64,000 nucleotides of DNA from Polynucleobacter sp. (GTDB lineage Bacteria > Pseudomonadota > Gammaproteobacteria > Burkholderiales > Burkholderiaceae). The notes under the pieces are model-generated. The model was not told the DNA's origin and did not search any database. It saw only the letters and a list, made by a program, of their open reading frames with translations. Position 1 is the first letter of the stretch; each line of letters starts with the position of its first letter. Shown piece by piece: positions 1 through 64,000 of the stretch. A program made the position numbers and the translations under genes. The stretch is taken from the NCBI GenBank assembly GCA_044225315.1, contig JBGAIU010000009.1, forward strand, positions 672-64,671, read 5' to 3'.

Positions 1-90
1 AAGACTGAGCTTGATGCTTTAGTTGCGTATCTGCAAGGTCTTGGCATCAATCGTAGATACATCATTGTTGATGAGGTAGTAGCTAAGTAA
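1..90 (+). CDS. ccoO: cbb3-type cytochrome c oxidase subunit II, C-terminal fragment (5' part outside window)
   Basis: Frame 1 reads KTELDALVAYLQGLGINRRYIIVDEVVAK* (TAA 88-90); TELDALVAYLQGLG is the typical CcoO C-terminus; lies upstream of ccoQ/ccoP. Confidence 0.85.
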   Translation, partial: KTELDALVAYLQGLGINRRYIIVDEVVAK

Positions 91-110
91 TTCTTAGTTA
101 CTGGGAAACT

Positions 111-278
111 ATGCAAAATATCGCACCCTACCTCTCAGCAATATCTACAGTGCTTGGCTTAGTAGTTTTTTTAGGAATTGTTTGGTGGGCTTGGTCTGCA
201 AAAAGACAGCCTGCTAATCAAGAATCCGCAGAACTCCCGTTCGATCTACCCGATGAATTCAGTAAGGATAAATCATGA
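111..278 (+). CDS. ccoQ: cbb3-type cytochrome c oxidase subunit CcoQ (55 aa, absent from ORF track)
   Basis: Hand translation MQNIAPYLSAISTVLGLVVFLGIVWWAWSAKRQPANQESAELPFDLPDEFSKDKS*; one TM helix; ATGA overlap with ccoP. Confidence 0.88.
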   Translation: MQNIAPYLSAISTVLGLVVFLGIVWWAWSAKRQPANQESAELPFDLPDEFSKDKS

Positions 279-1201
279 GTGACTTTCTTGGTGCCGGTTG
301 GAGTACCTATATCGCCTTAGTAACTTTGGTCGGTATTGTATGGTGCATCTGGTTATTATTTTCTCAACGTAAGACTAAGGTAACGCTAAAGCCAGATGGT
401 CAAGTGGATGACACTGGTCACGTTTGGGATGGCGACTTACGTGAATTGAATAATCCTCTGCCACGCTGGTGGATGTGGATGTTCCTCATCTTTTGTATTT
501 TTGGTTTGGTTTACTTAGTTCTCTATCCAGGTCTTGGTTCATACCCAGGCGTGTTGGGCTATAGCACTGATGGCGCATTGATGAAGTCAATGACTACCGC
601 AAACGATGAGTTAAAGCCAGTCTATGCAAAATATGTGAAGATGGATATTGAGCAAATCGCAGCTGATCCTCAAGCTCGTGAAATGGGTCAACGTCTGTTC
701 TTAAACTCTTGCGCGCAATGTCACGGCTCAGATGCTGGCGGCTCTAAAGGATTCCCGAATTTGACTGATGGCGACTGGTTATATGGTGGCTCGCCTGAGA
801 ACATTAAGATAACCATTACCAATGGTCGTGGCGGTGTAATGCCTCCATTCCCACAGTTAGACAGCAAGCAAATTGTGGACGTAGCAAATTATGTTCGCAG
901 CTTATCTGGCTTGCCTGCTGATGATCTCAAAGTGGCGCGTGGTGCTGAAGTATTTAAAGCTAACTGCGCTGCATGTCATGGTCCAGATGGAAAAGGTAAT
1001 ATTGCTTTAGGCGCTCCAAATCTCACTGATAAAGTTTGGTTATACGGTGGTTCTGAAGCAACCATTATTGAGACTGTTGCAAAAGGTCGTATGGCACAAA
1101 TGCCTGCTCAAGATAAAGTATTGAGTCCTGAGAAGATCCAGTTATTGACAGCTTATGTATGGGGCTTATCAAATAATAAGCAGGCACCTGCAAGCAAGTA
1201 A
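275..1201 (+). CDS. ccoP: cbb3-type cytochrome c oxidase subunit III
   Basis: GHVWDGDLRELNNPLPRWW motif; two CxxCH heme sites (CAQCH, CAACH). Confidence 0.97.
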   Translation: MSDFLGAGWSTYIALVTLVGIVWCIWLLFSQRKTKVTLKPDGQVDDTGHVWDGDLRELNNPLPRWWMWMFLIFCIFGLVYLVLYPGLGSYPGVLGYSTDGALMKSMTTANDELKPVYAKYVKMDIEQIAADPQAREMGQRLFLNSCAQCHGSDAGGSKGFPNLTDGDWLYGGSPENIKITITNGRGGVMPPFPQLDSKQIVDVANYVRSLSGLPADDLKVARGAEVFKANCAACHGPDGKGNIALGAPNLTDKVWLYGGSEATIIETVAKGRMAQMPAQDKVLSPEKIQLLTAYVWGLSNNKQAPASK

Positions 1202-1222
1202 TACAGGGTAAGTGAAGTAACA

Positions 1223-2680
1223 GTGTCAGAGAATTCGCCGGGTGGAAAGCCCGTTCCGATAGAGGTTATAGAGGAATCTCTTTACGAGGTCCGGCGAAAG
1301 ATTTACCCACGTTCTGTATCGGGCTTATTTGCCCGCTGGCGTTTCATCTTAGTATTCGCCACCCAACTACTCTTTTATGGTCTGCCTTGGCTGAGTTGGA
1401 ATGGTCGTCAAGCAGTTCTCTTTGATCTAATTCAGCGTAAGTTTTACATCTTCGGATTGGTTTTATGGCCACAGGATGTAATCTACCTCACGCTACTTTT
1501 AATTCTTTCTGCCTTAGCGCTATTCCTGTTTACCACTGTAGCAGGGCGTTTATTTTGTGGATACGCATGTCCGCAGACGGTCTATACCGAGATCTTTATG
1601 TGGATCGAACGCAAGGTAGAAGGCGATCGTTTTGCACGTATTCGTTTGGATGGCGAAGAGTGGCCATGGGGCTTTAAAAAGTGGCGCCTTAAGATTTCCA
1701 AGCATTTCCTCTGGTTGTTAATTGCGTTCTGGACGGGCTTTACATTTATTGGTTATTTCACGCCAATTGAGACCTTGGGCGCAGCGATTTTGCATTTATC
1801 GCTTGGACCATGGCAGACATTCTGGCTGTGTTTCTATGCCTTCGCAACTTGGGGCAACGCAGGCTTCATGCGTGAGCAGGTTTGTAAATACATGTGCCCT
1901 TATGCACGCTTCCAAAGCGTGATGGTTGATAAAGATACCTTCTTGGTAACTTATGACAAAGTTCGTGGTGAGCCTCGCGGAAGTCGCAGTAGATCTACTG
2001 ATCATGCTGCTTTAGGTTTGGGTGATTGCGTTGACTGCAGTATTTGCGTGCAAGTTTGTCCAACGGGTATAGATATTCGGGATGGCTTGCAATACATGTG
2101 CATTGGGTGTGGCGCTTGTATTGATGCTTGTAATCAGGTGATGGAGAAAGTGAATTATCCAAAAGGATTAATTCGTTACACCACTGAGAGAGCGATTCTG
2201 GATAAAGAGACCAATCAAAGCGCCATCAAACATATATTACGTCCGAGAGTAATTTTCTATACGGGATTCATTACGCTATTAGCTTCCGCGTTCCTATTTT
2301 CTTTAGCTACCAGAAATCCTCTTCGTGTGGATGTCATGCGCGACCGTGGTGCCTTGGCTCGTGAGGTAGAGGGTGTTCGCATTGAGAATATTTATCGCAT
2401 TCAAATCATGAATGCATCCGAGAATCCCATGAAGGTACAGATGAAGGCGACCGGCTTGAATGATTTGAGGATTTTAAATTCTCAAGGTCAAGAGGTGACT
2501 GAGATTAATGTCGGGCCAGCAAGTAATCAGCTGATGCCAATTAAGGTGAGCACCAATATTGGTCAAAATGAGTCAGGTAATTACCCAATTCATTTTGATG
2601 TAACGGCACAAGAGCAGGCTGGTAATGAGATCATTACCAGAACTCGTAATGAAAAATCCAGCTTTATCATTCCTCGTTAA
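1223..2680 (+). CDS. ccoG: cytochrome c oxidase accessory protein CcoG/FixG
   Basis: GRLFCGYACPQTVYTE, CKYMCPY, CVDCSICVQVCPTGIDIR Fe-S motifs; operon position. Confidence 0.95.
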   Translation: MSENSPGGKPVPIEVIEESLYEVRRKIYPRSVSGLFARWRFILVFATQLLFYGLPWLSWNGRQAVLFDLIQRKFYIFGLVLWPQDVIYLTLLLILSALALFLFTTVAGRLFCGYACPQTVYTEIFMWIERKVEGDRFARIRLDGEEWPWGFKKWRLKISKHFLWLLIAFWTGFTFIGYFTPIETLGAAILHLSLGPWQTFWLCFYAFATWGNAGFMREQVCKYMCPYARFQSVMVDKDTFLVTYDKVRGEPRGSRSRSTDHAALGLGDCVDCSICVQVCPTGIDIRDGLQYMCIGCGACIDACNQVMEKVNYPKGLIRYTTERAILDKETNQSAIKHILRPRVIFYTGFITLLASAFLFSLATRNPLRVDVMRDRGALAREVEGVRIENIYRIQIMNASENPMKVQMKATGLNDLRILNSQGQEVTEINVGPASNQLMPIKVSTNIGQNESGNYPIHFDVTAQEQAGNEIITRTRNEKSSFIIPR

Positions 2681-2695
2681 GCTAGCAAGCAAAAG

Positions 2696-2914
2696 ATGGA
2701 GAGCAAGCATATGACCGAACAGCAAATTAGCAAGCCCTGGTGGAAGCAGTTGTGGCCTTGGCTCTTAATTAGTGGCCCTGCAGTTGCGATGATTGGTTGC
2801 ATCATTACGATTTGGCTTGCAGTAAATATGCATGCTGATAAACCTTTGCGTGATGGAGTAGTAAAGCAAGGTTTAAAAGTTGAACAACTTAAAGACCCAA
2901 AGGTTCACAAATGA
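2696..2914 (+). CDS. short FixH/CcoH-like membrane protein
   Basis: KPWWKQLWPWLLISGP N-terminal motif typical of FixH family; follows ccoG. Confidence 0.65.
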   Translation: MESKHMTEQQISKPWWKQLWPWLLISGPAVAMIGCIITIWLAVNMHADKPLRDGVVKQGLKVEQLKDPKVHK

Positions 2915-3171
2915 AATATCGCCTACTCATTTGGATTTTGTGGCCCTCATTCCTAGTCGCTGGTATGGCGGAAGGGTTGTTGTTTACCGTTATTCATCCG
3001 CAGGATTTATTATTTTTTGGATATCACCCAGAAGTATCGGATGAGGGTATTTACACGATTGGATTTTTTGTCATCTGGACTTTTTGCGCCGTCTCTAGCG
3101 CCCTAACGGCTTATATCTTGCCTGGTATCGAATCGCCAGACAATAAAGAAATCGATCGCGGATTAATTTAG
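2911..3171 (+). CDS. hypothetical membrane protein of the cco operon
   Basis: ATGA overlap with previous gene; ILWPSFLVAG motif; two hydrophobic segments. Confidence 0.7.
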   Translation: MKYRLLIWILWPSFLVAGMAEGLLFTVIHPQDLLFFGYHPEVSDEGIYTIGFFVIWTFCAVSSALTAYILPGIESPDNKEIDRGLI

Positions 3172-3174
3172 TGC

Positions 3175-3945
3175 TTATCCCTGTTTTACAGGGATGTCAG
3201 AGCTAACACAGGCAGTTCTATCTGGATTTGGAATGCCTGCTAATTCATAGAGGCCATTCATATCGATGAGTTTGATATGACGCTGTTTAATTTGAATTAA
3301 ACCTGATTCTGCAAAGCGTGAGAGCATGCGGCTAACGGTCTCAATTTGGATGCCGAGGTAGCTGCCGATATCGACGCGACTCATGCGAAGATCAAACTCG
3401 TTGTTCATGTAGCCACGTGCTGCTAGGCGTTGTGAGAGGCTTAATAGAAATGCTGCTAATCGCTCCTCTGCGCGCATTGTTCCCAGAGAGAGTAGGTGGC
3501 GCTGATCTTGAGTTAGCTTACGACTCATAATCCGATGAAACTGATTTTGTAGAACCGGAATTTGCCTCGCGAGATCTTCAAAGGCTTCGTAACGAATAAT
3601 GCATACGTCACTCTCTTCTAGAGCAATTGCATCAGATTGATAGTGTCCATCGCCAATACCATCGAGGCCAAGAATTTCACCGGGAAGATGAAAGCCAATG
3701 ACTTGCTGTCGACCATCTTGAAGACAGTACTCAGTTTTGAGAGTGCCAAACCGCACGCTATAGACTGAACTTAATGAATCGCCGTGGCGATAAAGGCTTT
3801 CGCCCTTTTGTAAATGCACCCGCTCTTTTACTAGGGTGTCAATTTTGGATACATCGCTAGAGCTGAGGCCAACCGGAAGACAAAATTGCCCCAAAACGCA
3901 AACCGAGCATTTGCTGGTAGGGGTATCGGTAGGCTTGTAATTCAT
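3175..3945 (-). CDS. fnr: FNR-type Crp-family oxygen-sensing regulator
   Basis: N-terminal CSVCVLGQFC cysteine cluster; GFHLPGEILG; HTH region SYLGIQIETVSR. Confidence 0.93.
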   Translation of the reverse strand: MNYKPTDTPTSKCSVCVLGQFCLPVGLSSSDVSKIDTLVKERVHLQKGESLYRHGDSLSSVYSVRFGTLKTEYCLQDGRQQVIGFHLPGEILGLDGIGDGHYQSDAIALEESDVCIIRYEAFEDLARQIPVLQNQFHRIMSRKLTQDQRHLLSLGTMRAEERLAAFLLSLSQRLAARGYMNNEFDLRMSRVDIGSYLGIQIETVSRMLSRFAESGLIQIKQRHIKLIDMNGLYELAGIPNPDRTACVSSDIPVKQG

Positions 3946-4018
3946 ATTGGGTTAATTGTGCAGACAGTTTATTCTACTAGGGTGAAAGACGTTATTACCT
4001 CAAAATTGGCGAATTGGC

Positions 4019-4738
4019 ATGCTAACCGCTAGCTTATTGACCGCTATTTTTTTGGGTGCGCTTGTCAGTGGCTGGCATTGCGCTTTGATGTGTGGTGGTA
4101 TTGCTGCTGCAATTGAGCATCCTGTGGCATCCCAGATGCCATTAAAGACCAAATTTGAGCTTTTATATGACCAGTTAATTATGCATATGGGTCGTATAAC
4201 TACCTATGTCATATTAGGTGCTTTCGCTGCATGGATTGGGGTCGTTGTTTGGCAGCAAAATGTATTGCCTATTCAGCGTGCTTTATTTGTGCTCACTTCG
4301 ATCTTGTTATTTGCAATGGGAGTGCGCTTGCTGAATTTAGGTGGGTCTGGTGGGCGTATTGGTGGTAGATGGCTAGGTGCTCAAATCGCGAATTATTGGG
4401 CCAAATATTTTGGGCGTTTTGCTAATGGCCCATCTCGTTGGTTTAGTGGAATGTTGTGGGGCCTCGTACCTTGTGGTTTGGTATACGGTGTATTGCCATT
4501 GGCTTTTTTATCTGGTGATGTATTGACAGGCGCAAGCATTATGTTTGCTTTTGGTTTGGGTACATTGCCAAACCTATTATTGATATCCAAGTTCTCTGCA
4601 GCGTTAACCCAATTTGGACAATACAGATGGGTGCGGTATTTTGCCGCTTCATTGCTATTTATTGGCGCTGGATTTGGTATGTATCGAGCATGGATTTTGC
4701 CTGAAGCATTGCTTAAAGGGGGCTTTTGCCTCTCCTAA
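4019..4738 (+). CDS. sulfite exporter TauE/DsbD_2-like membrane protein (cbb3 biogenesis-associated)
   Basis: HCALMCGG and GLVPCGLVY motifs; multiple TM helices; next to cco/fnr. Confidence 0.78.
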   Translation: MLTASLLTAIFLGALVSGWHCALMCGGIAAAIEHPVASQMPLKTKFELLYDQLIMHMGRITTYVILGAFAAWIGVVVWQQNVLPIQRALFVLTSILLFAMGVRLLNLGGSGGRIGGRWLGAQIANYWAKYFGRFANGPSRWFSGMLWGLVPCGLVYGVLPLAFLSGDVLTGASIMFAFGLGTLPNLLLISKFSAALTQFGQYRWVRYFAASLLFIGAGFGMYRAWILPEALLKGGFCLS

Positions 4739-4999
4739 AACCCAACCCTTAATGGGATAAGTTTCAAAGAACCCTAATTTTTCTGATCTGGCAAGACGCT
4801 TTAGTTGCGCCTCGGCTTTGGAGGCTGTGGATCGGTCTGGATGTTCTTGAGTAGCCAATAATTTGACTAGACCACGGGACCGGGTATAGCGTGCGCCTTG
4901 CCCTGAGTTATGGGCGTTGATGCGATGTTCGAGACGATTGGTGATCCCGGCATAGTAGCTGCCATCCGAACACTCGAGGAGGTAAACAAACCAGGTCAA
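4655..4999 (-). CDS. GIY-YIG nuclease family protein
   Basis: WFVYLLECSDGSYYAGITNRLEHRINAHNSGQGARYTRSR. Confidence 0.82.
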   Translation of the reverse strand: MTWFVYLLECSDGSYYAGITNRLEHRINAHNSGQGARYTRSRGLVKLLATQEHPDRSTASKAEAQLKRLARSEKLGFFETYPIKGWVLGEAKAPFKQCFRQNPCSIHTKSSANK

Positions 5000-5037
5000 T
5001 TTGAGGTCAAATTTGGGTAAAAAGTGCTTTAAGAAGC

Positions 5038-5063
5038 CTTGAAATTCGCAATATAGCCCTTAT
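5038..5063 (+). promoter_or_regulatory. sigma32-like heat-shock promoter of clpB
   Basis: CTTGAA-N13-CCCTTAT about 40 bp before the clpB ATG; resembles CTTGAA..CCCCAT consensus. Confidence 0.6.
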
Positions 5064-5105
5064 ATTCTATAGATATAAATACATGAAAAACATGGGGCAA
5101 CAAAA

Positions 5106-7709
5106 ATGAGAATAGATAAATTAACAACCAAATTTCAACAGGCTTTGAGCGAGGCTCAGAGCATTGCTTTAGCCAAAGACAATCAATATATCGAGCCAGC
5201 TCATTTGCTGTTGGCAATGTTGCGGGACTCGGATGGTGCCGCTAAGAGTTTGTTAACTCGCGCTGGGGTCAATATTGCTGGTCTGGAAAAAGGCGTAGAA
5301 AAGATCATTAATAACCTACCAGAAGTGCAGGGCACTAGCGGTGAGGTTCAGGTGGGGCGCGATCTCGCTAATTGGCTCAACTTATGTGAAAAAGAAGCAA
5401 ACAAACGTAATGATCAGTTCATTGCTGGCGAATTATTTTTGCTAGTGGTAGCGGATGATAAAGGCGAGCTTGGTAAAGTGGCCCGAGAGAATGGTTTAAA
5501 TCGTAAATCACTTGAAGCGGCGATTGATCTAGTCCGCGGAGGAGAGTCAGTGAATAGTGCAGATGCTGAAGGTCAACGCGAGGCCTTGAAAAAATATACA
5601 GTGGATCTAACTGAGCGTGCTCGTATGGGTAAGCTTGATCCTGTGATTGGTCGTGATGATGAAATTCGTCGCACCATTCAAATCTTGCAAAGACGCGGTA
5701 AAAACAATCCCGTTTTGATTGGTGAGCCAGGTGTAGGTAAAACTGCGATTGTGGAAGGCTTGGCGCAACGTATTGTGAATGGCGAAGTGCCTGAGACGCT
5801 GAAAGATAAACGTGTTTTAGTGTTGGACATGGCTTTGCTATTGGCTGGCGCGAAGTATCGTGGCGAATTTGAAGAGCGCCTAAAAGCGGTTCTGAGCGAT
5901 GTTGCTAAAGACGAAGGTCAGACCATCATCTTTATTGATGAGATTCATACGATGGTTGGCGCAGGCAAGAGTGATGGCGCAATGGATGCTGGCAATATGC
6001 TTAAGCCTGCTTTAGCTCGTGGCGAATTACATTGCATCGGCGCGACTACTTTGGATGAATATCGTAAGTACATCGAGAAAGATCCTGCATTAGAGCGCCG
6101 CTTCCAAAAGGTTATGGTGGAAGAGCCCAGTGTTGAGGCAACTATCGCTATCTTGCGTGGTTTACAAGAGCGCTATGAGCTTCACCATGGAATCGAAATT
6201 ACCGATCCAGCAATCGTTGCTGCAGCTGAGTTATCTCACCGTTACATTACTGACCGTTTCTTGCCAGATAAGGCAATCGATTTGATCGATGAGGCGGGTT
6301 CACGCATTCGCATGGAGATTGATTCCAAGCCTGAAGTCATGGACAAGTTGGATCGTCGCTTGATTCAGCTCAAGATTGAGCGTGAGGCGGTCAAGAAGGA
6401 GAAAGACGAAGCTTCTCAGAAGCGTCTAGCTTTGATTGAGGATGAGATTAAACGCCTTGGTGCTGAATATGCCGATTTAGAGGAAATCTGGAAGGCTGAG
6501 AAGGGTGCTGTATTGGGCGCCGCTCACTTGAAAGAAGAGATTGAGAAGACCCGCGCTGAGATTGCGAAATTGCAACGTGAAGGCAAGCTCGAAAAGGTTG
6601 CTGAGTTGCAATACGGCAAATTACCTGAGTTGGAAGCAAAGTTGAAATCAGCTGCTGCTGCCGAAGCAAAAGGCGACAAAGATGGTGTTGTGAAGAACAA
6701 GCTTCTTCGCACGCAAGTTGGTGCCGAAGAAATCGCGGAAGTGGTTTCTCGTGCAACAGGTATTCCTGTATCAAAGATGATGCAAGGCGAGCGTGACAAG
6801 CTTCTCAAGATGGAAGAGCTATTACACAAGCGTGTGGTTGGTCAAGATGAAGCGATTCGCGCTGTGTTTGATGCAATTCGTCGCTCCCGTGCTGGTTTGG
6901 CTGAAGAGAATCGTCCTTATGGATCTTTCTTATTCTTGGGGCCAACAGGTGTTGGTAAGACTGAGCTTTGCAAGGCATTGGCTGGATTCCTCTTTGATAG
7001 CGAAGACCATTTAATTCGTATCGACATGAGTGAATTCATGGAGAAGCATAGCGTTGCCCGATTGATTGGCGCGCCTCCTGGTTATGTTGGATACGAAGAA
7101 GGTGGTTATTTGACTGAGCAAGTGCGTCGTCATCCTTATAGCGTGATCTTGTTTGATGAGATCGAGAAAGCGCATCCAGATGTCTTTAACGTTCTGCTGC
7201 AAGTACTTGATGATGGTCGTTTGACAGATGGTCAGGGTCGCACAGTAGACTTCAAGAACACTGTCATTGTGATGACCAGCAATATTGGCTCGCAATTAAT
7301 TCAGTCCATGGCGGATAAGAAGCAAGCCGAAATCAAGGAAGCAGTTTTCGAAGAGTTGAAGAATCACTTCCGCCCTGAATTCTTAAACCGCATTGATGAG
7401 ATCGTGGTGTTCCATGGTTTAGATAAAGACAATATTTCTAATATTGCCAAGATTTTGTTGAAAAACTTGTCGGAACGCTTGGCGAGGGTAGATATGCAAC
7501 TTGAAGTGAGTGATGCCGCCTTAAGCAAGCTTGCTGAGGTTGGTTTTGATCCGATCTTCGGTGCGCGTCCATTAAAACGTGCCATCCAACAGCACATCGA
7601 GAACCCTGTGTCTAAGATGATTCTGGAGGGTAAGTTTGGTCCTAAGGATGTTGTCCCAGTAGATGTGGATAAGAATGGCGAGTTCAGCTTTACCCGCCAA
7701 GTGCATTAA
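5106..7709 (+). CDS. clpB: ATP-dependent chaperone ClpB
   Basis: Two AAA+ modules ([16 protein letters not shown]), middle coiled coil, [13 protein letters not shown]. Confidence 0.99.
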
Positions 7710-7758
7710 ACCTTAGTCCTTTTTTGCAGGAATCATCCTGCGCTAGTACACTCGGTAC

Positions 7759-8991
7759 ATGACTGTTGCGCTTAGTAGGCGTGCCAGTGATGTCCGGGTT
7801 ATTAGTCTTATTAGCCTAGCGCACGGCAGCTCTCATTTTTTTCACCTGATTCTTCCACCAATGTTTCCATGGTTGAAGAATGAATTCGCACTGAATTACG
7901 CTGAGCTTGGACTATTAATGTCGGTCTTCTTTGTGGTTTCTTGCGTAGTGCAGGCATCTTCAGGATTTTTGGTTGATCGCATTGGCGCAAGACCGATTCT
8001 CTTTGCTGGGGTGGGCTTATTGGCTTTGGCTGCCCTTATTTATTCCCAAAGCAACGGATATTGGATGTTGGTGTTGGGCGCAGTGATTGCAGGGTGTGGC
8101 AACGGCATTTTTCATCCTGTTGATTACACACTCATTAATCACAAAATCTCCCCGCCTAATTTGCCTTATGCCTACTCTATGCATGGTGTAACAGGCTACC
8201 TAGGCTGGGCTGCGGCACCGGCATTCATGGTGGGTATTGCGCAGATTTCAGATTAGCGTATCGCTTTCTTAGCAGCAGCATTATTAGAGGTAACGATTCT
8301 GTTGATTCTTTGGATGAATAAGAGTCAACTGATTGATAACGTTAAAGAGCGTCATGAAAGTGTTCAAGAAAGCAATTCATCTAGCAAGGCAGGGGTTGCT
8401 CCAGAAGGGGCGTTTGCATTCTTAAAGTTAAAAGCGGTTTGGTTGTGCTGGATTTTCCTTTTCTTTAGCATGGCCTCTACTTCAAGCCTGCAATCTTTCT
8501 CGCCCAGTGCGCTTTTCAAGATTTATGACTTACCTGTAAATGTCGGAAATTATTACCTAACGCTTTTGGCGCTTGGAAGTGCAGTGGGTGTATTGGTGGG
8601 TGGGTATCTGGCTGCGAAGCTTTATACCCCAGAGCGAATTGTGTCGAGTTTTCTATCTATCACCATCATCATTTGCTTACTTCTGGCAACGGGATTAATT
8701 CCCCCACAAATTATTCCAATTATTTTTTGCGCTTTGGGGTTTGGGTATGGTGTTGTTGCCCCTTCAAGGGACCTTTTGGTTGAATTAGCAACACCAAAGG
8801 GTGTTGCTGGGCGGGTTTACGGCATCGTGTATTCAGGAATTGATTTAAGTGCGGCCGTAGGGCCGTTTGTGTTTGGCTTCTTTATGGATGCTGGACTGCC
8901 AAAAGCACTATTCATTGGTATTGCGTTATTTCAGTTGATGATTATTTCAACCGTATTTAAAGTTTCATCAACTACCCATAAGCCCGAATAA
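7759..8991 (+). pseudogene. MFS transporter interrupted by in-frame TAG at 8254-8256
   Basis: Track ORFs 7759-8256 and 8302-8991 are in one frame: IAQISD*RIAFLAAALLE; GFLVDRIGAR MFS motif. Confidence 0.85.
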
Positions 8992-9210
8992 AAATAAGAT
9001 GGGTGTTAGTGGCGATCTCTTTTTTCACATTATGAAACTTCATTACACTGCGTAAAATGCGGTACATCAGGGTGTGTCTATTCTGATTTCGCAGGGCTGA
9101 TACACATTCCGCATTACAAAAATTAATTCCTAAGTAACTGAAAAATATAGGTTAAATATTTTCAAAAAAGATTGAAATAGATCTTGTCTGCTTTTGATAT
9201 CTCTCTAAAC

Positions 9211-9222
9211 TCTTATATAAGA
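9211..9222. promoter_or_regulatory. palindrome TCTTATATAAGA upstream of aceA, candidate operator
   Basis: Perfect 12-bp palindrome 70 bp before the aceA start; function inferred only. Confidence 0.3.
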
Positions 9223-9292
9223 CATAAGACTTAAATTAGTTCTTAAGGCTCTTCGAATTTTTGAATTACTTGTTTAACTTAGGGAGAAAAAC

Positions 9293-10591
9293 ATGGCAGA
9301 TCGCAAAGCTGAAATCGCAGCAATTCAGAAGGATTGGGATACCAATCCACGTTGGAAAGGTATTAAGCGCGGCTACACAGCGGAAGATGTTGTACGTCTT
9401 CGTGGCTCATTGATGATTGAGCACACGTTGGCAAAGCATGGCGCTGAAAAATTATGGGATCTCGTTAATAACGAAGCTTATGTAAATTGCTTGGGCGCGT
9501 TGACTGGTGGTCAAGCAATGCAACAGGTTAAAGCTGGCATTCAAGCAATCTACTTGTCTGGTTGGCAAGTTGCTGCTGACGGCAACTCTTATGCAGCGAT
9601 GTACCCAGATCAATCTTTGTATCCAGTAGATTCTGTTCCAAAGATGGTTGAGCGTATCAACAACTCATTCCAACGCGCAGATGAAATTCAAACTGCTAAA
9701 GGTATTGGCCCTGGCGATGCGGGTTATATCGATTACTTTGCACCAATCGTTGCTGATGCTGAAGCCGGTTTCGGTGGTGTATTGAACGCATTTGAATTGG
9801 CAAAAGCATTGATCAAGCAAGGCGCTGCTGGCGTTCACTTTGAAGACCAACTCTCTTCTGTTAAGAAGTGTGGTCACTTAGGCGGCAAAGTATTGTTGCC
9901 AACAGGTGAGTCTGTGCAGAAATTGATCGCAGCTCGTTTGGCTGCTGATGTAATGGGTGTGCCAACAATTATCTTGGCCCGTACCGATGCTGAAGCTGCT
10001 GATTTGTTGACATCTGACTATGATGAAAACGACAAGCCATTCTTGACTGGTGAGCGCACCGCAGAAGGTTTCTACAAGACTCGTAAAGGTTTGGATCAGG
10101 CGATTTCTCGTGGTTTGGCTTACGCTGAATACGCTGATATGGTTTGGTGTGAAACAGGCACTCCTGACTTGGAGTTTGCACGTCAATTCGCTAAAGCAAT
10201 TCGCGCTAAATTCCCAGGCAAGATGTTGGCTTACAACTGCTCACCATCTTTCAACTGGAAGAAAAACTTGGATGATGCAACGATTGCTAAATTCCAACGT
10301 GAGTTGGGCGCTATGAGTTACAAGTATCAGTTCATCACTCTCGCTGGTATTCACTCTATGTGGTACAACATGTACGACTTGGCGCAAGACTACTCTAAGC
10401 GTGGCATGACTGCTTATGTTGAGAAAGTACAAGAGCCAGAATTCGCTGCACGTGATCGTGGTTACACCTTCGTGTCACACCAGCAAGAAGTTGGCACAGG
10501 TTACTTTGATGATGTAACAACTGTTATTCAGGGTGGCAAGTCATCTGTTACAGCGTTGACTGGTTCTACTGAAGAAGAGCAGTTCCACTAA
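9293..10591 (+). CDS. aceA: isocitrate lyase
   Basis: KKCGHLGGK catalytic motif, [21 protein letters not shown]. Confidence 0.99.
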
Positions 10592-10636
10592 GAATCCCTA
10601 AGTAGTCTGTAGTAGCAGTAACACCCTTACTGCCGC

Positions 10637-10678
10637 GGCATCTAAATTACCCCACAAAGGTGACTTAGATGCCGTTTT
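10637..10678 (+). terminator. probable intrinsic terminator of aceA
   Basis: GGCATCTAA...TTAGATGCC stem followed by GTTTT. Confidence 0.55.
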
Positions 10679-10694
10679 CGTATACATTCATTGC

Positions 10695-11135
10695 ATGACC
10701 AATTGCACACTTTGTAAGGATGAACTCAAGCCCGAAGAGGGCGAGTTAATTTGGCGTGGTGACGACTGCCGAGTAATTATGGTGAATGATCCAGATTTGC
10801 CGGGATTTTGTAGGGTAATCTGGAATCATCATGTACCCGAGATGTCTGATCTTACTTATGGCGAGCGTGAGCACATCATGTCTCTAGTGTTTGCTGTTGA
10901 AGAGGTTATCCGTGAGGTAATGGAGCCGTATAAGGTCAATCTCGCCACCTTGGGCAATATGGTTCCTCATATTCATTGGCACGTGATTCCTCGATATCAG
11001 GATGATGCTTATTTCCCAGGTTCACCCTGGTCTGCCAAGGTGAGAGAAAGTTCAAAAACGGCGCTTGAGTCTAGAAGAGCGCTTGCCAAGAAGTTGCCTG
11101 CCAATATTCGGGATGCGATCTCACAAATGTATTAA
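10695..11135 (+). CDS. HIT family protein
   Basis: LGNMVPHIHWHVIPRY histidine triad. Confidence 0.9.
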   Translation: MTNCTLCKDELKPEEGELIWRGDDCRVIMVNDPDLPGFCRVIWNHHVPEMSDLTYGEREHIMSLVFAVEEVIREVMEPYKVNLATLGNMVPHIHWHVIPRYQDDAYFPGSPWSAKVRESSKTALESRRALAKKLPANIRDAISQMY

Positions 11136-11200
11136 ATTATTAGAAAATCAGCGCAAAGCTGAAAAGCAGTGCCCATAATAAAAATAGATGGAGACAAGTA

Positions 11201-11872
11201 GTGATAAACAAAATTATTCCTAGCGTGGCGCAAGCCGTCCAGGATATATCTGATGGTTCAACCATTTTGGTTTCTGGGTTTGGTAGTGCTGGGCTGCCAA
11301 TTTATTTATTGGATGCGCTTGCAAAGCACGGTGCTAAGAACCTCACCATCATTAGCAACAATGCTGGAAATTCAAGAATCGGTATTGCCAAGTTAATTGG
11401 TAACGGCTAGGTTAAAAAGGTGGTTTGCTCATTTCCACGTCAGCCAGAATCTGGCGCTTTCGACGATCTGTATCGCGCTGGAAAAATTGAACTGGAGTTA
11501 GTTCCACAGGGCACGCTAGCAGAACGCATACGAGCTGGTGGCGCTGGGATTGGAGGCTTCTATACGCCCACCGGTTTTGGCACAGAGTTGGCCAAAGGAA
11601 AAGATACGCGGGTTATCGATGGTATCGATCATATTTTTGAAACAGCAATTAAAGCTGACTATGCCCTTATCAAGGCCGACAAAGGTGATCGTTGGGGCAA
11701 TCTGACTTATCACCGAACTGGCCGTAACTTTGGGCCGATTATGGCAACGGCGGCGCGCTGCACGATTGCGCAGGTCAATGAAGTAGTGGAATTGGGTCAA
11801 CTCGATCCTGAAGTGATTATCACCCCCGGAATTTTTGTAAAGCGCGTAGTGTTGGTAAGGGGTAATTCATGA
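11201..11872 (+). pseudogene. 3-oxoacid CoA-transferase subunit A (PcaI-like), in-frame TAG at 11408-11410
   Basis: ORFs 11201-11410 and 11420-11872 share a frame: KLIGNG*VKKVVCSFPRQ; PQGTLAERIRAGGAGIGGFYTPTG. Confidence 0.88.
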
Positions 11873-12534
11873 TTGATCTCTCCAAAATACAAAAACGCAC
11901 AACTGCGGATATTGCTAGACGCATCGTTCAAGATATACCTGATGGTGCGCATGTGAACTTAGGTATTGGGCAGCCGATGACCATCTCTAATTACCTACCT
12001 CCTGATAAAGAGATCCTGTTGCACTCCGAGAATGGGTTGCTTGGCATGGGCTCACTTGCAAAAGATCATGAGATTGATGAAGAGTTGGTGAATGCTGGCA
12101 AGCAACCGGTAACCATGTTGCCTGGAGCATCGCTCTGCCATCACGCAGACTCCTTCGTCATGATTCGTGGTGGTCACATCGATATCTGCGTATTGGGAGC
12201 GTTTCAAGTTTCTGTAAAAGGCGATATCGCAAATTGGCGCACTGGTGATTTAAAAGCTATCCCAGCGGTTGGTGGCGCAATGGATTTAGCTTTGGGCGCA
12301 AAGAAATTATTTGTCATGATGGAGCATCTCACCAAATCTGGTGAATCCAAATTGGTTAAAGAGTGCACTTATCCTTTAACTGCTTTGGCTACTGTTGACT
12401 GTGTCTATACTGATTTGGCAACAATCGCTGTTACACCTGAAGGACTCGTTGCAGTAGATTGGGTAGACGGTCTCAGCTTTGAGGATCTGCAAGCCTTAAG
12501 TGGCGTGCCCATGATTCAGGGATCACCACGCTAA
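11869..12534 (+). CDS. 3-oxoacid CoA-transferase subunit B (PcaJ-like)
   Basis: VNLGIGQP, LHSENGLLG active-site motif, GGAMDL. Confidence 0.92.
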   Translation: MIDLSKIQKRTTADIARRIVQDIPDGAHVNLGIGQPMTISNYLPPDKEILLHSENGLLGMGSLAKDHEIDEELVNAGKQPVTMLPGASLCHHADSFVMIRGGHIDICVLGAFQVSVKGDIANWRTGDLKAIPAVGGAMDLALGAKKLFVMMEHLTKSGESKLVKECTYPLTALATVDCVYTDLATIAVTPEGLVAVDWVDGLSFEDLQALSGVPMIQGSPR

Positions 12535-13509
12535 ATGAGCACGCACATCAAAATACTTTTTTTGATTGCCGCTGGGATTTTTGCGGGAATCACATATGCT
12601 CAAAGTAAAACTAATTACCCAAGTAAGCCAATTCATCTAATAGTGGGATTTTCTCCTGGAGGTTCCGCTGATACGGTTGGGCGAGCATTAGCAGAGGGGC
12701 TCTCGGTAAGGTTAGGCCAGCCAGTCGTGGTTGAAAACAAAGCAGGCGCAAACGGAAATATCGCCGCTGAGTACGTTGCGCGTTCAGCGCCGGATGGTTA
12801 TGTCTTGTATTTCCCTTCGATTGGACACGCTGTAAATGCTTCGCTCTACAAAAATCTTCCGTATGATCCCGTAAAAGATTTCACGGCAATTGGCGGTGTG
12901 TTCTCGGCACCAAACATCCTCATTGTTCCTGCAAACTCGCCTTATAAATCTGTAAATGAATTGATTGCGGCTGGAAAAGCAAATCCCGGCAAGCTCACTT
13001 TTGCATCTAGTGGTAGCGGCACATCCGTTCATTTATCAGCAGTGTTATTTGAGAAGATGGCTAAGATCGACATGATTCATGTGCCCTATAAGGGCACTGG
13101 TAGCGCTATGCCAGATGTCATTTCTGGGCAGGTCGATATGAGTTTTCCAAACTTACCAAGTGGCTTGCCGCACGTGAAGTCAGGTAGCTTGAGAGCACTT
13201 GGCGTTACTACTGCAAAACGATCAGCGGCAGCGCCAAATATCCCGACGATTGCTGAGTCTGGGCTTCCGGGTTATGACATGGCTACTTGATATGGTTTAG
13301 TAGCGCCAGCAAATTTACCAGCAGATATTCGCAACCGAATTAATAAAGAACTTCAGGCTGTACTGGCTGATCCAAAATTTAAAGATAAGTTAATTGCGCA
13401 GGGGGCAGACCCTATGCCGGGAACACCGGATCAATTTGCCTCATTCATAAAGAGTGAAATTGAGAAATGGCGTAAGTTAATTGCGCAGTCTCAAATTACG
13501 ATTGATTAA
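12535..13509 (+). pseudogene. Bug/TctC tripartite tricarboxylate transporter substrate-binding protein, in-frame TGA at 13288-13290
   Basis: VENKAGANG, HVPYKG motifs; frame continues GYDMAT*YGLVAPANLP to TAA 13507-13509. Confidence 0.9.
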
Positions 13510-13543
13510 TTAAACAAAAGCTTTAGAAAGGCATTCAACATTC

Positions 13544-14707
13544 ATGTCATTTGCTTCTAATAAGTACGATGCCTGTATAGCGGGTATTTATGAGCATCCA
13601 CTAAGGGTTGCGCCAGATCATACGGTAGCTCAGTTACATGCTGAAGTTGCTCGCGGTGCCTTGCAAGACGCGGGCCTTACCTTGGATGATGTGGATGGTT
13701 ACTTCTGTGCTGGTGATGCGCCTGGAATGGGGCCTGTATCCATGGCTGATTATCTGGGCTTAAAGAAATTAACTTATCTAGACTCTACTGATACTGGCGG
13801 ATCATCTTACTTAACGCACGTTAATCATGCTGCTCGTGCTATCGCCGCTGGTCAATGCAAAGTAGCTCTCATTACCTTGGCGGGACGCCCAAAATCTGAG
13901 GGGTCAAGTGGTACGCAGGTGCGCAGTCAATGGGCGAGCGCCCCCGACTTTGCATTTGAGAAGCCGTATTCACCAGCGCCTTTAAATACTTATGCGATGT
14001 GCGCGATGCGTCACATGTATGAGTTTGGGACTACGAGTGAACAGCTTGCTTGGATTAAAGTCGCGGCATCACATCATGCACAACACAATCCAAATGCCGC
14101 TTTGAAAGATGTATTAACGGTAGATGATGTTTTGAATTCACCGATGATTGCAGATCCACTTTATCGAGCTGATTGCTGTGTGGTCACTGATAGCGGTGGC
14201 GCGTTAGTGGTAGTGCATCCCGATATTGCGAAGACCTTAAAGACACCCGTTATCACCATGATGGGTGCCGGAGAAACAACCAAGGGTCAAATGGGCGGTA
14301 AGGTCGATTTGACCTATTCTGGTCTTGCTTGGGCAGCGCCTTTGGCATTTGAGGAGGCTAAGCTGACACCAGAGCAAATTCGTTATGCCTCTATTTACGA
14401 TAGCTTCACTATTACGGTGTTGATTCAGCTTGAAGACCTTGGGTTCTGCAAAAAAGGGGAAGGTGGTCAACTCATTTCTGGAAAAGGAAAATTGGCATTC
14501 AATACAGACGGCGGAGGCTTATGTAATAACCATCCAGCAAATCGTGGCGGAATGACTAAAGTTATTGAAGCGGTTAGACAGTTGCGTGGAGAAGCTCATC
14601 CAGCGGTGCAAGTTCCAAATCTAGAATTTGCACTTGCATCTGGGATTGGAGGCGCATTAGGCACTCGACATGGTGCTTCAGTATTAATTATGGGGAGATT
14701 GCAATGA
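13544..14707 (+). CDS. thiolase-like protein (SCP-x/lipid-transfer type)
   Basis: IYDSFTITV, NTDGGGLCNNHP motifs; paired with OB-fold protein. Confidence 0.85.
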   Translation: MSFASNKYDACIAGIYEHPLRVAPDHTVAQLHAEVARGALQDAGLTLDDVDGYFCAGDAPGMGPVSMADYLGLKKLTYLDSTDTGGSSYLTHVNHAARAIAAGQCKVALITLAGRPKSEGSSGTQVRSQWASAPDFAFEKPYSPAPLNTYAMCAMRHMYEFGTTSEQLAWIKVAASHHAQHNPNAALKDVLTVDDVLNSPMIADPLYRADCCVVTDSGGALVVVHPDIAKTLKTPVITMMGAGETTKGQMGGKVDLTYSGLAWAAPLAFEEAKLTPEQIRYASIYDSFTITVLIQLEDLGFCKKGEGGQLISGKGKLAFNTDGGGLCNNHPANRGGMTKVIEAVRQLRGEAHPAVQVPNLEFALASGIGGALGTRHGASVLIMGRLQ

Positions 14708-15114
14708 GTCAAGCGAATCAAAAAAATTCAGAACATCGACTTCTAAGTCCTGTTGCAAATCCTGAGAACAAAGCTTTTCTTGAGGCGGCTCAAAAAGATG
14801 AGTTGCTAGTGAAGTATTGCAATGCTTGCAATCAGGCACATTACTACCCAAGAACCATTTGCCCACATTGCGGAAGCGATGATACAACTTGGGTTAAGTC
14901 AGCGGGGCTGGGAGAGATTTACTCCTATACCGTCATGAGACGCGGCGTAGAAGTTCCTTTTGCAATGGCCTATGTCAAATTACAAGAGGGGATTTCTATG
15001 TTGACCCACATCACCAACTGCGATTTTGATTCAATTCGGGTTGGGCAAAAGGTGAGGGTGGTGTTTCAAGAAACACAAGATGGTAAGAAGACACATCTTT
15101 TTGAACCTATTTAA
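14704..15114 (+). CDS. Zn-ribbon/OB-fold (DUF35-type) thiolase partner
   Basis: CNAC...YYPRTICPHCGS, GEIYSYT; ATGA overlap with thiolase. Confidence 0.88.
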   Translation: MSQANQKNSEHRLLSPVANPENKAFLEAAQKDELLVKYCNACNQAHYYPRTICPHCGSDDTTWVKSAGLGEIYSYTVMRRGVEVPFAMAYVKLQEGISMLTHITNCDFDSIRVGQKVRVVFQETQDGKKTHLFEPI

Positions 15115-15128
15115 TTTTGAATGGCGCC

Positions 15129-15560
15129 TTAACAAAGTTTCCTGAGAGCCTCGAGATAATTCTCGGGGTTAAGGGGTTTGCCTTCTCTCTGTGATTCCCA
15201 CATCACCTGCCCCAAGCATTTCATCATGAGGTGCTGAGCTTCGTGTTCTGAGCCCAATTTCTTACTCAATTTCTCAGCAATTTCTTTAATGCCAGGTGGC
15301 TGGTTAATCGAAATTTGTTCGCTAATCGATAGATGCATGGATAAGTGCAAAAAGGGATTAGTTTCTCCGCGCTCTGGTGTGTAGTCTTGGGATAAGGCTC
15401 CCTCTGGATCTGCTAGTAGATTGTGATATTCCGGATGCTGCGCGATCCAGTCGCTAGCTAGCGTCTCCATTGAATCCAAAATCTGCCCATCACTTTTTTT
15501 CTTCCAAGTGTCACAGAAAAAGCGTCGAACTTCTTCACGGGTGGGATTAAATAGCGCCAC
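15129..15560 (-). CDS. DUF1841 family protein
   Basis: FNPTREEVRRFF, ETNPFLHLSMHLSISEQ; likely start is GTG at 15560, overlapping the nth stop, not the track start 15659. Confidence 0.82.
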   Translation of the reverse strand: MALFNPTREEVRRFFCDTWKKKSDGQILDSMETLASDWIAQHPEYHNLLADPEGALSQDYTPERGETNPFLHLSMHLSISEQISINQPPGIKEIAEKLSKKLGSEHEAQHLMMKCLGQVMWESQREGKPLNPENYLEALRKLC

Positions 15561-16206
15561 GAACTTTTCCTTTAGCAGTTTTTTGTTTAAATCCACATAG
15601 TGGCTCAACAATGCATTGTGCACACTCAGGGTTGCGAGCTTTGCAAGTATATCTACCATGCAAGATTAACCAATGATGCGCATCTAGAAGATATTCTTTT
15701 GGAACTCGCTTGAGTAATCGCTTCTCTACCTCTAGAACATCTTTGCCGGGCGCCAAACCAGTACGATTGGATACCCTAAAGATATGGGTATCCACTGCTA
15801 TTGTGGGTTGGCCAAAGGCGGTATTGAGAATGACATTTGCTGTTTTTCTGCCAACGCCTGGTAAAGCCTCAAGATCTTCTCTGTTTTGCGGTACTTCGCC
15901 ACCATGCTTTTCAATCAATAGACGGCAAGTTTCCTGAATATGCCTACCTTTGGAATTAAAAAGGCCAATATGTTGAATATAAGGACGTACACCTTCTTCA
16001 CCAAGATCAAGAAGTCCCTGAGGAGTATTGGCGACCTTAAACAGTTTGCGAGTACCTTTGTTAACTGAAACATCAGTCGCCTGTGCGGATAGTAATACCG
16101 CAATCAGCAGCTCAAAAGGTGAGTTGTATTCCAGTTCTGTGGTGGGTTTTGGATTGTTTGCTTTGAGTTGCTCGAAAAAAGCACGCCGCTTTTCTGGATT
16201 CATCAT
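15547..16206 (-). CDS. nth: endonuclease III
   Basis: LPGVGRKTANV HhH motif, AVDTH, C-x6-C-x2-C-x5-C Fe-S motif. Confidence 0.97.
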   Translation of the reverse strand: MMNPEKRRAFFEQLKANNPKPTTELEYNSPFELLIAVLLSAQATDVSVNKGTRKLFKVANTPQGLLDLGEEGVRPYIQHIGLFNSKGRHIQETCRLLIEKHGGEVPQNREDLEALPGVGRKTANVILNTAFGQPTIAVDTHIFRVSNRTGLAPGKDVLEVEKRLLKRVPKEYLLDAHHWLILHGRYTCKARNPECAQCIVEPLCGFKQKTAKGKVRGAI

Positions 16207-16895
16207 GATTTTTGCTGAGCTCTTGCAATTGCGGCGGCAATAATTGCGCGCTTGCGCTCTTTCTCTTTTTCTTCTTCTGCTGAAGTGGGTTGCTCTGCAT
16301 TTACAGCGGCTAATTTAACCGCTGCTTTTTTTGCTAAGCGCTCATCATTATCTTTTTGCTCGCGATCCAAGCGCTGTTCACGATCATGGTAGCGCTGGCG
16401 TGCGAGTTCGGCTAGACTAGCGCTCCAGGCATTCCAACCAGTTTCATCGCCGGTGACATTGATCATCGAGATGCAGTCAACGGGGCATGGTGGAATACAA
16501 AGATCACAGCCAGTGCACCAATCAGATAGCACCACATGCATCTGTTTGGAAGCACCCACAATCGCGTCAACAGGGCATGCCTGAATGCATAGAGTGCACC
16601 CAATGCATTTCTGCGGATCAATAAAGGCTACCGCTCTCGGACGCTCGGTACCGCAGTCGGGATTAATGTTTGGGTGAAGATCAAATGCATTTTGAGGATA
16701 AATTGGCGCCAATACATGGCTAAGTCTTTTGATACCCTCAACTCCGCCAGGTGGACATTGATTAGGAAGTGCTTCACCTCTGGCCAAAGCCTCGGCATAT
16801 CCCCTGCAATCTGGGTAACCACATTTAGTGCATTGGGTTTGAGGAAGAAGATCCTCTAGGCGATCGGCAAGCTCATTCACCTCGTTGATCTTCAT
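16203..16895 (-). CDS. rnfB: electron transport complex subunit RnfB/RsxB-like
   Basis: LLPQTQCTKCGYPDC, CIGCTLCIQACPVDAI, CTGCDLCIPPCPVDCI. Confidence 0.87.
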   Translation of the reverse strand: MKINEVNELADRLEDLLPQTQCTKCGYPDCRGYAEALARGEALPNQCPPGGVEGIKRLSHVLAPIYPQNAFDLHPNINPDCGTERPRAVAFIDPQKCIGCTLCIQACPVDAIVGASKQMHVVLSDWCTGCDLCIPPCPVDCISMINVTGDETGWNAWSASLAELARQRYHDREQRLDREQKDNDERLAKKAAVKLAAVNAEQPTSAEEEKEKERKRAIIAAAIARAQQKS

Positions 16896-16915
16896 GAATT
16901 GCTAGTTCCCAATTT

Positions 16916-16943
16916 AAATGAGAGACGCTAAGGTCTCTCATTT
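16916..16943. terminator. hairpin downstream of phaZ
   Basis: AAATGAGAGAC-N6-GTCTCTCATTT, perfect 11-bp arms. Confidence 0.55.
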
Positions 16944-16946
16944 GTA

Positions 16947-18215
16947 TTAATTAGCGCCAGACTTACGTTTTTTGGGCTGATGCTCTCGTATAAAAGATTT
17001 AATTTTTGGATAAACCTTTTCACGCCAGCGACGACCGGCAAAGATGCCGTAGTGACCGGCGCCTGCAACCTCGTAATGGGCTTTTGCTTCTTTAGGAATA
17101 CCAGCGCACAAGCCGTGGGCTGATCGTGTTTGGCCACTTCCAGAAATATCGTCAAGCTCGCCTTCTACTGTGAGCAAAGCGGTTTTTTTAATGTCTTCTG
17201 GTTTTACAAGCTTGCCTGCAACTTCCCATGTGCCATTTGGCAGTGCATAGTCTTGGAACACGGCTTTAATCGTATCGAGGTAAAACTTCGCATCTAAATC
17301 TAATACGGCGTTGTATTCATCATAGAAACGAATATGCGCTTCAGCATCCTCTTCATCACCACGTACGAGATTGGTGAAGTAATCCCAGTGCGATTGCAAA
17401 TGGTTTTGAGGATTCATGGCAATAAAGCCAGTGTGCTGCAAGAAGCCAGGGTATACGCGACGACCAGCGCCAGGGTAAGTTGGTGGAACTTTGTAAATCA
17501 CATGGCTTTCAAACCAATCATGAGACTTTTGTTCTGCCAAATTGTTTACAGCAGTCGGTGACTTGCGTGCATCAATAGGTCCGCCCATCATGATCATCGA
17601 AGCGGGCGTCTTTTCACCGGCAGATGCCAGCAGTGAAATAGCGCCTAATGTAGGTACGGTTGGTTGGCAAACAGAAATGACATGTAAATCTTCTGCGCCG
17701 ATGTAGCGAATAAATTCTTGAACATAGTGAACGTAGTCATCTAGACCAAATTCACCTTCGCTTACCGGAACATTGCGAGCATCAACCCAATCAGTGATGT
17801 AAACCTTGTGATCTTGCAACAGTGTGCGCACGGTATTGCGTAGCAAAGTGGCATGGTGACCAGAGAGTGGCGCCACGATCAAAACAGATGGGTCATCCTT
17901 TAGCTTCTTGATAGTCTCAACATCATCTGAGAAACGCTTAAAACGAATCAGGTTACAAAATGGTTTTGCAACCTTGGTCATTTCGTGAATGGCAACTTCA
18001 TGACCATGCGCAATCACAGAGCGAATGCCGAATTCTGGTTTTTTGTAGTTCTTACCTAGGCGATAGAGAAGTTCGTAGCTGGCAGCCAAACGCTCGGAGC
18101 CTGGAACTTTGGACGCGGGGTTCGATGCATTAATCAATGCTTCAGAGGCGGCGCGCGCCCATGAGCTCACAGGTTGAAGTAAGGCTTTTTGGAACTCGTG
18201 TAACTGATAAAGCAT
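16947..18215 (-). CDS. phaZ: intracellular polyhydroxyalkanoate depolymerase
   Basis: APLSGHHATLLR, ISVCQPTVP, GRRVYPGFLQ, EGELDDISG, GHYGIF. Confidence 0.93.
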   Translation of the reverse strand: MLYQLHEFQKALLQPVSSWARAASEALINASNPASKVPGSERLAASYELLYRLGKNYKKPEFGIRSVIAHGHEVAIHEMTKVAKPFCNLIRFKRFSDDVETIKKLKDDPSVLIVAPLSGHHATLLRNTVRTLLQDHKVYITDWVDARNVPVSEGEFGLDDYVHYVQEFIRYIGAEDLHVISVCQPTVPTLGAISLLASAGEKTPASMIMMGGPIDARKSPTAVNNLAEQKSHDWFESHVIYKVPPTYPGAGRRVYPGFLQHTGFIAMNPQNHLQSHWDYFTNLVRGDEEDAEAHIRFYDEYNAVLDLDAKFYLDTIKAVFQDYALPNGTWEVAGKLVKPEDIKKTALLTVEGELDDISGSGQTRSAHGLCAGIPKEAKAHYEVAGAGHYGIFAGRRWREKVYPKIKSFIREHQPKKRKSGAN

Positions 18216-18244
18216 GCTACCTCCTCTAAATCTTGATTACCGCT

Positions 18245-19444
18245 TTAGGCTAAAACGCGGGCAATTGCTCTAGCTACCTTATCAATATTTTTAGTATTGA
18301 GAGCGGCAACACAAATACGTCCAGTTAAAAGAGCATAAATGCCATCTTCTTTTTGTAAGCGATCTACTTGTTCAGCGGTTAGGCCGGAATAAGAAAACAT
18401 GCCGCGTTGTTTTTCAATAAACGCAAAATCTTGTTTAACCCCAGCAGCAGCTAATTTTTGAACCAAGCCTTGACGCATCGCTTTAATACGATCACGCATC
18501 TCTGCTAACTCATCTTCCCAGAGCAGACGAAGCTCAGGTGAATTCAAAATAGCTGCAGCAATCGCTGCGCCATGGGTAGGTGGGTTTGAGTGGTTGGTAC
18601 GAATGACGCGTTTCAATTGTGAGAGAACGCGTGTGGACTCATCTTTGCTTTGTGTGACGATAGATAAAGCTCCAACGCGCTCACCATATAGTGAGAATGA
18701 TTTGGAGAAAGAGCTAGATACAAAGAAGGACATGCCGGATTCAGCAAAGAGGCGCACGGCGATACCGTCTTTATCAATACCATCGGCAAAGCCTTGATAA
18801 GCCATATCCAAAAATGGAATCAAACCTTTGTTTTTACAGATGTCGATGACTTGACGCCATTGCGCTTCGGTAATGTCGGCACCTGTTGGGTTGTGGCAGC
18901 AAGCGTGCAACAACACAGTTGTATTTTTTGGGAAAGACTCAAGAGACTTCACCATGCCAGCAAAATCAACACCACGAGTCTTGCCGTCAAAATAGGTGTA
19001 CTCAAGCACTTCAAAACCAGCGGATTCAAAAATACCGCGATGGTTTTCCCAGGTGGGGTTGCTAATTGCGCAAGGAGCATTCAAATTCAATCGCTTAATA
19101 AAGTCAGCGCCAACACGCAATGCACCAGTTCCGCCTAAGCACTCTGCAGTCACAACGCGACCATCTTTAATTAATGCTGAATCAGCGCCAAACAATAAAT
19201 TTTGCACTGCAGTGTTGTAAGGGTTTGGGCCTTCGATTGGAATGTAGCTGCGTGGAGAATGTTTTGCCACAATTGCTTCTTCAGCCTTAATAACTGCCTT
19301 TAAAAGAGGAACTTTGCCTTCATTGGTGTAGTACACGCCAACACCAAGGTTTACTTTGTCAGCGCGTTGATCGGCGACATAAGCTTCTGTGAGGCCAAAA
19401 ATAGGGTCTTTTGGGGCTAATTGAACTGAGGCAAACAGGGTCAT
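18245..19444 (-). CDS. aspartate/aromatic amino acid aminotransferase
   Basis: LLHACCHNPTG, DMAYQGF, SFSKSFSLYGERVG PLP motif. Confidence 0.95.
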   Translation of the reverse strand: MTLFASVQLAPKDPIFGLTEAYVADQRADKVNLGVGVYYTNEGKVPLLKAVIKAEEAIVAKHSPRSYIPIEGPNPYNTAVQNLLFGADSALIKDGRVVTAECLGGTGALRVGADFIKRLNLNAPCAISNPTWENHRGIFESAGFEVLEYTYFDGKTRGVDFAGMVKSLESFPKNTTVLLHACCHNPTGADITEAQWRQVIDICKNKGLIPFLDMAYQGFADGIDKDGIAVRLFAESGMSFFVSSSFSKSFSLYGERVGALSIVTQSKDESTRVLSQLKRVIRTNHSNPPTHGAAIAAAILNSPELRLLWEDELAEMRDRIKAMRQGLVQKLAAAGVKQDFAFIEKQRGMFSYSGLTAEQVDRLQKEDGIYALLTGRICVAALNTKNIDKVARAIARVLA

Positions 19445-19603
19445 TTGGTTTCGAAAATGGTGGTTTTATGGTGGTTTTGTTATTAATTGACGTTAAATTA
19501 GGCTAAATTGTCTGTTTTTGTGATCAGAGTTAACTATTTCTTAATAAAAACGGCAAAATCATTGTTTGTACAAAATTCGCTGTGAATAAAACTCACAGGT
19601 GAA

Positions 19604-21760
19604 ATGATAGCCGAGATGCCCTCTAAGTTAAGCAAAACTGACATAAAAACAGAGCCAAAAGTGGCTCAGAAAAATGCCACCACGGATTCTCCTGAAAATG
19701 CTGGGCATGAGCTTGATCCGGCCAAATTTATCAGCTTTCCTGATTCCCCCTACCAGTTATATCAGCCCTTTCCGCCTGCGGGTGACCAGCCTGCAGCTAT
19801 TGATGCCCTTGTGGAGGGGGTAGAGGACGGGTTGACCTATCAAACCCTACTGGGGGTTACCGGGTCTGGAAAGACCTTCACGATGGCCAATGTGATTGCT
19901 AGAACTGGCCGTCCAGCCATTGTTTTTGCCCCAAATAAGACCCTTGCAGCCCAGCTTTATAGTGAATTTAGGGAGTTTTTCCCTAAAAACGCGGTTAAAT
20001 ACTTTGTAAGCTACTACGACTATTACCAGCCAGAGGCCTATGTTCCTCAGCGCGATCTCTTCATTGAGAAAGATTCATCTATCAATGAGCACATAGAGCA
20101 AATGCGCTTATCGGCGACTAAGAGTTTGTTGGAGCGTCGCGATGTAGTGATTGTGGCGACAGTTTCGGCGATCTACGGTATTGGTAATCCTGGCGACTAT
20201 CACAGCATGGTGATGACCTTGCGACCTGGCGACAAAATGAGTCAGCGCGACATTTTGACCAGACTTATTGCTATGCAATATGAGCGTAACGAAATGGATT
20301 TCAAGCGCGGTGTATTTCGAGTGCGTGGCGACACCATTGATATCTTCCCAGCTGAACATAATGAACTAGCACTTCGTGTCGAATTATTTGATGATGAAGT
20401 AGAAAGCTTGCAATTTTTTGATCCGCTTACTGGAAAGATTCGCCAAAAAATTCCGCGCTTTACTGTTTACCCAAGTTCGCACTACGTGACTCCTCGAGAA
20501 ACTGTGTTGAAAGCGATTGAAACGATCAAAGAAGAGCTGCGAATTCGCTTGGATGAGTTTGTCAAAGATGGGAAATTGGTTGAGGCGCAGCGTCTAGAGC
20601 AGCGCACCCGTTTTGATTTGGAAATGTTGAATGAGCTTGGCTTTTGTAAGGGGATTGAGAACTACTCCCGCCACCTTTCAGGAGCTGCACCAGGCGAAGC
20701 CCCGCCTACCTTGGTGGACTACTTACCAAATGATGCCCTGATGTTTTTAGATGAGAGCCACGTGCTTATTGGGCAGTTAAATGCCATGTATAACGGCGAC
20801 AAATCTCGTAAACATACCTTGGTTGAATTTGGTTTCCGCTTGCCATCTGCAATGGATAATCGCCCACTCAAATTTACCGAATTTGAAACCAAAATGCGTC
20901 AGACGATTTTTGTATCGGCAACCCCTGCGGATTATGAAAGTCAACATCAAGGTCAAGTTGTTGAGCAAGTTGCCAGACCCACTGGTTTAGTTGATCCAGA
21001 AATTGAAGTATTACCAGCGAGCACTCAGGTTGATGATTTGCTCAGTCAAATTCATGAGCGCGTCAAAGTTGGCGAACGTGTCTTAGTTACGGTGCTTACA
21101 AAACGCATGGCAGAGCAATTGACTGACTTTCTCTCTGACAATGGAGTAAAAGTGCGTTACGTGCATTCAGATATTGATACCGTTGAACGCGTTGAGATTT
21201 TGCGCGATCTGCGTTTGGGTGTATTCGATGTTCTAGTTGGTATTAATTTGTTGAGGGAAGGCTTGGATATTCCTGAGGTCTCTTTAGTGGCCATCTTGGA
21301 TGCGGATAAAGAGGGCTTCTTGCGTTCTGAGCGCTCACTTATTCAAACCATTGGTCGTGCTGCTCGAAATGTTCGAGGCAAAGCAATTCTTTATGCCGAT
21401 AGGGTGTCTGATTCGATGCGCAGGGCTATGGGTGAGACCGAGCGACGTCGTAGCAAGCAAATTGCCTTCAATAAGACCCATGGTATTGAGCCCAAAGGGG
21501 TCCAGAAGCGTATTAAGGACATTATCGATGGCGTTTATGACGTTAAGGAGAAGCGTCAAGAAATGGCTGTTGAGCAAGAGCGGGCTCATTATGAAGATAT
21601 GAGTGAGAAAGAATTGTCTAATGAAATCAAACGCTTAGAAAAGCAGATGATTGCCGAAGCCAAAAACCTCGAGTTTGAAAAAGCCGCCAGTACGAGAGAT
21701 AGGCTCTCTAAGATCAAGGAGATGGCATTTGGGGCGCGCTCTAGGGATCTCCCCAACTAA
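19604..21760 (+). CDS. uvrB: excinuclease ABC subunit B
   Basis: [38 protein letters not shown]. Confidence 0.98.
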
Positions 21761-21830
21761 TTTCGCTTTTGTCTCATGGGTAATGAGGTTTTTTGAGATA
21801 ATTTCCGAGCAGTTTGCTAGGGATTATGGT

Positions 21831-21855
21831 AAAGTTGAGTGGAATAGTCAGGTAT
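21831..21855 (+). promoter_or_regulatory. IscR type-1 binding site
   Basis: AAAGTTGAGTGGAATAGTCAGGTAT matches ATASYYGACTRWWWYAGTCRRSTAT at 22/25 positions by hand; 50 bp before iscR. Confidence 0.65.
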
Positions 21856-21905
21856 TACCTACCAGTCTATTAGCTGTCCATAACAATCAATTACCAAGGT
21901 GACAT

Positions 21906-22475
21906 ATGAGACTTACAACTAAAGGTCGTTTTGCAGTAACCGCAATGATTGATTTAGCCCTGCGTGAGACGCATGGTCCTGTGACATTGGCAGGAATTAG
22001 TCAGAGACAAAAAATTTCGCTTTCCTACCTCGAGCAGCTATTTGGCAAGCTACGTCGCTTCAATATTGTTGAAAGTACGCGTGGCCCTGGAGGTGGATAC
22101 ACATTGGCACGTCCTTCTAATAAAGTAAGTGTTGCTGACATCATTGTGGTGGTTGATGAACCTTTGGATGCCACTCAGTGTGGTGGTAAAGGCAACTGTC
22201 ATACCGATGAGGAAAATCACGGCCGTTGTATGACACACGATCTCTGGAGCAATCTCAACTTAAAGATGGTTGAGTACCTTAGCTCTGTGACTTTGCGTGA
22301 TTTAGTGCAGCAGCAAGAAGGACGCGGCGTTGTGATTCAGGACATGCGCCCTAAGAAAGTCAAAATTGAAGGCGCGAAAGCTGAAAAACCAGCTCCAGTG
22401 CTTGCAGCAAAAAAAGAAGTTGCCCCAAAGGCGCCACTCGTAAATTCCGTATTTAATTTGGCGCGACAAAGTTAA
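21906..22475 (+). CDS. iscR: Fe-S cluster assembly transcriptional regulator
   Basis: MRLTTKGRFAVTAM, STRGPGGGY, three Cys plus HDLW. Confidence 0.97.
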   Translation: MRLTTKGRFAVTAMIDLALRETHGPVTLAGISQRQKISLSYLEQLFGKLRRFNIVESTRGPGGGYTLARPSNKVSVADIIVVVDEPLDATQCGGKGNCHTDEENHGRCMTHDLWSNLNLKMVEYLSSVTLRDLVQQQEGRGVVIQDMRPKKVKIEGAKAEKPAPVLAAKKEVAPKAPLVNSVFNLARQS

Positions 22476-22503
22476 TCAGCAAGTTTTTATGTAGAAATAC
22501 AAC

Positions 22504-23763
22504 ATGAACGCACCACAAGACCTTCCACAACAACCGGTTCCGATGTTTAGTCCTAAACACTTTCCGGTGTACATAGATTACTCGGCTACAACCCCAATAG
22601 ATCCGAGGGTAGTTGACAAAATGTTGCCTTACTTGCGCGAGCAATTTGGTAACGCGGCTTCTCGTAGTCACGCATATGGCTGGGCTGCTGAAGAGGCGGT
22701 TGAGTGGGCGCGTTCTGAAGTGGCCCAACTAGTTCACGCTGATCCAAGAGAGATTGTTTTTACTAGCGGTGCTACTGAAAGTATTAACTTGGCCTTGAAA
22801 GGTGCTGCCCATTTTTACAAGGATCGCGGTAATCACATCATTACTGTCAAAACAGAACACAAAGCCACATTAGATACTTGCCGCGAATTAGAGCGCGAAG
22901 GTTTTGAAGTGACTTATTTAGATGTATTGCCTAATGGCTTGATTGACTTTGCTCAGCTCGAGACTGCAATAAAGCCAGGCACCATTTTGACATCCGTGAT
23001 GTATGTCAATAATGAGATTGGCGTAGTGCAAGATATTCCTTGCATCGGTGACTTATGCCGTTCTCGTGGCGTGATCTTCCACGTAGATGCAGCCCAAGCG
23101 ACTGGCAAAGTAGAAATCGATCTTGAAAAAATTAAAGTCGATCTCATGAGTTTCTCTGCGCACAAGACTTATGGTCCGAAAGGCATTGGAGCCTTGTTTG
23201 TGCGTCGTAAGCCACGCATTCGTATTGAAGCGCAAATCCACGGTGGTGGACATGAGCGCGGTATGCGTTCTGGCACCCTAGCGGTTCATCAAATTGTGGG
23301 TATGGGTGAAGCGTTCCGTATTGCCCGTATCGAAATGGCTGAAGAGAATAAGCGTATCCGTGCCTTGCGCGATCGCTTGTTGGCTGGTTTAAAAGATATT
23401 GAAGAGGTATATGTGAATGGCGACATGGAAAACCGTGTGCCACATAATCTCAATATCAGCTTTAACTATGTTGAAGGTGAGTCTATGATGATGGCCCTAA
23501 AAGATTTGGCAATCTCATCTGGTTCTGCCTGTACTTCCGCATCATTAGAGCCTTCTTATGTATTGCGCGCTTTAGGTCGCAATGATGAGTTAGCACACAG
23601 CTCGATTCGTTTTACCTTGGGTCGCTTTACTACCCAGGAAGAAGTGGACTTCACAATTAAGTTGGTTAAAGAAAAGATTGCGAAGTTGCGCGAGTTGTCC
23701 CCATTATGGGAAATGTACAAAGATGGAATTGATCTCAGCACCATTCAGTGGGCTGCTCATTAA
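22504..23763 (+). CDS. iscS: cysteine desulfurase IscS
   Basis: [25 protein letters not shown]. Confidence 0.98.
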
Positions 23764-23797
23764 AGAAACAAAATAGAGAAATTAAAGAGGAAATACC

Positions 23798-24184
23798 ATG
23801 GCATATAGCGATAAAGTCATCGACCACCATGAAAACCCCCGCAACGTTGGCTCTTTTGAGAAGGGCGATAACAGCGTAGGAACTGGTATGGTTGGCGCCC
23901 CTGCGTGTGGCGACGTGATGAAATTACAAATCCGCGTAAATGATCAAGGCGTTATTGAGGATGCCAAGTTTAAAACCTATGGTTGCGGTTCTGCGATTGC
24001 CTCTTCTTCTTTGGTTACTGAGTGGGTTAAGGGTAAGACTTTGGATCAAGCCCTTGAAATTAAAAATTCTTTAATTGCGGAAGAGTTGGCATTGCCACCT
24101 GTAAAGATTCACTGTTCTATCTTGGCTGAAGATGCTATCAAGGCTGCGGTTGCTGACTACAAAGAAAAGCATCCTGCAAAATAA
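23798..24184 (+). CDS. iscU: Fe-S scaffold IscU
   Basis: GAPACGDVM, GCGSAIASSS, LPPVKIHCS. Confidence 0.98.
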   Translation: MAYSDKVIDHHENPRNVGSFEKGDNSVGTGMVGAPACGDVMKLQIRVNDQGVIEDAKFKTYGCGSAIASSSLVTEWVKGKTLDQALEIKNSLIAEELALPPVKIHCSILAEDAIKAAVADYKEKHPAK

Positions 24185-24224
24185 GTTGAGCAAGAGATAT
24201 TAAAGATTTAATCTGAGATTGATT

Positions 24225-24548
24225 ATGGCAATTACCTTAACTGAAAAAGCTGCAAAGCACGTTAACCGCAACCTAGAGAGGCGCGGCAAAGGTTGTGGCT
24301 TGCGCTTGGGTGTTCGCACCACTGGCTGCTCTGGTTTGGCTTATCAGTTGGAATATGTGGATGAGCCTGCTGCCGAAGATCAAGTATTTGAATCCAATGG
24401 TGTTAAGGTATTTGTAGATCCAAAAAGCTTGGCTTACCTGGATGGAACTGAATTGGATTTTGTGCGCGAGGGTTTGAACGAGGGATTTAAGTTTCAGAAT
24501 CCGAACGTAAAAGATGAGTGTGGTTGTGGCGAATCTTTCCGCGTCTGA
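24225..24548 (+). CDS. iscA: Fe-S assembly protein IscA
   Basis: TTGCSG, CGCGESF. Confidence 0.97.
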
Positions 24549-25053
24549 CGATTACTTTCGATTCTTTGGTCTAAATCAGCAATTCAACATCGACTTGCCT
24601 GCACTCGATCAGGCATATTTAGCGATTCAGAAAGAAGTCCATCCAGATCGCCATGCTCGCGGCAGTGAGGCAGAGCAACGCGTGGCGATGCAAATGGCAA
24701 CCTTAGCTAATACGGCATATCAAACTCTCAAAAATCCAATCCAGCGTGGGCTCTATTTGTGTCAGCTGCATGGTGTGGATGCCAAGTTGGAAACAAATAC
24801 TTCGATGCCAGCTGCCTTTCTAATGAAGCAAATGGAGTGGCGTGAGACTTTAGATGAGCAAGCGGAAGAGTTAACAGAGCTTGAAGCATTAATGGCAGAG
24901 GTAGAGCAATCCAAATCAGATATTTTGGTGGAAATTGCGCAAGCGATTGATGGCGCTAAAAATTATCAGCGTGCCGCCGAGCTTCTTCGGGGTTTATTGT
25001 TTGTCGACAAATTCGAAATTGAGTTGGATGATGCGATTGCCGCACTAATCTAG
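24514..25053 (+). CDS. hscB: co-chaperone HscB
   Basis: J-domain HPD (VHPDRH); start uncertain but lies inside the iscA 3' end. Confidence 0.92.
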
Positions 25054-25070
25054 CGATACACTGAAATCTT

Positions 25071-26936
25071 ATGGCCTTATTGCAAATATCCGAACCCGGC
25101 AAATCGCTAGCGCCGCATCAACGCCGTATAGCTGTGGGCATTGATTTGGGAACGACAAACTCTTTGGTAGCGATTGTTCGCGATGCGTTACCAAAAGTAT
25201 TGCCGGATGAACAAGGTCGTGAGTTACTACCTTCGGTAGTACGTTACTTGCCTAATGGCAGAACTCAGGTAGGATTCGAAGCGTTAGAGAGTGTAGTAAG
25301 CGATCCAAAAAACACCATCATTTCTGTAAAACGCTTCATGGGTCGTGGCTTAAGCGATGTTGAAAATAGTGAAAGCGCACCATATGACTTTGTAGATCAA
25401 CCTGGCATGCTGAAGTTAAGAACAGTTGCCGGAGATAAAAGCCCTATTGAAGTTTCTGCAGAAATCCTGGCGCGTTTGCGTCAGTTGGCTGAAGATTCCG
25501 TTTCAGAAGATATTGTTGGTGCGGTAATTACTGTGTCAGCTTATTTCGATGATGCGCAACGCCAAGCAACAAAAGATGCCGCTAACTTGGCGGGCATTGA
25601 AGTACTGCGCTTATTAAATGAGCCGACTGCCGCAGCGATTGCTTACGGATTGGATAATGCCTCCGAAGGTGTTTACGCTGTCTACGATCTTGGCGGTGGA
25701 ACTTTTGATATCTCTATCTTGCGAATGAGTAGAGGCGTCTTTGAAGTGCTCTCTACTGGTAGCGATTCGGCATTGGGCGGTGATGACTTTGATCATCGCT
25801 TGTATTGTTGGGTTCTAGAGCAAGCAAAGCTACCGCCTTTATCTGTGCATGACCATCGCACATTGCTGCAGGCTTGTAAGCACGCAAAAGAATTGCTGAG
25901 TCACAACCCATTAGCCCGTGTACATGAAACACTGTCTGACGGAACCGTCGTAAATGTTGGCGTTAGCCAAGCCCAGTTTTTTGAGATTACTCAAAACTTG
26001 GTGACTAAAACATTGATGGCATGCAAGAAGGCATTGCGTGATGCTGGCCTTAAGGCGGAAGATGTCAAAGGCGTTGTCATGGTGGGCGGTTCTACAAGAA
26101 TGCCAAACGTGCAGCGCGCAGTTGGTGAGCTATTTGGCAGCCAGCCATTAAATAATTTGAATCCTGATCAGGTAGTCGCATTAGGTGCTGCAATGCAAGC
26201 TGATTTGTTAGCTGGCAATCAAAGCAAAGATGACGAGTGGTTGTTATTGGATGTAATCCCGCTGTCCCTGGGTTTAGAGACCATGGGCGGTTTGGTGGAA
26301 AAAATCATTCCACGCAATACTCCGATTCCTGTCGCAAGAGCGCAAGACTTTACAACCTTTAAAGATGGTCAGACAGCTCTGGCTATACAGGTAGTGCAGG
26401 GTGAGCGTGAACTTGCTCAAGACTGCCGATCCCTTGGCCGCTTTGAGTTAAGGGGTATTCCACCGATGGCGGCAGGTGCTGCGCGCATACGCGTGACCTT
26501 TCAGGTAGATGCTGATGGGTTGTTGTCTGTTAGCGCCACTGAACAAGGCTCAGGTGTCAAGGCTGCAATTGACATTAAACCTTCTTATGGCTTAACAGAT
26601 GCCGAGATTACTCGAATGCTACAAGATGGCTTTGCCTCTGCCAAGGAGGATTTGCTTGCAAGATCTCTAAGAGAGGAGCAAGTTAGCGCGCAACGCTTGA
26701 TCGATGCCGTACAAGCTGCGTTAGCAAGTGATTGTGATCTCCTAAATCAGGAAGAGCAGTCTGCTATTGATCATGAAATTAAATTACTACAAAAGATTTT
26801 GAACGAAGAGCGCGACAGCGCGATTGTTCGTAAGGCTGTTGATCACGCGGCAAAAGCTACTGATGATTTTGCGCAAAAGCGTATGAATGCCAGCATTCAG
26901 AAAGCATTAGCCGGTAAAAATGTTACCCAGATTTAA
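25071..26936 (+). CDS. hscA: Fe-S assembly chaperone HscA
   Basis: [28 protein letters not shown]; isc operon context. Confidence 0.97.
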
Positions 26937-26974
26937 GATAGATAAAACAATAACTAAAAAATTAAGAAGCCATC

Positions 26975-27313
26975 ATGACTCAAATCGTTGTTTTTCCACA
27001 TAGTGAATATTGTCCCGAGGGTGCGGTTGTAGAGGTGTCCCCTGGTACTTCTATTTGCGAGGCTTTGCTAGAAAATGACATTCCGATTGAGCACGCTTGC
27101 GATATGGTCTGTGCTTGCACGACTTGTCACGTGATTGTGAAGGAGGGCTATCAGAGCCTTAATCCTCCCGATGAAAATGAGGAAGATATGCTGGATCGTG
27201 CGTGGGGATTGAGTTCTCAGTCGCGTTTATCTTGCCAAGCCATTGTGGCCAAAGAGGATTTGGTGATCGAAATACCAAAATATTCAATTAACCACGCCAA
27301 AGAAAATCATTGA
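26975..27313 (+). CDS. fdx: ISC system 2Fe-2S ferredoxin
   Basis: HACDMVCACTTCH, SRLSCQ. Confidence 0.96.
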   Translation: MTQIVVFPHSEYCPEGAVVEVSPGTSICEALLENDIPIEHACDMVCACTTCHVIVKEGYQSLNPPDENEEDMLDRAWGLSSQSRLSCQAIVAKEDLVIEIPKYSINHAKENH

Positions 27314-27420
27314 GGCACTAAATTAGTGCGTAATGCTTTATAACTAGGCATCCTCTTTGGGTCTTCGATAAACATGTAGTTAACATGGAGTTGTTGTTCT
27401 GTACCTCCATAAATCTTTTT

Positions 27421-27451
27421 AAGCCATCGGTAACGGTGGCTTTTCTTTTTT
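27421..27451 (+). terminator. intrinsic terminator after the isc operon
   Basis: AAGCCATCG-GTAA-CGGTGGCTT followed by a T tract. Confidence 0.7.
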
Positions 27452-27561
27452 TCGAATTACTTATCCATAGATTTACCTAATGAATTAATCATCTTTCTTA
27501 CTGCATATTTATTGGTTCACATAGACCCATCGACTTCCTAAACTGAATTTGTTTAATTGAA

Positions 27562-27864
27562 ATGGGATTAAAGATGACAGTCTTAATTGTGGGCGGCGAC
27601 CGAATTTCTAGTATTACAAAATATTTGAACCAAAATGGTTACGACAAGATTAAGCATTGGGATGCACGACGTAATGGCGATACTCATCGTTTTATGCTCC
27701 AAAGTACAAGGCTTGTTGTGATTTTGATTAACTTCTTAAATCATGGCATGGCGAGGAAAATTAAACGAGAAGCAGAGCAATTGGGTATACCTATACTCTT
27801 TAGCAAGAATTCTGCGTCTGAGTTGAGTCAGGCGTTTGCAATGGACAAGAATCTTATTCATTGA
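27562..27864 (+). CDS. DUF2325 family protein
   Basis: VLIVGGDRI, HWDAR, FLNHGMARKIKREA. Confidence 0.78.
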   Translation: MGLKMTVLIVGGDRISSITKYLNQNGYDKIKHWDARRNGDTHRFMLQSTRLVVILINFLNHGMARKIKREAEQLGIPILFSKNSASELSQAFAMDKNLIH

Positions 27865-28126
27865 ATAGAAGATATAAAATCACTTTAAAGTGCATGAATC
27901 GACAAAGATTCGCTTGTCGTTTTATTTGATGCTAACTTGAGCAGATGGAGATCTGCTCAAAGCAAAAGCGCTTATCTCGCATCACTATTACTAGGTATTA
28001 CCTTTATAGGATCAACCCTAGTCGTATGGAGATAGACCCTTAGATATGGGCTTTCTAAGCTAATCCCTTATTAGAATCATGGTTTATTTAGTTGTTCCAT
28101 GAGTAGTTCTTTTCAAGGAGAGATGC

Positions 28127-28435
28127 ATGTCTGATGCTGTTGTTACACGCATAGAGGCTAATCCAAAATACCAAGAGCTCAAGCGTAAGCGCAGCACTTT
28201 TGGTTGGGCCCTCTGTATTTTGATGTTTATCGTTTACTACGGTTACATCGCCTTAATCGCTTTTGATAAGCCATTTTTAGCGCAACCTATCGGCGATAGC
28301 GTTATCACCTTGGGAATTCCAATTGGAATGGGTGTAATCGTTTTCACTATTTTGATTACTGGCATTTATGTTCGTAGAGCTAACAATAAGTACGACACAT
28401 TAACTGCAGAGATTTTGAAGGATGCAAACAAATGA
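28127..28435 (+). CDS. DUF485 (YjcH-like) membrane protein
   Basis: [16 protein letters not shown]; overlaps actP start. Confidence 0.88.
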
Positions 28436-30159
28436 CACGTATTCAAAAAATTCTAAGCGCGTTGGTGCTATTCGCTCTTCCTATTTTGGCAATTGCTGCT
28501 GGCGCCGATATGGGCCAAATTGAAAAGCAAGATACCAACTGGGTGGCGATCGGAATGTTTGCTACTTTCGTGGCTGGCACTTTGTACATTACAAAGTGGG
28601 CTGCTACTAAAACTAAATCTGCTGCTGACTTCTATACAGGTGGCGGCGGTATCACTGGTTTCCAAAATGGTTTGGCAATTGCGGGCGACTATATGTCTGC
28701 AGCTTCTTTCTTGGGCATTTCAGCGGCGGTGATGGCTAATGGCTATGACGGCTTGATCTACTCCATTGGATTCTTGGTGGGTTGGCCTGTGATTACCTTC
28801 TTGATGGCAGAGCGTCTGCGCAATCTCGGTAAGTTCACATTTGCTGACGTAGCGGGTTATCGCTTCCAACAAACTCCAATCAGAGCATTTGCTGCTTCTG
28901 GTACTTTAGTTGTTGTAGCTTTTTACTTGATCGCTCAGATGGTTGGTGCTGGTCAATTAATTAAGTTGCTCTTCGGTCTCGAGTACTGGATGGCGGTTGT
29001 GATTGTTGGCTGCTTGATGATGATCTATGTGTTGTTTGGTGGTATGACTGCAACCACTTGGGTTCAAATCATTAAAGCTTGCTTGTTATTAGCAGGCGTT
29101 ACATTCATGGCATTCATGGTGTTGGCTCAATATGGATTTAGTCCAGAAGCATTGTTTGCTAAAGCTGTTGAAGTAAAAACAGCAATTGCTGGTAACGCAG
29201 GCAAAACTCCAGAAGAGGCAGCAAAAGCAGGCTTGAGCATCATGGGTCCAGGCGGCTTCATTAAAGATCCGATTTCTGCAATTTCATTTGGTATGGCTTT
29301 GATGTTTGGTACAGCTGGTTTGCCACACATCTTGATGCGCTTCTTTACCGTACCTGATGCTAAAGAAGCTCGTAAGTCTGTATTGTGGGCAACTACATGG
29401 ATTGGCTACTTCTATATCCTCATCTTCATCATCGGTTTTGGTGCGATCACTTTGGTGTTGACCAACCCTGATATGGCTGATGTTGCTAAAGGTGTTATTA
29501 AAGGCGGTGCTGGTACTGCAAACATGGCAGCTGTATTGGTTGCTAAAACTGTAGGCGGCAACGTGTTCTACGGCTTTATCTCTGCTGTAGCCTTTGCAAC
29601 CATCTTGGCTGTGGTAGCTGGCTTGACATTGTCTGGCGCATCCGCTGTTTCACATGACCTTTATGCAACAGTAATCAAAAAAGGTAATGCTGATAGTGCT
29701 GCTGAGTTGAAAGTATCTCGTTTGACAACCTTGACTTTGGGTGTGATTGCCGTGGTATTAGGAATCGCCTTTGAAAAGCAAAACATCGCTTTCATGGTTT
29801 CCTTAGCCTTCGCAATTGCAGCGTCCGCAAACTTTCCTGTGCTGTTTATGTCAGTGCTTTGGAAGAATTGCACAACCAAAGGTGCGGTTATCGGTGGGTT
29901 CTTGGGCTTGGTATCCTTTGTTGCTTTAACAGTGGTATCACCTTCAGTGTGGGAAGCAGTTTTGGGTAACCCTAAAGGTTCCGCTTTGTTCCCATACTCA
30001 TCACCAGCTTTATTCTCAATCACGATTGGTTTCGTGGGCGTTTGGTTATTCTCTGTATTAGATAACAGCGAGAATGCTAAGAAAGAGCGCGCTTCATTTG
30101 CTGCACAGCAAGTTCGTTCTGAGACTGGTCTTGGTGCCGCAGGAGCTTCTGGTCACTAA
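28432..30159 (+). CDS. actP: cation/acetate symporter (SSS family)
   Basis: [35 protein letters not shown]. Confidence 0.95.
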
Positions 30160-30182
30160 ACCAAAGCGAAGTTGAAGCTAAT

Positions 30183-30210
30183 AAAAAACCAGGAGCAATC
30201 CTGGTTTTTT
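30183..30210. terminator. bidirectional intrinsic terminator
   Basis: AAAAAACCAGGA-GCAA-TCCTGGTTTTTT between convergent genes. Confidence 0.85.
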
Positions 30211-30865
30211 ATTTTCCGAGTAGTTCTCGTAATTTAATAAATGCCATTCCTGTCATAACTGCATCATTCATCGCATCATGCGCATCCCGCGTGGGAAGAC
30301 CAAGGTCTTTCATTAAAGTATCAAAACGCAAATCAATCATCTGCCCACGTTGGTTTGGTGGCAACTTGGAATTTTTGTACTCATAGTACATTTCGGAAAC
30401 TTTAATCTTTTCTTGAGGTAGTCCTTGTCCAAGCATGGGCCAGATCACCTTATGGAGCATGCCTAAGTCAAACTCTAGGTAATAGCCAACAATAGGACGG
30501 CTACCAATAAAATCCATCAGTTTTGCGGCTGCGATTTCAGGGTCAAGGCCGTTGGCCACATCGAGCTCTCGAAGTCGATGGATCTTAACGCTCTCGGCAG
30601 ATACTTCTTTGTCAGGCTTAACTAAGATTTCAAGACGTTCGCTAGTCATAATCTTATTGCCGACAATTTTGACGGCGCCAATCGAAATAACTTGATCTTT
30701 AGCGATATTTAAGCCGGTTGTTTCGCAATCAATGACTACCCACTTATTAGCAGGTGGCTTGTCAAACATAAACTTATAGCGCTCATCGCCAAGATGAAAG
30801 ATGAGCCACTCACGCCAAATGGAGTGATAGAGCTTATGTATGAAACCAGGTAGAAACTGGCTCAT
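30209..30865 (-). CDS. DEDDh 3'-5' exonuclease (DnaQ-like)
   Basis: IDCETTGL, HDAMNDA; ATGA overlap with the DUF294 gene end. Confidence 0.9.
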   Translation of the reverse strand: MSQFLPGFIHKLYHSIWREWLIFHLGDERYKFMFDKPPANKWVVIDCETTGLNIAKDQVISIGAVKIVGNKIMTSERLEILVKPDKEVSAESVKIHRLRELDVANGLDPEIAAAKLMDFIGSRPIVGYYLEFDLGMLHKVIWPMLGQGLPQEKIKVSEMYYEYKNSKLPPNQRGQMIDLRFDTLMKDLGLPTRDAHDAMNDAVMTGMAFIKLRELLGK

Positions 30866-32680
30866 GCAAACTCAAGGTGAAAGTGTTGACGTAAATACTG
30901 TTTAAAACGCTTCACGACGCTCAAGCTATCATTTAGAAGATCTCGTTCAAGAGTTGATAGTCGACTAAGCTCAATTTCGCCAGAGACTGCTTTGCCTGTT
31001 TTCAGTTCGGCTATACCACTTTTTAGTCGCAACTCCATTAAGAGATGCAAGGATTCAACAACCTCGTTCCCAAGATCCTGGGGAATCTTATGTATCACGC
31101 ACCCGTTCAGCCGTGGAGTTCGAGCGTATGTGATTTTCAAGGGCTAGGGAGCGAATACCATGGGTTATGGCGAAGATGCCCGCTTTTTTAAGATTGATAC
31201 GATTATCCGAGGTATCGCTGCCAAGGGTTAGTAAGCGATTCCACCAGCCAACTTCGGAGGTAAAGCTCTCGATTGCGGCAGCAAAACGCGCCATTAAAAA
31301 TTGATTATCTGTTGCTAATTTAAAGAGATTATGTTTCACACTTTCTAGAAGCGAAGAGTTACCGCTGATCGCATGAGAATCTAAAAAGATAGCTAAATTC
31401 ATGAGGCTATCTGGTGTGGGTTCAAGCAACCAATGCTTTGCAGTCTCAGTAAAGTCTTTTTCCGACATTCGCCAAGCTGGATTATTGACCATAATCTTAC
31501 CTGGGCATTCAGGGTAGCCAAATTGAATTAATGCGGCGGAAAATTGATCGCAACTACTTACCACCTCAGCATTGATTTCATAATCGTTGGCAATAATGAG
31601 GCCATTATCTTGGTCAGTTTTTAGAACTTGCTCGCCCCGACCTTCACTGCCCATCACAAAGAGACAGCTATTTTTCTGTAGTTCTGGACTTGCTATTAAT
31701 GACCAAGCTTTTTCAAAAAGTTTGGCATTTAGCTCTTGAACCAAACGGCCAATCATGGCGACTTTGGTGCCATTGCGGTGTAAAAGAGTAATGAGGTTTG
31801 TGATTTGATTGGCGGCTTCCTTCAAATCATCTAGCGTCTTAGCGCCAAGAATGCCCTGAACAACAAGTGATGAGCTATTGGCTATAAAACTTAATAGATC
31901 GACTTGCTCCAAGGTGCCTATTGGCTGCTCCTCGTTCATCACAATGACGCGATGAACAGAGTGGCGAATCATGATGGCCAATGCTTCATACAAATGATTT
32001 TTAGCCTCAACGGTAATGAGTTTGTAGTTGCTTAAAGGTCCTACCGGCGTTGAATCAAGGGGGAATTTAGCAAGTATGGCGCGTTGCAAACTTGTTGTTG
32101 TAAATATTCCTAATTCCTTATTGCTAACGTCACTACTGCGAACCAATACATTATTCGTCCTTTTGTCGTTGAAAATTTTCACAACATCAAACAAACTGGT
32201 ATCAAAGTCAACGATATAAATTTCTCTCAGAAAAGCCTCGCTTACTTGCGCAAGGCTAAGAGAATTAATTTCATATTGACTGTGTCTTTCGGCTAAAGCA
32301 TTGAGCTTTTTAGAAAGATCGGCAAATAGTAGGGCGCCAAATGTTGCATTGGTCGAGATGAGCTCAGTAACTGTCGACTTGGCTAATTGATAGCTAACCA
32401 CCTCTTCGGAGGCAATAAATTGGCTCGAAACTTTTCCAGCAATGAGTCCACGTCCATCAAAGCAGTCATCAGGGCCATAAGTCGCAACTTCCTCGTCATT
32501 CTCAAGTTGCTGCACATATCCTTTAATGGGAATAAATAAGTGGGTTGGTATTGAACCCACATCTAGAATAATTTCACCTTCTCTGAAGTAGGCGATATCG
32601 ACGCTATTTCGAACTAGATCCTGCTCTTGGCTGTTCAGGCAATCGAAAGAGGATGCTGAGAAATTAAAAGCATTAGGCAT
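30862..32680 (-). pseudogene. cNMP-binding/CBS/DUF294 putative nucleotidyltransferase, frameshifted near 31097
   Basis: MGSEGRGEQ and INLKKAG motifs; main frame stops at TAERVRDT* (31088) while the C-terminus HKIPQDLGNE...LSTLERDLL continues in another frame to 30862. Confidence 0.85.
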
Positions 32681-32740
32681 TCTTTCATTCTATTTCTTTA
32701 AGACTGGGCTGGAAAGAGAGGATTGACCCTGTATCAATAA

Positions 32741-32765
32741 AAAAGCCTCGCATTGCGAGGCTTTT
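32741..32765. terminator. intrinsic terminator after cysN
   Basis: AAAAGCCTCGC-ATT-GCGAGGCTTTT. Confidence 0.75.
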
Positions 32766-32785
32766 GGACTTGCGATTAATTGCAA

Positions 32786-34120
32786 TTATTGGGCAACTGC
32801 CTCTTGAATCATGCCGGCTGCAACTGTGTGATTGGTAGCTTCATCGATCAATACAAAAGCCCCAGTGCGCTGAGATTGATCAAACAAGTCGGCAACAATT
32901 GGTTTTTGCAAAATGAAATCCACTCTTCCAATTTCATTGGTGGATAAGGCATGAACATCACTCGCATGCGATAGGGTTTGAACATCCAATACTTGCTGAA
33001 TATTCTTTACCTTTGCGCCAACAGTATTGGTAGTGTGACGTAAAGCATATTTACGACTCAGAGATAAAGGCTCGGTATCTAGCCAGCAAAGATCTGCTGA
33101 GAGTTGCTTACTCAATACTGGAGGATTACGGTCTTCAGTGCTGATAAATAAGGAGCCGCGCGACACATCGATGTCTTCGGCTAATTGAATGGCAACTGCT
33201 TCGCCAGTTTGAGCTGAATCTACGGCATTGCTGCCCTTGCTATCAGAGCCATTGCCTAAGTAAATTTCAGCAACAGTAGCTTCAGAGCCGCTTGGTAGCA
33301 CGGTAATTTTTTGACCTTTGCGAATGCTGCCTGACTCAATCTCGCCGAGGTAGCCACGGAAGTCATCAGAAGCACTGCCATCTTGACGCGCAACGTATTG
33401 AACGGGGAAGCGTAAAGCGAGCTTCTCAGATTCTGGGCTGGTATCTAAGCTTTCCAACAACTCCAAGAGAGTAGGGCCTTGGTACCAAGGGGTATTCTTA
33501 CTTGGGGTAACGACATTGGCGCCTAGTAGAGCTGAGATCGGAATTAATGTTGGCTTGGGTAGACCAATTTTTTCCGCGAGATCATCAATCGCAACTTTAA
33601 TGGTGTTGAATACTTTTTCATCAAATTCAAACAAGTCCATTTTGTTGATAGCAAACACCACATGGCGTAAGCCGAGCAAATGAACAATTGCTGCGTGACG
33701 TTTTGTCTGGGCCAATAAAGTTGCAGGGCTGGTATTAAGGTCTACGCGAGTGGCATCAACGAGAATCACTGCAACATCAGATTGAGATGCTCCAGTCACT
33801 AAGTTACGAGTGTATTGCTCATGACCAGGCGCATCAGCCACAATAAATTTACGCTTAGGGGTTGCGAAGTAGCGGTAAGCAACGTCAATCGTGATACCTT
33901 GCTCACGCTCAGCCTCTAAGCCATCGGTTAGAAGGGCTAAATCTACGCCAGCGTCTGAGGATGTTACACGGGCATGCTTTGTTTTAGAGAGAGACTCAAG
34001 TTGGTCAACCAGAATAGACTTGGTGTCATAAAGCAAGCGACCAATTAAGGTGCTCTTGCCGTCATTTACGCTACCTGCGGTAATAAAGCGAACCACATTT
34101 TGATGTTGATTGGTTGTCAT
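32786..34120 (-). CDS. cysN: sulfate adenylyltransferase subunit 1
   Basis: AEREQGITIDVAYRYF, DAPGHEQYTRN, NKMD; P-loop reads GSVNDGKS instead of GSVDDGKS. Confidence 0.95.
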   Translation of the reverse strand: MTTNQHQNVVRFITAGSVNDGKSTLIGRLLYDTKSILVDQLESLSKTKHARVTSSDAGVDLALLTDGLEAEREQGITIDVAYRYFATPKRKFIVADAPGHEQYTRNLVTGASQSDVAVILVDATRVDLNTSPATLLAQTKRHAAIVHLLGLRHVVFAINKMDLFEFDEKVFNTIKVAIDDLAEKIGLPKPTLIPISALLGANVVTPSKNTPWYQGPTLLELLESLDTSPESEKLALRFPVQYVARQDGSASDDFRGYLGEIESGSIRKGQKITVLPSGSEATVAEIYLGNGSDSKGSNAVDSAQTGEAVAIQLAEDIDVSRGSLFISTEDRNPPVLSKQLSADLCWLDTEPLSLSRKYALRHTTNTVGAKVKNIQQVLDVQTLSHASDVHALSTNEIGRVDFILQKPIVADLFDQSQRTGAFVLIDEATNHTVAAGMIQEAVAQ

Positions 34121-35043
34121 CAGAAGTAACCTTCTTTCTTACGGCGCTCCATTGAGGCCTCATTTGTTTGGTCATCCATGCGAGTTGCGCCACGTTCAGT
34201 GATTTCTGTAATGGCGGTTTCAGCAATGATGTCTAGCGGGTTAGCAGCGGAGCTCAGAACAGGGCAGGTGCAGCTGATGTCGCCAACAGTACGGAAACGA
34301 ACGCTAAGAATCTCGCTAATATCACCTGGCGCTTTAGGTGTCACATCGGTAACTGGTACAAGAAGATTATTTTTCTTCACCACTTCACGTTGATGGGTGT
34401 AATAGATGCTAGGTAAGGCTAGATTTTCACGGGCAATGTATTGCCAAACATCAAGCTCTGTCCAGTTTGAAATCGGGAACACGCGCATGTTTTCGCCTTT
34501 GACGATGCGGGCGTTATAGAGCTTCCAGAGTTCAGGGCGTTGGGCTTTGGGATCCCATTGGCCAAATTCGTCGCGGAAGGAGAAGATGCGTTCTTTAGCC
34601 CTTGCCTTTTCTTCATCGCGGCGTGCGCCACCCATCAGAGCATCGAATTCATATTTAGCGATTGTTTCTAGTAGGGTAACTGCCTGAGCGGCATTGCGAG
34701 AGTCCGTCTCTTTACGTAAGCGAACAGTACCTTTTTTAATAGAATCCTCTACATGACCAACGATGAGTTTAACGCCGGTGTTTTTAACAACATCGTCGCG
34801 ATATTGAATTACTTCAGGATAGTTATGTCCTGTATCAATGTGCAAAATCGGAAACGGTAACTTAACAGGACGATCGCCAAATTGGAATGCCTTACGAGCT
34901 AGGTGGAACATCACAATCGAATCTTTTCCGCCCGAAAACAGCATTGCGGGATTAGAGCACTGTGCTACCACCTCACGAATGATGTAGATGGACTCAGCTT
35001 CGAGCCAATCTAGGTGATCATCAAGTAATTTTTGTTCTGACAT
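34120..35043 (-). CDS. cysD: sulfate adenylyltransferase subunit 2
   Basis: LFSGGKDS, HIDTGHN, GGARRDEEKARAKER. Confidence 0.97.
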   Translation of the reverse strand: MSEQKLLDDHLDWLEAESIYIIREVVAQCSNPAMLFSGGKDSIVMFHLARKAFQFGDRPVKLPFPILHIDTGHNYPEVIQYRDDVVKNTGVKLIVGHVEDSIKKGTVRLRKETDSRNAAQAVTLLETIAKYEFDALMGGARRDEEKARAKERIFSFRDEFGQWDPKAQRPELWKLYNARIVKGENMRVFPISNWTELDVWQYIARENLALPSIYYTHQREVVKKNNLLVPVTDVTPKAPGDISEILSVRFRTVGDISCTCPVLSSAANPLDIIAETAITEITERGATRMDDQTNEASMERRKKEGYF

Positions 35044-35089
35044 TCTGTAAATTTCTTTTTGTTTCTACTAAGTTTTAATAATCAATACG

Positions 35090-35845
35090 TTATTTGTTGA
35101 CGTGCAGTCCACATTCTTTGCTATCGCTTTGCAGCCACCACCAGCGTCCAGCGCGGATGCCTTCGCCTTGCTTTACTTGGCGGGTACAAGGCTCGCAGCC
35201 AATACTGGGATAGCCCTTGAGGTGTAGTGGATGAATGGGAACATTTTCTTGTTTGATGTAAGCCCAGATATCAGCCTCACTCCAATCAAACAGGGGGTTA
35301 AATTTAGCAATACCTCTTGCGTCATCTAACTCTTCAAAATTCAGTTCAGTGCGAGTGGTTGATTGTTCACGACGTTGACCAGTAATCCAAGCATCTGCAC
35401 CTTGTAATGCGGCGTTCAAAGGTTTGATTTTGCGCGCGCCGCAGCAAGCTTTCTTGGGCTCTTCACCATCGTAAAAACCATTCATGCCATATTGATCGAT
35501 GAAGGCTTGAACATCGTTTTCTTGGGGGTAGACTTTTTCAATCGACACCCCGTAATGATCTTCGGTAGTCTTCACCATGTCGACAGTCTCTTGATGAAGA
35601 CGGCCTGTGGCTAAAGTAAAAAGCTTGATATTGGCTTTTGCTTTCTGAATGGCATCAGTGACCACCATATCTTCAGCGGCAAGACTCGTAGCAAAGCGAA
35701 CGTCTGAAAAGCGCTTGGCTATTTCAGCCAGACGTTCTTTTAAAACAGTGGACTTTTGTGCAAGTTCGGCTGAGCTTAGGGTGCTAGCCGGAATAGACCA
35801 AAAAGTGGGTTTTTCGAGGGTGGATGATAGATTTTGCTGGGTCAT
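35090..35845 (-). CDS. cysH: APS/PAPS reductase (Fe-S type motifs)
   Basis: CC motif (ACCGARK), YPSIGCEPCT, RAGRWWW, KECGLH. Confidence 0.93.
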   Translation of the reverse strand: MTQQNLSSTLEKPTFWSIPASTLSSAELAQKSTVLKERLAEIAKRFSDVRFATSLAAEDMVVTDAIQKAKANIKLFTLATGRLHQETVDMVKTTEDHYGVSIEKVYPQENDVQAFIDQYGMNGFYDGEEPKKACCGARKIKPLNAALQGADAWITGQRREQSTTRTELNFEELDDARGIAKFNPLFDWSEADIWAYIKQENVPIHPLHLKGYPSIGCEPCTRQVKQGEGIRAGRWWWLQSDSKECGLHVNK

Positions 35846-35898
35846 TTAGATGCTCCGAGAGGAGGCAAAATGGGTGCCTCCAGCTCTGAGCCAGCAGT
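35842..35898 (-). pseudogene. orphan 3' remnant of a deleted gene formerly coupled to cysH
   Basis: 18 sense codons (TAGSELEAPILPPLGASK*) with no start; TGA overlaps the cysH ATG; abuts an AT-rich promoter-like tract. Confidence 0.45.
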
Positions 35899-35983
35899 TT
35901 ATTGGCTATTCTTATTACTTACAAATATATATAAGTCATCGTTTTATACCTGAAAGTAATGGAGAAGCCCTGAAAAGGGCTTT

Positions 35984-36925
35984 TTAGTCCAAATCTACGT
36001 CAGATTCAGGTTTAAGAGCGGCCTTTATCTTGGCTTCATCCAGCTTGGAAGAGCATAACTCTATGAATTCATAGGCAAAACCGCGCAAGAAGTAGCCTTT
36101 TCTGAGGGCTATGCGGGTTGTATTGTCTTCAAAGAGGCTGCCGATATCGAGGAGGCTGAGCTTGGTATCGCGCTCAGCTTGATATGCCATAGAGGCAATA
36201 ATGCCAATTCCCAGGCCAAGCTCAACATAAGTTTTAATCACGTCAGCATCCAGTGCGGACATAACGATATCTGGGGTGATGCCAGCCTTAGCAAAAGTTT
36301 CATCTACTGATTTTCTTCCGGTAAAGCCTTCGTGATAAGTCACGATTGGATATTTAGCGATTTCCTCAAGAGTTAAATTTGTCTTCCCTTCAAGAGGGTG
36401 CCCTTTAGGAACCACTACAGTGTGGTGCCAGGAGTAATAAGAGAAGGTAACTAATTCCGGAATTCCTTCCAGAGCCTCTGTTGCAATACCAATATCAGCT
36501 CGACCCTCAAGTAATAGCTCAACAATTTCTTGTGGGCTACCTTGATGCAAGGCTAAATGAACCTTAGGAAACTTCTTCTTAAATTGACTAACTACATTTG
36601 GTAATGCATAGCGTGCTTGAGTATGAGTAGTAGCAATGGTCAACTGACCTTTATCAGTCTGACTAAACTGCGCCCCAAGTTGTTTAATATTTTTAGTGTC
36701 AAGCAAAATACGCTCAACAATCGTGAGCAGCTCCTTCCCAGGCTCGGTCAAACCAAGAAGACGCTTGCCTTTGCGGACGAATAGCTCAACACCCAGTTCA
36801 TCCTCTAAATCGAGAATATGCTTACTAACGCCTGATTGGGAGGTCGCTAAAGCATTGCCAACTTCAGTGAGGTTGAAGTTGCGACGGACAGTTTCGCGGA
36901 TGATGCGGAGTTGTTGAAAGTTCAT
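35984..36925 (-). CDS. cysB: CysB/Cbl-family LysR regulator
   Basis: MNFQQLRII, SQSGVSKHI, ATTHTQARYALP, DADVIKTYVELGLG; CysB versus Cbl/SsuR not resolved. Confidence 0.9.
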   Translation of the reverse strand: MNFQQLRIIRETVRRNFNLTEVGNALATSQSGVSKHILDLEDELGVELFVRKGKRLLGLTEPGKELLTIVERILLDTKNIKQLGAQFSQTDKGQLTIATTHTQARYALPNVVSQFKKKFPKVHLALHQGSPQEIVELLLEGRADIGIATEALEGIPELVTFSYYSWHHTVVVPKGHPLEGKTNLTLEEIAKYPIVTYHEGFTGRKSVDETFAKAGITPDIVMSALDADVIKTYVELGLGIGIIASMAYQAERDTKLSLLDIGSLFEDNTTRIALRKGYFLRGFAYEFIELCSSKLDEAKIKAALKPESDVDLD

Positions 36926-36953
36926 AATATTTTTTCTAATAAAAACCGAAGTT

Positions 36954-38045
36954 CTATTGCTTTGGCGGGTTTTCAAATACCCTCAATTGGGATGGAACAA
37001 TACGAACCTGTTGACCTTCGGTTAATTTCCGACTTGCTACCTCAGCTCGTGGAAGTTCTACCTCATAGTACTGTTGAGCATGTGAACCATCTTCAGAAGA
37101 AATGGCTGATAGTTCAACGCGTGCGTTTAGTCCAAATGAAAGAATGCGATCAATTTTTGCAAGTACACCATTTGTACTTTCGCTATCAACGACGATGTCT
37201 AATTCATGGGGGCGAGCAAAAGCTAAGACTGATGTGCCTTGGCTGATTGAGCTCGATTGATCATGTTTGAGCTTGCCACTTCCAACGGTAATATCTTGGC
37301 CATCAACACGACCATGAAACAAGTTCACATTTCCTAAAAAGCTATTCACAAACGGTGTTGCCGGATGGTCATACACTTCATCAGGGCTTCCTACTTGTTC
37401 AACAGCGCCCTGGTTCATCAAAATAACGTGATCAGCAACTTCAAGAGCCTCCTCTTGATCATGCGTCACAAAGATAGATGTGATGTGAAGCTCGTCATGA
37501 AGCGTTCTGAGCCAACGACGCAATTCTTTGCGCACCTTAGCGTCTAGAGCACCAAAGGGTTCATCTAAAAGCAGAATTTTTGGCTGAACGGCTAATGCTC
37601 TTGCGAGGGCGATACGTTGACGTTGTCCCCCTGATAATTGTGCAGGAAAGCGATCGTGCAGCCAATCAAGTTGAACAAGCTTTAGTAGTTCGTGAACGTT
37701 ATGGGCGATTTCTTCTTTGCTTGGACGTTCTTTACGATTCTTTACCTGAAGGCCAAAAGCAACGTTGTCAAATACTGTCATGTACTTAAACAAGGCGTAG
37801 TGCTGAAATACAAAGCCAACATGACGATCTCTTACTGAAGTATCCGCAGTATCAACACCATCCAGAATAATATTGCCGCTATCTGGAGTTTCAAGGCCGG
37901 CAATGATGCGAAGTAATGTGGTTTTACCGCAGCCAGAAGGGCCAAGAAGTGCTACAAGCTCTCCAGTAGGAAAATCCAATGAAACATTGTTTAAGGCAAC
38001 AAAGTTTCCAAAAGTTTTATTAATATTTCTGACTTCAATACTCAT
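36954..38045 (-). CDS. cysA: sulfate ABC transporter ATP-binding protein
   Basis: [24 protein letters not shown]. Confidence 0.96.
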
Positions 38046-38917
38046 AACGGTCCTTCAATTGCGGGAGGTGCATTTGTTTCAGATTTCAGGCGCCATTCAA
38101 CGTAAGTTTTAGCTGCCAAAGTTAGTAGGGCTAGTAATGCAAGGAGGGATGCCACTGCAAACGCAGCAACAAAGTTGTATTCGTTGTAAAGAATCTCTAC
38201 TTGTAGCGGAATAGTGTTGGTATAGCCGCGAATGTGCCCTGACACAACCGATACCGCCCCAAACTTGCCCATTGCGCGAGCATTACAAAGAATTACTCCA
38301 TAAAGAAGACCCCATTTGATGTTCGGAAGGGTGACATACCAAAAAGTCTGCCAACCACTTGCGCCTAACACCGTTGCGGCCTCTTCTTCTTCGCGGCCCT
38401 GTGCTTCCATCAAGGGAATCAGCTCGCGAGCAACAAATGGGAAAGTAACAAAAATGGTAGCTAAGACAATACCAGGTACCGCAAAGATAATTTTGACATC
38501 ATGTTCGCCAAGCCATGGGCCAAACCAGCCTTGAGCCCCGAACACTAAAACATAAATTAAGCCAGCGATTACAGGTGAAACAGAAAAAGGGGTGTCAATC
38601 AGGGTGATCAACAGATGTTTTCCTGGAAAATCAAACTTTGTGATTGCCCAAGATGCTGCAACACCAAATACCAAGTTCAATGGCACTGAGATTCCGGCGG
38701 CCAATAGAGTTAATTTGATCGCAGACCACGTATCAGGCTCAACAATAGATTTGAAGTAGTAAATCCAGCCCTTATGCAGAGCTTCCGCAAATACTGAAAA
38801 TAATGGAAGCAGCAAGAAAATGCCAAAGAAGCTGAGAGATAAAAGCAGTATTGTGTACTTGACTAGAGCTGAATCCTTGGTGGCGCTACTGCGCTCAAAA
38901 CGAGTTGTGTTACTCAT
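38042..38917 (-). CDS. cysW: sulfate ABC transporter permease
   Basis: [22 protein letters not shown]; GKFGAVSVV in place of GEFGAVSVV. Confidence 0.95.
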
Positions 38918-39753
38918 TAGCGAGTTCTCCCCGTTCTTTTAGCGGTCCATGCCTGAAGGCTATTAATGGCCAAAAGTAGGACCAAGGAGATCACGAGCAT
39001 CACAGAAGCAATCGCGGTTGCTCCAGCGTAGTCATATTGCTCGAGTTTGGTGATGATCATTAGCGGCGTGATTTCTGAAACCATCAGAATGTTGCCGGCA
39101 ATAAAAATTACAGAACCATATTCGCCAACAGCGCGTGCGAATGCTAAAGCAAATCCAGTCAAGAGTGCTGGAAATAAAATTGGCAAGATCACTCTCTTAA
39201 AGGTTTGCAGGCGACTTGCACCCAAGCTTGCGGATGCTTCCTCAAGTTCAAGTTCAATTTCTTCAAGAATAGGTTGAACAGTACGTACAACAAAGGGTAG
39301 CCCGATGAAGATTAATGCAACCAATACACCCCATGGCGTAAATGCAATTTTGATACCAAGCGGTTCAATGTATTGACCAATCCAACCATTTTTAGAATAG
39401 AGCGCAGCTAGTGCGATACCAGTTACTGCCGTCGGAAGTGCGAAAGGAAGATCAACCAATGCATCAACTAGGTTCTTGCCAATAAAGGTATAGCGTACTA
39501 GTGACCAGGCTAGCAAAAGACCAAAGACTGTATTGATAGCGCCAGCCAATAAGGCCATTCCAAAACTTAATCTATATAAGGCGAGTACGCGAGGTGCGGT
39601 AGTTGCATCGATAAATTCTGAAAAGGTAAGACTGGTCGTCTTAAAAATTACTGCAGAAAGTGGAATTAAAACGATGATCGATAGATAGACTATGGTGTAG
39701 CCAAGCGACAAACCAAAACCAGGAAAGATGCTCTTTTTCTTGAACGTAGACAT
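38917..39753 (-). CDS. cysT: sulfate ABC transporter permease
   Basis: [31 protein letters not shown]; start moved to ATG 39753. Confidence 0.95.
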
Positions 39754-39807
39754 CACGAGAGAATAGGGGTTTGCCCCAAAAAAAGGGAAACAAGAAATGC
39801 TCATTAA

Positions 39808-39830
39808 CTTATATGCAATTTGCATATAAG
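39808..39830. promoter_or_regulatory. 23-bp palindrome upstream of cysT, candidate operator
   Basis: CTTATATGCAA-T-TTGCATATAAG, perfect 11-bp arms. Confidence 0.5.
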
Positions 39831-39845
39831 GGTTAATTTGATGGA

Positions 39846-39879
39846 AAAACAGCCTAGAGATTGATGTCTAGGCTGTTTT
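39846..39879 (-). terminator. hairpin/terminator between sbp and cysT
   Basis: AAAACAGCCTAGA-N8-TCTAGGCTGTTTT. Confidence 0.7.
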
Positions 39880-39918
39880 GTCTTGTATTGCCCCGCTTAA
39901 TTGACGGAAATAAATCCC

Positions 39919-40923
39919 TTATTTCACGATAATTTCGTCAAAAGTACCACCATCATTAAAGTGTGTTTTTTGTGCGTTCGTCCAACCGTCAAACACTTGG
40001 TCAATAGTAATTAATTTAACCTTAGCAAATTGATTGGCGTACTTGGCAGCAACTTTAGGGTCGCGAGGGCGATAGTAGTTGCGTGCAGCAATTTCTTGCC
40101 CTTCAGGTGTGTAAAGACCTTGAAGATACGCCGTTGCCACTTTACGAGTACCTTTTTTATCAACCACTTTATCTACTACTGCGACAGGTGGTTCAGCCAA
40201 GATTGATAGAGATGGAGTCACAATTTCAAATTTATCTGGACCCAATTCTTTAACTGCTAAGAAGGCTTCATTTTCCCAAGCTAGTAAAACGTCACCAATG
40301 CCGCGTTCGGTAAAGGTGGTGGTTGCACCGCGAGCACCAGAGTCTAAAACTTTAACGTTTGCATATAGTTTTTTCACAAACTCTTTTGCCTTGGCATCAT
40401 TGCCGCCTGGTTGTTTAAGCGCATAAGCCCAAGCTGCTAGGTAGTTCCAACGTGCTCCACCGGAGGTTTTTGGGTTTGGTGTAATGACTTCAACGCCTGG
40501 TTTGATGAGGTCATTCCAGTCCTTGATGCCTTTTGGATTGCCTTTGCGAACCAAAAACACAATAGTTGATGTGTATGGAGAGGAATTGTCTTTAAATTTC
40601 TTTTGCCAATCTTTTGAGAGTAGACCCTTTTCAGCCAAAATATCAATGTCGTATGCGAGTGCTAGTGTCACAACATCAGCATCTAAACCATCAATAACTG
40701 CGCGGGCTTGTTTTCCAGAGCCACCATGGGATTGTTTGATGGAAATCTCTTCACCGGTTTTTTTCTTCCAGTCTGGTGCAAACACTTTGTCATAGTCTTG
40801 GTAGAGTTCGCGAGTTGGGTCATAGGAAACGTTCAGAATACTTTGTTGTGCAAAGCTGGTAGATATCAAGCCAGCGCCCAGTAAAAGCGCTGCTAAAAAT
40901 TTTGATAGACCCTGGTGTTTCAT
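39919..40923 (-). CDS. sbp: sulfate-binding periplasmic protein
   Basis: [33 protein letters not shown]; signal peptide present. Confidence 0.96.
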
Positions 40924-40966
40924 TGCAATTCCTTTCAGTTAATGAAAGGAATTTAGAGAAAAACCC

Positions 40967-41629
40967 TTAGCTTGTTAAGCAAGAAAAAGTGGATTGGTTA
41001 TCGTTAATTGGAATTAAAGGACTTTTCTCTTTAAAAACAGAGACTTTCGTCTCATTTCTGTAGGATGGAGCGTAGTTCTTGAAATGATTGAATAGTTTAA
41101 GTCCATCTGGCCATGGGCCAAATCCTGATGCCGTATTGATGTGGCCGGCATCTTTTATGGTAAAAGTACGACTTCCCCAGCAATCCCCCCAAAGTCTTGC
41201 CTTTGAAGCTTGCATCCATGGGTCATTATCACTAGCAATCAGGAGGCTGGGAACCGGGAGTGATTGTGTTGGGATTTGGGCGCGAATACTCTCCGAAGCC
41301 CCCATGCCATGCCAACGCTTCACCCCAGATTGATCAAAGCGTTCTGGGTCGGCGGGTGCCACAAGCATGAGACCAGCCACTTTTTCAGGATTTTCGACTG
41401 CGGCCAAAATAGACGCTAAGCACCCAAAGCTATGCGCGATAAGCCACACAGGGGCAGTAAGGTCGGTTAGGGTGCGGGCAATATTGGTAGCCCAATTGGC
41501 CAAAACAGGCTGTTCCCAGTTTTGATGAATACGCTTTGAGCCTGGAATTTGAGCTTCCATCCAAGTTTGCCAATGAGCTTCTTCGCTGCCCCGATAGCCC
41601 GGGATGATGAGAGTGCTGATATTAGTCAT
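40967..41629 (-). CDS. RBBP9/YdeN-type alpha/beta hydrolase
   Basis: IPGYRGSEEAHWQTW, AHSFGC, SDNDPW, GHIN; likely start ATG 41629. Confidence 0.88.
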   Translation of the reverse strand: MTNISTLIIPGYRGSEEAHWQTWMEAQIPGSKRIHQNWEQPVLANWATNIARTLTDLTAPVWLIAHSFGCLASILAAVENPEKVAGLMLVAPADPERFDQSGVKRWHGMGASESIRAQIPTQSLPVPSLLIASDNDPWMQASKARLWGDCWGSRTFTIKDAGHINTASGFGPWPDGLKLFNHFKNYAPSYRNETKVSVFKEKSPLIPINDNQSTFSCLTS

Positions 41630-41783
41630 GGTGAATTGCGGATGACTATATAACTCACCACTGCAATTTGGAATCAAGAAAAAATGCTAACGATATTTAG
41701 GAATGCTTATCTGTAATTCTTGGTTCTCACGTTGACGGTTTAGTCATAAATTTCATTTGTTTATTCATTTATGCAAATGGCTT

Positions 41784-42689
41784 ATGTCTCACCATTCAAT
41801 TTCTAGCGCCTTAAACCTTTCTCAAGTGGTTAGCGATTTGCGCCGCTCAAGAGAAGAAACGCACAAGATTCGTCATTTGGACAGGGTACGAGAGCTTCCA
41901 TCCAGAGAAGCTTTAGAGAAAATTTTAGAGGGCTTATTTGCTGCATTATTTCCAACCCACTATGGTCGCGCCGATCTGACGGATGAGAGTATTGATTACT
42001 TTGTGGGTAATGTTCTAAGTGTGGTCCTGAATTCCTTGACCGAACAAATTCGTCGTGGTCTTTATTTCTCTTCCGATAGTAATTTAGAGAAAGAGGAAAA
42101 ATTTGACGCTTTATCAGAAACATTAGCGAGTCAATTTGCTAGCGAGCTTCCTGCAATTCGAGCATTAATCGTTAGTGATATACGTGCGGCAATGAGTGGC
42201 GATCCAGCTGCCACTAGCGTTTCTGAGATTCTCTTGTGCTATCCAGGTGTTAGCGCAGTGATTCATTACCGAATTGCTCATGCCCTATATGAATTAGGCG
42301 CGCCGCTATTAGCCCGATTTATTTCTGAGATTGCTCACTCTCGCACAGGTGTGGATATTCACCCTGGCGCGAAGATCGGAGAGGGCTTTTTCATTGATCA
42401 TGGCACTGGCGTAGTGATTGGTCAGACGGCCATTTTGGGTAAGAACATTCGTCTATATCAAGCAGTTACTTTGGGCGCAAAACGGTTCCCAGAAGATGAT
42501 GAAGGCAATCTGATTAAGGGGGCAGATCGGCACCCAATTTTGGAAGATGACGTTGTTATTTATGCGGGTGCAACAGTACTTGGGCGAATCACGATTGGCG
42601 CGCGATCGACCATAGGCGGCAATGTGTGGCTTACAAAGAGTGTTCCCCCGGATAGCAATATTTCTCAGGCTCAAACACTTGGGCACTAA
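41784..42689 (+). CDS. cysE: serine O-acetyltransferase (EpsC/CysE type)
   Basis: GDPAA, GVDIHPGAKIG, FFIDHGTGVVIG, RHPILEDDVVIYAGATVLG. Confidence 0.94.
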   Translation: MSHHSISSALNLSQVVSDLRRSREETHKIRHLDRVRELPSREALEKILEGLFAALFPTHYGRADLTDESIDYFVGNVLSVVLNSLTEQIRRGLYFSSDSNLEKEEKFDALSETLASQFASELPAIRALIVSDIRAAMSGDPAATSVSEILLCYPGVSAVIHYRIAHALYELGAPLLARFISEIAHSRTGVDIHPGAKIGEGFFIDHGTGVVIGQTAILGKNIRLYQAVTLGAKRFPEDDEGNLIKGADRHPILEDDVVIYAGATVLGRITIGARSTIGGNVWLTKSVPPDSNISQAQTLGH

Positions 42690-42744
42690 GCAATAAAGAA
42701 ACAATTTTTTACTTATTTTTTAAACAACAACCAAAGGAGTAGTT

Positions 42745-43665
42745 ATGGCAGAAGTAATTCAAAGTCCAACAGCGTTAGGAGATTTGGCCGCACGGCAGTT
42801 AGCAAACGCTACGAAAACAGTACCTCAGTTATCAACAATTACCCCGCGTTGGTTAACTCAACTTTTGGGTTGGGTTCCTGTTGAGGCAGGTATTTATCGT
42901 CTAAATCGAGTAATTAACCCATCTGAAGTATTAACAGACTGTTCAAGTCGTGATAACGAGCGTGTATTGCCACAAACATTTGTGGACTATGATGCTAAGC
43001 CACGCGAATATTTCTTGAGTGCTGTTAATACAGTATTAGATGTTCATACCCGTATTTCAGATCTATACAGCAGTCCATACAATCAAATTAGCGAGCAGTT
43101 GCGTTTAACTATCGAAACTGTCAAAGAGCGTCAAGAAGGTGAATTAATTAATAACGCTGAGTATGGCTTACTTGCAAGCGTTGCGCCTGATCAACGTATC
43201 AAAACTCGTACTGGCGCACCAACACCAGATGATTTGGATGAGTTGTTGACTAAAGTTTGGAAAGAGCCTGGTTTCTTCTTGGCCCATCCTAAGACAATCG
43301 CTGCATTTGGTCGTGAATGTACTCGTCGCGGCGTTCCTCCTCCAACAGTTAGACTCTTTGGCAGTCAATTTTTGACATGGCGTGGCGTTCCATTGATTCC
43401 ATCAGACAAAGTCAAGATTCAGGATGGTAAATCTTCAATCCTATTGATTCGTAGCGGTGAGAAAAAGCAAGGCGTGGTTGGCTTGTATCAACCTAATTTG
43501 CCAGGTGAGCAAAGCCCAGGCCTCTTAGTTCGTTTCATGGGGATTAATAACAAAGCAATCGCTTCTTATTTGGTTTCTTTGTATTGCTCTTTGGCAGTAC
43601 TGACTGATGATGCGCTTGCAGTGTTAGATGGCGTTGAGATTGGCAAATACCATGAGTACAAGTAA
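42745..43665 (+). CDS. family 2A encapsulin nanocompartment shell protein (SrpI-like)
   Basis: ARQLANATKTVPQLSTITPRWL, WVPVEAGIYRLNRV, PTPDDLDELL, ECTRRGVPPP, YLVSLYCSLAVL; 306 aa. Confidence 0.95.
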   Translation: MAEVIQSPTALGDLAARQLANATKTVPQLSTITPRWLTQLLGWVPVEAGIYRLNRVINPSEVLTDCSSRDNERVLPQTFVDYDAKPREYFLSAVNTVLDVHTRISDLYSSPYNQISEQLRLTIETVKERQEGELINNAEYGLLASVAPDQRIKTRTGAPTPDDLDELLTKVWKEPGFFLAHPKTIAAFGRECTRRGVPPPTVRLFGSQFLTWRGVPLIPSDKVKIQDGKSSILLIRSGEKKQGVVGLYQPNLPGEQSPGLLVRFMGINNKAIASYLVSLYCSLAVLTDDALAVLDGVEIGKYHEYK

Positions 43666-45418
43666 TCCAGTGCAAACTGGGCAACTCGATCCTCAGATCT
43701 TGGCGGATTTGGCAAATCAGAATTTCTCTGATTTTCAACACCAGCCAAGTGGTTTGGGTGATCCACGCGGCAATTTGCCCAGTGGTGTCGCTAGCCATTC
43801 CTTTCAGCCTAATGCCTCTCTAGATTTGGCGACCATTGCTCAGCAAGCATTGAGTAGTTTGCAGCAACAGAGTGGTAATGAGTCATTTGCAGGGCATCCA
43901 AGCTCCTTGGGTTTGGGTGATCCACGCGGCAATTTGCCAAGTGGAGTGGCTAGTCCTTCGATTCAGCCACCTAGCTCTCTCGATGTGAACTTGGTACCGC
44001 AGCAAGCCCTCGGTGGGGCTCAACAGCAAGCTGGTCATGATGCGCTCGCAAAAGACCCAAGCTCTTTATCTCTTGGTAAGAGTTTTGGTTTTGAGCAATT
44101 CATTGGCAACTCGTTATTAAGCGACTTATCCAATCCAACCAATAATCCATTGGTGAATCAGATATTCCTTAATGAGGTACCTGCTGTTAAGAGCCAGAAC
44201 ACTGCGCTTGACCCATTATTGGTTCGAAAAGATTTCCCAATCCTTTCAGAGCGAGTCAATGGTCGTCAGTTAATCTGGTTTGATAATGCTGCTACTACAC
44301 AAAAGCCACAGGCTGTGATTGATCGCATCAGCTATTTTTATGAGCACGAGAATTCCAATATTCACCGTGCTGCCCATGAATTAGCTGCGCGCGCAACCGA
44401 TGCCTATGAAGGTGCTCGTGAAAAGGTAAGGGCATTCCTCAATGCTAAATCTGTTAACGAGATCGTCTTTGTGCGCGGTACGACCGAGGCAATTAACTTG
44501 GTATCACAGAGTTGGGGGCGTCAAAACCTCAAAGAGGGCGATGAGATCATTTTTAGCAATCTTGAGCATCATGCCAATATCGTTCCATGGCAGTTGTTAG
44601 CCAAAGAAAAGAGATTGCGTCTCCGCGTGATACCTGTGAATGACGATGGAGAGCTCTTGTTGGATGAGTATCAAAAGCTCTTCAATGCTCGCACTAAGCT
44701 GGTAAGTTTTACTCATGTCTCAAATGCTTTGGGTACGATTACCCCAGCTAAGAAGATCATTGAGATTGCTCACGCAGCTGGCGTGAAAGTATTGTTAGAC
44801 GGTGCACAGTCTATCTCTCATATGAAGGTTGATCTTCAAGATCTGAATCCTGACTGGTTTGTATTCTCTGGACACAAGGTATTTGGCCCTACTGGTATTG
44901 GCGCTCTCTATGGCAAGGAAGATTTGCTCAATGCAACTCAACCATGGCAAGGTGGCGGCAATATGATTCAGGATGTGACCTTTGAGCACACTAAGTTTTA
45001 TGATGCTCCAAGCCGTTTTGAAGCTGGGACTGGGAATATTGCTGATGCTGTTGGTCTTGGCGCTGCGTTGGATTATGTTAATTCCGTTGGGATTGATTTA
45101 ATTGATCAGTACGAGCATCAACTTCTCTTGTATGCAACACGCTTATTAAAAGAAGTCCCCGGCGTGCGGTTAATTGGTACAGCGAAGGATAAGGCTAGTG
45201 TTCTATCTTTTGTGATTCCAGGCATTAAGACCGAGGACATCGGTGCCGCTTTAAATAAAGAGGGTATCGCAGTACGATCTGGCCACCATTGTGCTCAGCC
45301 TATCTTGCGTCGTATGGGTGTAGAAACTACCGTAAGACCATCATTGGCTTTCTACAATACCTGTCAAGAGGTGGATAAGATGATTGCTGTATTGCATCGT
45401 ATTCGCTCTCAGCATTGA
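43652..45418 (+). CDS. family 2A encapsulin cargo cysteine desulfurase (SufS-type) with long N-terminal extension
   Basis: FDNAATTQKP, SGHKVFGPTG (PLP Lys), RSGHHCAQP (catalytic Cys); about 180-aa low-complexity N-terminus; ATG 43652 overlaps the shell stop. Confidence 0.93.
   Translation: MSTSNPVQTGQLDPQILADLANQNFSDFQHQPSGLGDPRGNLPSGVASHSFQPNASLDLATIAQQALSSLQQQSGNESFAGHPSSLGLGDPRGNLPSGVASPSIQPPSSLDVNLVPQQALGGAQQQAGHDALAKDPSSLSLGKSFGFEQFIGNSLLSDLSNPTNNPLVNQIFLNEVPAVKSQNTALDPLLVRKDFPILSERVNGRQLIWFDNAATTQKPQAVIDRISYFYEHENSNIHRAAHELAARATDAYEGAREKVRAFLNAKSVNEIVFVRGTTEAINLVSQSWGRQNLKEGDEIIFSNLEHHANIVPWQLLAKEKRLRLRVIPVNDDGELLLDEYQKLFNARTKLVSFTHVSNALGTITPAKKIIEIAHAAGVKVLLDGAQSISHMKVDLQDLNPDWFVFSGHKVFGPTGIGALYGKEDLLNATQPWQGGGNMIQDVTFEHTKFYDAPSRFEAGTGNIADAVGLGAALDYVNSVGIDLIDQYEHQLLLYATRLLKEVPGVRLIGTAKDKASVLSFVIPGIKTEDIGAALNKEGIAVRSGHHCAQPILRRMGVETTVRPSLAFYNTCQEVDKMIAVLHRIRSQH
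43751..44068 (+). repeat. 2 x 159-bp (53-aa) tandem repeat in the desulfurase N-terminal extension
   Basis: Units 43751-43909 and 43910-44068 both begin GLGDPRGNLPSGVAS and end PSSL; first 44 nt 41/44 identical. Confidence 0.92.
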
Positions 45419-45444
45419 TGACTTGCTATTAAAGTAAGTGAAGT

Positions 45445-45475
45445 AAAAAAAGGGCCACTGTGAAGTGGCCTTTTT
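45445..45475. terminator. bidirectional terminator after the encapsulin operon
   Basis: A-tract, GGCCACT-GTGA-AGTGGCC, T tract. Confidence 0.8.
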
Positions 45476-45489
45476 GTAGCTATATTTAT

Positions 45490-45654
45490 TTATGCGAAAG
45501 AGTCTTCAAATTCGGCATACTTAATTGTATTCATCAAAAATAGAATGCGGCGCTGGAAGTTCTTACGCTCTTCAATTTGATCGTGGGGAAGTTGATCGTG
45601 CTCACGCAGTAATTTAGTAATTACAGAGTTATAAAGCTCTCTAACGGGTGACAT
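45490..45654 (-). CDS. small hypothetical protein (54 aa, absent from ORF track)
   Basis: MSPVRELYNSVITKLLREHDQLPHDQIEERKNFQRRILFLMNTIKYAEFEDSFA*; AGGA just upstream; ends at a terminator. Confidence 0.65.
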   Translation of the reverse strand: MSPVRELYNSVITKLLREHDQLPHDQIEERKNFQRRILFLMNTIKYAEFEDSFA

Positions 45655-45848
45655 GATCTTTCCTAAGTTTCTATATTTAGGAATAATTTACCCCCACGCT
45701 ATATATCTCGCAAGCAATCTTTATTGCTATAGATATGCCAGATTAGAATATAGGCTGAAATCCTATATGTCTACTATGTTTAGCAGATTTTCTTGGTTCC
45801 TAGTTGCAGTTTGTTTGCCTAATATAAACCTATTCAATAGGAGGGTTT

Positions 45849-46121
45849 ATGAGCAAGCAGATTGGATTTACCGTGGCAAAGAATTCGTTCTTTGTCTCCT
45901 TGCTAAGCGCATTGGCTGGCGTAGGACTTATTGGCGCTTCTGTTCATTTTGGCGCTCAAAATGATTTCTTGGCTAATTTATTTCAAAATGGTAGAACCTT
46001 ATTCGACTATCTGCTCGGAGCAGGTATTGTCGGAAGTTTTGTTCTTGGGGTTTATCTTGTAGCAAGACATGTTGCTAGAGAAGGTGTTGCTGAGCAATTC
46101 TACGAGCAAACACCTTATTAA
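45849..46121 (+). CDS. hypothetical two-TM membrane protein
   Basis: GAGGG RBS, two hydrophobic segments, followed by a terminator. Confidence 0.7.
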   Translation: MSKQIGFTVAKNSFFVSLLSALAGVGLIGASVHFGAQNDFLANLFQNGRTLFDYLLGAGIVGSFVLGVYLVARHVAREGVAEQFYEQTPY

Positions 46122-46141
46122 TAACTCAGAATTATTCAATA

Positions 46142-46167
46142 AAAAGGGTGCTTAAAAGCACCCTTTT
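46142..46167. terminator. bidirectional terminator
   Basis: AAAAGGGTGCTT-AA-AAGCACCCTTTT. Confidence 0.8.
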
Positions 46168-46189
46168 GTTTATGTTTAGAAGCAGAAGC

Positions 46190-46966
46190 TTATTTTTCTA
46201 CGAATGCGCGCTCAAAGACGTAGTCGCCCATCTGACCAAGGCTTGGGGAAACCTTAAAGCCTTTTGCATCAAGCATTTCCGAGGTTTCTTTAAGCATAGA
46301 AGGGCTGCCGCAGATCATGGCGCGATCAACAGCGGGATCGAGTGGTGGCAAGCCGATATCTTTAAAGAGTTGACCAGATTCGATGGCGGTTGTTAAGCGT
46401 CCAGTGTGTTTGAATGCTTCGCGAGTGACTGTTGGGTAATAGATAAGCTTCTCACGAATCAGTTCACCAAGATATTCATCTTGAGTTAACTCATTTTTGA
46501 TGTAATCAGCATAAGCAAGCTCGCTCACCAAACGCACACCGTGAATAAGCACTACTTTTTCGAATTTTTCGTAAGTCTCTGGGTCGCGAATGATGCTCAT
46601 AAATGGAGCAAGACCGGTGCCAGTGCTAAAGAGATAGAGGTGTTTTCCAGGGTTGAGATCATCTAAAACCAAAGTTCCAACGGACTTTTCACTCACAAGA
46701 ATGGGGTCGCCCACCTGAATCTTCTGTAGGCGTGATGTTAGTGGACCATCTTGAACTTTGATGCTTAAAAATTCCAAGTGCTCTTCGTAATTGGGGCTTG
46801 CTACGCTATATGCGCGAACCAGAGGTTTGCCTTCAACCTCAAAACCAATCATAAGAAAGTGACCGCTGCGAAAACGTAGGCCTTTGTTGCGGGTAGTGGT
46901 AAAGCTAAATAAGGTGTCGTTCCAATGATGAACGGTTAAAACGGTTTCGGTGTGATATGCGGCCAT
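46190..46966 (-). CDS. fpr: ferredoxin-NADP reductase
   Basis: RAYSVAS, GPLTSRL, STGTGLAPF, MICGSP, ERAFVEK; likely start ATG 46966. Confidence 0.95.
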   Translation of the reverse strand: MAAYHTETVLTVHHWNDTLFSFTTTRNKGLRFRSGHFLMIGFEVEGKPLVRAYSVASPNYEEHLEFLSIKVQDGPLTSRLQKIQVGDPILVSEKSVGTLVLDDLNPGKHLYLFSTGTGLAPFMSIIRDPETYEKFEKVVLIHGVRLVSELAYADYIKNELTQDEYLGELIREKLIYYPTVTREAFKHTGRLTTAIESGQLFKDIGLPPLDPAVDRAMICGSPSMLKETSEMLDAKGFKVSPSLGQMGDYVFERAFVEK

Positions 46967-47126
46967 ATAAAGCGTAGTTACGTAGTTAATTTGCAAAACC
47001 TTGATTATCCTCAAAATTTGTACTGTTTTAGCCAAATCGATGGATTAACTTTTTATATCCAATCCACTTTTAGTAATAAAGCCAAGATTTGATTGGCTCA
47101 TGGCGCCATCCCGCTATGATTGAGGT

Positions 47127-47615
47127 ATGACTAGAGCGCAATATTTATATCTATCCTTGTTAAGCCTGAGTTTGGTGGCCTTTGCTGTCGTTTTGCAGCA
47201 AGTAGGCTACCAGGGCGTTAGTTTCTTGCCATGCCCTCTGTGCATCTTGCAAAGAGTCGGCTATTTGGTGATCGCAGTAGCATGTTTTATGGCGGCAAGC
47301 CTTCAGCCTGGACGAAAACTCTTTCATGGAGTGGCAATTATTGGGGCTATTTATGGCGCGGTCATTGCCGGAAAGCAAGTATGGCTTTTATCTCATCCAG
47401 AAAGTTCATGCGGTATTGATCCGCTAGAGGTGTGGATTAATCAATTTCAATTAGCTCAAGGTCTTCCGTGGTTATTTAAGGCGGATGGACTTTGCTCTGC
47501 AAAATTGCCCACTATTTTTGGATTGCAGGTTCCAGAGTGGTCATTGGTTTGGTTTTTGATTTTCTCATCTATCTTGCTATACACATTTTTTAGGAAGAAA
47601 AATAACAAGACTTAA
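47127..47615 (+). CDS. dsbB: disulfide bond formation protein B
   Basis: PCPLCILQR and a second Cys pair (SCG...GLC); four TM helices. Confidence 0.9.
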   Translation: MTRAQYLYLSLLSLSLVAFAVVLQQVGYQGVSFLPCPLCILQRVGYLVIAVACFMAASLQPGRKLFHGVAIIGAIYGAVIAGKQVWLLSHPESSCGIDPLEVWINQFQLAQGLPWLFKADGLCSAKLPTIFGLQVPEWSLVWFLIFSSILLYTFFRKKNNKT

Positions 47616-47719
47616 GCTGTATGTCTCTGTATAGATTTGAAATTGCTTTGCTTATTTAACTTAGCAAAGCAAAAAATCTTGGTTTACGAAATTCTCCTAA
47701 TGCTCAATACTGAGTTTTC

Positions 47720-48220
47720 TTTAGTCAAAAGGAGAATTAAATTGAGTACCTCTATTAAGCACGCCAAATTAAATAATTCATTGAATGTAGTCGCCAGGGT
47801 TTTATTGGCATCACTATTTCTCACATCAGGTATTTCCAAAGTAACAAATTTTCAAGTGATAAGTGACTTGGTCGCGTCTGTTGGCATTCCATATGCTGGA
47901 GCTTGGACAGCCTTAGTGATTGTTTTAGAAATCTTAGGATCTCTTGCCATTATTTTTGGGTATCAAGCCAGAATTGCGGCTGCACTCTTAGGTTTTTTCT
48001 CAATCATCGCGGCATTTCTTTTTCACAACTATTGGGGCGCACCTGCTGATCAGCAATACATACAACAGCTTCTTTTCTATAAAAATCTGAGTATTGCAGG
48101 AGGTTTATTTTTGCTTTCATCATTTGATTCAGGCAAATGGTCTGTTGATCATCGCTTGCAAGTGAAGGCCAATCATCAATCTTTAAATCAATCTGCTGTT
48201 GCAGGTTAATTTAGTCAAAA
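47720..48220 (+). repeat. 11-bp direct repeat TTTAGTCAAAA (47720-47730, 48210-48220) flanking the DoxX gene
   Basis: Read directly from sequence; each copy precedes a GGAGAATT RBS. Confidence 0.7.
47742..48209 (+). CDS. DoxX family membrane protein
   Basis: ARVLLASLFLTSGISK, FYKNLSIAGG, GKWSVD; TTG start after GGAGA. Confidence 0.88.
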   Translation: MSTSIKHAKLNNSLNVVARVLLASLFLTSGISKVTNFQVISDLVASVGIPYAGAWTALVIVLEILGSLAIIFGYQARIAAALLGFFSIIAAFLFHNYWGAPADQQYIQQLLFYKNLSIAGGLFLLSSFDSGKWSVDHRLQVKANHQSLNQSAVAG

Positions 48221-48239
48221 TTTTATAAGGGGAGAATTT

Positions 48240-48512
48240 ATGAGTAGAGCTGAATTGGTTGAAAAGATATTAAAGGATGCTGATATTACAAAAGCGCTTT
48301 CAGAAACAATTCTGAATTCCATTTTGCACAACATTACTAAAGTGGTGACAAAGGGTAACAGCGTTCAATTGATTGGATTTGGAACCTTTAGTTCAGGAAA
48401 GAGGGCTGCAAGAGTAGGTCGCAATCCGAAAACAGGTGAAGCTATACAAATTCCTGCAGCTAAGACTGTGAAATTTACTGCGGGCAAGGCATTTAAGGAT
48501 GCAGTTAATTGA
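48240..48512 (+). CDS. HU family DNA-binding protein
   Basis: [33 protein letters not shown]. Confidence 0.93.
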
Positions 48513-48623
48513 CGTAAATCTTAATTAAGAAAAAGAAGAAAGGGTGCTTTATGTTGCCTCGCCCTGATTTGAGGGTGAGGCAATAGATATTTCCGACTAA
48601 TAAATTTGTTAAAAAGCTTTTTC

Positions 48624-49479
48624 TTAGCCAAAGGTAATGCGATGAAGTAAGCGATGTTGATTACCATAATCATTCGCAGCATAGTGAACAGTTGCACGGT
48701 TATCCCAGATGGCAACCGTGTTCCTCTCCCAACGTAATCGGGCTTGAAACTCTGGTCTTTGGAACTGGGCAAATATGAAAGTTAGAAGGGCATCACTTTG
48801 TTGGCGCGACAACCCTTTAATGCGGTCCGTGAAATTAGGATTTACATAAATGATTTTTTCCTGTTACAGGGTGAACGCGTACTACAGGATGAACTACTGG
48901 TAGGTTCTCTGCACGGGCTTGGCGATAGACTTCCTCGCCATTTTCGAGTTTGGAAAAATAATTAGGCCAACCACTATGCTCAAAGCTATGTGTTGCCTCC
49001 AGGGTTTCTAAATAGGTTTGCAAATGGCTCGGAAGCGATTCATATACAGCGGTAGCGCTGGCCCAGAGAGTATCTCCACCTGAGGTTGGAATGATATGAG
49101 AGTAAAGAACAGTTCTAGTAGGCGGGTTTTGAGAGAAGGTAATGTCAGCATGCCATTGGTCAGTTCCATAGCGATGGCCAGATGGCTTGGCTTCAATTAC
49201 TTCAATGAGTTTGTGATCACCCAGTCTTGGGAAGAAAGCTTTTGTTTTATTAGGATCCCCAAATACTTTGGCAACCTCAACCTGCTGGTCTGGAGTGAGT
49301 TTTTGGTCGCGGAAAAATAGCACTTGGAATTCAGAGAGGGCTTTACGTAGCTCATCTCGAACAGGCTCGGAATCTAATTTGGACAGATCTAAGTCGTAAA
49401 TAGTGGCGCCAATATTGGGCGTATAGGGCTCAATGGATAGATGGGCATAACCTGGCACTGCATATTCAATTTTTGACAT
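48624..49479 (-). pseudogene. tauD: TauD/TfdA dioxygenase frameshifted in an A-run at 48854-48859
   Basis: WHADITF, HPVVRVHP; adding one A restores TGKKIIYVNPNFT...IWDNRATVHYA...HRITFG*. Confidence 0.9.
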
Positions 49480-49732
49480 CTCATGACCCTTTTTCTTGAT
49501 TTAGTACGAAAGGGGAGATTAAGTACTGCATTCGAAGTTGTGAAGAATGAAATTCTGATTTGCTTATCTATAAAAGCGATATTTGCTTCTAATCGCTTTG
49601 TTTAGCGCTGGAAACGCCTTTATCAAAAATTAAGCTAAGCAACTCAGAAAGTATTGGTTCTTTTGCAGAATCTCTTTTCCTAGAATGACAAATCCAATCT
49701 CTTGCGCGCATTGCGCCTATTTCAGAAGGTAG

Positions 49733-50713
49733 ATGATGAATTTCGGTAAACTAAGAATGCTATTGGTAACTTTTAAGACGCTTGTGCTTTCAAGCGCTTT
49801 GGTGTTTTCTTCTGCCCAAGCGGATAACCCAAATACTTTAAGAATTGGTTATCAAAAATCATCAAGTATTCTGACTTTACTTAAGGCGGATGGCTCTTTT
49901 GAGAAGCAGCTTGGATTTAAGGGGGTGGATGTCAAGTGGGTTGAGTTTCCTGCAGGTCCACAGTTGCTAGAGGGTCTCAATGTCGGCTCTATTGATTTTG
50001 GTTATGTAGGCGAGGCTCCTCCGATATTTGCTCAGGCTGCTGGAGCAAGCTTCGTATATGTTGGTTATCAAACTCCGGCACCTAAAGCTGAAGCAATTCT
50101 GGTGCCAAAGGATTTGCCAATTAAGAAAGTTTCCGATCTAAAGGGTAAAAAGGTTGCCCTCAACAAGGGTTCAAATGTTCACTATTTGTTAATTAAAGTA
50201 TTAGAAAAGCACGGCCTGAAATATTCTGATGTGCAGCCCGTATTTCTCGCGCCCGCAGACGCACGAGCAGCTTTTGAAAAGGGGAGTGTAGACGCTTGGG
50301 CAATTTGGGATCCATTCCAAGCAGCCGCAGAAATTCAAATTGGCGCTAAGGAACTCGCTAATGGAGTTGGCACAGTAAATAACGTAAATTACTTCCTAGC
50401 TTCACGGCCTTACGCAGAAAAAAATCCAGCAGTCATTAAAGCGCTATTTGCCGCAATTTCCGAGCAAGGCGCTTGGATTACCAAGAATAAAAAGGCAGCT
50501 GCAGAAGCGCTCGCCCCAATTCAAGGCCTTACTCCAGATGTCATTGAACTGAGCATTAGTCGATATCACAACGATATCTTGCCGATTAACAGCAAAATAT
50601 TGGCCGATCAACAAAAGGTCGCTGATGTTTTCTATGAACTGAAGCTAATTCCGCAACCAATTGCCGTTAAAGATGCAGTTTTTCAACTGAAAAGGCTAAA
50701 TAATGTTTGCTAG
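49733..50713 (+). CDS. ssuA: aliphatic sulfonate ABC transporter substrate-binding protein (copy 1)
   Basis: RIGYQK, EFPAGPQLLEGL, KGSNVH, AIWDPF. Confidence 0.92.
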   Translation: MMNFGKLRMLLVTFKTLVLSSALVFSSAQADNPNTLRIGYQKSSSILTLLKADGSFEKQLGFKGVDVKWVEFPAGPQLLEGLNVGSIDFGYVGEAPPIFAQAAGASFVYVGYQTPAPKAEAILVPKDLPIKKVSDLKGKKVALNKGSNVHYLLIKVLEKHGLKYSDVQPVFLAPADARAAFEKGSVDAWAIWDPFQAAAEIQIGAKELANGVGTVNNVNYFLASRPYAEKNPAVIKALFAAISEQGAWITKNKKAAAEALAPIQGLTPDVIELSISRYHNDILPINSKILADQQKVADVFYELKLIPQPIAVKDAVFQLKRLNNVC

Positions 50714-51689
50714 CTTAATTCGGTTTTGGTTTTGCGTACTAGCGATCATTGGTAGCCACTTATTTGGGGTAAATGTCCATGCGGCAGTCTCGGATGCAGA
50801 TAAGACCCCAGCTCAAATTCGCATTGGTTTTCAAAAGAGTGCTATTAATTTGATTTTGCTAAAACAACGCGGAACGCTTGATGCGCTATTTCCGAATAGT
50901 AAAGTCACATGGACAGAGTTCCCTGCAGGCCCTCAATTATTAGAAGCCTTATCAGTTGGCAGTATTGATTTTGGATTGACCGGAGATGCGCCACCTGTAT
51001 TTGCGCAATCAGCTGGCAAAGATGTGATTTATGTAGGTGCTGAACCACCAAAACCAAAAAGTTCCGCAATCTTGGTGCCCGCTAACTCGAGTATTAAAAC
51101 TCTTAAAGATTTAAAAGGAAAGAGAATTGCATTTCAAAAGGGCTCATCCTCACACAATCTTCTGGTTCGAGCTCTAAAGAAAGCAGGTTTATCCTGGAGC
51201 GACATTGAGGCAGCATATTTACCGCCTGCCGAAGGCCGTGCTGCATTTGAGAAGGGAAGCGTGGATGCATGGGTGATTTGGGATCCATACTATGCCGCCG
51301 CAGAATTATCTTCTTCTAAACCGAGAGTTCTAGCAACTGGTGAGGGTTTATCAGATAACAACTCTTTTTACCTAAGTTCATCTGCGTTTAATCAAAACTA
51401 TCCCGATACAGTCAAAAAGCTACTCATCGCGTTGACTGAGGCAGATCAATATATATCTGCCAATAAAAAGGAATCTGCACTTGCTTACTCAAGTTATAGC
51501 GGTCTCCCCTTAGATGTGGTTTATCGCTTTGTTGATAGAAGACCACTTGCACCAACCACCCCTTTAAGTCCCAAAACGGTCGCAGAGCAACAGCGTGTAG
51601 CTGATGCATTCTTTCAGTTGGGCTTAATCCCTAAACCAATCGTTGTTAGTGATGTTGTAGCAAAGCCTACGAATCCTAAAGTTAAATAA
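50703..51689 (+). CDS. ssuA: aliphatic sulfonate ABC transporter substrate-binding protein (copy 2)
   Basis: RIGFQK, EFPAGPQLLEAL, KGSSSH, VIWDPY. Confidence 0.92.
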   Translation: MFASLIRFWFCVLAIIGSHLFGVNVHAAVSDADKTPAQIRIGFQKSAINLILLKQRGTLDALFPNSKVTWTEFPAGPQLLEALSVGSIDFGLTGDAPPVFAQSAGKDVIYVGAEPPKPKSSAILVPANSSIKTLKDLKGKRIAFQKGSSSHNLLVRALKKAGLSWSDIEAAYLPPAEGRAAFEKGSVDAWVIWDPYYAAAELSSSKPRVLATGEGLSDNNSFYLSSSAFNQNYPDTVKKLLIALTEADQYISANKKESALAYSSYSGLPLDVVYRFVDRRPLAPTTPLSPKTVAEQQRVADAFFQLGLIPKPIVVSDVVAKPTNPKVK

Positions 51690-51707
51690 CGTTAAGAACT
51701 TTAGCGA

Positions 51708-52499
51708 GTGCAATATATGAGTTCTGAAAAGCTAGATAAAGCAACAAAAGCCATCGTTCCATGGCTAACGCCAGTGATTTTGATCGCTATATGGCAGTGG
51801 GCAGCTCAGGCCGGGTATTTATCAACACGTATCCTGCCTTCGCCTTTGGCTATTGGCCTTGCATTTGTCAAATTATCTAGTTCAGGTGAACTGTGGTTGC
51901 ATGTAAAGACGAGTACATGGCGGGCGTTGTCGGGGTTTGCTATTGGCGGTGGTTTGGGTCTGATATTGGGACTCATCACCGGTTCATTTAAAAGAGCAGA
52001 AGTTCTTTTGGACACCACCTTGCAAATGATTCGCAATATCCCTCCCTTGGCATTAATTCCTTTAGTCATTCTTTGGTTCGGAATTGATGAGGTGGCAAAG
52101 TTATTTTTAGTGTCGGTCGGGGTATTTTTTCCGGTCTATGTAAACACCTTCCATGGCATTCGGAACGTTGATCCGGGCTTAATTGAAATGGCAAAAAGTT
52201 ATGGGCTCAAAGGTTTCGCATTGTATTGGAATGTGATTTTGCCCGGGGCTTTGCCTTCTATTTTGGTGGGTGTTCGTTTTTCACTGGAATTAATGTGGGT
52301 CTTATTAATTGTGGCCGAAACCATTTCCGCTCAATCTGGAATTGGCTACATGACCATGAATGCCCGTGAATTTTTACAGACCGATATCGTGTTGGTTGGT
52401 ATTTTGGTTTACGCCCTACTAGGAAAGTTAGCCGATGTTCTAGCAAAAGGTTTGGAGCGCTATTGGCTCCGTTGGCACCCTGGTTATCAGTCGGCTTGA
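51708..52499 (+). CDS. ssuC: aliphatic sulfonate ABC transporter permease
   Basis: MIRNIPPLALIPL, AETISAQSGIGYM. Confidence 0.95.
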   Translation: MQYMSSEKLDKATKAIVPWLTPVILIAIWQWAAQAGYLSTRILPSPLAIGLAFVKLSSSGELWLHVKTSTWRALSGFAIGGGLGLILGLITGSFKRAEVLLDTTLQMIRNIPPLALIPLVILWFGIDEVAKLFLVSVGVFFPVYVNTFHGIRNVDPGLIEMAKSYGLKGFALYWNVILPGALPSILVGVRFSLELMWVLLIVAETISAQSGIGYMTMNAREFLQTDIVLVGILVYALLGKLADVLAKGLERYWLRWHPGYQSA

Positions 52500-52508
52500 G
52501 TTGGTCTT

Positions 52509-53288
52509 ATGAAAAATCATTCCAAAGAATTAGAGGAAATTAAGAAAGTGGAAGGGATAGTCGCATCCAAGGCGGGCGTTTCTATTACTCTTCAAGAGTT
52601 GAAAAAGAATTATGGAGACCGTCAGGTACTCCGTGGACTCGATCTTGAAATTGAGCCAGGTGAATTCGTAGCGATAGTTGGGCGTAGCGGATGCGGTAAG
52701 AGTACTTTGTTGCGGCTTGTTGCAGGTTTAGAAAAGGCTAGCGCTGGCGAGCTCTATCTTGATTATGTATATCTATCGAGCAACTCTGATACTCGGATTA
52801 TGTTTCAAGAGGCGCGCCTGCTTCCTTGGAAAAAGGTGCTGCAGAATGTTGCCATTGGTCTAACGTCAGGAATATTACATCGAGCCCAAGAAGTTTTGGC
52901 AGCAGTTGGATTGGCAGACTGGGGTGATGAGTGGCCAGCCAGGCTTTCGGGCGGTCAAAAGCAGCGGGTAGCTCTTGCGAGGGCTTTGGTCCATAAGCCA
53001 AAACTACTATTGCTTGACGAGCCCTTAGGTGCCCTAGATGCGCTGACGCGCATTGAAATGCATCAATTAATTGAGTCCTTGTGGATTAAGAACGGCTTTA
53101 CAGCTTTGCTAGTTACGCACGATGTTTCAGAGGCAATTGCATTAGCTGACCGCATTCTCTTAATTGAGGATGGATCAATCGCATTAAATATAAAAGTCGA
53201 TTTGCCAAGACTAAGACAGCGCGCATCGCAAAAATTTATCGAAATAGAAGAAAAGTTATTAGGCCAATTGTTGGGCAGCTCTAATTAA
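52509..53288 (+). CDS. ssuB: aliphatic sulfonate ABC transporter ATP-binding protein
   Basis: [29 protein letters not shown]. Confidence 0.94.
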
Positions 53289-53300
53289 AGGAACGAAAGA

Positions 53301-54368
53301 ATGAGTTTTTATCGTGATTACAACGACAAGTTAGCTTTTGAGGCGTGGAATACAAGGAGTCATCCAACGTTCAGCACTCTACAGGTTGAGCCTATCGCGA
53401 GAGCGGGTGGCGCCAAGATTTCTGGTGTCGATTTGTCTAAAGAGTTGAGCGCGGAACAATTTGCAGAAATCAAAAAGGCTTTGGCTGAGTATCAGGTTCT
53501 GGTATTTCGGGATCAAAATATCAGCTCTGAACAGCATAAAAAGTTTGGTTTGAAGTTTGGCTCGCTACACCGCCACGTCAGTGCCGCTATTAGAGCCCCT
53601 GGTGGTGATCCAGAAATTCTGGCGTGGAAGACGGGTAAGAATAGTCGCTTTACCGCAGGCGAGGTTTGGCATAGCGATGTGTCTTGCGATGAAAATCCTA
53701 TTACTGAATCAATTTTGCGAGTGACAAAACTCCCTGAAGGTGGCGGTGGCGATACTGCATTTATCAATACGCATCTTGCTTTTGAATCTTTATCTGAGCC
53801 CTTGAAAAACTTTATATTGGGTTTAAGTGCGGAGCATTCTGGCCAAGAAGGTTGGACAAACGGTTATGGGGAAGAGCCTGCTCCTGGTCAAAAATTCGCT
53901 AGCTCTATTCACCCCGTAGTAATTACTCATCCTGTGACAGATCGTAAGCATGTATTTGTTAACCGAGGATTCACAACAAAAATTATCGAATTGGTTCGAA
54001 ACGAGAGCAATGCAATCCTCGAATTACTGAACCGCCATATTGAAACCAGCCAAGCATTCCAATTTCGTGTTCAGTGGGAGCCTAATACTGTAGTAATTTG
54101 GGATAACTGGGCTGTTCAGCATCAAGCAATTTGGGATTACTACCCCTTTAATCGCTGGGGTAAGCGTGTATCTGCGGTTGCGGGAATTCGCCCATCACAA
54201 GGCGAGACAAATAAAGCGACTTCAGAAAAGCCTGTTTTAGAGCTTGCCCAGCCTCCGATGTGGAGGCACGGTATTTGTTGCGCAGAAGAAGAATATGGTG
54301 CCGCAGATCTCAATAGGGGCTCTTCTGACTTAATCAAACTTGAGGGGGCGCCATACGCCTCCCCTTGA
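53301..54368 (+). CDS. TauD/TfdA dioxygenase (second copy) with apparent C-terminal run-on
   Basis: WHSDVS, HPVVITHP, IWDNWAVQH; last ~55 aa overlap the EAL gene. Confidence 0.85.
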   Translation: MSFYRDYNDKLAFEAWNTRSHPTFSTLQVEPIARAGGAKISGVDLSKELSAEQFAEIKKALAEYQVLVFRDQNISSEQHKKFGLKFGSLHRHVSAAIRAPGGDPEILAWKTGKNSRFTAGEVWHSDVSCDENPITESILRVTKLPEGGGGDTAFINTHLAFESLSEPLKNFILGLSAEHSGQEGWTNGYGEEPAPGQKFASSIHPVVITHPVTDRKHVFVNRGFTTKIIELVRNESNAILELLNRHIETSQAFQFRVQWEPNTVVIWDNWAVQHQAIWDYYPFNRWGKRVSAVAGIRPSQGETNKATSEKPVLELAQPPMWRHGICCAEEEYGAADLNRGSSDLIKLEGAPYASP

Positions 54369-55099
54369 ACTAGAAGATTGTCTTCCTTGTTAGTCTTTTT
54401 ATGGTCGTTGATTTTAGTGATGACTATATTCGCACCATTTTGAACCGTTACTAATTGCTCCAGTTTTTGATTTAGATCGCTACTAATAAACTGATCCGCA
54501 ATCTTGATGTATTTGATCTCCGCTCTATCTAGAGAGGCATCTATATCTTCAATGGAGTCGATATTGATTGCGACCTCAAGCGAATTTAAACGGTAGTTTT
54601 GTAATACAAAGTGAAGACGTTTCTTATCCTTAACCAAAGAGATTGGTAATTCAATGACGATGCGGCTGGGGGAGAATCCCAGAGCATCTATGACTTTTCT
54701 AAATGACGATCCATGGTTGTCATCCACTGCTGAAATTAGTCCTTCATGAACATTTAAAAACAGCAACGCATTATCTATGCCTTGTAGTGAAAAATTGAGT
54801 AAATGAATGGTGCGGCAAAGACGATCTAAGCTGGTGATATCGTCATGTTCTACTAATTTCGAAAATAGATCCCTAGGTTTAATTTGGTTCCCATAGGCGT
54901 CTGAACAGCGAACAAAAGCCTCATAAGCTACGGGCTTAATAAGGTCGGTCGATCTGTAGATTGGTTGAAAAACGCTAGATAAAACCAGGTTTTGCTATTT
55001 AGCACTAATTACGCCCGCCTCATTTAAAAAAAGAGATCGGTTGGTGCTGCTACCTCTCAGACCATCGACAAAAAGTCTGGTTTTGCTTGGAACTCTCAT
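54140..55099 (-). pseudogene. stand-alone EAL-domain protein with in-frame TAG at 54995-54997
   Basis: Hand translation from ATG 55099: ...GVISAK*QNLVLSSVFQPIY...AYEAFVR...LFLNVH...IVIE. Confidence 0.78.
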
Positions 55100-55112
55100 T
55101 GATTGGAATTGT

Positions 55113-56099
55113 TTACCGTTTTTTGTTTGCATAAACATCAATCACAATTTGATCGTAAACGCCGCCATCATCAAATTGCTCTTTTTGCGCTTTCTTCCAG
55201 CCACCAAAAACATCTTCTACGGTAAATGTTTTGACTGGCGGGAAATTAACTGCATATTTTTTGGTAATTGCAGGGGTGGGGTTATTGGGTCGGAAGTAGT
55301 GCTTCGCAATGATTTCTTGACCACTTTCAGTGAAGAGGAAGTCTAAATATGCCTTGGAGAGCTTTTCAGTGCCATGTTTTTTGGCATATTTTTTAACTAC
55401 CGCCACAGGGGCTGGCGCTTCAATAGTGATGGAGGGATGCACAACATCAAACTTTCCTGCGCCAACTTCCTTATTAATTAATTCAGCCTCGTTTTCAAAA
55501 GTAATGAGCACATCACCAATATCTCGTTGAGTAAATGTTGTTGTAGCACCTCTGCCACCTCCATCTAAAATGGGCACGTTGATAAAGAGATCGCGTACAA
55601 ATTCCTTGGCCTGCTTTTCGCTTTTCGTCTTTTGAAGTGCGTATCCGTATGCTGCAAGGTAGGTATAGCGACCATTGCCAGAAGTTTTGGGGTTGGGAAT
55701 GATCACCTGAGTCCCGGGTTTTACAAGATCTGACCAATCTTTAATATTTTTTGGGTTGCCTTTGCGAACCAAGAAAACGGTCACCGAAGAATATGGAGAT
55801 GCTTGTTTAGAAAATGCATTTCTCCAATTTGGATTTACCAAATTGCCGCGTTCGACCAAGATATCAATATCTGGTGACTGATTCATGGTCACTACATCGG
55901 CCTCTAAACCACCAATAATGGCCCCGGCTTGTTTGCTAGATCCGCCATGGGATTGGTTGATAGTTGGCGCTGAACCTGTTTTGGCTTTCCAATCCGCGGC
56001 AAATGCAGGATTAATATCTTTATAAAGCTCTCGAGAAACGTCGTAAGAGACATTAAGGATGGTATTTGAATTTTGAGATTGGGCAATTCCATTTGCCAT
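55113..56099 (-). CDS. sulfate/thiosulfate-binding protein (second copy), N-terminus possibly damaged
   Basis: LNVSYDVSRELY, SHGGSSKQ, PNPKTSGNGRY; hydrophobic signal-like codons lie upstream of the only in-frame ATG. Confidence 0.88.
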   Translation of the reverse strand: MANGIAQSQNSNTILNVSYDVSRELYKDINPAFAADWKAKTGSAPTINQSHGGSSKQAGAIIGGLEADVVTMNQSPDIDILVERGNLVNPNWRNAFSKQASPYSSVTVFLVRKGNPKNIKDWSDLVKPGTQVIIPNPKTSGNGRYTYLAAYGYALQKTKSEKQAKEFVRDLFINVPILDGGGRGATTTFTQRDIGDVLITFENEAELINKEVGAGKFDVVHPSITIEAPAPVAVVKKYAKKHGTEKLSKAYLDFLFTESGQEIIAKHYFRPNNPTPAITKKYAVNFPPVKTFTVEDVFGGWKKAQKEQFDDGGVYDQIVIDVYANKKR

Positions 56100-56385
56100 A
56101 ACTAGACTGCAAATAGCGAAAAAGCCGATTGTTTTACTTGTAAATTTTCTGAGAGTCCCGAGGTGTAGTAAATGTGAAATCTACTGGGCATAAGCTTAAG
56201 CCCATTAAATTAATATTGGAATCAAGAACATCTGATAAGTAATCCCATGGCTAGAATATTGCCTAAAAAATAAGTAATTTGATAGCGTTTTTTGTTATTA
56301 GCTTATACGTAAGGCTTCTTTTACAAAAATAGCCTCCTGCTCTAAGATTAAATGCAATTTTAGAACCCCTATATTAGGAATAGAA

Positions 56386-57360
56386 ATGACCTACTTTGCT
56401 GATAATTCGCAAACAATTGGCCGCACACCTTTGGTTTGCCTTAACCGCGTTACTGATGGTGCCAAAGCCACCGTGCTTGCCAAAATTGAAGGACGTAACC
56501 CAGCCTATTCAGTTAAATACCGTATTGGTGTGGCCATGATTAACGATGCCCAAGAAAAAGGTCTTTTGGGACCTGGCAAAGAGATCGTTGAGCCAACTAG
56601 CGGAAATACAGGTATTGCATTAGCTTTCGTTGCTGCTGCACGTGGTATTCCATTAACGCTGACAATGCCAGAAACAATGAGTCTTGAGCGCCGTAAGTTG
56701 CTAACTGCTTTGGGCGCTAAAATTGTTTTGACAGAAGGTCCAAAGGGAATGAATGGCGCTGTTGCTAAAGCCAAAGAAATTGCTGAGTCTGATCCCAGCA
56801 AATATGTACTGCTTCAGCAATTTAGTAATCCATTAAATCCAGCGATTCATGAGAAAACTACTGGTCCAGAAATTTGGGAAGATGCCGATGGAAAGGTTGA
56901 TGTCTTTGTTGCAGGAGTAGGTACTGGCGGTACGATTTCTGGCGTGGGCCGTTACATTAAAAACGAGAAGAAAAAGAATATTGAAGTAGTGGCAGTCGAG
57001 CCAACTGCGAGCCCAGTGATTACTCAAAAACTGAATGGCGAAGAAATTAAACCAGCCCCACACAAGATCTAAGGTATTGGAGCTGGCTTTATTCCAGATA
57101 ATCTCGATTTATCAGTAGTAGATAAAGTCGAGCAGGTCAGCAATGAAGAGGCAATTGAATTTGCCCGCCGTATTGCTAAGGAAGAGGGTATTTTGGTTGG
57201 TATTTCCTGTGGTGCCGCCGCTGCTGTTGCGGTGCGTTTAGCTAAAAAGCCAGAGTATGCGGGTAAGACAATTGTGGTCGTATTGCCAGATGCTGCTGAG
57301 CGTTACTTGAGCTCCGCTTTGTTCGAGGGCGTCTTCGATGAAAAAGGTTTGCCAGCTTAA
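56386..57360 (+). pseudogene. cysK: cysteine synthase A with in-frame TAA at 57070-57072
   Basis: [28 protein letters not shown]; frame continues to ERYLSS...TAA 57358-57360. Confidence 0.95.
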
Positions 57361-57386
57361 GCTAACTTAGATCATCGCAGTCAAAT

Positions 57387-57412
57387 AAAAAGGCACCGTA
57401 TGGTGCCTTTTT
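57387..57412. terminator. bidirectional terminator between cysK and lysS
   Basis: AAAAAGGCACC-GTAT-GGTGCCTTTTT. Confidence 0.85.
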
Positions 57413-57461
57413 ATTTCTCATGCATTTCTCACTCAGTTCGAGATTAGTACTGGTAACTAAA

Positions 57462-59018
57462 TTATTCTTCTTCGCGACGCAAATGTGGGAAGAGAATCAC
57501 GTCGCGAATATTGGGCGCATCAGTCAGGAGCATCACCAGACGATCAATACCGATACCGCAACCGCCTGTCGGAGGCATTCCGTACTCGAGGGCGCGAATG
57601 AAGTCATGATCAAAGTACATCGCCTCTTCATCACCAGCTTCCTTCTGTTCTACTTGCTTGCGGAAGCGATTCGCTTGATCTTCAGCATCGTTCAGCTCGG
57701 AGAAGCCATTGGCAATTTCACGACCAGTAATAAATAATTCAAAGCGCTCAGTGATGCCTGGGCGAGTATCGGATTCTCTGGCAAGCGGACTAACTTCAAT
57801 TGGGTAATCAATGATGTAGGTTGGCTCCCAGAGGTGTTCCTCGGCAACTAATTCAAATAGCGCTAATTGCAATGCGCCGATACCTGCGTTTTTGAGGGTT
57901 GGGGAATCTGGATTCTCGCCGCCTTTTTTCAGTTCCGCACCAATGAAGGCCGCATCTTTAAGCTGAGCAGGATCATAGCTTTTGCCTGACTGGCCGCAAT
58001 ATTTCAGGATAGCTTCATTAATGGTTAAGCGTTGGAACGGCTTGCTTAAATCCAGTTCTCGACCTTGATGGGTCAATACTGCGGTACCTTGCGCATCAAT
58101 CGCTGCAGCGCGAATCAAGCCTTCTGTGAAATCCATGAGCCAACGGTAATCCGTGTATGCCGCATAGAACTCCATCATCGTAAATTCTGGATTGTGGCGA
58201 GGACTTACGCCTTCATTGCGGAAGTTGCGGTTAATTTCAAAAACGCGTTCAAAACCACCCACAACCAAGCGCTTTAAGTAAAGCTCTGGGGCGATACGCA
58301 AGAACATTTGCATGTCCAAAGCATTGTGGTGGGTAATAAATGGTTTAGCTGCTGCGCCACCAGGAATAGGGTGGAGCATCGGTGTTTCAACTTCCATGAA
58401 GTCTGCATCAAGCATGTGGCGACGCAGTGAGGCAATGGCCTTGCTGCGTGCCTTGAAGGTATTGCGACTTTCTGGGTTAACAATCAGGTCAACATAACGT
58501 TGGCGATATTTCGTTTCTAGATCGGATAAGCCATGAAACTTATCTGGCAATGGGCGAAGTGATTTGCTCAATAAGCGTAATTGATTGCACTCAACAGAAA
58601 GTTCGCCTTTATTAGTTTTAAAAAGCTTGCCTTCAGCGGAAATGAAATCGCCCATGTCCCAGTGCTTGAAAGCAGCATGGATATCAGCACCAGTATGCTC
58701 ATCATTAATGTAGAACTGAATCTGTCCGCTACGGTCTTGAATGGTGGCAAAACTTGCTTTACCCATTACGCGCTTGAGTACCATGCGGCCAGCGACTTTA
58801 ACGTGAATCTTTTTCTCAGCAAGCTCTTCTTTAGTCAGGCTATCGTAGTGGGCATGAAGATCTGCCGCCAAATGCGTTGGCACAAAATCATTAGGGAAGG
58901 CAACTCTGTTTGATCGGAGCTTCGCTAGCTTCTCGCGGCGTTCGGCGATGATGTGATTCTCATCAACCGCTTCGCTTGCTGGAGCTTGGGTGTTAACTGA
59001 ATTTGTTTTATCGTTCAT
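57462..59018 (-). CDS. lysS: lysyl-tRNA synthetase
   Basis: [35 protein letters not shown]. Confidence 0.99.
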
Positions 59019-59030
59019 ATTCGTGATTAA

Positions 59031-60135
59031 TTAAACGCCTTGCTTCAGGCTGGCTTCAATGAATGCATCGAGATCACCATCCAATACTTTTTGAGTATTA
59101 GAAATCTCAACGTTAGTGCGTAAGTCTTTAATACGGCTCTGATCCAAAACGTAGGAGCGAATCTGGTGACCCCAGCCTACATCGGTTTTGCTGGCTTCTA
59201 ACTTATCTTGCTCGGCTCGACGCTTTTGCATTTCATGCTCGTAGAGGCGAGACTTCAGCATGCTCATCGCTTCTGCGCGATTGCGATGCTGACTGCGGTC
59301 GTTTTGGCACTGCACAACAATGCCAGTTGGGACGTGCGTTAAGCGCACGGCTGAGTCGGTTTTATTGATGTGCTGACCACCTGCGCCAGACGCTCGATAG
59401 GTATCGGTACGAATATCTGCAGGATTGACCTCAATTTCAATAGAATCATCAATCTCTGGGTAGACATAGATGGATGCAAAAGAAGTGTGGCGACTATTAG
59501 ATGAATCAAAAGGAGACTTGCGCACTAAGCGATGTACGCCTGTTTCAGAGCGCAGATGTCCGTAAGCATATTCACCATCGACTTTGATCGTTGCGCTCTT
59601 AATGCCCGCAACATCACCATCAGATTCTTCCAAAATTTCTGTTTTGTAACCTTTGCGCTCGCAATACTTTAAGTATTGTCGATAGAGCATGCTTGCCCAA
59701 TCGCAGGCTTCAGTGCCACCTGCGCCAGCTTGAATATCAATAAAGCAATTACATGAATCCATCTCATTGTGGAACATCCGACGGAATTCAAGATCGTTGA
59801 TGATCTTGCTATAACTCTCTACATCTTTCTCGATGGCAGCGATTGTTTCAAAATCATTCTCTTCTTTAGCCATATCGAAGAGCTCGATGGCGCCAGTGAT
59901 ATTGGTATTGAGATCTGTGAGGGTGGAGACCACGCCATCAAGCAATTTCTTTTCTTTGCCTAAGGCCTGCGCTTTCTTTTGGTCATCCCAGATGCTGGGG
60001 TCTTCTAGGATGGAATTAACTTCAGTAAGACGACGTGACTTTACTTCGTAGTCAAAGATACCCCCGAAGGGCTTGCTCACGGGTGAGCAGATCGGACAAG
60101 GTATTCGAGATAGTGTTTAGTTGTTCAGCTTCCAT
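59031..60135 (-). CDS. prfB: peptide chain release factor 2 with programmed +1 frameshift
   Basis: ATG 60135 reads [27 protein letters not shown], then CTT TGA C; SPF and GGQ motifs in the +1 frame. Confidence 0.98.
60051..60066 (-). promoter_or_regulatory. RF2 autoregulatory frameshift signal
   Basis: GGGGG TAT CTT TGA C: internal SD-like run plus slippery codon 27. Confidence 0.92.
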
Positions 60136-60169
60136 CCCCTAATTGTAAGGGGGTTATTCCAATTGCCCC

Positions 60170-61927
60170 TTAAGTGGCTAGGCTTTCATCGTGAGCTTCA
60201 ATCATCAGTTGAACGCGAGCTTGCCCTTGATAACGATCGGTCACGAGGCGGTAAGCAAGTTTGGCCTTAGCTGGTAGGCTTTGGGTGCGATTAAACCAAA
60301 CGGCAGTGAGTGGTTTTGCTGGGGCTGAGTTCGAGTCCGCACCCAATGGCTTGACCAGTAAACGCAGATGTTTTTCTTTCATCAAGCTCTGTTGCGTGAT
60401 TTCGAAGTCGCCATAGAAAATAGGCTGTGGAAATCCTTGGCCCCAGATTTCATCGGCAAGAAGGTCGCCAATTTCGGGGGTGAATTCTGAAGCTTGTAGG
60501 ACTCCATCATGAATGTGCTGTCGCTCTAGTAACTCATCAGTCAGTAAGCTGTTGGCAACTTCCTGAAAGCAGGCATCAAAGCGATCAAAGTCATCTTTCC
60601 GAATAGTTAAGCCTGCAGCCATTGCATGGCCGCCAAACTTTAATATCAAGCCTGGCTCTTTTTTTGAAACAATGTCCAAAGCATCACGCAAATGAAATCC
60701 TGTTAAGGATCTGCCTGAACCTCTTAGCTCTTCTCCTGTATTGCCATCAGGAGCAAAGATAATCGCAGGTCGATTAAAACGTTCTTTTAGACGTGAAGCC
60801 ACAATACCAACAACACCTTGGTGCCATTCTAGATTCCATAAGCAAATGCTAGAGCGCTGTGCCAGCGTACCGGTAAGTTGCTCTTCAGATAGGTGAGCAA
60901 GAGCAGTTTCTTGCATTCCCGTCTCGATCACGCGTCGCTCTCGATTAATTCGATCAAGCTCTTGAGCAAGACTTAAGGCTTCATCTGCGCTATCAGTTAA
61001 TAGCAGGCGAATACCTAGCGTCATATCAGCGAGGCGCCCGGCGGCATTGAGCCTTGGCCCTATGGCAAAACCAAGATCAAAGGTATTGGCTTTACGGGGA
61101 TCGCGAGTCGCCACTTGGAATAGCGCTTGCATTCCAGGTTGCGATATACCAGCACGAATCCGCTTTAATCCATTGGAAACTAAGATTCGATTGTTGCGAT
61201 CTAGTTGTGCAACGTCCGCGACAGTGCCAAGCGCTACCAAATCTAATAGATTTTCTAATTTGGGTTGTGTTTCGCTGGTAAATTTGCCGCGCTTACGCAA
61301 TTCCGCACGGAGTGCTACTAATACATAAAACATCACCCCAACACCAGCCAATGCCTTGCTTGAAAATGTGCAGTTCGGCTGGTTAGGATTTACGATGGCG
61401 GCAGCCTTCGGTAATTTGTCACCCGGCAAATGATGGTCAGTCACAATCACGGACATGCCTAATTCGTTGGCGCGTTCAACACCCGCTTCACTAGCAATAC
61501 CGTTATCGACAGTAATTAAATATTTGGGCTTTGGGATTTGTTGAGCCGCTAGCTCAACGACATCGGGCGTCAAGCCATAGCCCATCGTGAAACGGTTAGG
61601 CACTAAAAATTGAATAGGGGTATCTGCTCCACCAAGCATTCGCAAGCCACGTAGGCCAACAGCGCAGGCAGTTGCACCGTCGCAGTCATAGTCCGCAACG
61701 ATGAGCATGGGCTCCTTTCTCTCCAAAATGTCAGCGAGCAAAGACGCACTACTAATGCAGTTTTTGAGATCATTTGGAGAGAGTAGATTTTTTAGCTCAA
61801 GAGAAAGTTCCTCGGGAGATTCCACGCCTCGAGCTGCATATAGTCTGGCTAATAGGGGATGTAAGCCGCTTTGCTCCAGCCAAGTGGCAACTCTTTCTGA
61901 AAAAGATCGTTTAGAAAAATGACTCAC
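60170..61927 (-). CDS. recJ: ssDNA-specific exonuclease RecJ
   Basis: DYDCDG, TDHH, LGTVADV, FGGHAMAAG. Confidence 0.97.
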   Translation of the reverse strand: MSHFSKRSFSERVATWLEQSGLHPLLARLYAARGVESPEELSLELKNLLSPNDLKNCISSASLLADILERKEPMLIVADYDCDGATACAVGLRGLRMLGGADTPIQFLVPNRFTMGYGLTPDVVELAAQQIPKPKYLITVDNGIASEAGVERANELGMSVIVTDHHLPGDKLPKAAAIVNPNQPNCTFSSKALAGVGVMFYVLVALRAELRKRGKFTSETQPKLENLLDLVALGTVADVAQLDRNNRILVSNGLKRIRAGISQPGMQALFQVATRDPRKANTFDLGFAIGPRLNAAGRLADMTLGIRLLLTDSADEALSLAQELDRINRERRVIETGMQETALAHLSEEQLTGTLAQRSSICLWNLEWHQGVVGIVASRLKERFNRPAIIFAPDGNTGEELRGSGRSLTGFHLRDALDIVSKKEPGLILKFGGHAMAAGLTIRKDDFDRFDACFQEVANSLLTDELLERQHIHDGVLQASEFTPEIGDLLADEIWGQGFPQPIFYGDFEITQQSLMKEKHLRLLVKPLGADSNSAPAKPLTAVWFNRTQSLPAKAKLAYRLVTDRYQGQARVQLMIEAHDESLAT

Positions 61928-62889
61928 AATTGAATTAAATCATTCCAAGACAAGACTTCTGGTTTTTTCCAGAACATCCAAGATTTCTTTTGAATATCGC
62001 GTAAGGTTAATACTCGCTCGCGGGTTTTTCCATCGGGAAAATCAATGATCATTACTTCATCCAGCTGTTTATTCAGTAATTGACTTGCTAATTGGGGCCA
62101 AAGGATTTCTGGACTATCTACCCAAGCAAAGGCGCCAACAAGATTTTCAATGGAGACTGTGGTGCTAATTGAAATGCCGCAGAATTTTGCAAGTCCTGAT
62201 AGTAGAGGGCGTTGCCCATAAACCTTGCTTGCTTGCGCCAATGCTGGCGGTACTTTGACATCATTTAGCTTGCCAATACCGCTAATCCAGATGGAGTTGA
62301 TGCTGGGCAAACCTCTCGTGTCTCGTTCTTCATTGACGGGGTCGATGTGCCATAGCATTTGGATTTCATTTTGTAATTTGCGCCAGCGCTTCGCGATGCC
62401 TTGCTCGTGTGTATCGTGCGGCATCCACCAGTCAATATTGCGACCTTGCGCTTGATCAATACTGTAGCTGGCTAAATTACTAAATGGTCCAGCTAGAATG
62501 AACCAGTAGTGTTGATTGTGAAACAGCACCTGATGCTCAAAGTCCTCTTTTAGGAGGGGTAGTGCTATATCTAGTAATTTATTTGATTCAGTTTCTGTCA
62601 GATCAATTTGATTCTGACCCATCAAAATGAGATGGTCGCGTGTAGCATGCAAATGAACAGGCTGTAGGCAGGCGATTTCGAGATTCGGATCAAAGCTGAT
62701 TGTGGATTGGCCCAAAAGAAGAATGGGCGCAAGGGGAACCTTATCTCCCAGCAGATAGCGCTCATGTGGCAATCCTTGGCGAGCTTGATTGTCACTTTGC
62801 TCATCCAGGACATCCTCCCCCGTTAGCATCAGGGTAAGGCGTCTTGGCTGACTTCGGGTATTTGGGGTTTGGGCTGGTTTTTGAGTCAT
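61924..62889 (-). CDS. conserved hypothetical protein upstream of recJ (phosphoglycerate-mutase-like family)
   Basis: PVHLHATRDHL, NEIQMLWH, NSIWISG; likely start ATG 62889 after AGGGG. Confidence 0.7.
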   Translation of the reverse strand: MTQKPAQTPNTRSQPRRLTLMLTGEDVLDEQSDNQARQGLPHERYLLGDKVPLAPILLLGQSTISFDPNLEIACLQPVHLHATRDHLILMGQNQIDLTETESNKLLDIALPLLKEDFEHQVLFHNQHYWFILAGPFSNLASYSIDQAQGRNIDWWMPHDTHEQGIAKRWRKLQNEIQMLWHIDPVNEERDTRGLPSINSIWISGIGKLNDVKVPPALAQASKVYGQRPLLSGLAKFCGISISTTVSIENLVGAFAWVDSPEILWPQLASQLLNKQLDEVMIIDFPDGKTRERVLTLRDIQKKSWMFWKKPEVLSWNDLIQL

Positions 62890-62956
62890 CCCCCTAATTT
62901 TAGGTGGCATTTGGAGTTTCCATCTGTTTGTGCTCGCAATTGTCTAAACTGTGGCT

Positions 62957-64000
62957 ATGTTGAGATTTCCAATCGATCTAGAAATTGGCTTGCGCTATAC
63001 CCGTTCCAAGCGCCGAAAGGCCGTTGGTAAGCGTGATGGCTTTCTTTCCTTTATTTCAGGGATTTCTACCGCTGGAATCGCATTAGGAGTCGCTTCCTTA
63101 ATTGTAGTTTTGTCGGTGATGAATGGCTTTCAGAAAGAAGTGCGCGATCGCATGCTATCCGTGCTTTCGCATGTGGAGATTACCGCCCCTGATGGCTTGG
63201 CAAATTGGGAGCCGCTTGCTCAAAAGCTTGATAAAGAGCCTCACGTAGTTGGGGTTGCCCCTATGGTGAGCTCGCAAGGGTTACTCACTCGCGATAACAT
63301 CATGCGTGGTGTCGCAATTCGTGGAATTGCTCCAAGCGAAGAAGGAAAGGTTTCCGATCTTCCAAAACAATTTATTGCTGGAAATATTAACGATCTTCAA
63401 CCCGGAACATTTGGTGTTGCATTAGGTGCGCAATTAGCATCTATCGTTGGCGCGCGGATTGGTGATCGAATTAATTTAATTGTTCCTGAAAGTGATTTAA
63501 CTCCTGCAGGTGCAATGCCAAGAATGCGTACTCTTCAGGTGGTGGGCATTGTGGATAGCGGCCATTATGAATACGACAGTTCTCTAGTGATCATGCATTG
63601 GAAGGATGCGGCTGCCTTATTACGTTTACGTGATCCATCTGGATTGCGTATCAAAGTGGATGATATGCAGCGTGCTCCTGAGGTGGCGGCGGAGCTTGCC
63701 GCGGTAGTCCCACAGGCCTTGTGGGTTACCGATTGGTCCCGATCAAACCGCAATTGGTTTGCAGCAGTGCAAACTGAAAAGAAGATGATGTTCATCATCC
63801 TGACGCTCATTATTGCCGTCGCTGCATTTAATTTGGTCTCTACTTTAGTAATGACGGTCAATGAGAAGCAGGCCGATATCGCAATCCTGAGAACCATGGG
63901 TGCGAGCCCAGGATTAATACAGAGAATATTTTTAGTTCAGGGATTGGCGATTGGTTTAATGGGGTCTTTGGCTGGCGTTGGGCTTGGTTTGTTAATTGCA
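62957..64000 (+). CDS. lolC: lipoprotein-releasing ABC transporter permease LolC/E (3' end outside window)
   Basis: MLRFPIDLEIGLRYTRSKRR...VLSVMNGFQKEVRDRML...EKKMMFIILTLIIAVAAFN...IAILRTMGA; absent from track because no stop lies in the window. Confidence 0.93.
   Translation, partial: MLRFPIDLEIGLRYTRSKRRKAVGKRDGFLSFISGISTAGIALGVASLIVVLSVMNGFQKEVRDRMLSVLSHVEITAPDGLANWEPLAQKLDKEPHVVGVAPMVSSQGLLTRDNIMRGVAIRGIAPSEEGKVSDLPKQFIAGNINDLQPGTFGVALGAQLASIVGARIGDRINLIVPESDLTPAGAMPRMRTLQVVGIVDSGHYEYDSSLVIMHWKDAAALLRLRDPSGLRIKVDDMQRAPEVAAELAAVVPQALWVTDWSRSNRNWFAAVQTEKKMMFIILTLIIAVAAFNLVSTLVMTVNEKQADIAILRTMGASPGLIQRIFLVQGLAIGLMGSLAGVGLGLLIA

Follow-up and report, generated by a model that had tools for sequence, protein, structure and literature searches.

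The encapsulin shells of family 2A are represented by SrpI of S. elongatus (PDB 6X8M and 6X8T) and by the 'Major membrane protein I' (8T6R). In these systems a SrpI-like shell protein is encoded together with a downstream SufS-type desulfurase, which has a long N-terminal extension with a LADLAN motif; a serine acetyltransferase gene adjoins, and the operon is situated among sulfur-starvation genes. An N-terminal cNMP-binding domain is the mark that divides family 2B from family 2A. In E. coli and the Burkholderiales, genes for uptake and activation of sulfur compounds form cys, ssu, and tau sets under the control of CysB/Cbl. The genus Polynucleobacter is known for repeated symbiont origins, and for its symbiotic members more pseudogenes and a loss of sulfate assimilation have been reported (review PMC11253213). 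According to the summary given in this review, the obligate endosymbionts of Euplotes undergo reductive genome evolution (Boscaro et al. 2013, 2017, via PMC11253213).

We analyzed a 64 kb window (64,000 nucleotides, JBGAIU010000009.1:672-64671) of a Polynucleobacter sp. genome (GCA_044225315.1). Within the window a stretch of 24.6 kb (32786..57360) carries genes for sulfur uptake, sulfate activation, and an encapsulin. An earlier note on this DNA had described the stretch as unevenly decaying, with assimilation broken and the encapsulin frames still open.

Gene content and lesions of the sulfur block

The Pfam and NCBIfam matches confirmed that the sulfur genes are contiguous and have the identities previously given to them. 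The left part of the block, on the minus strand, consists of cysN for the GTPase subunit of sulfate adenylyltransferase (32786..34120, Pfam GTP_EFTU), cysD (34120..35043, Pfam PAPS_reduct), cysH for a thioredoxin-dependent APS/PAPS reductase (35090..35845; NCBIfam NF002537, 265 bits, and TIGR02055, 262 bits), a CysB-family LysR regulator gene (35984..36925; NF009327, 459 bits at a cut-off of 402), cysA, cysW, and cysT for a sulfate/thiosulfate ABC transporter (36954..39825), an sbp/cysP-like gene for a sulfate/thiosulfate-binding protein (39919..40923, Pfam SBP_bac_11), and a serine hydrolase gene (40967..41629, PF06821). The encapsulin operon follows with an accessory serine acetyltransferase, the family 2A encapsulin, and a cysteine desulfurase. 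Further members are the ferredoxin-NADP reductase gene fpr (46190..46966, minus strand), which is 99% identical to that of the relative G029, as well as dsbB, doxX, HU, and a sulfonate region with tauD, two ssuA, ssuC, ssuB, and a second tauD. The right part contains an EAL-like gene, a second sulfate-binding protein gene (55113..56099, minus strand), and cysK. All frames from cysN to the serine hydrolase gene are open, as are those of fpr and the second sulfate-binding protein; for the latter no start codon is present upstream of a signal-peptide-like stretch, and the gene is possibly damaged. A sulfite reductase had been reported as missing, and there is indeed none in the 64 kb window.

The same functions as in the E. 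coli and Burkholderiales sets are thus present, namely sbp-cysTWA, cysDN, cysH, ssuABC, tauD, cysK, and the CysB-family regulator. Unlike in those sets, the genes are packed into one neighbourhood of 24.6 kb, cysI-DUF934-cobA, cysM, and cysE are sited elsewhere, and no ssuD/ssuE monooxygenase was seen here. The block is an ordinary Polynucleobacter sulfur-acquisition neighbourhood which includes a laterally variable sulfonate/tauD island; for this ssu/tauD island no DNA match was found among the 200 other genus genomes sampled.

Many of the open frames contain private substitutions. In cysN a D19N exchange (codon 34064-34066, GAT>AAT) affects the G1/P-loop, where G029 and a further relative, G026 (both GAT), PDB 1ZUN (E=1e-110), and archaeal EF1A all have Asp. 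In cysW a Glu of the GEFG loop, conserved in 16/16 homologous HSPs, is changed to Lys (38264-38266), and in ssuC a Gly found in all 24 aligned homologues is changed to Glu (52287-52289). These three exchanges had been noticed before, and the comparisons bear them out. Other private changes are E130K and A181V in cysD, P162S and E191K in the regulator, S60L, W183L, and P224L in cysT, G312D in the sbp/cysP-like protein, and nine changes in cysA, among them H88Y, Y234N, and G235S. An apparent stop at the 5' end of cysW was rejected as a lesion, because it sits upstream of the true start.

Frame-breaking lesions are found in three genes of the block. The first tauD gene (48624..49479, minus strand) is a pseudogene, and the frameshift given for a tauD in the earlier note is situated at the A6/T6 homopolymer run 48855-48860: the last 76 codons run on in another frame (48854-48624) and match the second tauD with E=2e-13, and the Pfam TauD match spans just profile positions 2-197 of 267. 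The ssuA-ssuA-ssuC-ssuB genes of the aliphatic sulfonate ABC transporter (49733..53288, plus strand; NF008588, NF008470) have open frames. They are followed by the second tauD (53301..54368, plus strand, 355 aa), in which the TauD domain stops near residue 291; the tail beyond it is about 55 aa long and overlaps with the EAL-like gene. This EAL-like pseudogene (54251..55099, minus strand) has an in-frame TAG at 54995-54997 in place of a Trp codon; the orthologue in G026 has the Trp and an open frame. The stop is consequently as had been described, whereas the label EAL is not upheld, as the gene matched no Pfam or NCBIfam family. The cysK gene (56386..57360, plus strand) is a pseudogene as well. 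The stop that had been reported in it is a Q229* change (TAA at 57070-57072), at a site where three relatives have CAA or CAG for Gln, and the gene further carries R18C, C45Y, which is located beside the PLP lysine, and S150L.

The encapsulin operon

The operon lies on the plus strand, and its three frames are open. The accessory serine O-acetyltransferase (41781..42689) reaches 175-177 bits with TIGR01172 and falls below the cysE equivalog cut-off of 210.65 bits; it has a private G23D change. The shell protein (42745..43665) has 306 aa and is matched by PF19307 with 355.9 bits (cut-off 22.8). It can be assigned to family 2A: it consists of the SrpI-like domain without a cNMP-binding domain and matches 8T6R (E=2.7e-156) and 6X8M SrpI (E=1.1e-148) over its full length, whereas 2B-type PDB proteins of 470-477 aa align to it only from residue 66-71 onward. 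The cysteine desulfurase cargo (43628..45418, 596 aa) shows an Aminotran_5 match of 482 bits at residues 216-584. PDB desulfurases (8KG1, E=1e-174) align to residues 180-589 only, which leaves about 200 aa as an N-terminal extension of the kind that serves as a disordered cargo-loading region in family 2A. In this extension LADLANQNF can be read directly from the sequence, which we take to be the encapsulin cargo motif LADLAN. In the order of genes, the desulfurase with its extension, the adjoining acetyltransferase, and the surrounding sulfur genes the operon therefore resembles the described family 2A systems.

The shell differs from them at two positions. It has private G203R (43351) and S261L (43525) changes; 8T6R and 6X8M have Ser at both sites, and the 80 homologues aligned have Ser or other small residues (S74/G2/T2/P2 at column 203, S70/A10 at column 261). 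In the cargo L305F, G325R, and H454Y (numbered from 43640) are private, and A289S differs at a column which is invariant in at least 60 homologous loci. The private changes of shell and cargo thus fall where 77-80 homologues stay small or conserved. G203R and S261L may affect shell assembly and cargo loading, and the two changes could serve as experimental probes of shell assembly.

The earlier note had described the decay as uneven, with the encapsulin frames still open. Uneven decay was not confirmed, since shell and cargo carry their changes at the same density per codon as the neighbouring genes; for private changes at otherwise invariant sites the values are 11/1189 codons for the operon and 16/944 for cysAWT (p=0.12). 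For frame-breaking lesions the numbers favour its alternative suggestion, that the operon has so far escaped a hit by chance, as the probability of no hit in three genes is about 0.69; missense changes are present. Nothing favours the idea that the compartment is retained for cysteine supplied by a host, given G203R and S261L and a W436* stop in the cargo gene of G029, whose shell is intact. Of the 201 genus genomes sampled, 194 lack the encapsulin, and the encapsulin and desulfurase operon is confined to few Polynucleobacter species. In a literature search no paper on encapsulins in Polynucleobacter was found.

Cysteine synthesis and decay of the whole genome

From the damaged genes and the missing sulfite reductase the earlier note had concluded that de novo cysteine synthesis is being lost, and it had proposed a genome-wide search for cysI and cysM, intact copies of which would refute this conclusion. 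The search was carried out and open copies were found on other contigs, so that the conclusion is not supported. A 574 aa sulfite reductase (cysI) is encoded together with DUF934, cobA, and cbiX at C24:113245-116729; it is 92-93% identical to that of G177, a close clean relative with about 89% mean nucleotide identity, and has three mild private changes. CysM is encoded at C18:8711-9622 (514 bits at an equivalog cut-off of 413 bits) and is 99% identical to that of G177, with a private P45L change in the NP-x-GSVKDR loop, where 7/7 relatives have Pro. A canonical cysE is located on contig C32 (TIGR01172, 235.7 bits at the cut-off of 210.65). Both cysE and cysM have open frames in every genome tested. 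Together with sbp/cysTWA, cysDN, and cysH, cysI completes a set of open frames by which sulfate would be taken up, activated, and reduced. As every frame from sulfate to sulfide is open, the statement that assimilation is broken comes down to cysK, which is dead, and the three missense changes in cysN, cysW, and ssuC, which may impair the proteins.

For the whole genome a pseudogene census was made by tblastn of about 330 ORFs sampled from G177 and G029 and not from a curated annotation; it may hold a few false calls, for example a stop in atpH, which belongs to a spurious N-terminal extension. With the G177 ORFs 20 of 168 genes, and with the G029 ORFs 18 of 163, were found to contain internal stops or frame changes, and every conservation class was affected. 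Applied to G177 itself, the test gave 4/168 broken genes, that is 2.4% compared with 11-12% in the present genome. In the block 3 of 26 genes are frame-broken, which equals the genomic background (38/331, Fisher p=1.0). The uneven decay that had been claimed is hence not borne out, the decay is not specific for sulfur genes, and nothing shows a selective loss of cysteine synthesis or a sparing of the encapsulin. Broken genes without relation to sulfur are also found in the 64 kb window (an MFS transporter, a CoA-transferase, a TctC receptor, and DUF294), and genome-wide the losses mainly concern transporters, catabolic enzymes, purL, lon, and hsp33. The genome, a draft of 39 contigs with 94% completeness, comprises 1.96 Mb compared with 2.0-2.2 Mb in relatives, and its long-ORF coverage of 0.94 equals theirs, so that a test for reduced size and coding density was negative. 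Erosion has so far proceeded without removal of DNA. Of the earlier suggestion of a decaying, host-dependent genome the decay is established, and host dependence is probable.

Origin of the lesions

Each of the 20 nonsense codons derived from Trp or Gln codons goes back to one G:C>A:T step, and all three stop codons (TAG, TGA, TAA) are represented. Among the private non-synonymous changes of the window 21/70 are of the G:C>A:T type, compared with 17/147 in two relatives (p=0.002). A near-identical strain is present in the Logan assembly of SRR35011326; it differs by 18 substitutions in 30 kb, and at 13 of the 18 positions, a small sample, the present assembly has G/C and this strain A/T. Between these two near-identical strains N:S is 11:4 in 22.5 kb of the window, again a small sample (p=1e-4 against P(N)=0.25). 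Purifying selection thus appears to be absent, or at least relaxed, at present. In the long term it was not: dN/dS against G177 is 0.049 at dS=0.52, which indicates that the erosion is recent, and with a genome still of 1.96 Mb it would have to be very young. A MutS_V domain was not found in four Polynucleobacter genomes.

We consider it likely that mutations have recently accumulated across the whole genome in an almost neutral manner, and that the lesions of the block are a local sample of them and not a loss directed at a pathway. G:C>A:T transitions and small indels dominate, in a genus which, by the four genomes checked, is without MutS. About one gene in nine would have been broken by this accumulation, and radical missense changes would have been spread over all of the genome, shell and cargo included. 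Its most likely cause would be that purifying selection has recently collapsed in a lineage that is host-restricted or endosymbiotic, and which frames remain open at this early stage would be largely a matter of chance. The lineage shares several traits with the Euplotes endosymbionts of its genus: it has a higher fraction of pseudogenes than a close clean relative, the decay affects genes for transport, catabolism, and sulfur assimilation but leaves most of those for amino-acid biosynthesis, and other eroding genomes, G029 and G022, decay independently. Unlike these endosymbionts, the lineage has a normal-sized genome, a low long-term dN/dS (0.05), and a family 2A encapsulin operon, and its host is one that we infer; unlike in G029 and G022, cysI is still open.

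The same mutational process could also have acted in a laboratory or enrichment lineage that went through bottlenecks, in a naturally mismatch-repair-deficient bacterium which is no endosymbiont. The near-neutral N:S, the transition-dominated spectrum, the normal genome size, the lack of MutS, and the several SRA runs carrying near-identical strains would all agree with such an origin. We regard it as quite improbable, because strains about 0.06% apart share pseudogenes, so the population diversified after the onset of erosion, and because the genus has repeatedly given rise to symbionts and the genes lost, as listed above, are mostly of the kinds that host-restricted bacteria lose. Errors of sequencing or assembly in the draft, or DNA damage (C>T deamination), are less probable still as the source of the stops and frameshifts. 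The excess changes are of the C>T type, the assembly has 39 contigs and is 94% complete, and the essential gyrB appears frameshifted, its two ORFs of 693 aa and 147 aa being hard to square with any living cell, and so speaking against the favoured reading too, unless the protein is functional in two pieces or a minority allele has entered the assembly; no confirmation of this split was obtained from the independent assembly. However, the gyrB lesion is a 4 bp deletion and no homopolymer miscount, the lesions are mostly in dispensable functions, and the contigs are reported in 2-3 samples. Moreover, the per-run Logan assemblies repeat the lesions exactly: SRR35011326 contains the same truncated 228 aa cysK product and the identical 214 aa tauD1 product, and the shell protein, private substitutions included, is identical in the assemblies of SRR35011326 and SRR28480388. 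The lesions are thus real.

Very unlikely, too, is a selective loss of sulfate assimilation and cysteine synthesis in a lineage supplied with cysteine by a host, the encapsulin compartment being kept by selection. It would account for the dead cysK, for the changes at invariant residues of cysN, cysW, and ssuC, and for the three open frames of the encapsulin operon, and it has parallels: in G029 the block has 6/16 broken genes compared with 14% genome-wide (p=0.019) and cysI is split, in G022 cysI is reduced to a remnant and cysK is truncated, and sulfate assimilation loss is reported for symbiotic P. necessarius (PMC11253213). Against it speak the background lesion rate of the block in this genome, the open cysI, cysM, and cysE elsewhere, the radical substitutions of shell and cargo at the density of their neighbours, and the stop in the cargo gene of G029 itself. 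The compartment is no general requirement either, as few genomes have it and G022, with its cysI and cysK remnants, is no carrier. The broken genes of the relatives would also fit a repeatable order in which eroding Polynucleobacter lose sulfur acquisition, with cysK and the sulfate route going early, CysE-CysM always kept, and the shell, where an encapsulin is present, outlasting the cargo as in G029, the encapsulin being seen here early in decay. cysK is broken independently in this genome and in G029 and is truncated in G022, and both of these relatives also have a broken cysI. We hold such an order to be unlikely; if it existed, streamlining would be ordered rather than contingent.

If the lesions do reflect recent, genome-wide mutation accumulation under host restriction, an open frame in such a genome says little about function, just as a few broken genes in one pathway say little about loss of the pathway. 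The genome would then be a very early snapshot of erosion, of normal size and with about 12% of the genes freshly broken, in which sister strains change in a near-neutral manner with a spectrum set by the genus-wide lack of MutS, and it would help to ask what goes first.

Gene content and setting of the sulfur and encapsulin cluster

The G000 genome comprises 1.96 Mb in 39 contigs, and the window covers positions 672-64671 of its contig C4. The gene list that an earlier note had given for the region 32786-57360 was borne out by Pfam and NCBIfam. The region holds cysN, cysD, the APS/PAPS-reductase gene cysH and a CysB-family regulator; cysA, cysW, cysT and sbp; a serine hydrolase; an accessory serine acetyltransferase (SAT), a family 2A (SrpI-like) encapsulin and a SufS-type cysteine desulfurase with an N-terminal extension of about 200 aa; fpr, dsbB, doxX and HU; tauD, two ssuA, ssuC, ssuB and a second tauD; and an EAL-like gene, a second sulfate-binding protein and cysK. 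The EAL-like gene is matched by no family model in Pfam or NCBIfam, and "EAL" serves as a label only. Over its full length the encapsulin shell matched 8T6R and 6X8M, both solved shells of family 2A, and the match of its cargo, the desulfurase, to solved desulfurases begins at residue 180. The nearest named relative of the encapsulin is that of Polynucleobacter victoriensis (91% amino-acid identity), and encapsulin was found in only seven of the 201 sampled genomes of the genus.

Identity to the close, clean relative G177 is about 89-92% in core regions versus 73-84% across the sulfur/encapsulin cluster (36041-45376), a difference in sequence which suggests that the cluster may have a different history from the rest of the genome, via recombination or transfer. 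Two stretches are missing from the syntenic regions of the relatives G029 and G026, namely 27351-32740 (sodium:solute symporter, RNase T-like exonuclease, DUF294) and 47555-54493 (doxX, HU, tauD, ssuAACB, tauD). Among the other sampled Polynucleobacter genomes, no DNA-level relative was found for the ssu/tauD island (about 47.6-54.4 kb); its protein homologues come from metagenomes, the nearest SsuC homologues (87-94%) from metagenomes and one Polynucleobacter MAG. The second tauD (tauD2, 53301-54368) extends about 55 codons beyond its TauD domain, and the EAL-like frame (54140-54766) reads past the site of the stop codon in G026 (GG* in G026, GGW in G000). Because both run on, these ORFs overlap at their tails. 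Possibly, stop codons have changed at this island junction.

Lesions in the cluster and in the encapsulin operon

The lesions that had been listed for cysK, tauD, the EAL-like gene, cysN, cysW and ssuC were all present when the genes were compared with their relatives. In cysK, a TAA at 57070-57072 replaces a codon that is Gln in three relatives, and the gene also has R18C, S150L and, next to the PLP lysine, C45Y. The first tauD (tauD1) is frameshifted within a run of six identical bases (48855-48860); the 76 codons of its C-terminal part can be read in another frame and are homologous to tauD2. The EAL-like gene has a TAG at 54995-54997, where G026 has Trp. The exchange D19N in cysN is private to G000; both G029 and G026 have Asp, as do the CysN of known structure (1ZUN) and an archaeal EF1A. 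At the site of the cysW E>K exchange Glu is found in all 16 homologous HSPs, and at that of the ssuC G>E exchange all 24 homologues have Gly. The second sbp appears to have no start codon ahead of a signal-peptide-like stretch. A "stop" at the 5' end of cysW was rejected as a lesion because it lies upstream of the true start, an ATG conserved in all relatives.

It is unlikely that the lesions stem from assembly or sequencing artefacts. Independent Logan assemblies of the runs SRR35011326 and SRR28480388, which represent near-identical strains, contain a 306-aa shell identical to that of G000, and the SRR35011326 assembly has exactly the same truncated 228-aa cysK and 214-aa tauD1.

To compare the encapsulin operon with its neighbours we counted private changes, defined as changes in G000 at residues otherwise invariant relative to four Polynucleobacter relatives. 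Nine were found in cysA, three in cysW and four in cysT; SAT has two, the shell four and the cargo five. This corresponds to 11 changes in 1189 codons of the encapsulin operon versus 16 in 944 codons of the cysAWT transporter (p=0.12). In a set of 80 diverse homologues, position 203 of the shell is occupied by S, G, T or P and position 261 by S or A; G000 has Arg and Leu, respectively. In the cargo, G325R replaces a Gly present in 72 of 77 homologues, L305F and H454Y are unique to G000 among homologues, and A289S alters a column in which at least 60 homologous loci show no variation. Judged from these counts and alignments, the mutational process has not left the encapsulin operon untouched.

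Broken genes across the genome and cysteine synthesis

For a census of broken genes, we took the ORFs in about 260 kb of each of two relatives, G177 (mean nucleotide identity to G000 about 89%) and G029, which is eroding and has encapsulin, and mapped them onto the whole G000 genome. Internal stops or frame changes were found in 20 of 168 genes with the G177 queries and in 18 of 163 with the G029 queries, and broken genes occur in every conservation class. In the reciprocal test, 4 of 168 genes were broken in G177 and 23 of 161 in G029. The broken G000 genes include lon, hsp33, purL, a pgsA-like gene, CoA-transferases, an enoyl-CoA hydratase and several transporters. Within the window, which lies on contig C4, an MFS transporter is interrupted at 8254 (C4:8925; TGG>TAG, replacing Trp), a CoA-transferase subunit at 11408 (C4:12079; CAA>TAG, replacing Gln) and a TctC-family receptor at 13288 (C4:13959; TGG>TGA, replacing Trp). 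A frameshift near 31090-31140 divides the DUF294 nucleotidyltransferase gene (cNMP-binding, CBS and DUF294; 30862-32680, minus strand), so that DUF294_C positions 3-70 and 76-145 lie in two separate ORFs.

The cluster has 3 of 26 genes frame-broken versus 38 of 331 in the background (Fisher p=1.0), and the chance that three given genes would all escape is about 0.69. The decay observed earlier is largely real, but its interpretation as uneven or sulfur-specific is not supported, since the cluster equals the background and non-sulfur genes of the window are broken too. A count of ORF pairs in the same frame interrupted by a single stop, made without homology, proved too noisy (168/Mb versus 131-150/Mb in relatives).

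Outside the window, gyrB (C28:12290-12380) shows a 4-bp deletion relative to G177 (CAAAAAGAAGATCGC > CAAAAGACCGC), which gives ORFs of 693 and 147 aa, each about 98% identical to G177, and which is seen in the G000 assembly. A search of the Logan records found neither the truncated product nor a neighbouring gene, and the contig of the independent Logan assembly reached via dnaN ends before the site. The apparent break in this essential gene is unexplained.

The earlier note had also proposed that de novo cysteine synthesis is being lost. This loss is not demonstrable, because a genome-wide search for cysI and cysM found open copies of both outside the window, where the canonical cysE is also located with an open frame. 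The sulfite reductase frame (574 aa) is 92-93% identical to G177 with three mild private changes, and cysI, DUF934, cobA and cbiX lie together on contig C24. CysM (C18:8711-9622) scored 514 bits against a cut-off of 413 bits and is 99% identical to G177. It carries a private P45L (CCA>CTA) in the PLP-lysine loop, four residues before the PLP lysine, where seven of seven relatives have Pro. Given this exchange and those in cysN (D19N) and cysW (E>K), function is not readable from the frames. The cysB-cysH junction (intergenic 35845-35984) was considered as a scar of a cysI deletion; the same adjacency without cysI is found in G026 and G029 and is therefore ancestral, and cysI itself is on C24, so that a deletion does not have to be assumed.

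Mutational process and age of the erosion

Each of the 20 nonsense codons found in place of Trp or Gln represents a single G:C>A:T step, and TAG, TGA and TAA are all used. Reassignment of stop codons (TGA to Trp, or TAA/TAG to Gln) is excluded by this indiscriminate use: Trp was changed to TAG seven times and to TGA five times, Gln to TAA five times and to TAG three times, and prfB is present. Among window-private non-synonymous changes G:C>A:T accounts for 21 of 70, versus 17 of 147 in two relatives (p=0.002). A DNA-repair cause specific to the G000 lineage was rejected. MutS_V had no match in G000, G177, G029 or G026, whereas 11 of 14 control genomes match, so that the whole genus may lack mismatch repair; the same four genomes each have UDG with an open frame. 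With MutS_V missing and UDG present a transition-rich spectrum is expected, and what is new in the G000 lineage is that transition-type changes are being kept.

The SRR35011326 strain differs from the G000 assembly by 18 substitutions in about 30 kb, 13 of them G/C in G000 and A/T in the other strain. Over 22.5 kb of the window, 11 differences are non-synonymous, P>L, G>R and S>F among them, and four are synonymous. Such a ratio is nearly neutral and differs greatly from the long-term regime, the genome-wide dN/dS versus G177 being 0.049 at dS=0.52. Both values together indicate that the species is much older than the erosion, and the low long-term value reflects an erosion far younger than the divergence from G177. 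As a test of the cluster itself, the long-term dN/dS suggested earlier is uninformative, since dS is saturated with the nearest cluster relatives only about 78% identical in DNA.

In G029, 14% of genes are broken genome-wide. Its copy of the cluster (G029:C1, about 145-162 kb) has 6 of 16 genes broken (p=0.019) by lesions independent of those in G000: stops in cysH and in the desulfurase gene (W436*), frameshifts in cysB, the Ser-hydrolase gene and cysK, and a deletion in sbp. The cysI of G029 is split; in a further relative, G022, cysI survives only as a fragment and cysK is truncated. Open frames for CysM and CysE were present in every genome tested. According to a review, pseudogenes are more numerous in symbiotic P. 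necessarius, and the assimilation of nitrate and sulfate has been lost there while most amino-acid biosynthesis is retained (PMC11253213). G000 fits the same pattern at an earlier stage and is probably associated with a host.

Follow-up and report, generated by a model that had tools for sequence, protein, structure and literature searches.

A putative AT-Enc-CD operon for a family 2A desulfurase encapsulin in a sulfur-assimilation gene cluster of Polynucleobacter sp.

The three genes between positions 41784 and 45418 of the window (the whole 64,000-nucleotide stretch of Polynucleobacter sp. DNA analysed here) very probably form a canonical operon for a family 2A desulfurase encapsulin. [quoted passage not shown] Based on an ORF scan, all three genes are intact and co-oriented on the + strand, and their order, without a rhodanese gene, is one of four operon organisations that have been described. 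A previous sequence-only reading of this DNA had proposed that three co-oriented open reading frames end here at a terminator; the three frames proved to be uninterrupted, and a hairpin lies downstream of the last of them. The operon and its signals are laid out as follows.

41678-41783, + strand: upstream intergenic region, presumed to hold the promoter and any CysB-family site
41784 (ATG)-42689, + strand: long-form serine O-acetyltransferase, 301 aa, assigned from NF041874 and 3F1X matches
42734-42739, + strand: Shine-Dalgarno sequence AAGGAG of the shell gene, read directly from the sequence
42745-43665, + strand: family 2A encapsulin shell, 306 aa, HK97-fold family (NF041162, PF19307)
43652-45418, + strand: SufS-type cargo cysteine desulfurase, 588 aa (NF041166, start taken from homologues)
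45453-45475, either strand: bidirectional intrinsic terminator with an A-run, a 7-bp GC-rich stem, a GTGA loop and a T-run

For two of the genes, the longest ORF begins further upstream: at a TTG codon (41757) for the AT gene and at 43628 for the cargo gene. The start of the latter is probably 43652 rather than 43628, because its homologues start at a conserved MSTS methionine. The cargo gene then overlaps the end of the shell gene, stop codon included, by 14 nt, and the gap between the AT and shell genes is 55 nt. This spacing, together with the single terminator, fits one transcript, and transcription of all three genes most likely begins upstream of 41784. The intergenic region at 41678-41783 separates the AT gene from a divergent serine-hydrolase gene and is largely conserved with the locus of a P. 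wuianus-like genome (L081) and partly with that of P. victoriensis (L001). A consensus scan upstream of 41784 gave no clear match to a sigma-70 promoter, and no CysB site was definable there from a three-sequence alignment. At the downstream end, the hairpin (GGCCACT-GTGA-AGTGGCC at 45453-45470, followed by TTTTTG) lies 35 nt past the cargo stop codon; as it has an A-run on its flank, it can also terminate a convergent gene of 54 aa. Rfam and tRNA scans of the entire 64-kb window were empty.

The second product had been read as a 306-aa family 2A shell, and curated models place it in that family. It scores 527 bits against the NCBIfam model NF041162 (encap_f2a; cut-off 380 bits, E-value: 1e-158) and matches PF19307 (SrpI-like) with an E-value of 1e-106. 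Alignments over approximately 299 residues give 76.6% identity with 8T6R, the shell of A. baumannii, and 74.8% with the S. elongatus shell SrpI (6X8M); the HK97-type fold follows from this degree of identity to shells solved by cryo-EM. The cargo-proximal residues F262 and Y273 of SrpI are kept as F264 and Y275. Family 2B encapsulins (9BJE, 9BHU and 9BIX) have a homologous shell core (residues 66-300, E-values: 8e-94 to 1.5e-87), but they differ in their N-terminal cNMP-binding domain, their total length of 470-477 aa and their cargo (a terpene cyclase). The family 2B model matches the 306-aa protein at model positions 216-449 only. As this match is confined to the shell part of that model, the Polynucleobacter shell has no cNMP domain, and a search of it for the cNMP_binding Pfam domain gave no match.

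The third product is a SufS-type desulfurase, as the sequence-only reading had it, and the PLP lysine and catalytic cysteine that it noted are invariant among 32 aligned homologues. Its proposed role as encapsulin cargo is also supported: the protein scores 855 bits against the family 2A cargo model NF041166 (f2_encap_cargo1; cut-off 800 bits, E-value: 4e-257) and has an N-terminal loading domain with a motif of the LARLANEFFS type. Its best solved match is the mycobacterial desulfurase 8KG1 (E-value: 1e-174), the chain of which comprises the catalytic domain only. The following features were identified in the cargo gene.

43652-44224, + strand: N-terminal cargo-loading domain, approximately residues 1-191, delimited by its position outside Aminotran_5, its composition and pLDDT
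43700-43729, + strand: LADLANQNFS (residues 17-26), loading motif 1, corresponding to LARLANEFFS in the cargo of SrpI
43751-43909, + strand: repeat unit 1 of a 53-aa tandem duplication (GLGDPRGNLPSGVAS...QQAL...), a direct repeat with a 159-nt period
43910-44068, + strand: repeat unit 2 of the same 53-aa tandem duplication and 159-nt-period direct repeat
44225-45415, + strand: PLP-dependent class-V aminotransferase / SufS-type catalytic domain (PF00266, E-value: 1e-144)
44876-44878, + strand: codon of the PLP lysine, Lys409 (motif FSGHK)
45290-45292, + strand: codon of the catalytic cysteine, Cys547 (motif GHHCAQP)

The same gene pair might be read as a SufS-type desulfurase that acts free of any shell in Fe-S cluster assembly, next to the remnant of an unrelated phage capsid. 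The catalytic domain does fall in the SufS subfamily (553 bits), the enzymes of the SufS/SufE and CsdA/CsdE systems are class II PLP desulfurases with the same Lys and Cys, and encapsulin shells and phage capsids have a common HK97 fold. This explanation has almost no probability in our judgement, for the following reasons. First, the Polynucleobacter enzyme, in contrast to SufS and CsdA, has a loading domain and a shell-gene partner, and it passes the encapsulin-cargo model. Second, neither sufBCD, SufE or CsdE genes nor phage genes were found nearby, and the genome encodes a complete isc operon. Third, solved encapsulins share 75-77% identity with the shell, and the Enc-CD pairing is universal in the loci compared. 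At the level of sequence comparison, the cargo and shell models, the solved-shell matches and this pairing effectively refute it.

The first product was only partly anticipated by the name cysE given to it earlier. It passes the EpsC-type serine acetyltransferase model NF041874 (167 bits, cut-off 150) and its whole length aligns with 3F1X, a long-form enzyme of known structure (E-value: 4e-87), but its score against the cysE model TIGR01172, a test for housekeeping CysE, is 175 bits, under the cut-off of 210. An identical 301-aa product is already on record; its database cluster, which includes P. asymbioticus and P. wuianus, bears the name serine O-acetyltransferase EpsC. By family, then, the protein is a serine acetyltransferase, as had been proposed, though one other than the canonical short CysE.

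The loading domain of the cargo is rich in S, L, Q, P and G. AlphaFold2 places short helices at residues 14-26 and 59-71 and gives pLDDT values below 50 for 1-61 and 67-191; the domain is thus predicted to be disordered, low pLDDT being a proxy for disorder and not proof of it. LADLANQNFS, for which a helix is predicted, matches LARLANEFFS at seven of ten positions, and 68 of 76 related cargos have a LAN..F-type motif in their N-terminal domain. The second loading motif described for such cargos (AASPYYFLDG; [YF][YF]F[LIQ]) was not found in this domain or in the 30-odd closest relatives of the Polynucleobacter clade, whereas a YYFL-type motif is present in 61 of 76 other loci. AASPYYFLDG occurs in "most" cargo proteins and alone is not sufficient for loading (PMC8049743, PMC10836720), so it is a frequent feature of these cargos rather than a strictly defining one. 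With no YYF[LI] motif, loading may use fewer or other contacts.

The tandem duplication was detected with a seed-based repeat finder, while Tandem Repeats Finder gave nothing in the loading domain. Its two units agree at 34 of 53 residues (108 of 159 nt), and each 53-aa block holds two semi-conserved elements, G-LPSG-S-H and LD....QQAL. It is found in a subclade with proteins of approximately 588 aa, which includes P. wuianus, but not in the P. tropicus-like proteins of 534-536 aa. We had considered whether the duplication was exceptional; it is not, as eight of 76 other loading domains score higher for self-repeat. We regard the absence of YYFL and the duplication as minor lineage-specific features of the loading domain. 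A more speculative and rather unlikely idea is that the domain was remodelled in one Polynucleobacter subclade, with YYFL giving way to G(R/K)SFGxEQFIPNSLL and with the 53-aa duplication adding shell contacts if its elements bind. If the repeat elements did touch the shell, there would be more contacts per cargo molecule, the amount or arrangement of loaded cargo could change, and the subclade would offer a natural experiment on how disordered loading domains tune encapsulation.

The genomic setting agrees with the sulfur-starvation cluster that had been proposed. The operon lies within a cys/ssu sulfur-assimilation cluster made up of cysHDN, a CysB-family regulator gene, cysAWT-sbp, ssuAACB, tauD-like genes and a second sbp/cysP, in which the order of the regulator and cysAWT-sbp genes is the same as in the P. 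wuianus-like genome.

35984-36976, - strand: CysB-family LysR regulator (NF009327, 458 bits)
36954-40923, - strand: sulfate ABC transporter genes cysA, cysW, cysT and sbp (CysA 424 bits, Sbp 548 bits)

IscS was confirmed at the position given earlier (22504-23763), and it forms part of the isc operon mentioned above. The reported lack of a rhodanese gene was likewise borne out: none was found in the operon or among the 46 window ORFs scanned, and none among ten sampled neighbours of related operons, which were NlpA, SDR, EAL, HATPase, HTH, DUF4395, patatin or family-less proteins. Two genes near the operon are real pseudogenes, a tauD gene with a frameshift and a cysK-like gene with an in-frame TAA codon, and several further split genes occur in the window. 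Both lesions recur in independent metagenomes. Assembly error was rejected as the source of the split genes, since independent contigs carry both of the lesions that were tested.

These pseudogenes and split genes give some grounds for asking if the operon itself is decaying or non-functional, like several of its neighbours in a streamlined genome. We find this very improbable. Against it stand the three intact ORFs, the invariant catalytic residues and low dN/dS ratios of 0.018 for the shell (in comparison with L081), 0.023 for the catalytic domain and 0.115 for the loading domain, which indicate that the operon is under strong purifying selection. Two bioreactor metatranscriptomes also contain short contigs that are 99-100% identical to nt 42938-43255 of the shell gene, although DNA carry-over is possible in such data. 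Furthermore, at least five named species of Polynucleobacter have kept the operon. A synteny comparison, as suggested by the sequence-only reading, showed the same gene order in the P. wuianus-like genome and a conserved core in P. victoriensis. Among named species, orthologues were found in P. necessarius, P. tropicus, P. asymbioticus and P. wuianus, and many metagenome-assembled genomes have them too. P. victoriensis was the only member of the genus among the best 80 loci, but the notion that the operon is rare in Polynucleobacter was rejected when a cluster look-up and a homologue search found orthologues widely. Enc is followed by CD in every related locus with enough contig, and AT is immediately upstream in the Burkholderiales members.

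Among the closest characterised counterparts of this operon is the desulfurase encapsulin of A. baumannii 118362 (J517_0525-0528, shell 8T6R; Benisch, Andreas and Giessen, Sci Adv 2024, PMC10836720). In both systems, the SufS-type cargo begins with a long disordered loading domain, the AT gene immediately precedes the shell gene, and the locus is tied to the sulfur-limitation response. The A. baumannii operon is of a four-gene type, however, while that of Polynucleobacter is of the three-gene AT-Enc-CD type without rhodanese; the loading domain is approximately 190 aa rather than approximately 225 aa in length, has no YYFL-type motif and carries the 53-aa duplication. A census counted 1462 family 2A operons in 11 phyla; AT-Enc-CD is a published architecture, and about half of the known operons have no rhodanese gene (PMC10836720), so its absence here is not unusual. 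The S. elongatus SrpI/CyD system (6X8M, 6X8T; Nichols et al., eLife 2021, PMC8049743) is similar in its conserved F262/Y273 and its LARLANEFFS-type motif, and it too belongs to a freshwater organism. In contrast, srpI is plasmid-borne, whereas the Polynucleobacter locus is chromosomal, inside a core cys cluster, and its cargo is without AASPYYFLDG. The mycobacterial MMP-I family 2A shells (8WOL, 8WON and 9KSL) match the shell with an E-value of 7e-142, but these systems belong to an actinobacterial lineage and have another operon context.

How the products would work together, in assembly, encapsulation, sulfur deposition and regulation, we infer from the characterised homologues. As in the 75-77% identical shells, 60 subunits of the shell protein would self-assemble into a T=1 icosahedral shell of approximately 24 nm. 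The desulfurase would be tethered within it by the disordered domain, with short conserved motifs (at least LADLANQNFS) docking on hydrophobic patches of the inner shell surface. L-cysteine would pass through the shell pores and be converted by the PLP enzyme (Lys409, Cys547) to L-alanine and a persulfide, from which sulfur may build up as elemental sulfur, as it does in A. baumannii. O-acetylserine, the product of serine acetyltransferase, is a direct cysteine precursor. Because the operon sits among cys and ssu genes, it is probably part of a CysB-controlled sulfur-limitation response.

The same compartment might instead have a main role other than sulfur storage, either guarding the cytosolic cysteine pool by restricting the desulfurase or shielding persulfide/polysulfide in sulfur limitation or redox stress. 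Nichols et al. raise both roles as possibilities, and in their work sulfur-starved SrpI and CyD knockouts of S. elongatus showed no growth phenotype (PMC8049743). The Polynucleobacter operon also has no gene for a rhodanese, for which a role in remobilising stored sulfur has been proposed. However, elemental sulfur deposition has been shown directly inside the 77%-identical A. baumannii shell, and the missing rhodanese is a trait of about half of known operons (PMC10836720). We consider a predominantly non-storage role unlikely, and sulfur storage is the reading that we prefer.

As a discovery, the operon is a correct but ordinary finding. Family 2A desulfurase encapsulins are well characterised, with structures solved and both cargo loading and sulfur deposition demonstrated, so there is little discovery value in a further example, and since NCBI already names operon orthologues in P. 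necessarius, P. tropicus and other species, it is nothing new in kind. In the literature searched, we found no paper linking Polynucleobacter and encapsulins, and the supplement text of one census paper contains no match to the genus. Polynucleobacter is a cultivable and ecologically dominant freshwater group in which the physiological role of the compartment could be tested. The fixed position of the operon in a conserved cys cluster, beside a CysB-family regulator, provides a clear regulatory hypothesis, and the loading variants of close relatives (one or two repeats, without YYFL) are usable for dissecting cargo loading. If sulfur storage is confirmed, a compartment for storing sulfur, encoded among the core cys genes of an abundant, streamlined freshwater bacterium, could affect sulfur economy in sulfate-poor lakes.

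The AT-Enc-CD operon comprises genes for a serine acetyltransferase (AT), an encapsulin shell (Enc) and a cysteine desulfurase cargo (CD). As a sequence-only reading had claimed, the three ORFs are co-oriented and without interruption.

Genes of the operon and its surroundings in the window (coordinates, strand, description)
21906-27313, +, isc operon (iscR-iscS-iscU-hscB-hscA-fdx)
22504-23763, +, IscS, within the isc operon
32786-35845, -, cysN, cysD, cysH
35984-36976, -, CysB-family regulator
36954-40923, -, cysA, cysW, cysT, sbp
40967-41677, -, serine hydrolase, PF06821 (RBBP9/YdeN-like), divergent from the operon
41784-45418, +, AT-Enc-CD operon
41784 (ATG)-42689, +, AT gene, predicted serine O-acetyltransferase, 301 aa
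42745-43665, +, shell gene (Enc), 306 aa
43652 (preferred start)-45418, +, desulfurase gene (CD), 588 aa
45490-46121, -/+, small conserved ORF pair
46190-48512, mixed, fpr, dsbB, doxX, HU
48590-49479, -, tauD pseudogene
49733-53288, +, ssuA, ssuA, ssuC, ssuB
53301-54368, +, TauD-family dioxygenase
55113-56099, -, second sbp/cysP

The shell ATG has an AAGGAG ribosome-binding site 5 nt to its 5' side. The longest CD ORF begins at ATG 43628 and encodes 596 aa, which is the database version (record P0031). Because a conserved MSTS/MSTN methionine opens the CD homologues of Polynucleobacter and other Burkholderiales, we set the start at 43652 (588 aa), giving a 14-nt overlap with the end of the shell gene, stop codon included; the database start is probably 8 codons too far 5' (excess bases 43628-43651). 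The terminator proposed at the operon end was located 35 nt past CD, as a 7-bp G+C-rich hairpin (45453-45470) preceded by an A-run and followed by TTTTTG, which can terminate both the operon and the convergent 54-aa gene.

The 306-aa shell passes the family 2A profile check: it scores 527 bits (cut-off 380) against NCBIfam NF041162, "family 2A encapsulin nanocompartment shell protein", and 1e-106 against the Pfam SrpI-like family. Its match to the family 2B model is confined to the shell part of that model (positions 216-449), so the protein is without a cNMP-binding domain. Over approximately 299 residues it shares 76.6% identity with the Acinetobacter baumannii shell (8T6R) and 74.8% with Synechococcus elongatus SrpI (6X8M). 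SrpI residues F262 and Y273, reported as neighbours of the cargo density (PMC8049743), are kept as F264 and Y275.

CD scores 855 bits (cut-off 800) against NF041166, [quoted passage not shown], and its best match among solved structures is 8KG1 (1e-174). Its earlier description as a SufS-type enzyme is borne out by a score of 553 bits with the SufS subfamily model and by the PLP lysine K409 (FSGHK) and catalytic cysteine C547 (GHHCAQP), both without variation across 32 aligned sequences. The catalytic domain does not include residues 1-191, in which S, L, Q, P and G are abundant; AlphaFold2 (32 homologues) gives this stretch pLDDT <50 with short helices only, while the catalytic domain is folded. 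Two loading motifs have been published, LARLANEFFS and AASPYYFLDG. The first has a counterpart in LADLANQNFS (residues 17-26, predicted helical), and of 76 related loading domains among the matches listed, 68 have a LAN..F-type motif. No AASPYYFLDG or YYF[LI]-type motif was found in the window CD or its 30-odd closest database relatives; elsewhere it is present at 61 of the 76 loci among the matches listed, and in the Polynucleobacter clade the corresponding stretch reads G(R/K)SFGxEQFIPNSLL. The YYFL motif is frequent but non-universal among family 2A cargo.

The loading domain also contains a 53-residue tandem duplication (period 159 nt), whose units have 34 of 53 residues in common and are 82% identical over the best-conserved 78 nt (self-alignment score 195, versus 37 ± 8 for shuffled sequences). 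It is common to a subclade whose proteins are ~588 aa long and which includes P. wuianus, and is missing from the 534-536-aa P. tropicus-like proteins. We rejected the duplication as an anomaly, because internal repeats are common in loading domains and the window ranks 9th of 76 for self-repeat among the matches listed; it is lineage-specific variation.

The label "cysE" for the first gene holds in part. AT passes the EpsC-type serine acetyltransferase model (167 bits, cut-off 150) but falls below the cut-off of the canonical cysE model (175 bits, cut-off 210). With its full-length alignment to the solved enzyme 3F1X (4e-87), it is classed by sequence as a long-form serine O-acetyltransferase.

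Among the 80 loci listed as shell-protein matches, CD directly follows Enc wherever the contig is long enough, and AT lies immediately 5' of Enc in Burkholderiales members and 3' in some Bacteroidota. No rhodanese was found among the scanned window ORFs, as previously noted for the operon, or in the sampled neighbours of related operons. This absence is ordinary, since about half of the operons in a published census (four organisations) are without one. IscS was likewise found where expected, and the surrounding cys, ssu, tauD-type and sbp genes make "sulfur-assimilation cluster" a fair label. Synteny extends across Polynucleobacter: gene order from cysN through dsbB is identical in a P. wuianus-like locus (L081), while the P. 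victoriensis locus (L001) keeps hydrolase-AT-Enc-CD with the cys transporter block on the opposite side. Among the matches listed, the shell gene has Sbp, CysA and CysB homologues no more than 10 kb away at 11-17 of 81 loci. The PF06821 hydrolase holds the same position in 3 of 3 Polynucleobacter loci and is present in just 2 of the 78 others (among the matches listed).

Just 3' of the operon are genes for a 54-aa soluble protein (45490-45654, -; 89% identity in L081) and a 90-aa predicted membrane protein (45849-46121, +; 66%), both called as genes in L081; the former also occurs elsewhere in the P. victoriensis locus (52%). Neither matched a family (54-aa, Pfam scan; 90-aa, Pfam and NCBIfam scans).

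Based on model scores, identity, motifs and context, the reading of this locus as a family 2A encapsulin desulfurase operon was judged correct: by every sequence-testable defining feature save the YYFL motif, it is assigned to the family 2A desulfurase encapsulins. Such an operon is already known in Polynucleobacter through database naming. P. necessarius and P. tropicus have orthologues >90% identical that carry the name "family 2A encapsulin nanocompartment shell protein", and several Polynucleobacter records give the cargo the corresponding name; no paper treating Polynucleobacter and encapsulins together was found in the literature searched. The window proteins fall in Polynucleobacter database clusters, with P. 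victoriensis the closest species representative among the matches listed (shell 91% identical). One metagenome run from a bioreactor contains the exact sequence, and related sequences come from metagenomes of fresh water, groundwater and wastewater.

Because real pseudogenes lie close by, selection on the operon was tested against L081. The dN/dS values were 0.018 (shell), 0.023 (CD catalytic domain) and 0.115 (loading domain); for AT, dN was 0.086 with dS saturated. Shell nt 42938-43255 match 144-159-nt contigs of two bioreactor metatranscriptome runs (X21, X22) at 99-100% identity, a weak indication of in situ transcription, given the shortness of the contigs and possible DNA carry-over.

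The pseudogene tauD (taurine dioxygenase family; 48590-49479, -) is broken by a frameshift within a run of A (~48848-48854), where one frame ends at VTGKNHLCKS and a stop codon and the next carries on as …EKIIYVNPNFTDRIKGL…. A cysK-like gene (O-acetylserine sulfhydrylase, PLP enzyme, PALP; 56386-57339, +) has an in-frame TAA (57070-57072) replacing the conserved Gln of cysteine synthase HKIQGIGAGF; the intact L081 orthologue is 323 aa. Assembly error was rejected for both lesions because independent metagenome contigs reproduce them without differences (tauD, bioreactor study X1 and freshwater study X2; cysK-like, a freshwater contig). The lineage thus appears to have lost one cysteine synthase copy near the operon that would make its substrate. 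Other genes that look split or shortened when compared with Pfam profiles are an MFS transporter (7759-8991, apparently two ORFs), a CoA-transferase (11420-11872, match beginning at position 68), a TctC (12535-13290, 202/274 positions) and a DUF294 protein (31088-32680, C-terminal domain cut at 70 of 145); this may reflect gene decay that is still under way in a streamlined genome.

Compared with L081 (14724-14801), the window (47637-56100) has ~8.7 kb extra from dsbB to the cysK-like gene, containing doxX, HU, the tauD pseudogene, ssuA-ssuA-ssuC-ssuB, the TauD-family dioxygenase and the second sbp/cysP; within the genus, the sulfonate-utilisation module thus counts as accessory. A TauE-family gene between the 90-aa ORF and fpr in L081 is missing from the window.

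Neither a consensus scan nor a three-sequence alignment of the upstream region yielded an assignable promoter or regulator site for the operon; control by the neighbouring CysB-family regulator is inferred, as are assembly, loading and sulfur deposition in this organism. Going by the homologous systems of A. baumannii and S. elongatus, the shell would form a ~24-nm T=1 compartment holding the desulfurase by its disordered N-terminal domain. AT would supply O-acetylserine, and the desulfurase would convert cysteine into alanine and persulfide sulfur; in the A. baumannii system this sulfur builds up in elemental form (PMC10836720).

Follow-up and report, generated by a model that had tools for sequence, protein, structure and literature searches.

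How does the cargo enzyme of a family 2A encapsulin come to carry the same 53-residue module twice in a row in its N-terminal domain, and does the second copy add a contact with the shell or merely length? We addressed this question for a locus in a 64-kb stretch of Polynucleobacter sp. DNA (hereafter the window), in which all features discussed below lie on the forward strand. Our preferred answer, to which we assign a probability of roughly 60%, is that the repeated peptide is a short shell-docking motif whose valency was doubled by one duplication, with selection acting on the cores of the copies.

The cluster begins with a serine O-acetyltransferase (SAT) gene of the EpsC/CysE-like type (positions 41757 to 42689, the start codon being that of the ORF lister), whose product matches the Hexapep and SATase_N Pfam families. 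The second gene (42745 to 43665) encodes a family 2A, SrpI-like encapsulin shell protein of 306 residues that is devoid of the cNMP-binding insertion; its residues 67-300 match PF19307 (E = 1.2e-106). The PDB entries 8T6R (E = 2.7e-156), 6X8M (E = 1.1e-148) and 8WOL align over the full length of this protein with E-values of at most 1e-135, family 2B shells (470-477 residues) align with it in two stretches only in the same PDB search, and its identity to SrpI and to the A. baumannii shell is 75-78%. The third gene (43652 to 45418; open reading frame 43628/43652-45418) encodes a family 2A cysteine desulfurase, of which residues 208-576 match Aminotran_5 (E = 1.3e-144) and residues 176-584 match PDB 8KG1 (E = 1.2e-174). 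Its most likely start codon is the ATG at 43652 (MSTSN...), upstream of the shell stop codon (ATGAGTACAAGTAA), so that the two genes overlap by 14 nt; the same start position and an M-S/N-T/I-S/N opening are found in most of 77 related loci. The catalytic domain begins at the conserved LDPLLVRKDFPIL (44207 to 45415). Desulfurases in the PDB cover the cargo only from residues 176-192 onward, and a long N-terminal extension precedes this part. A preliminary description, made from the window sequence, had named the gene an encapsulin cargo, and the PF19307 match upstream together with the Aminotran_5 match in the downstream gene bears this out; close relatives carry the NCBI label 'family 2A encapsulin nanocompartment cargo protein cysteine desulfurase'. 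The gene order SAT-shell-cargo is that of S. elongatus pANL, and the same SAT gene is located upstream of srpI both there and in Variovorax. A gene for a sulfate-binding protein adjoins the cluster.

Within the N-terminal extension, unit 1 (43751 to 43909) is directly abutted by unit 2 (43910 to 44068), both of 53 residues and both in frame. The units share 34/53 residues and 108/159 nucleotides, and their BLOSUM62 local score of 169 compares with 25.8 ± 5.1 for shuffled sequences (z = 28; 0 of 5000 shuffles as high). As the diverged tails by themselves still give z = 15, the duplication is real and spans all 53 residues, in agreement with the preliminary description. Tandem Repeats Finder did not detect the repeat in the window DNA because the 68% DNA identity falls under its threshold. 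The same degree of divergence shows that an exact repeat has not been mis-assembled, and the reading frame runs on into the strongly matching desulfurase domain. Collapsed or duplicated reads, or a wrong frame, consequently have next to no chance of explaining the repeat, an artefact being refuted by the presence of the two-unit architecture in independent assemblies (more than 17 genomes and metagenomes from NCBI, JGI, ENA and Logan). The module was absent from other protein families at the level of detectable similarity, since a phmmer search with residues 1-186 of the N-terminal domain (NTD) against 1.84 billion representatives matched only the homolog P0003 and, spuriously, a carbonic-anhydrase repeat protein. 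When the NTD by itself served as query in a word-indexed homolog search, there were 4 matches only, two of them being P0003 and P0004. All 64 kb were also translated in six frames, and no further instance of the repeated peptide, which we refer to as motif B, was present.

The first 15 residues are the same in both units, and the first 45 nt differ at four positions (30, 36, 39 and 45), all synonymous; the preliminary description had correctly counted three such differences in the first 44 nt, and position 45 adds the fourth. From this pattern it had proposed selection on GLGDPRGNLPSGVAS. The part of this proposal that stands is purifying selection on the unit head: between the two copies, the core has a dN of 0.058 and a dS of 0.80 and the rest of the unit, described before as diverged, has a dN of 0.47. 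The peptide itself needs to be redefined. As judged from the orthologs, the conserved core is DPRGxLPSGVASHSxQP, which starts three residues further downstream and is five residues longer, the leading GLG being unconserved (AVS, SLA, PLS, VSG and others). Copy 1 of this core (DPRGNLPSGVASHSFQP, 43760 to 43810, predicted coil) has a mean column conservation of 0.94 among 15 two-copy orthologs. Copy 2 (DPRGNLPSGVASPSIQP, 43919 to 43969) is less constrained, with a mean of 0.80, and several orthologs have degenerate forms of it (LLTGATS, FLSGATT, LPTGATS); the linkers have means of 0.55-0.72.

Part of the likeness between the unit heads probably has a different cause. Positions 43751 to 43779 are identical to 43910 to 43938, a tract of 29 nt that takes in nine third-codon positions. 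The window's own two heads have an identity of 0.87, as compared to 0.67-0.78 for paralogous heads in other genomes and 0.68-0.75 for orthologous heads. Because the window paralogs exceed both, gene conversion accounts better for the 29-nt identity, and we regard it as probable. The heads of one further ortholog, L096, share a near-identical tract (27/28 nt). These tracts, and the fact that the window's paralogous heads are closer to each other than orthologous heads are, would also suit a near-neutral expansion of the linker, in which the duplication gave a longer disordered tether and the heads stayed alike through gene conversion rather than through selection on a second site. The range of CLD lengths in the family, from 81 to 372 residues, can be cited in favor of such an expansion as well. 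However, in the ortholog L086 the heads have not been homogenised (0.67 nt identity), yet the B core peptide is kept in both copies. Moreover, the core dN is 0.06-0.16 in every paralogous and orthologous pair despite large synonymous change (dS of at least 0.8, with some pairs saturated), and each tail is conserved among orthologs (dN 0.12-0.21), as compared to a dN of 0.40-0.47 between paralogous tails. On this evidence we consider linker expansion unlikely.

The phylogenetic distribution of the repeat bears on both readings. In a neighbor-joining tree of the catalytic domain, all 17 two-copy sequences form one clade that is nested within the one-copy orthologs P0026-P0029, and intact one-copy orthologs form a grade around it. 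The preliminary description had proposed to count repeat copies in orthologs; on the tree, the duplication took place once, within one clade of Polynucleobacter. The unit tails are orthologous between genomes (W1 with P1a, W2 with P1b and P4b), and the unit 2 tail (QQALGGxQQQAGHDALxxxPSSL) keeps the form found in one-copy orthologs. The loci P0003 and P0004 were excluded as evidence on selection or on ancestral copy number because they are eroded, with shell and cargo genes fragmented or deleted. Since the one-copy orthologs are intact and B2 is degenerate in several two-copy orthologs, the second copy cannot be essential and is dispensable in evolutionary terms, which is what linker expansion would lead one to expect. 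Less expected for a dispensable spacer is that all 17 sampled two-copy orthologs keep both units, and that the NTD is exactly 198 residues long in 15 of them.

The comparison of orthologs suggests that the CLD as a whole is built of short conserved islands strung between variable linkers, in the order A-B1-tail1-B2-tail2-C-D. Motif A (LDPQILADLANQNFSD, 43685 to 43732) is of the LARLANEFFS type, is predicted to be helical, and has a conservation of 0.94 in the 15 orthologs, with the clade consensus LDPxxLAxLANQNFSD. The segment ILADLANQNF (cargo residues 15-24, positions 43694-43723; LADLANQNF at residues 16-24) had been likened to a cargo-loading motif, rightly so, as it corresponds to the LARLANEFFS motif published for the family 2A CLD (PMC8049743), a motif of this type being present within the first 70 residues in 73/81 orthologs. 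The unit 1 tail contains a helix-prone island (LDLATIAQQALSSL, 43820 to 43861), whose columns are mostly invariant in the 15 orthologs. This island weakly resembles motif A (LDxxxLAxLA; local alignments give p = 0.04 for the window and p = 0.02-0.6 for orthologs with a single copy), and the pattern LD...[LI]A.[LQ]A, which was picked post hoc, recurs at residues 12 and 57 with a shuffle P of about 2e-4. A motif A-like element that belongs to the repeat, giving an array A-B-A'-B'-A'', is therefore only suggestive and may serve as a lead. Motifs C (SLGKSFGFEQFIGNSLLSDLSNPT; FGxEQF..SLLxxL) and D (NNPLVNQIFLNE; NQIFLNE) occupy 44069 to 44176, with conservation values of 0.83 and 0.91, respectively. 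They were placed by positional comparison with 81 orthologs, and by position alone they may be the counterparts of FGLPxxxELxxLL and (S/A)PYYFL in other family 2A CLDs: NQIFLNE lies about 25 residues before DFPIL, where those CLDs have a motif of the AASPYYFLDG type, and a relaxed YYFL pattern matches 74/81 orthologs, clear YYFL forms included. In an AlphaFold2 (AF2) model, residues 1-255 have pLDDT values below 50 and form short helices only, at residues 14-21 (motif A, low confidence) and 59-72 (unit 1 tail), with coil at motif B. With a mean pLDDT of 46 and an alignment of 27 sequences behind it, this model of the full cargo is of low quality throughout, so that little weight can be put on the disorder and the helices it shows, and it was set aside as a basis for fold comparison; disorder of the NTD does agree with its composition and with the absence of a Pfam or PDB match. 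The PDB search returned no solved CLD structure: 8KG1 had its NTD removed, and in the shell entries the CLD is not modelled.

This layout can be compared with experimentally studied systems. In S. elongatus (SrpI/CyD), A. baumannii (Enc/CD) and M. smegmatis (Mmp1/Enc-CD), the cargo is likewise of the SufS type, with a long unannotated N-terminal domain that carries a LARLANEFFS-type motif close to its N-terminus, as in the window. The window NTD may also resemble theirs in being unstructured, as it is in the low-confidence AF2 model, and in the YYFL-type motif close to the catalytic domain, of which NQIFLNE would be a degenerate form. PMC8049743, PMC10836720 and PMC11659603 describe family 2A loading as dependent on several short motifs with flexible linkers between them, none of which is enough alone. 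Such redundant multi-motif loading was demonstrated by experiment in three family 2A systems, and the islands-and-linkers form of the window CLD is the form that was shown to drive it; multivalent shell-targeting by the duplicated module would fit this mode of loading. What sets the window apart is the duplicated 53-residue module with DPRGxLPSGVASHSxQP. No B-like match was found in the CLDs of A. baumannii and S. elongatus, the two that have been studied best, though both load well.

The closest sequence analogue of motif B comes from family 2B, in which the GPTGLGT(S) peptides are repeated, act redundantly or cooperatively and bind a lumenal three-fold pocket. Like motif B, the GPxGLGT and GPTGLGTS peptides of 2-MIB synthase and geosmin synthase are short, Pro/Gly-rich and hydrophobic, and lie in a disordered region in more than one copy. 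LPSGVAS and GPTGLGT are conservative at 6/7 positions, and P[ST]G[LV][GA][ST] matches both window copies. The first position is L instead of G, the flanks differ (DPRG..., ...SHSxQP), and so do the cargo enzyme and the shell subfamily, the window shell having no cNMP-binding domain. We take the resemblance of motif B to GPxGLGT, which extends over 7 residues, as a possible functional analogy rather than as demonstrated homology. The residues of the three-fold pocket are reportedly near-identical in 2A shells (PMC11550324). Indeed, F264 and Y275 of the window shell correspond to F262 and Y273 of SrpI, which are three-fold cargo-contact residues, and F/Y occur in 80/80 loci. According to PMC8049743 and PMC10836720, cargo density in family 2A cryo-EM maps is weak and discontiguous, and CLD residues are not placed at sites. 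A more distant parallel, drawn by the authors of PMC10836720 themselves, is CsoS2 of the alpha-carboxysome, a disordered protein with repeated short motifs that binds the shell lumen multivalently and discontiguously. The two cases have no relationship in their proteins, in the fold of the shell or in the sequence of the repeat, and CsoS2 is a scaffold instead of the targeting domain of an enzyme.

To what extent is motif B restricted to this clade? Of 80 other family 2A CLDs, 51 contain the relaxed pattern [GLIVA]P.[GS][LVI][GAS][GSTH], with 77 matches and 0-4 copies per CLD, against a shuffle expectation of 2.4 on average and 8 at most; this enrichment is inflated by the phylogenetic relatedness of the loci and by the choice of the pattern after the sequences had been viewed. 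None of these 80 CLDs contains the stricter, 2B-like form P[ST]G[LV][GA][ST]. Significant internal repeats are present in 21/85 CLDs. The Bacteroidota 2A repeats (about 40 residues, PQTSLPDPHFAGxGxIPxSVAGSGISPSA) belong to the same protein family, lie in the same place after motif A, are arranged in 1-4 tandem copies whose number differs between relatives, and have a core of the form hydrophobic-P-x-S/G-V/L-A-G/S like that of the window; they differ in their period (40 instead of 53 residues) and in their tail. An HMM of the Bacteroidota unit (57 instances) gave nothing significant in the window (best domain score −2.9 bits), nor did an HMM of the Burkholderiales GLPxGLSHL motif, and hhalign placed DPRGNLPSGVASHSFQPNAS in register with Bacteroidota xxxGxVPxSVAGSGISPSAx with a P-value of 0.0046, but with a probability of just 7.6%. 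Homology of motif B across lineages is thus unestablished, and we dropped it as a demonstrated relationship in favor of membership in the same pattern class. The Bacteroidota and Polynucleobacter expansions are independent lineage-specific events. The view that the repeated peptide is unlike anything described has to be narrowed accordingly, given that the relaxed pattern is enriched in other 2A CLDs and that repeated consensus motifs have been described for 2B CLDs (PMC11550324); what remains of it is that tandem duplication of a module in family 2A desulfurase CLDs is not described in the searchable literature text, a scope outside which the five-motif figures of PMC10836720 fall.

The data show the following history of the repeat. 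The ancestor of one Polynucleobacter clade acquired a single tandem copy of the 53-residue segment 'B + tail', giving A-B1-tail1-B2-tail2-C-D. Purifying selection then continued to act on both B cores, with B1 under the tighter constraint, while the tails drifted apart and each subsequently became conserved; in the window lineage, gene conversion probably homogenised the first 29 nt of the units. By analogy with 2B GPxGLGT, we infer that B is a short linear motif docking on a hydrophobic patch inside the shell, for which the conserved three-fold pocket (F264/Y275) is the best candidate, and that its copy number alters loading: with two copies of B, an interaction that is weak, spread over several sites and partly redundant would gain in valency, and hence in avidity or reach. 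Alternatively, the motif may be functional with a partner outside the shell lumen, serving a sulfur acceptor or partner enzyme, nucleation of shell assembly, cargo condensation or regulated proteolysis. Wild-type CyD reportedly loses its NTD by proteolysis (PMC8049743), and rhodanese and SAT genes are frequent in family 2A operons, both of which would be in line with such a role. Nevertheless, none of the remaining window-encoded proteins has a matching or complementary motif, all experimentally assigned functions of the NTD concern cargo loading with catalysis being unaffected by it, and the nearest sequence analogue, GPxGLGT, binds the shell, which makes a partner of this kind improbable.

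The duplication is genuine and specific to one lineage, and it varies a targeting system that is already known instead of defining a new kind. A cleanly duplicated island with one-copy sister lineages provides a defined test peptide and a natural valency series. If motif B does not dock, the duplication would be one more case of a disordered, rapidly evolving domain that expanded in a single lineage. If it does, it would link the loading rules of families 2A and 2B, and would supply a short tag whose copy number tunes the loading of engineered cargo. A broader and decidedly tentative idea is that hydrophobic-P-x-(G/S)-hydrophobic-(G/A/S)-(G/S/T/H) represents a general Family 2 shell-docking peptide, the 2A counterpart of GPxGLGT, whose number of copies (from 0 to 4 or more) acts as an evolvable dial on occupancy or geometry and, in this way, on sulfur-storage capacity. 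In that case, the one-copy and two-copy Polynucleobacter CLDs, with their near-identical shells, would be a ready-made pair to gauge the effect of valency.

The cargo-loading extension (CLD) of the family 2A encapsulin cargo desulfurase contains two abutting 53-aa units (unit 1, 43751-43909; unit 2, 43910-44068) that share 34 of 53 amino acids and 108 of 159 nucleotides. Their alignment score is 169, compared with 25.8 ± 5.1 for shuffled sequences (z = 28), and the diverged remainders of the units (the tails) alone reach z = 15 against shuffles. Residues 1-15 of both units are identical, and the first 45 nt differ at four positions, each synonymous, three of them within the first 44 nt. The abutting duplication and the identical unit starts (the heads) claimed in the preliminary description were thereby both reproduced; Tandem Repeats Finder did not detect the 53-aa repeat in the DNA. 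The heads carry a motif with the core DPRGxLPSGVASHSxQP (motif B; copies B1 and B2), which was not found within the window outside the cargo, and which a low-confidence structure model places in a predicted coil flanked by helix-prone islands. We conclude that the feature is real: within a known system, a conserved CLD module was duplicated in tandem in a lineage-specific manner.

The listed cargo ORF (43628-45418, plus strand, 596 aa) likely starts at the in-frame ATG at 43652 (MSTSN...). This start overlaps the stop of the shell gene by 14 nt (43652-43665, ATGAGTACAAGTAA), and the same offset with an M-S/N-T/I-S/N peptide is common to most of 77 related loci across phyla, a recurrence that suggests conserved translational coupling. 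The shell gene (42745-43665; PF19307, SrpI-like, E 1e-106) has full-length PDB matches to 8T6R (A. baumannii), 6X8M (SrpI) and 8WOL (mycobacterial Mmp1), and NCBI names close relatives of the cargo 'family 2A encapsulin nanocompartment cargo protein cysteine desulfurase [Polynucleobacter ...]'. The Aminotran_5 domain spans cargo residues 208-576. Because solved SufS-type desulfurases retrieved by PDB search align only from about residues 176-192 on, cargo residues 1 to 185-200 form the extension. A serine acetyltransferase gene lies 5' of the shell gene, as in S. elongatus pANL, and a sulfate-binding protein gene (39919-40923, with Pfam support) adjoins the cluster. Sulfur-acquisition-like gene products surround the cluster (39919-50713), an SsuA-like periplasmic binding protein (49733-50713) and a TauD-like protein being named from translation only; this neighbourhood is consistent with the sulfur-starvation role reported for SrpI (PMC8049743). 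The ORF of the TauD-like protein (taurine dioxygenase family; 48835-49479, minus strand) stops early, and its C-terminal part (KIIYVNPNFTDRIKGL...WDNRATVHYAANDY) resumes in a different frame just downstream (48560-49479, minus strand). The gene is thus frameshifted, by pseudogenization or through an error in sequencing.

Scanning GTDB genomes with the shell as query yielded 80 loci (L001-L080; Pseudomonadota, Bacteroidota and Acidobacteriota-labelled MAGs). Their shells are about 77-91% identical to that of the window even across phyla, whereas the partner CLDs are almost unalignable and hypervariable in length (81-372 aa, largely a matter of copy number), which may reflect either extreme shell constraint or frequent horizontal transfer with fast CLD turnover. 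Close cargo relatives were recovered by full-length search. The counting of repeat copies that the preliminary description had proposed gave 17 two-copy orthologs (82-98% identity; NCBI, JGI, ENA and Logan), 15 of which have an extension of exactly 198 aa, and four intact orthologs with a single copy (P0026-P0029, 534-561 aa). In a P. victoriensis-type group the motif has diverged (RGVPTSHAP). Two further proteins with one or two units (P0003 and P0004) were left out, as their loci have a fragmented or deleted shell and cargo. In a neighbor-joining tree of the catalytic domain, all two-copy sequences fall into one clade nested within a one-copy grade, which points to a single duplication from a one-copy ancestor. 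The unit tails are orthologous between genomes, and unit 2 retains the ancestral tail QQALGGxQQQAGHDALxxxPSSL. Decay was seen at two related loci: at L085 (3307-5618; NCBI GCA_900095205.1, 1.93-Mb contig) both the shell and the cargo gene are broken into fragments, and at L087 (4001-5348) the shell is lost and the cargo begins inside unit 1; adjacent genes are fragmented too, a pattern resembling that of a genome in decay, possibly that of a symbiont. Two two-copy orthologs carry indels inside B1, namely a 5-aa insertion in P0021 (LPSGAFPSSVAS) and a 4-aa deletion in P0022 (DPPSGVAS), and these natural variants are usable in loading tests.

Between the two window units, the core (codons 5-20) has a dN of 0.058 and a dS of 0.80, and the tail a dN of 0.47. 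In comparisons among orthologs, the core has a dN of 0.06-0.16 and a dS of at least 0.8, which reaches saturation in some pairs, and tail dN is 0.12-0.21. Column conservation over 15 orthologs is 0.94 for B1, 0.80 for B2 and 0.55-0.72 for the linkers. The low dN, large dS and conserved columns support purifying selection on the motif B core. The first 29 nt of the window units are identical, nine third-codon positions included, and paralogous head identity is 0.87 in the window versus 0.67-0.78 in other genomes (orthologous heads, 0.68-0.75); locus L096 has a similar tract (27/28 nt). The striking identity of the window heads is thus probably in part a gene-conversion tract, as would be expected if the repeat were a near-neutral linker expansion with copies kept alike by conversion, a reading against which the constraint on the core must be set. 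The earlier claim of selection on the repeated head accordingly stands for the core, but not for the leading GLG, which is variable among orthologs, and part of the identity falls to conversion.

Upstream of the repeat, LADLANQNF (cargo residues 16-24; motif A) is, by its sequence, the published LARLANEFFS motif, one of two conserved CLD motifs together with AASPYYFLDG (PMC8049743). Its earlier identification as a family 2A cargo-loading motif (ILADLANQNF) was right: an LxxLAN-type motif occurs within the first 70 aa in 73 of 81 orthologous CLDs, and motif A (column conservation 0.94) is among the most conserved islands of the Polynucleobacter clade. Weak density was reported close to F262 and Y273 at the three-fold axis (PMC8049743). 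For A. baumannii, 'five relatively short motifs' are described in the CLD, discontiguous densities lie at the three-fold pores and A-domains, and the proposed model has flexible linkers between the motifs (PMC10836720). No single motif suffices in M. smegmatis, but each half of the IDR alone loads cargo (PMC11659603). In family 2B CLDs the consensus is GPxGLGT and is often repeated several times. A minimal peptide, GPTGLGTS, binds the three-fold pocket, two copies act redundantly, and 2A shells are said to share nearly the same pocket residues (PMC11550324, PMC8346489, bioRxiv 10.64898/2026.07.21.739788). The duplicated module sits in the domain shown by three laboratories to drive loading, and the three-fold contact residues are present in the window shell and invariant across related loci. 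Motif B is probably a shell-docking short linear motif analogous to GPxGLGT, whose valency the duplication would double; less probably, it functions with another partner. Because one-copy orthologs and degenerate B2 variants exist, the second copy is not essential, which agrees with the experimental redundancy in other systems.

On visual comparison, LPSGVASHS is similar to GLPxGLSHL of Aquabacterium, Herbaspirillum and other taxa, to the Methylopumilus-type IPSTSSLSHA and to I/VPxSVAGSGISPSA of Bacteroidota. Profiles of the GLPxGLSHL and Bacteroidota motifs had no significant match in the window, and hhalign aligned motif B with the Bacteroidota unit in the expected register (P = 0.0046) at a probability of only 7.6%. 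A relaxed motif B pattern, set post hoc, occurs in 51 of 80 other CLDs (shuffle maximum 8), whose loci are related to one another. Internal repeats are common (z of at least 6 in 21 of 85 CLDs). Bacteroidota-type CLDs have 1-4 tandem copies of PQTSLPDPHFAGxGxIPxSVAGSGISPSA, a unit about 40 aa long, with 2-4 copies in the cargo of L009, L020, L068, L074, L036, L059, L064 and L076; in L009, two 31-aa motif segments are identical save for the last residue, suggesting a recent duplication. The S. elongatus CyD extension (L082 4632-6512, pANL cyd) has a weaker internal duplication (residues 5-58 versus 68-129, z 5.4) that includes two occurrences of its LxxL motif (ERSLEQLTQTVLQD and ERSLAQLAQAVLQD), a feature we did not see mentioned in the PMC8049743 text. 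The A. baumannii CLD (L081; ESPYYFLND and SSAFYFLDL) and the Zoogloea/Janthinobacterium-type CLDs each have two YYFL-type motifs, so that in those lineages another CLD motif is duplicated. In the text of the searchable literature, we found no account of a family 2A desulfurase CLD with a module duplicated in tandem. The current multi-motif model is not overturned by the duplication; the natural pair of one-copy and two-copy proteins, together with a defined peptide, offers a test of family 2A cargo docking.
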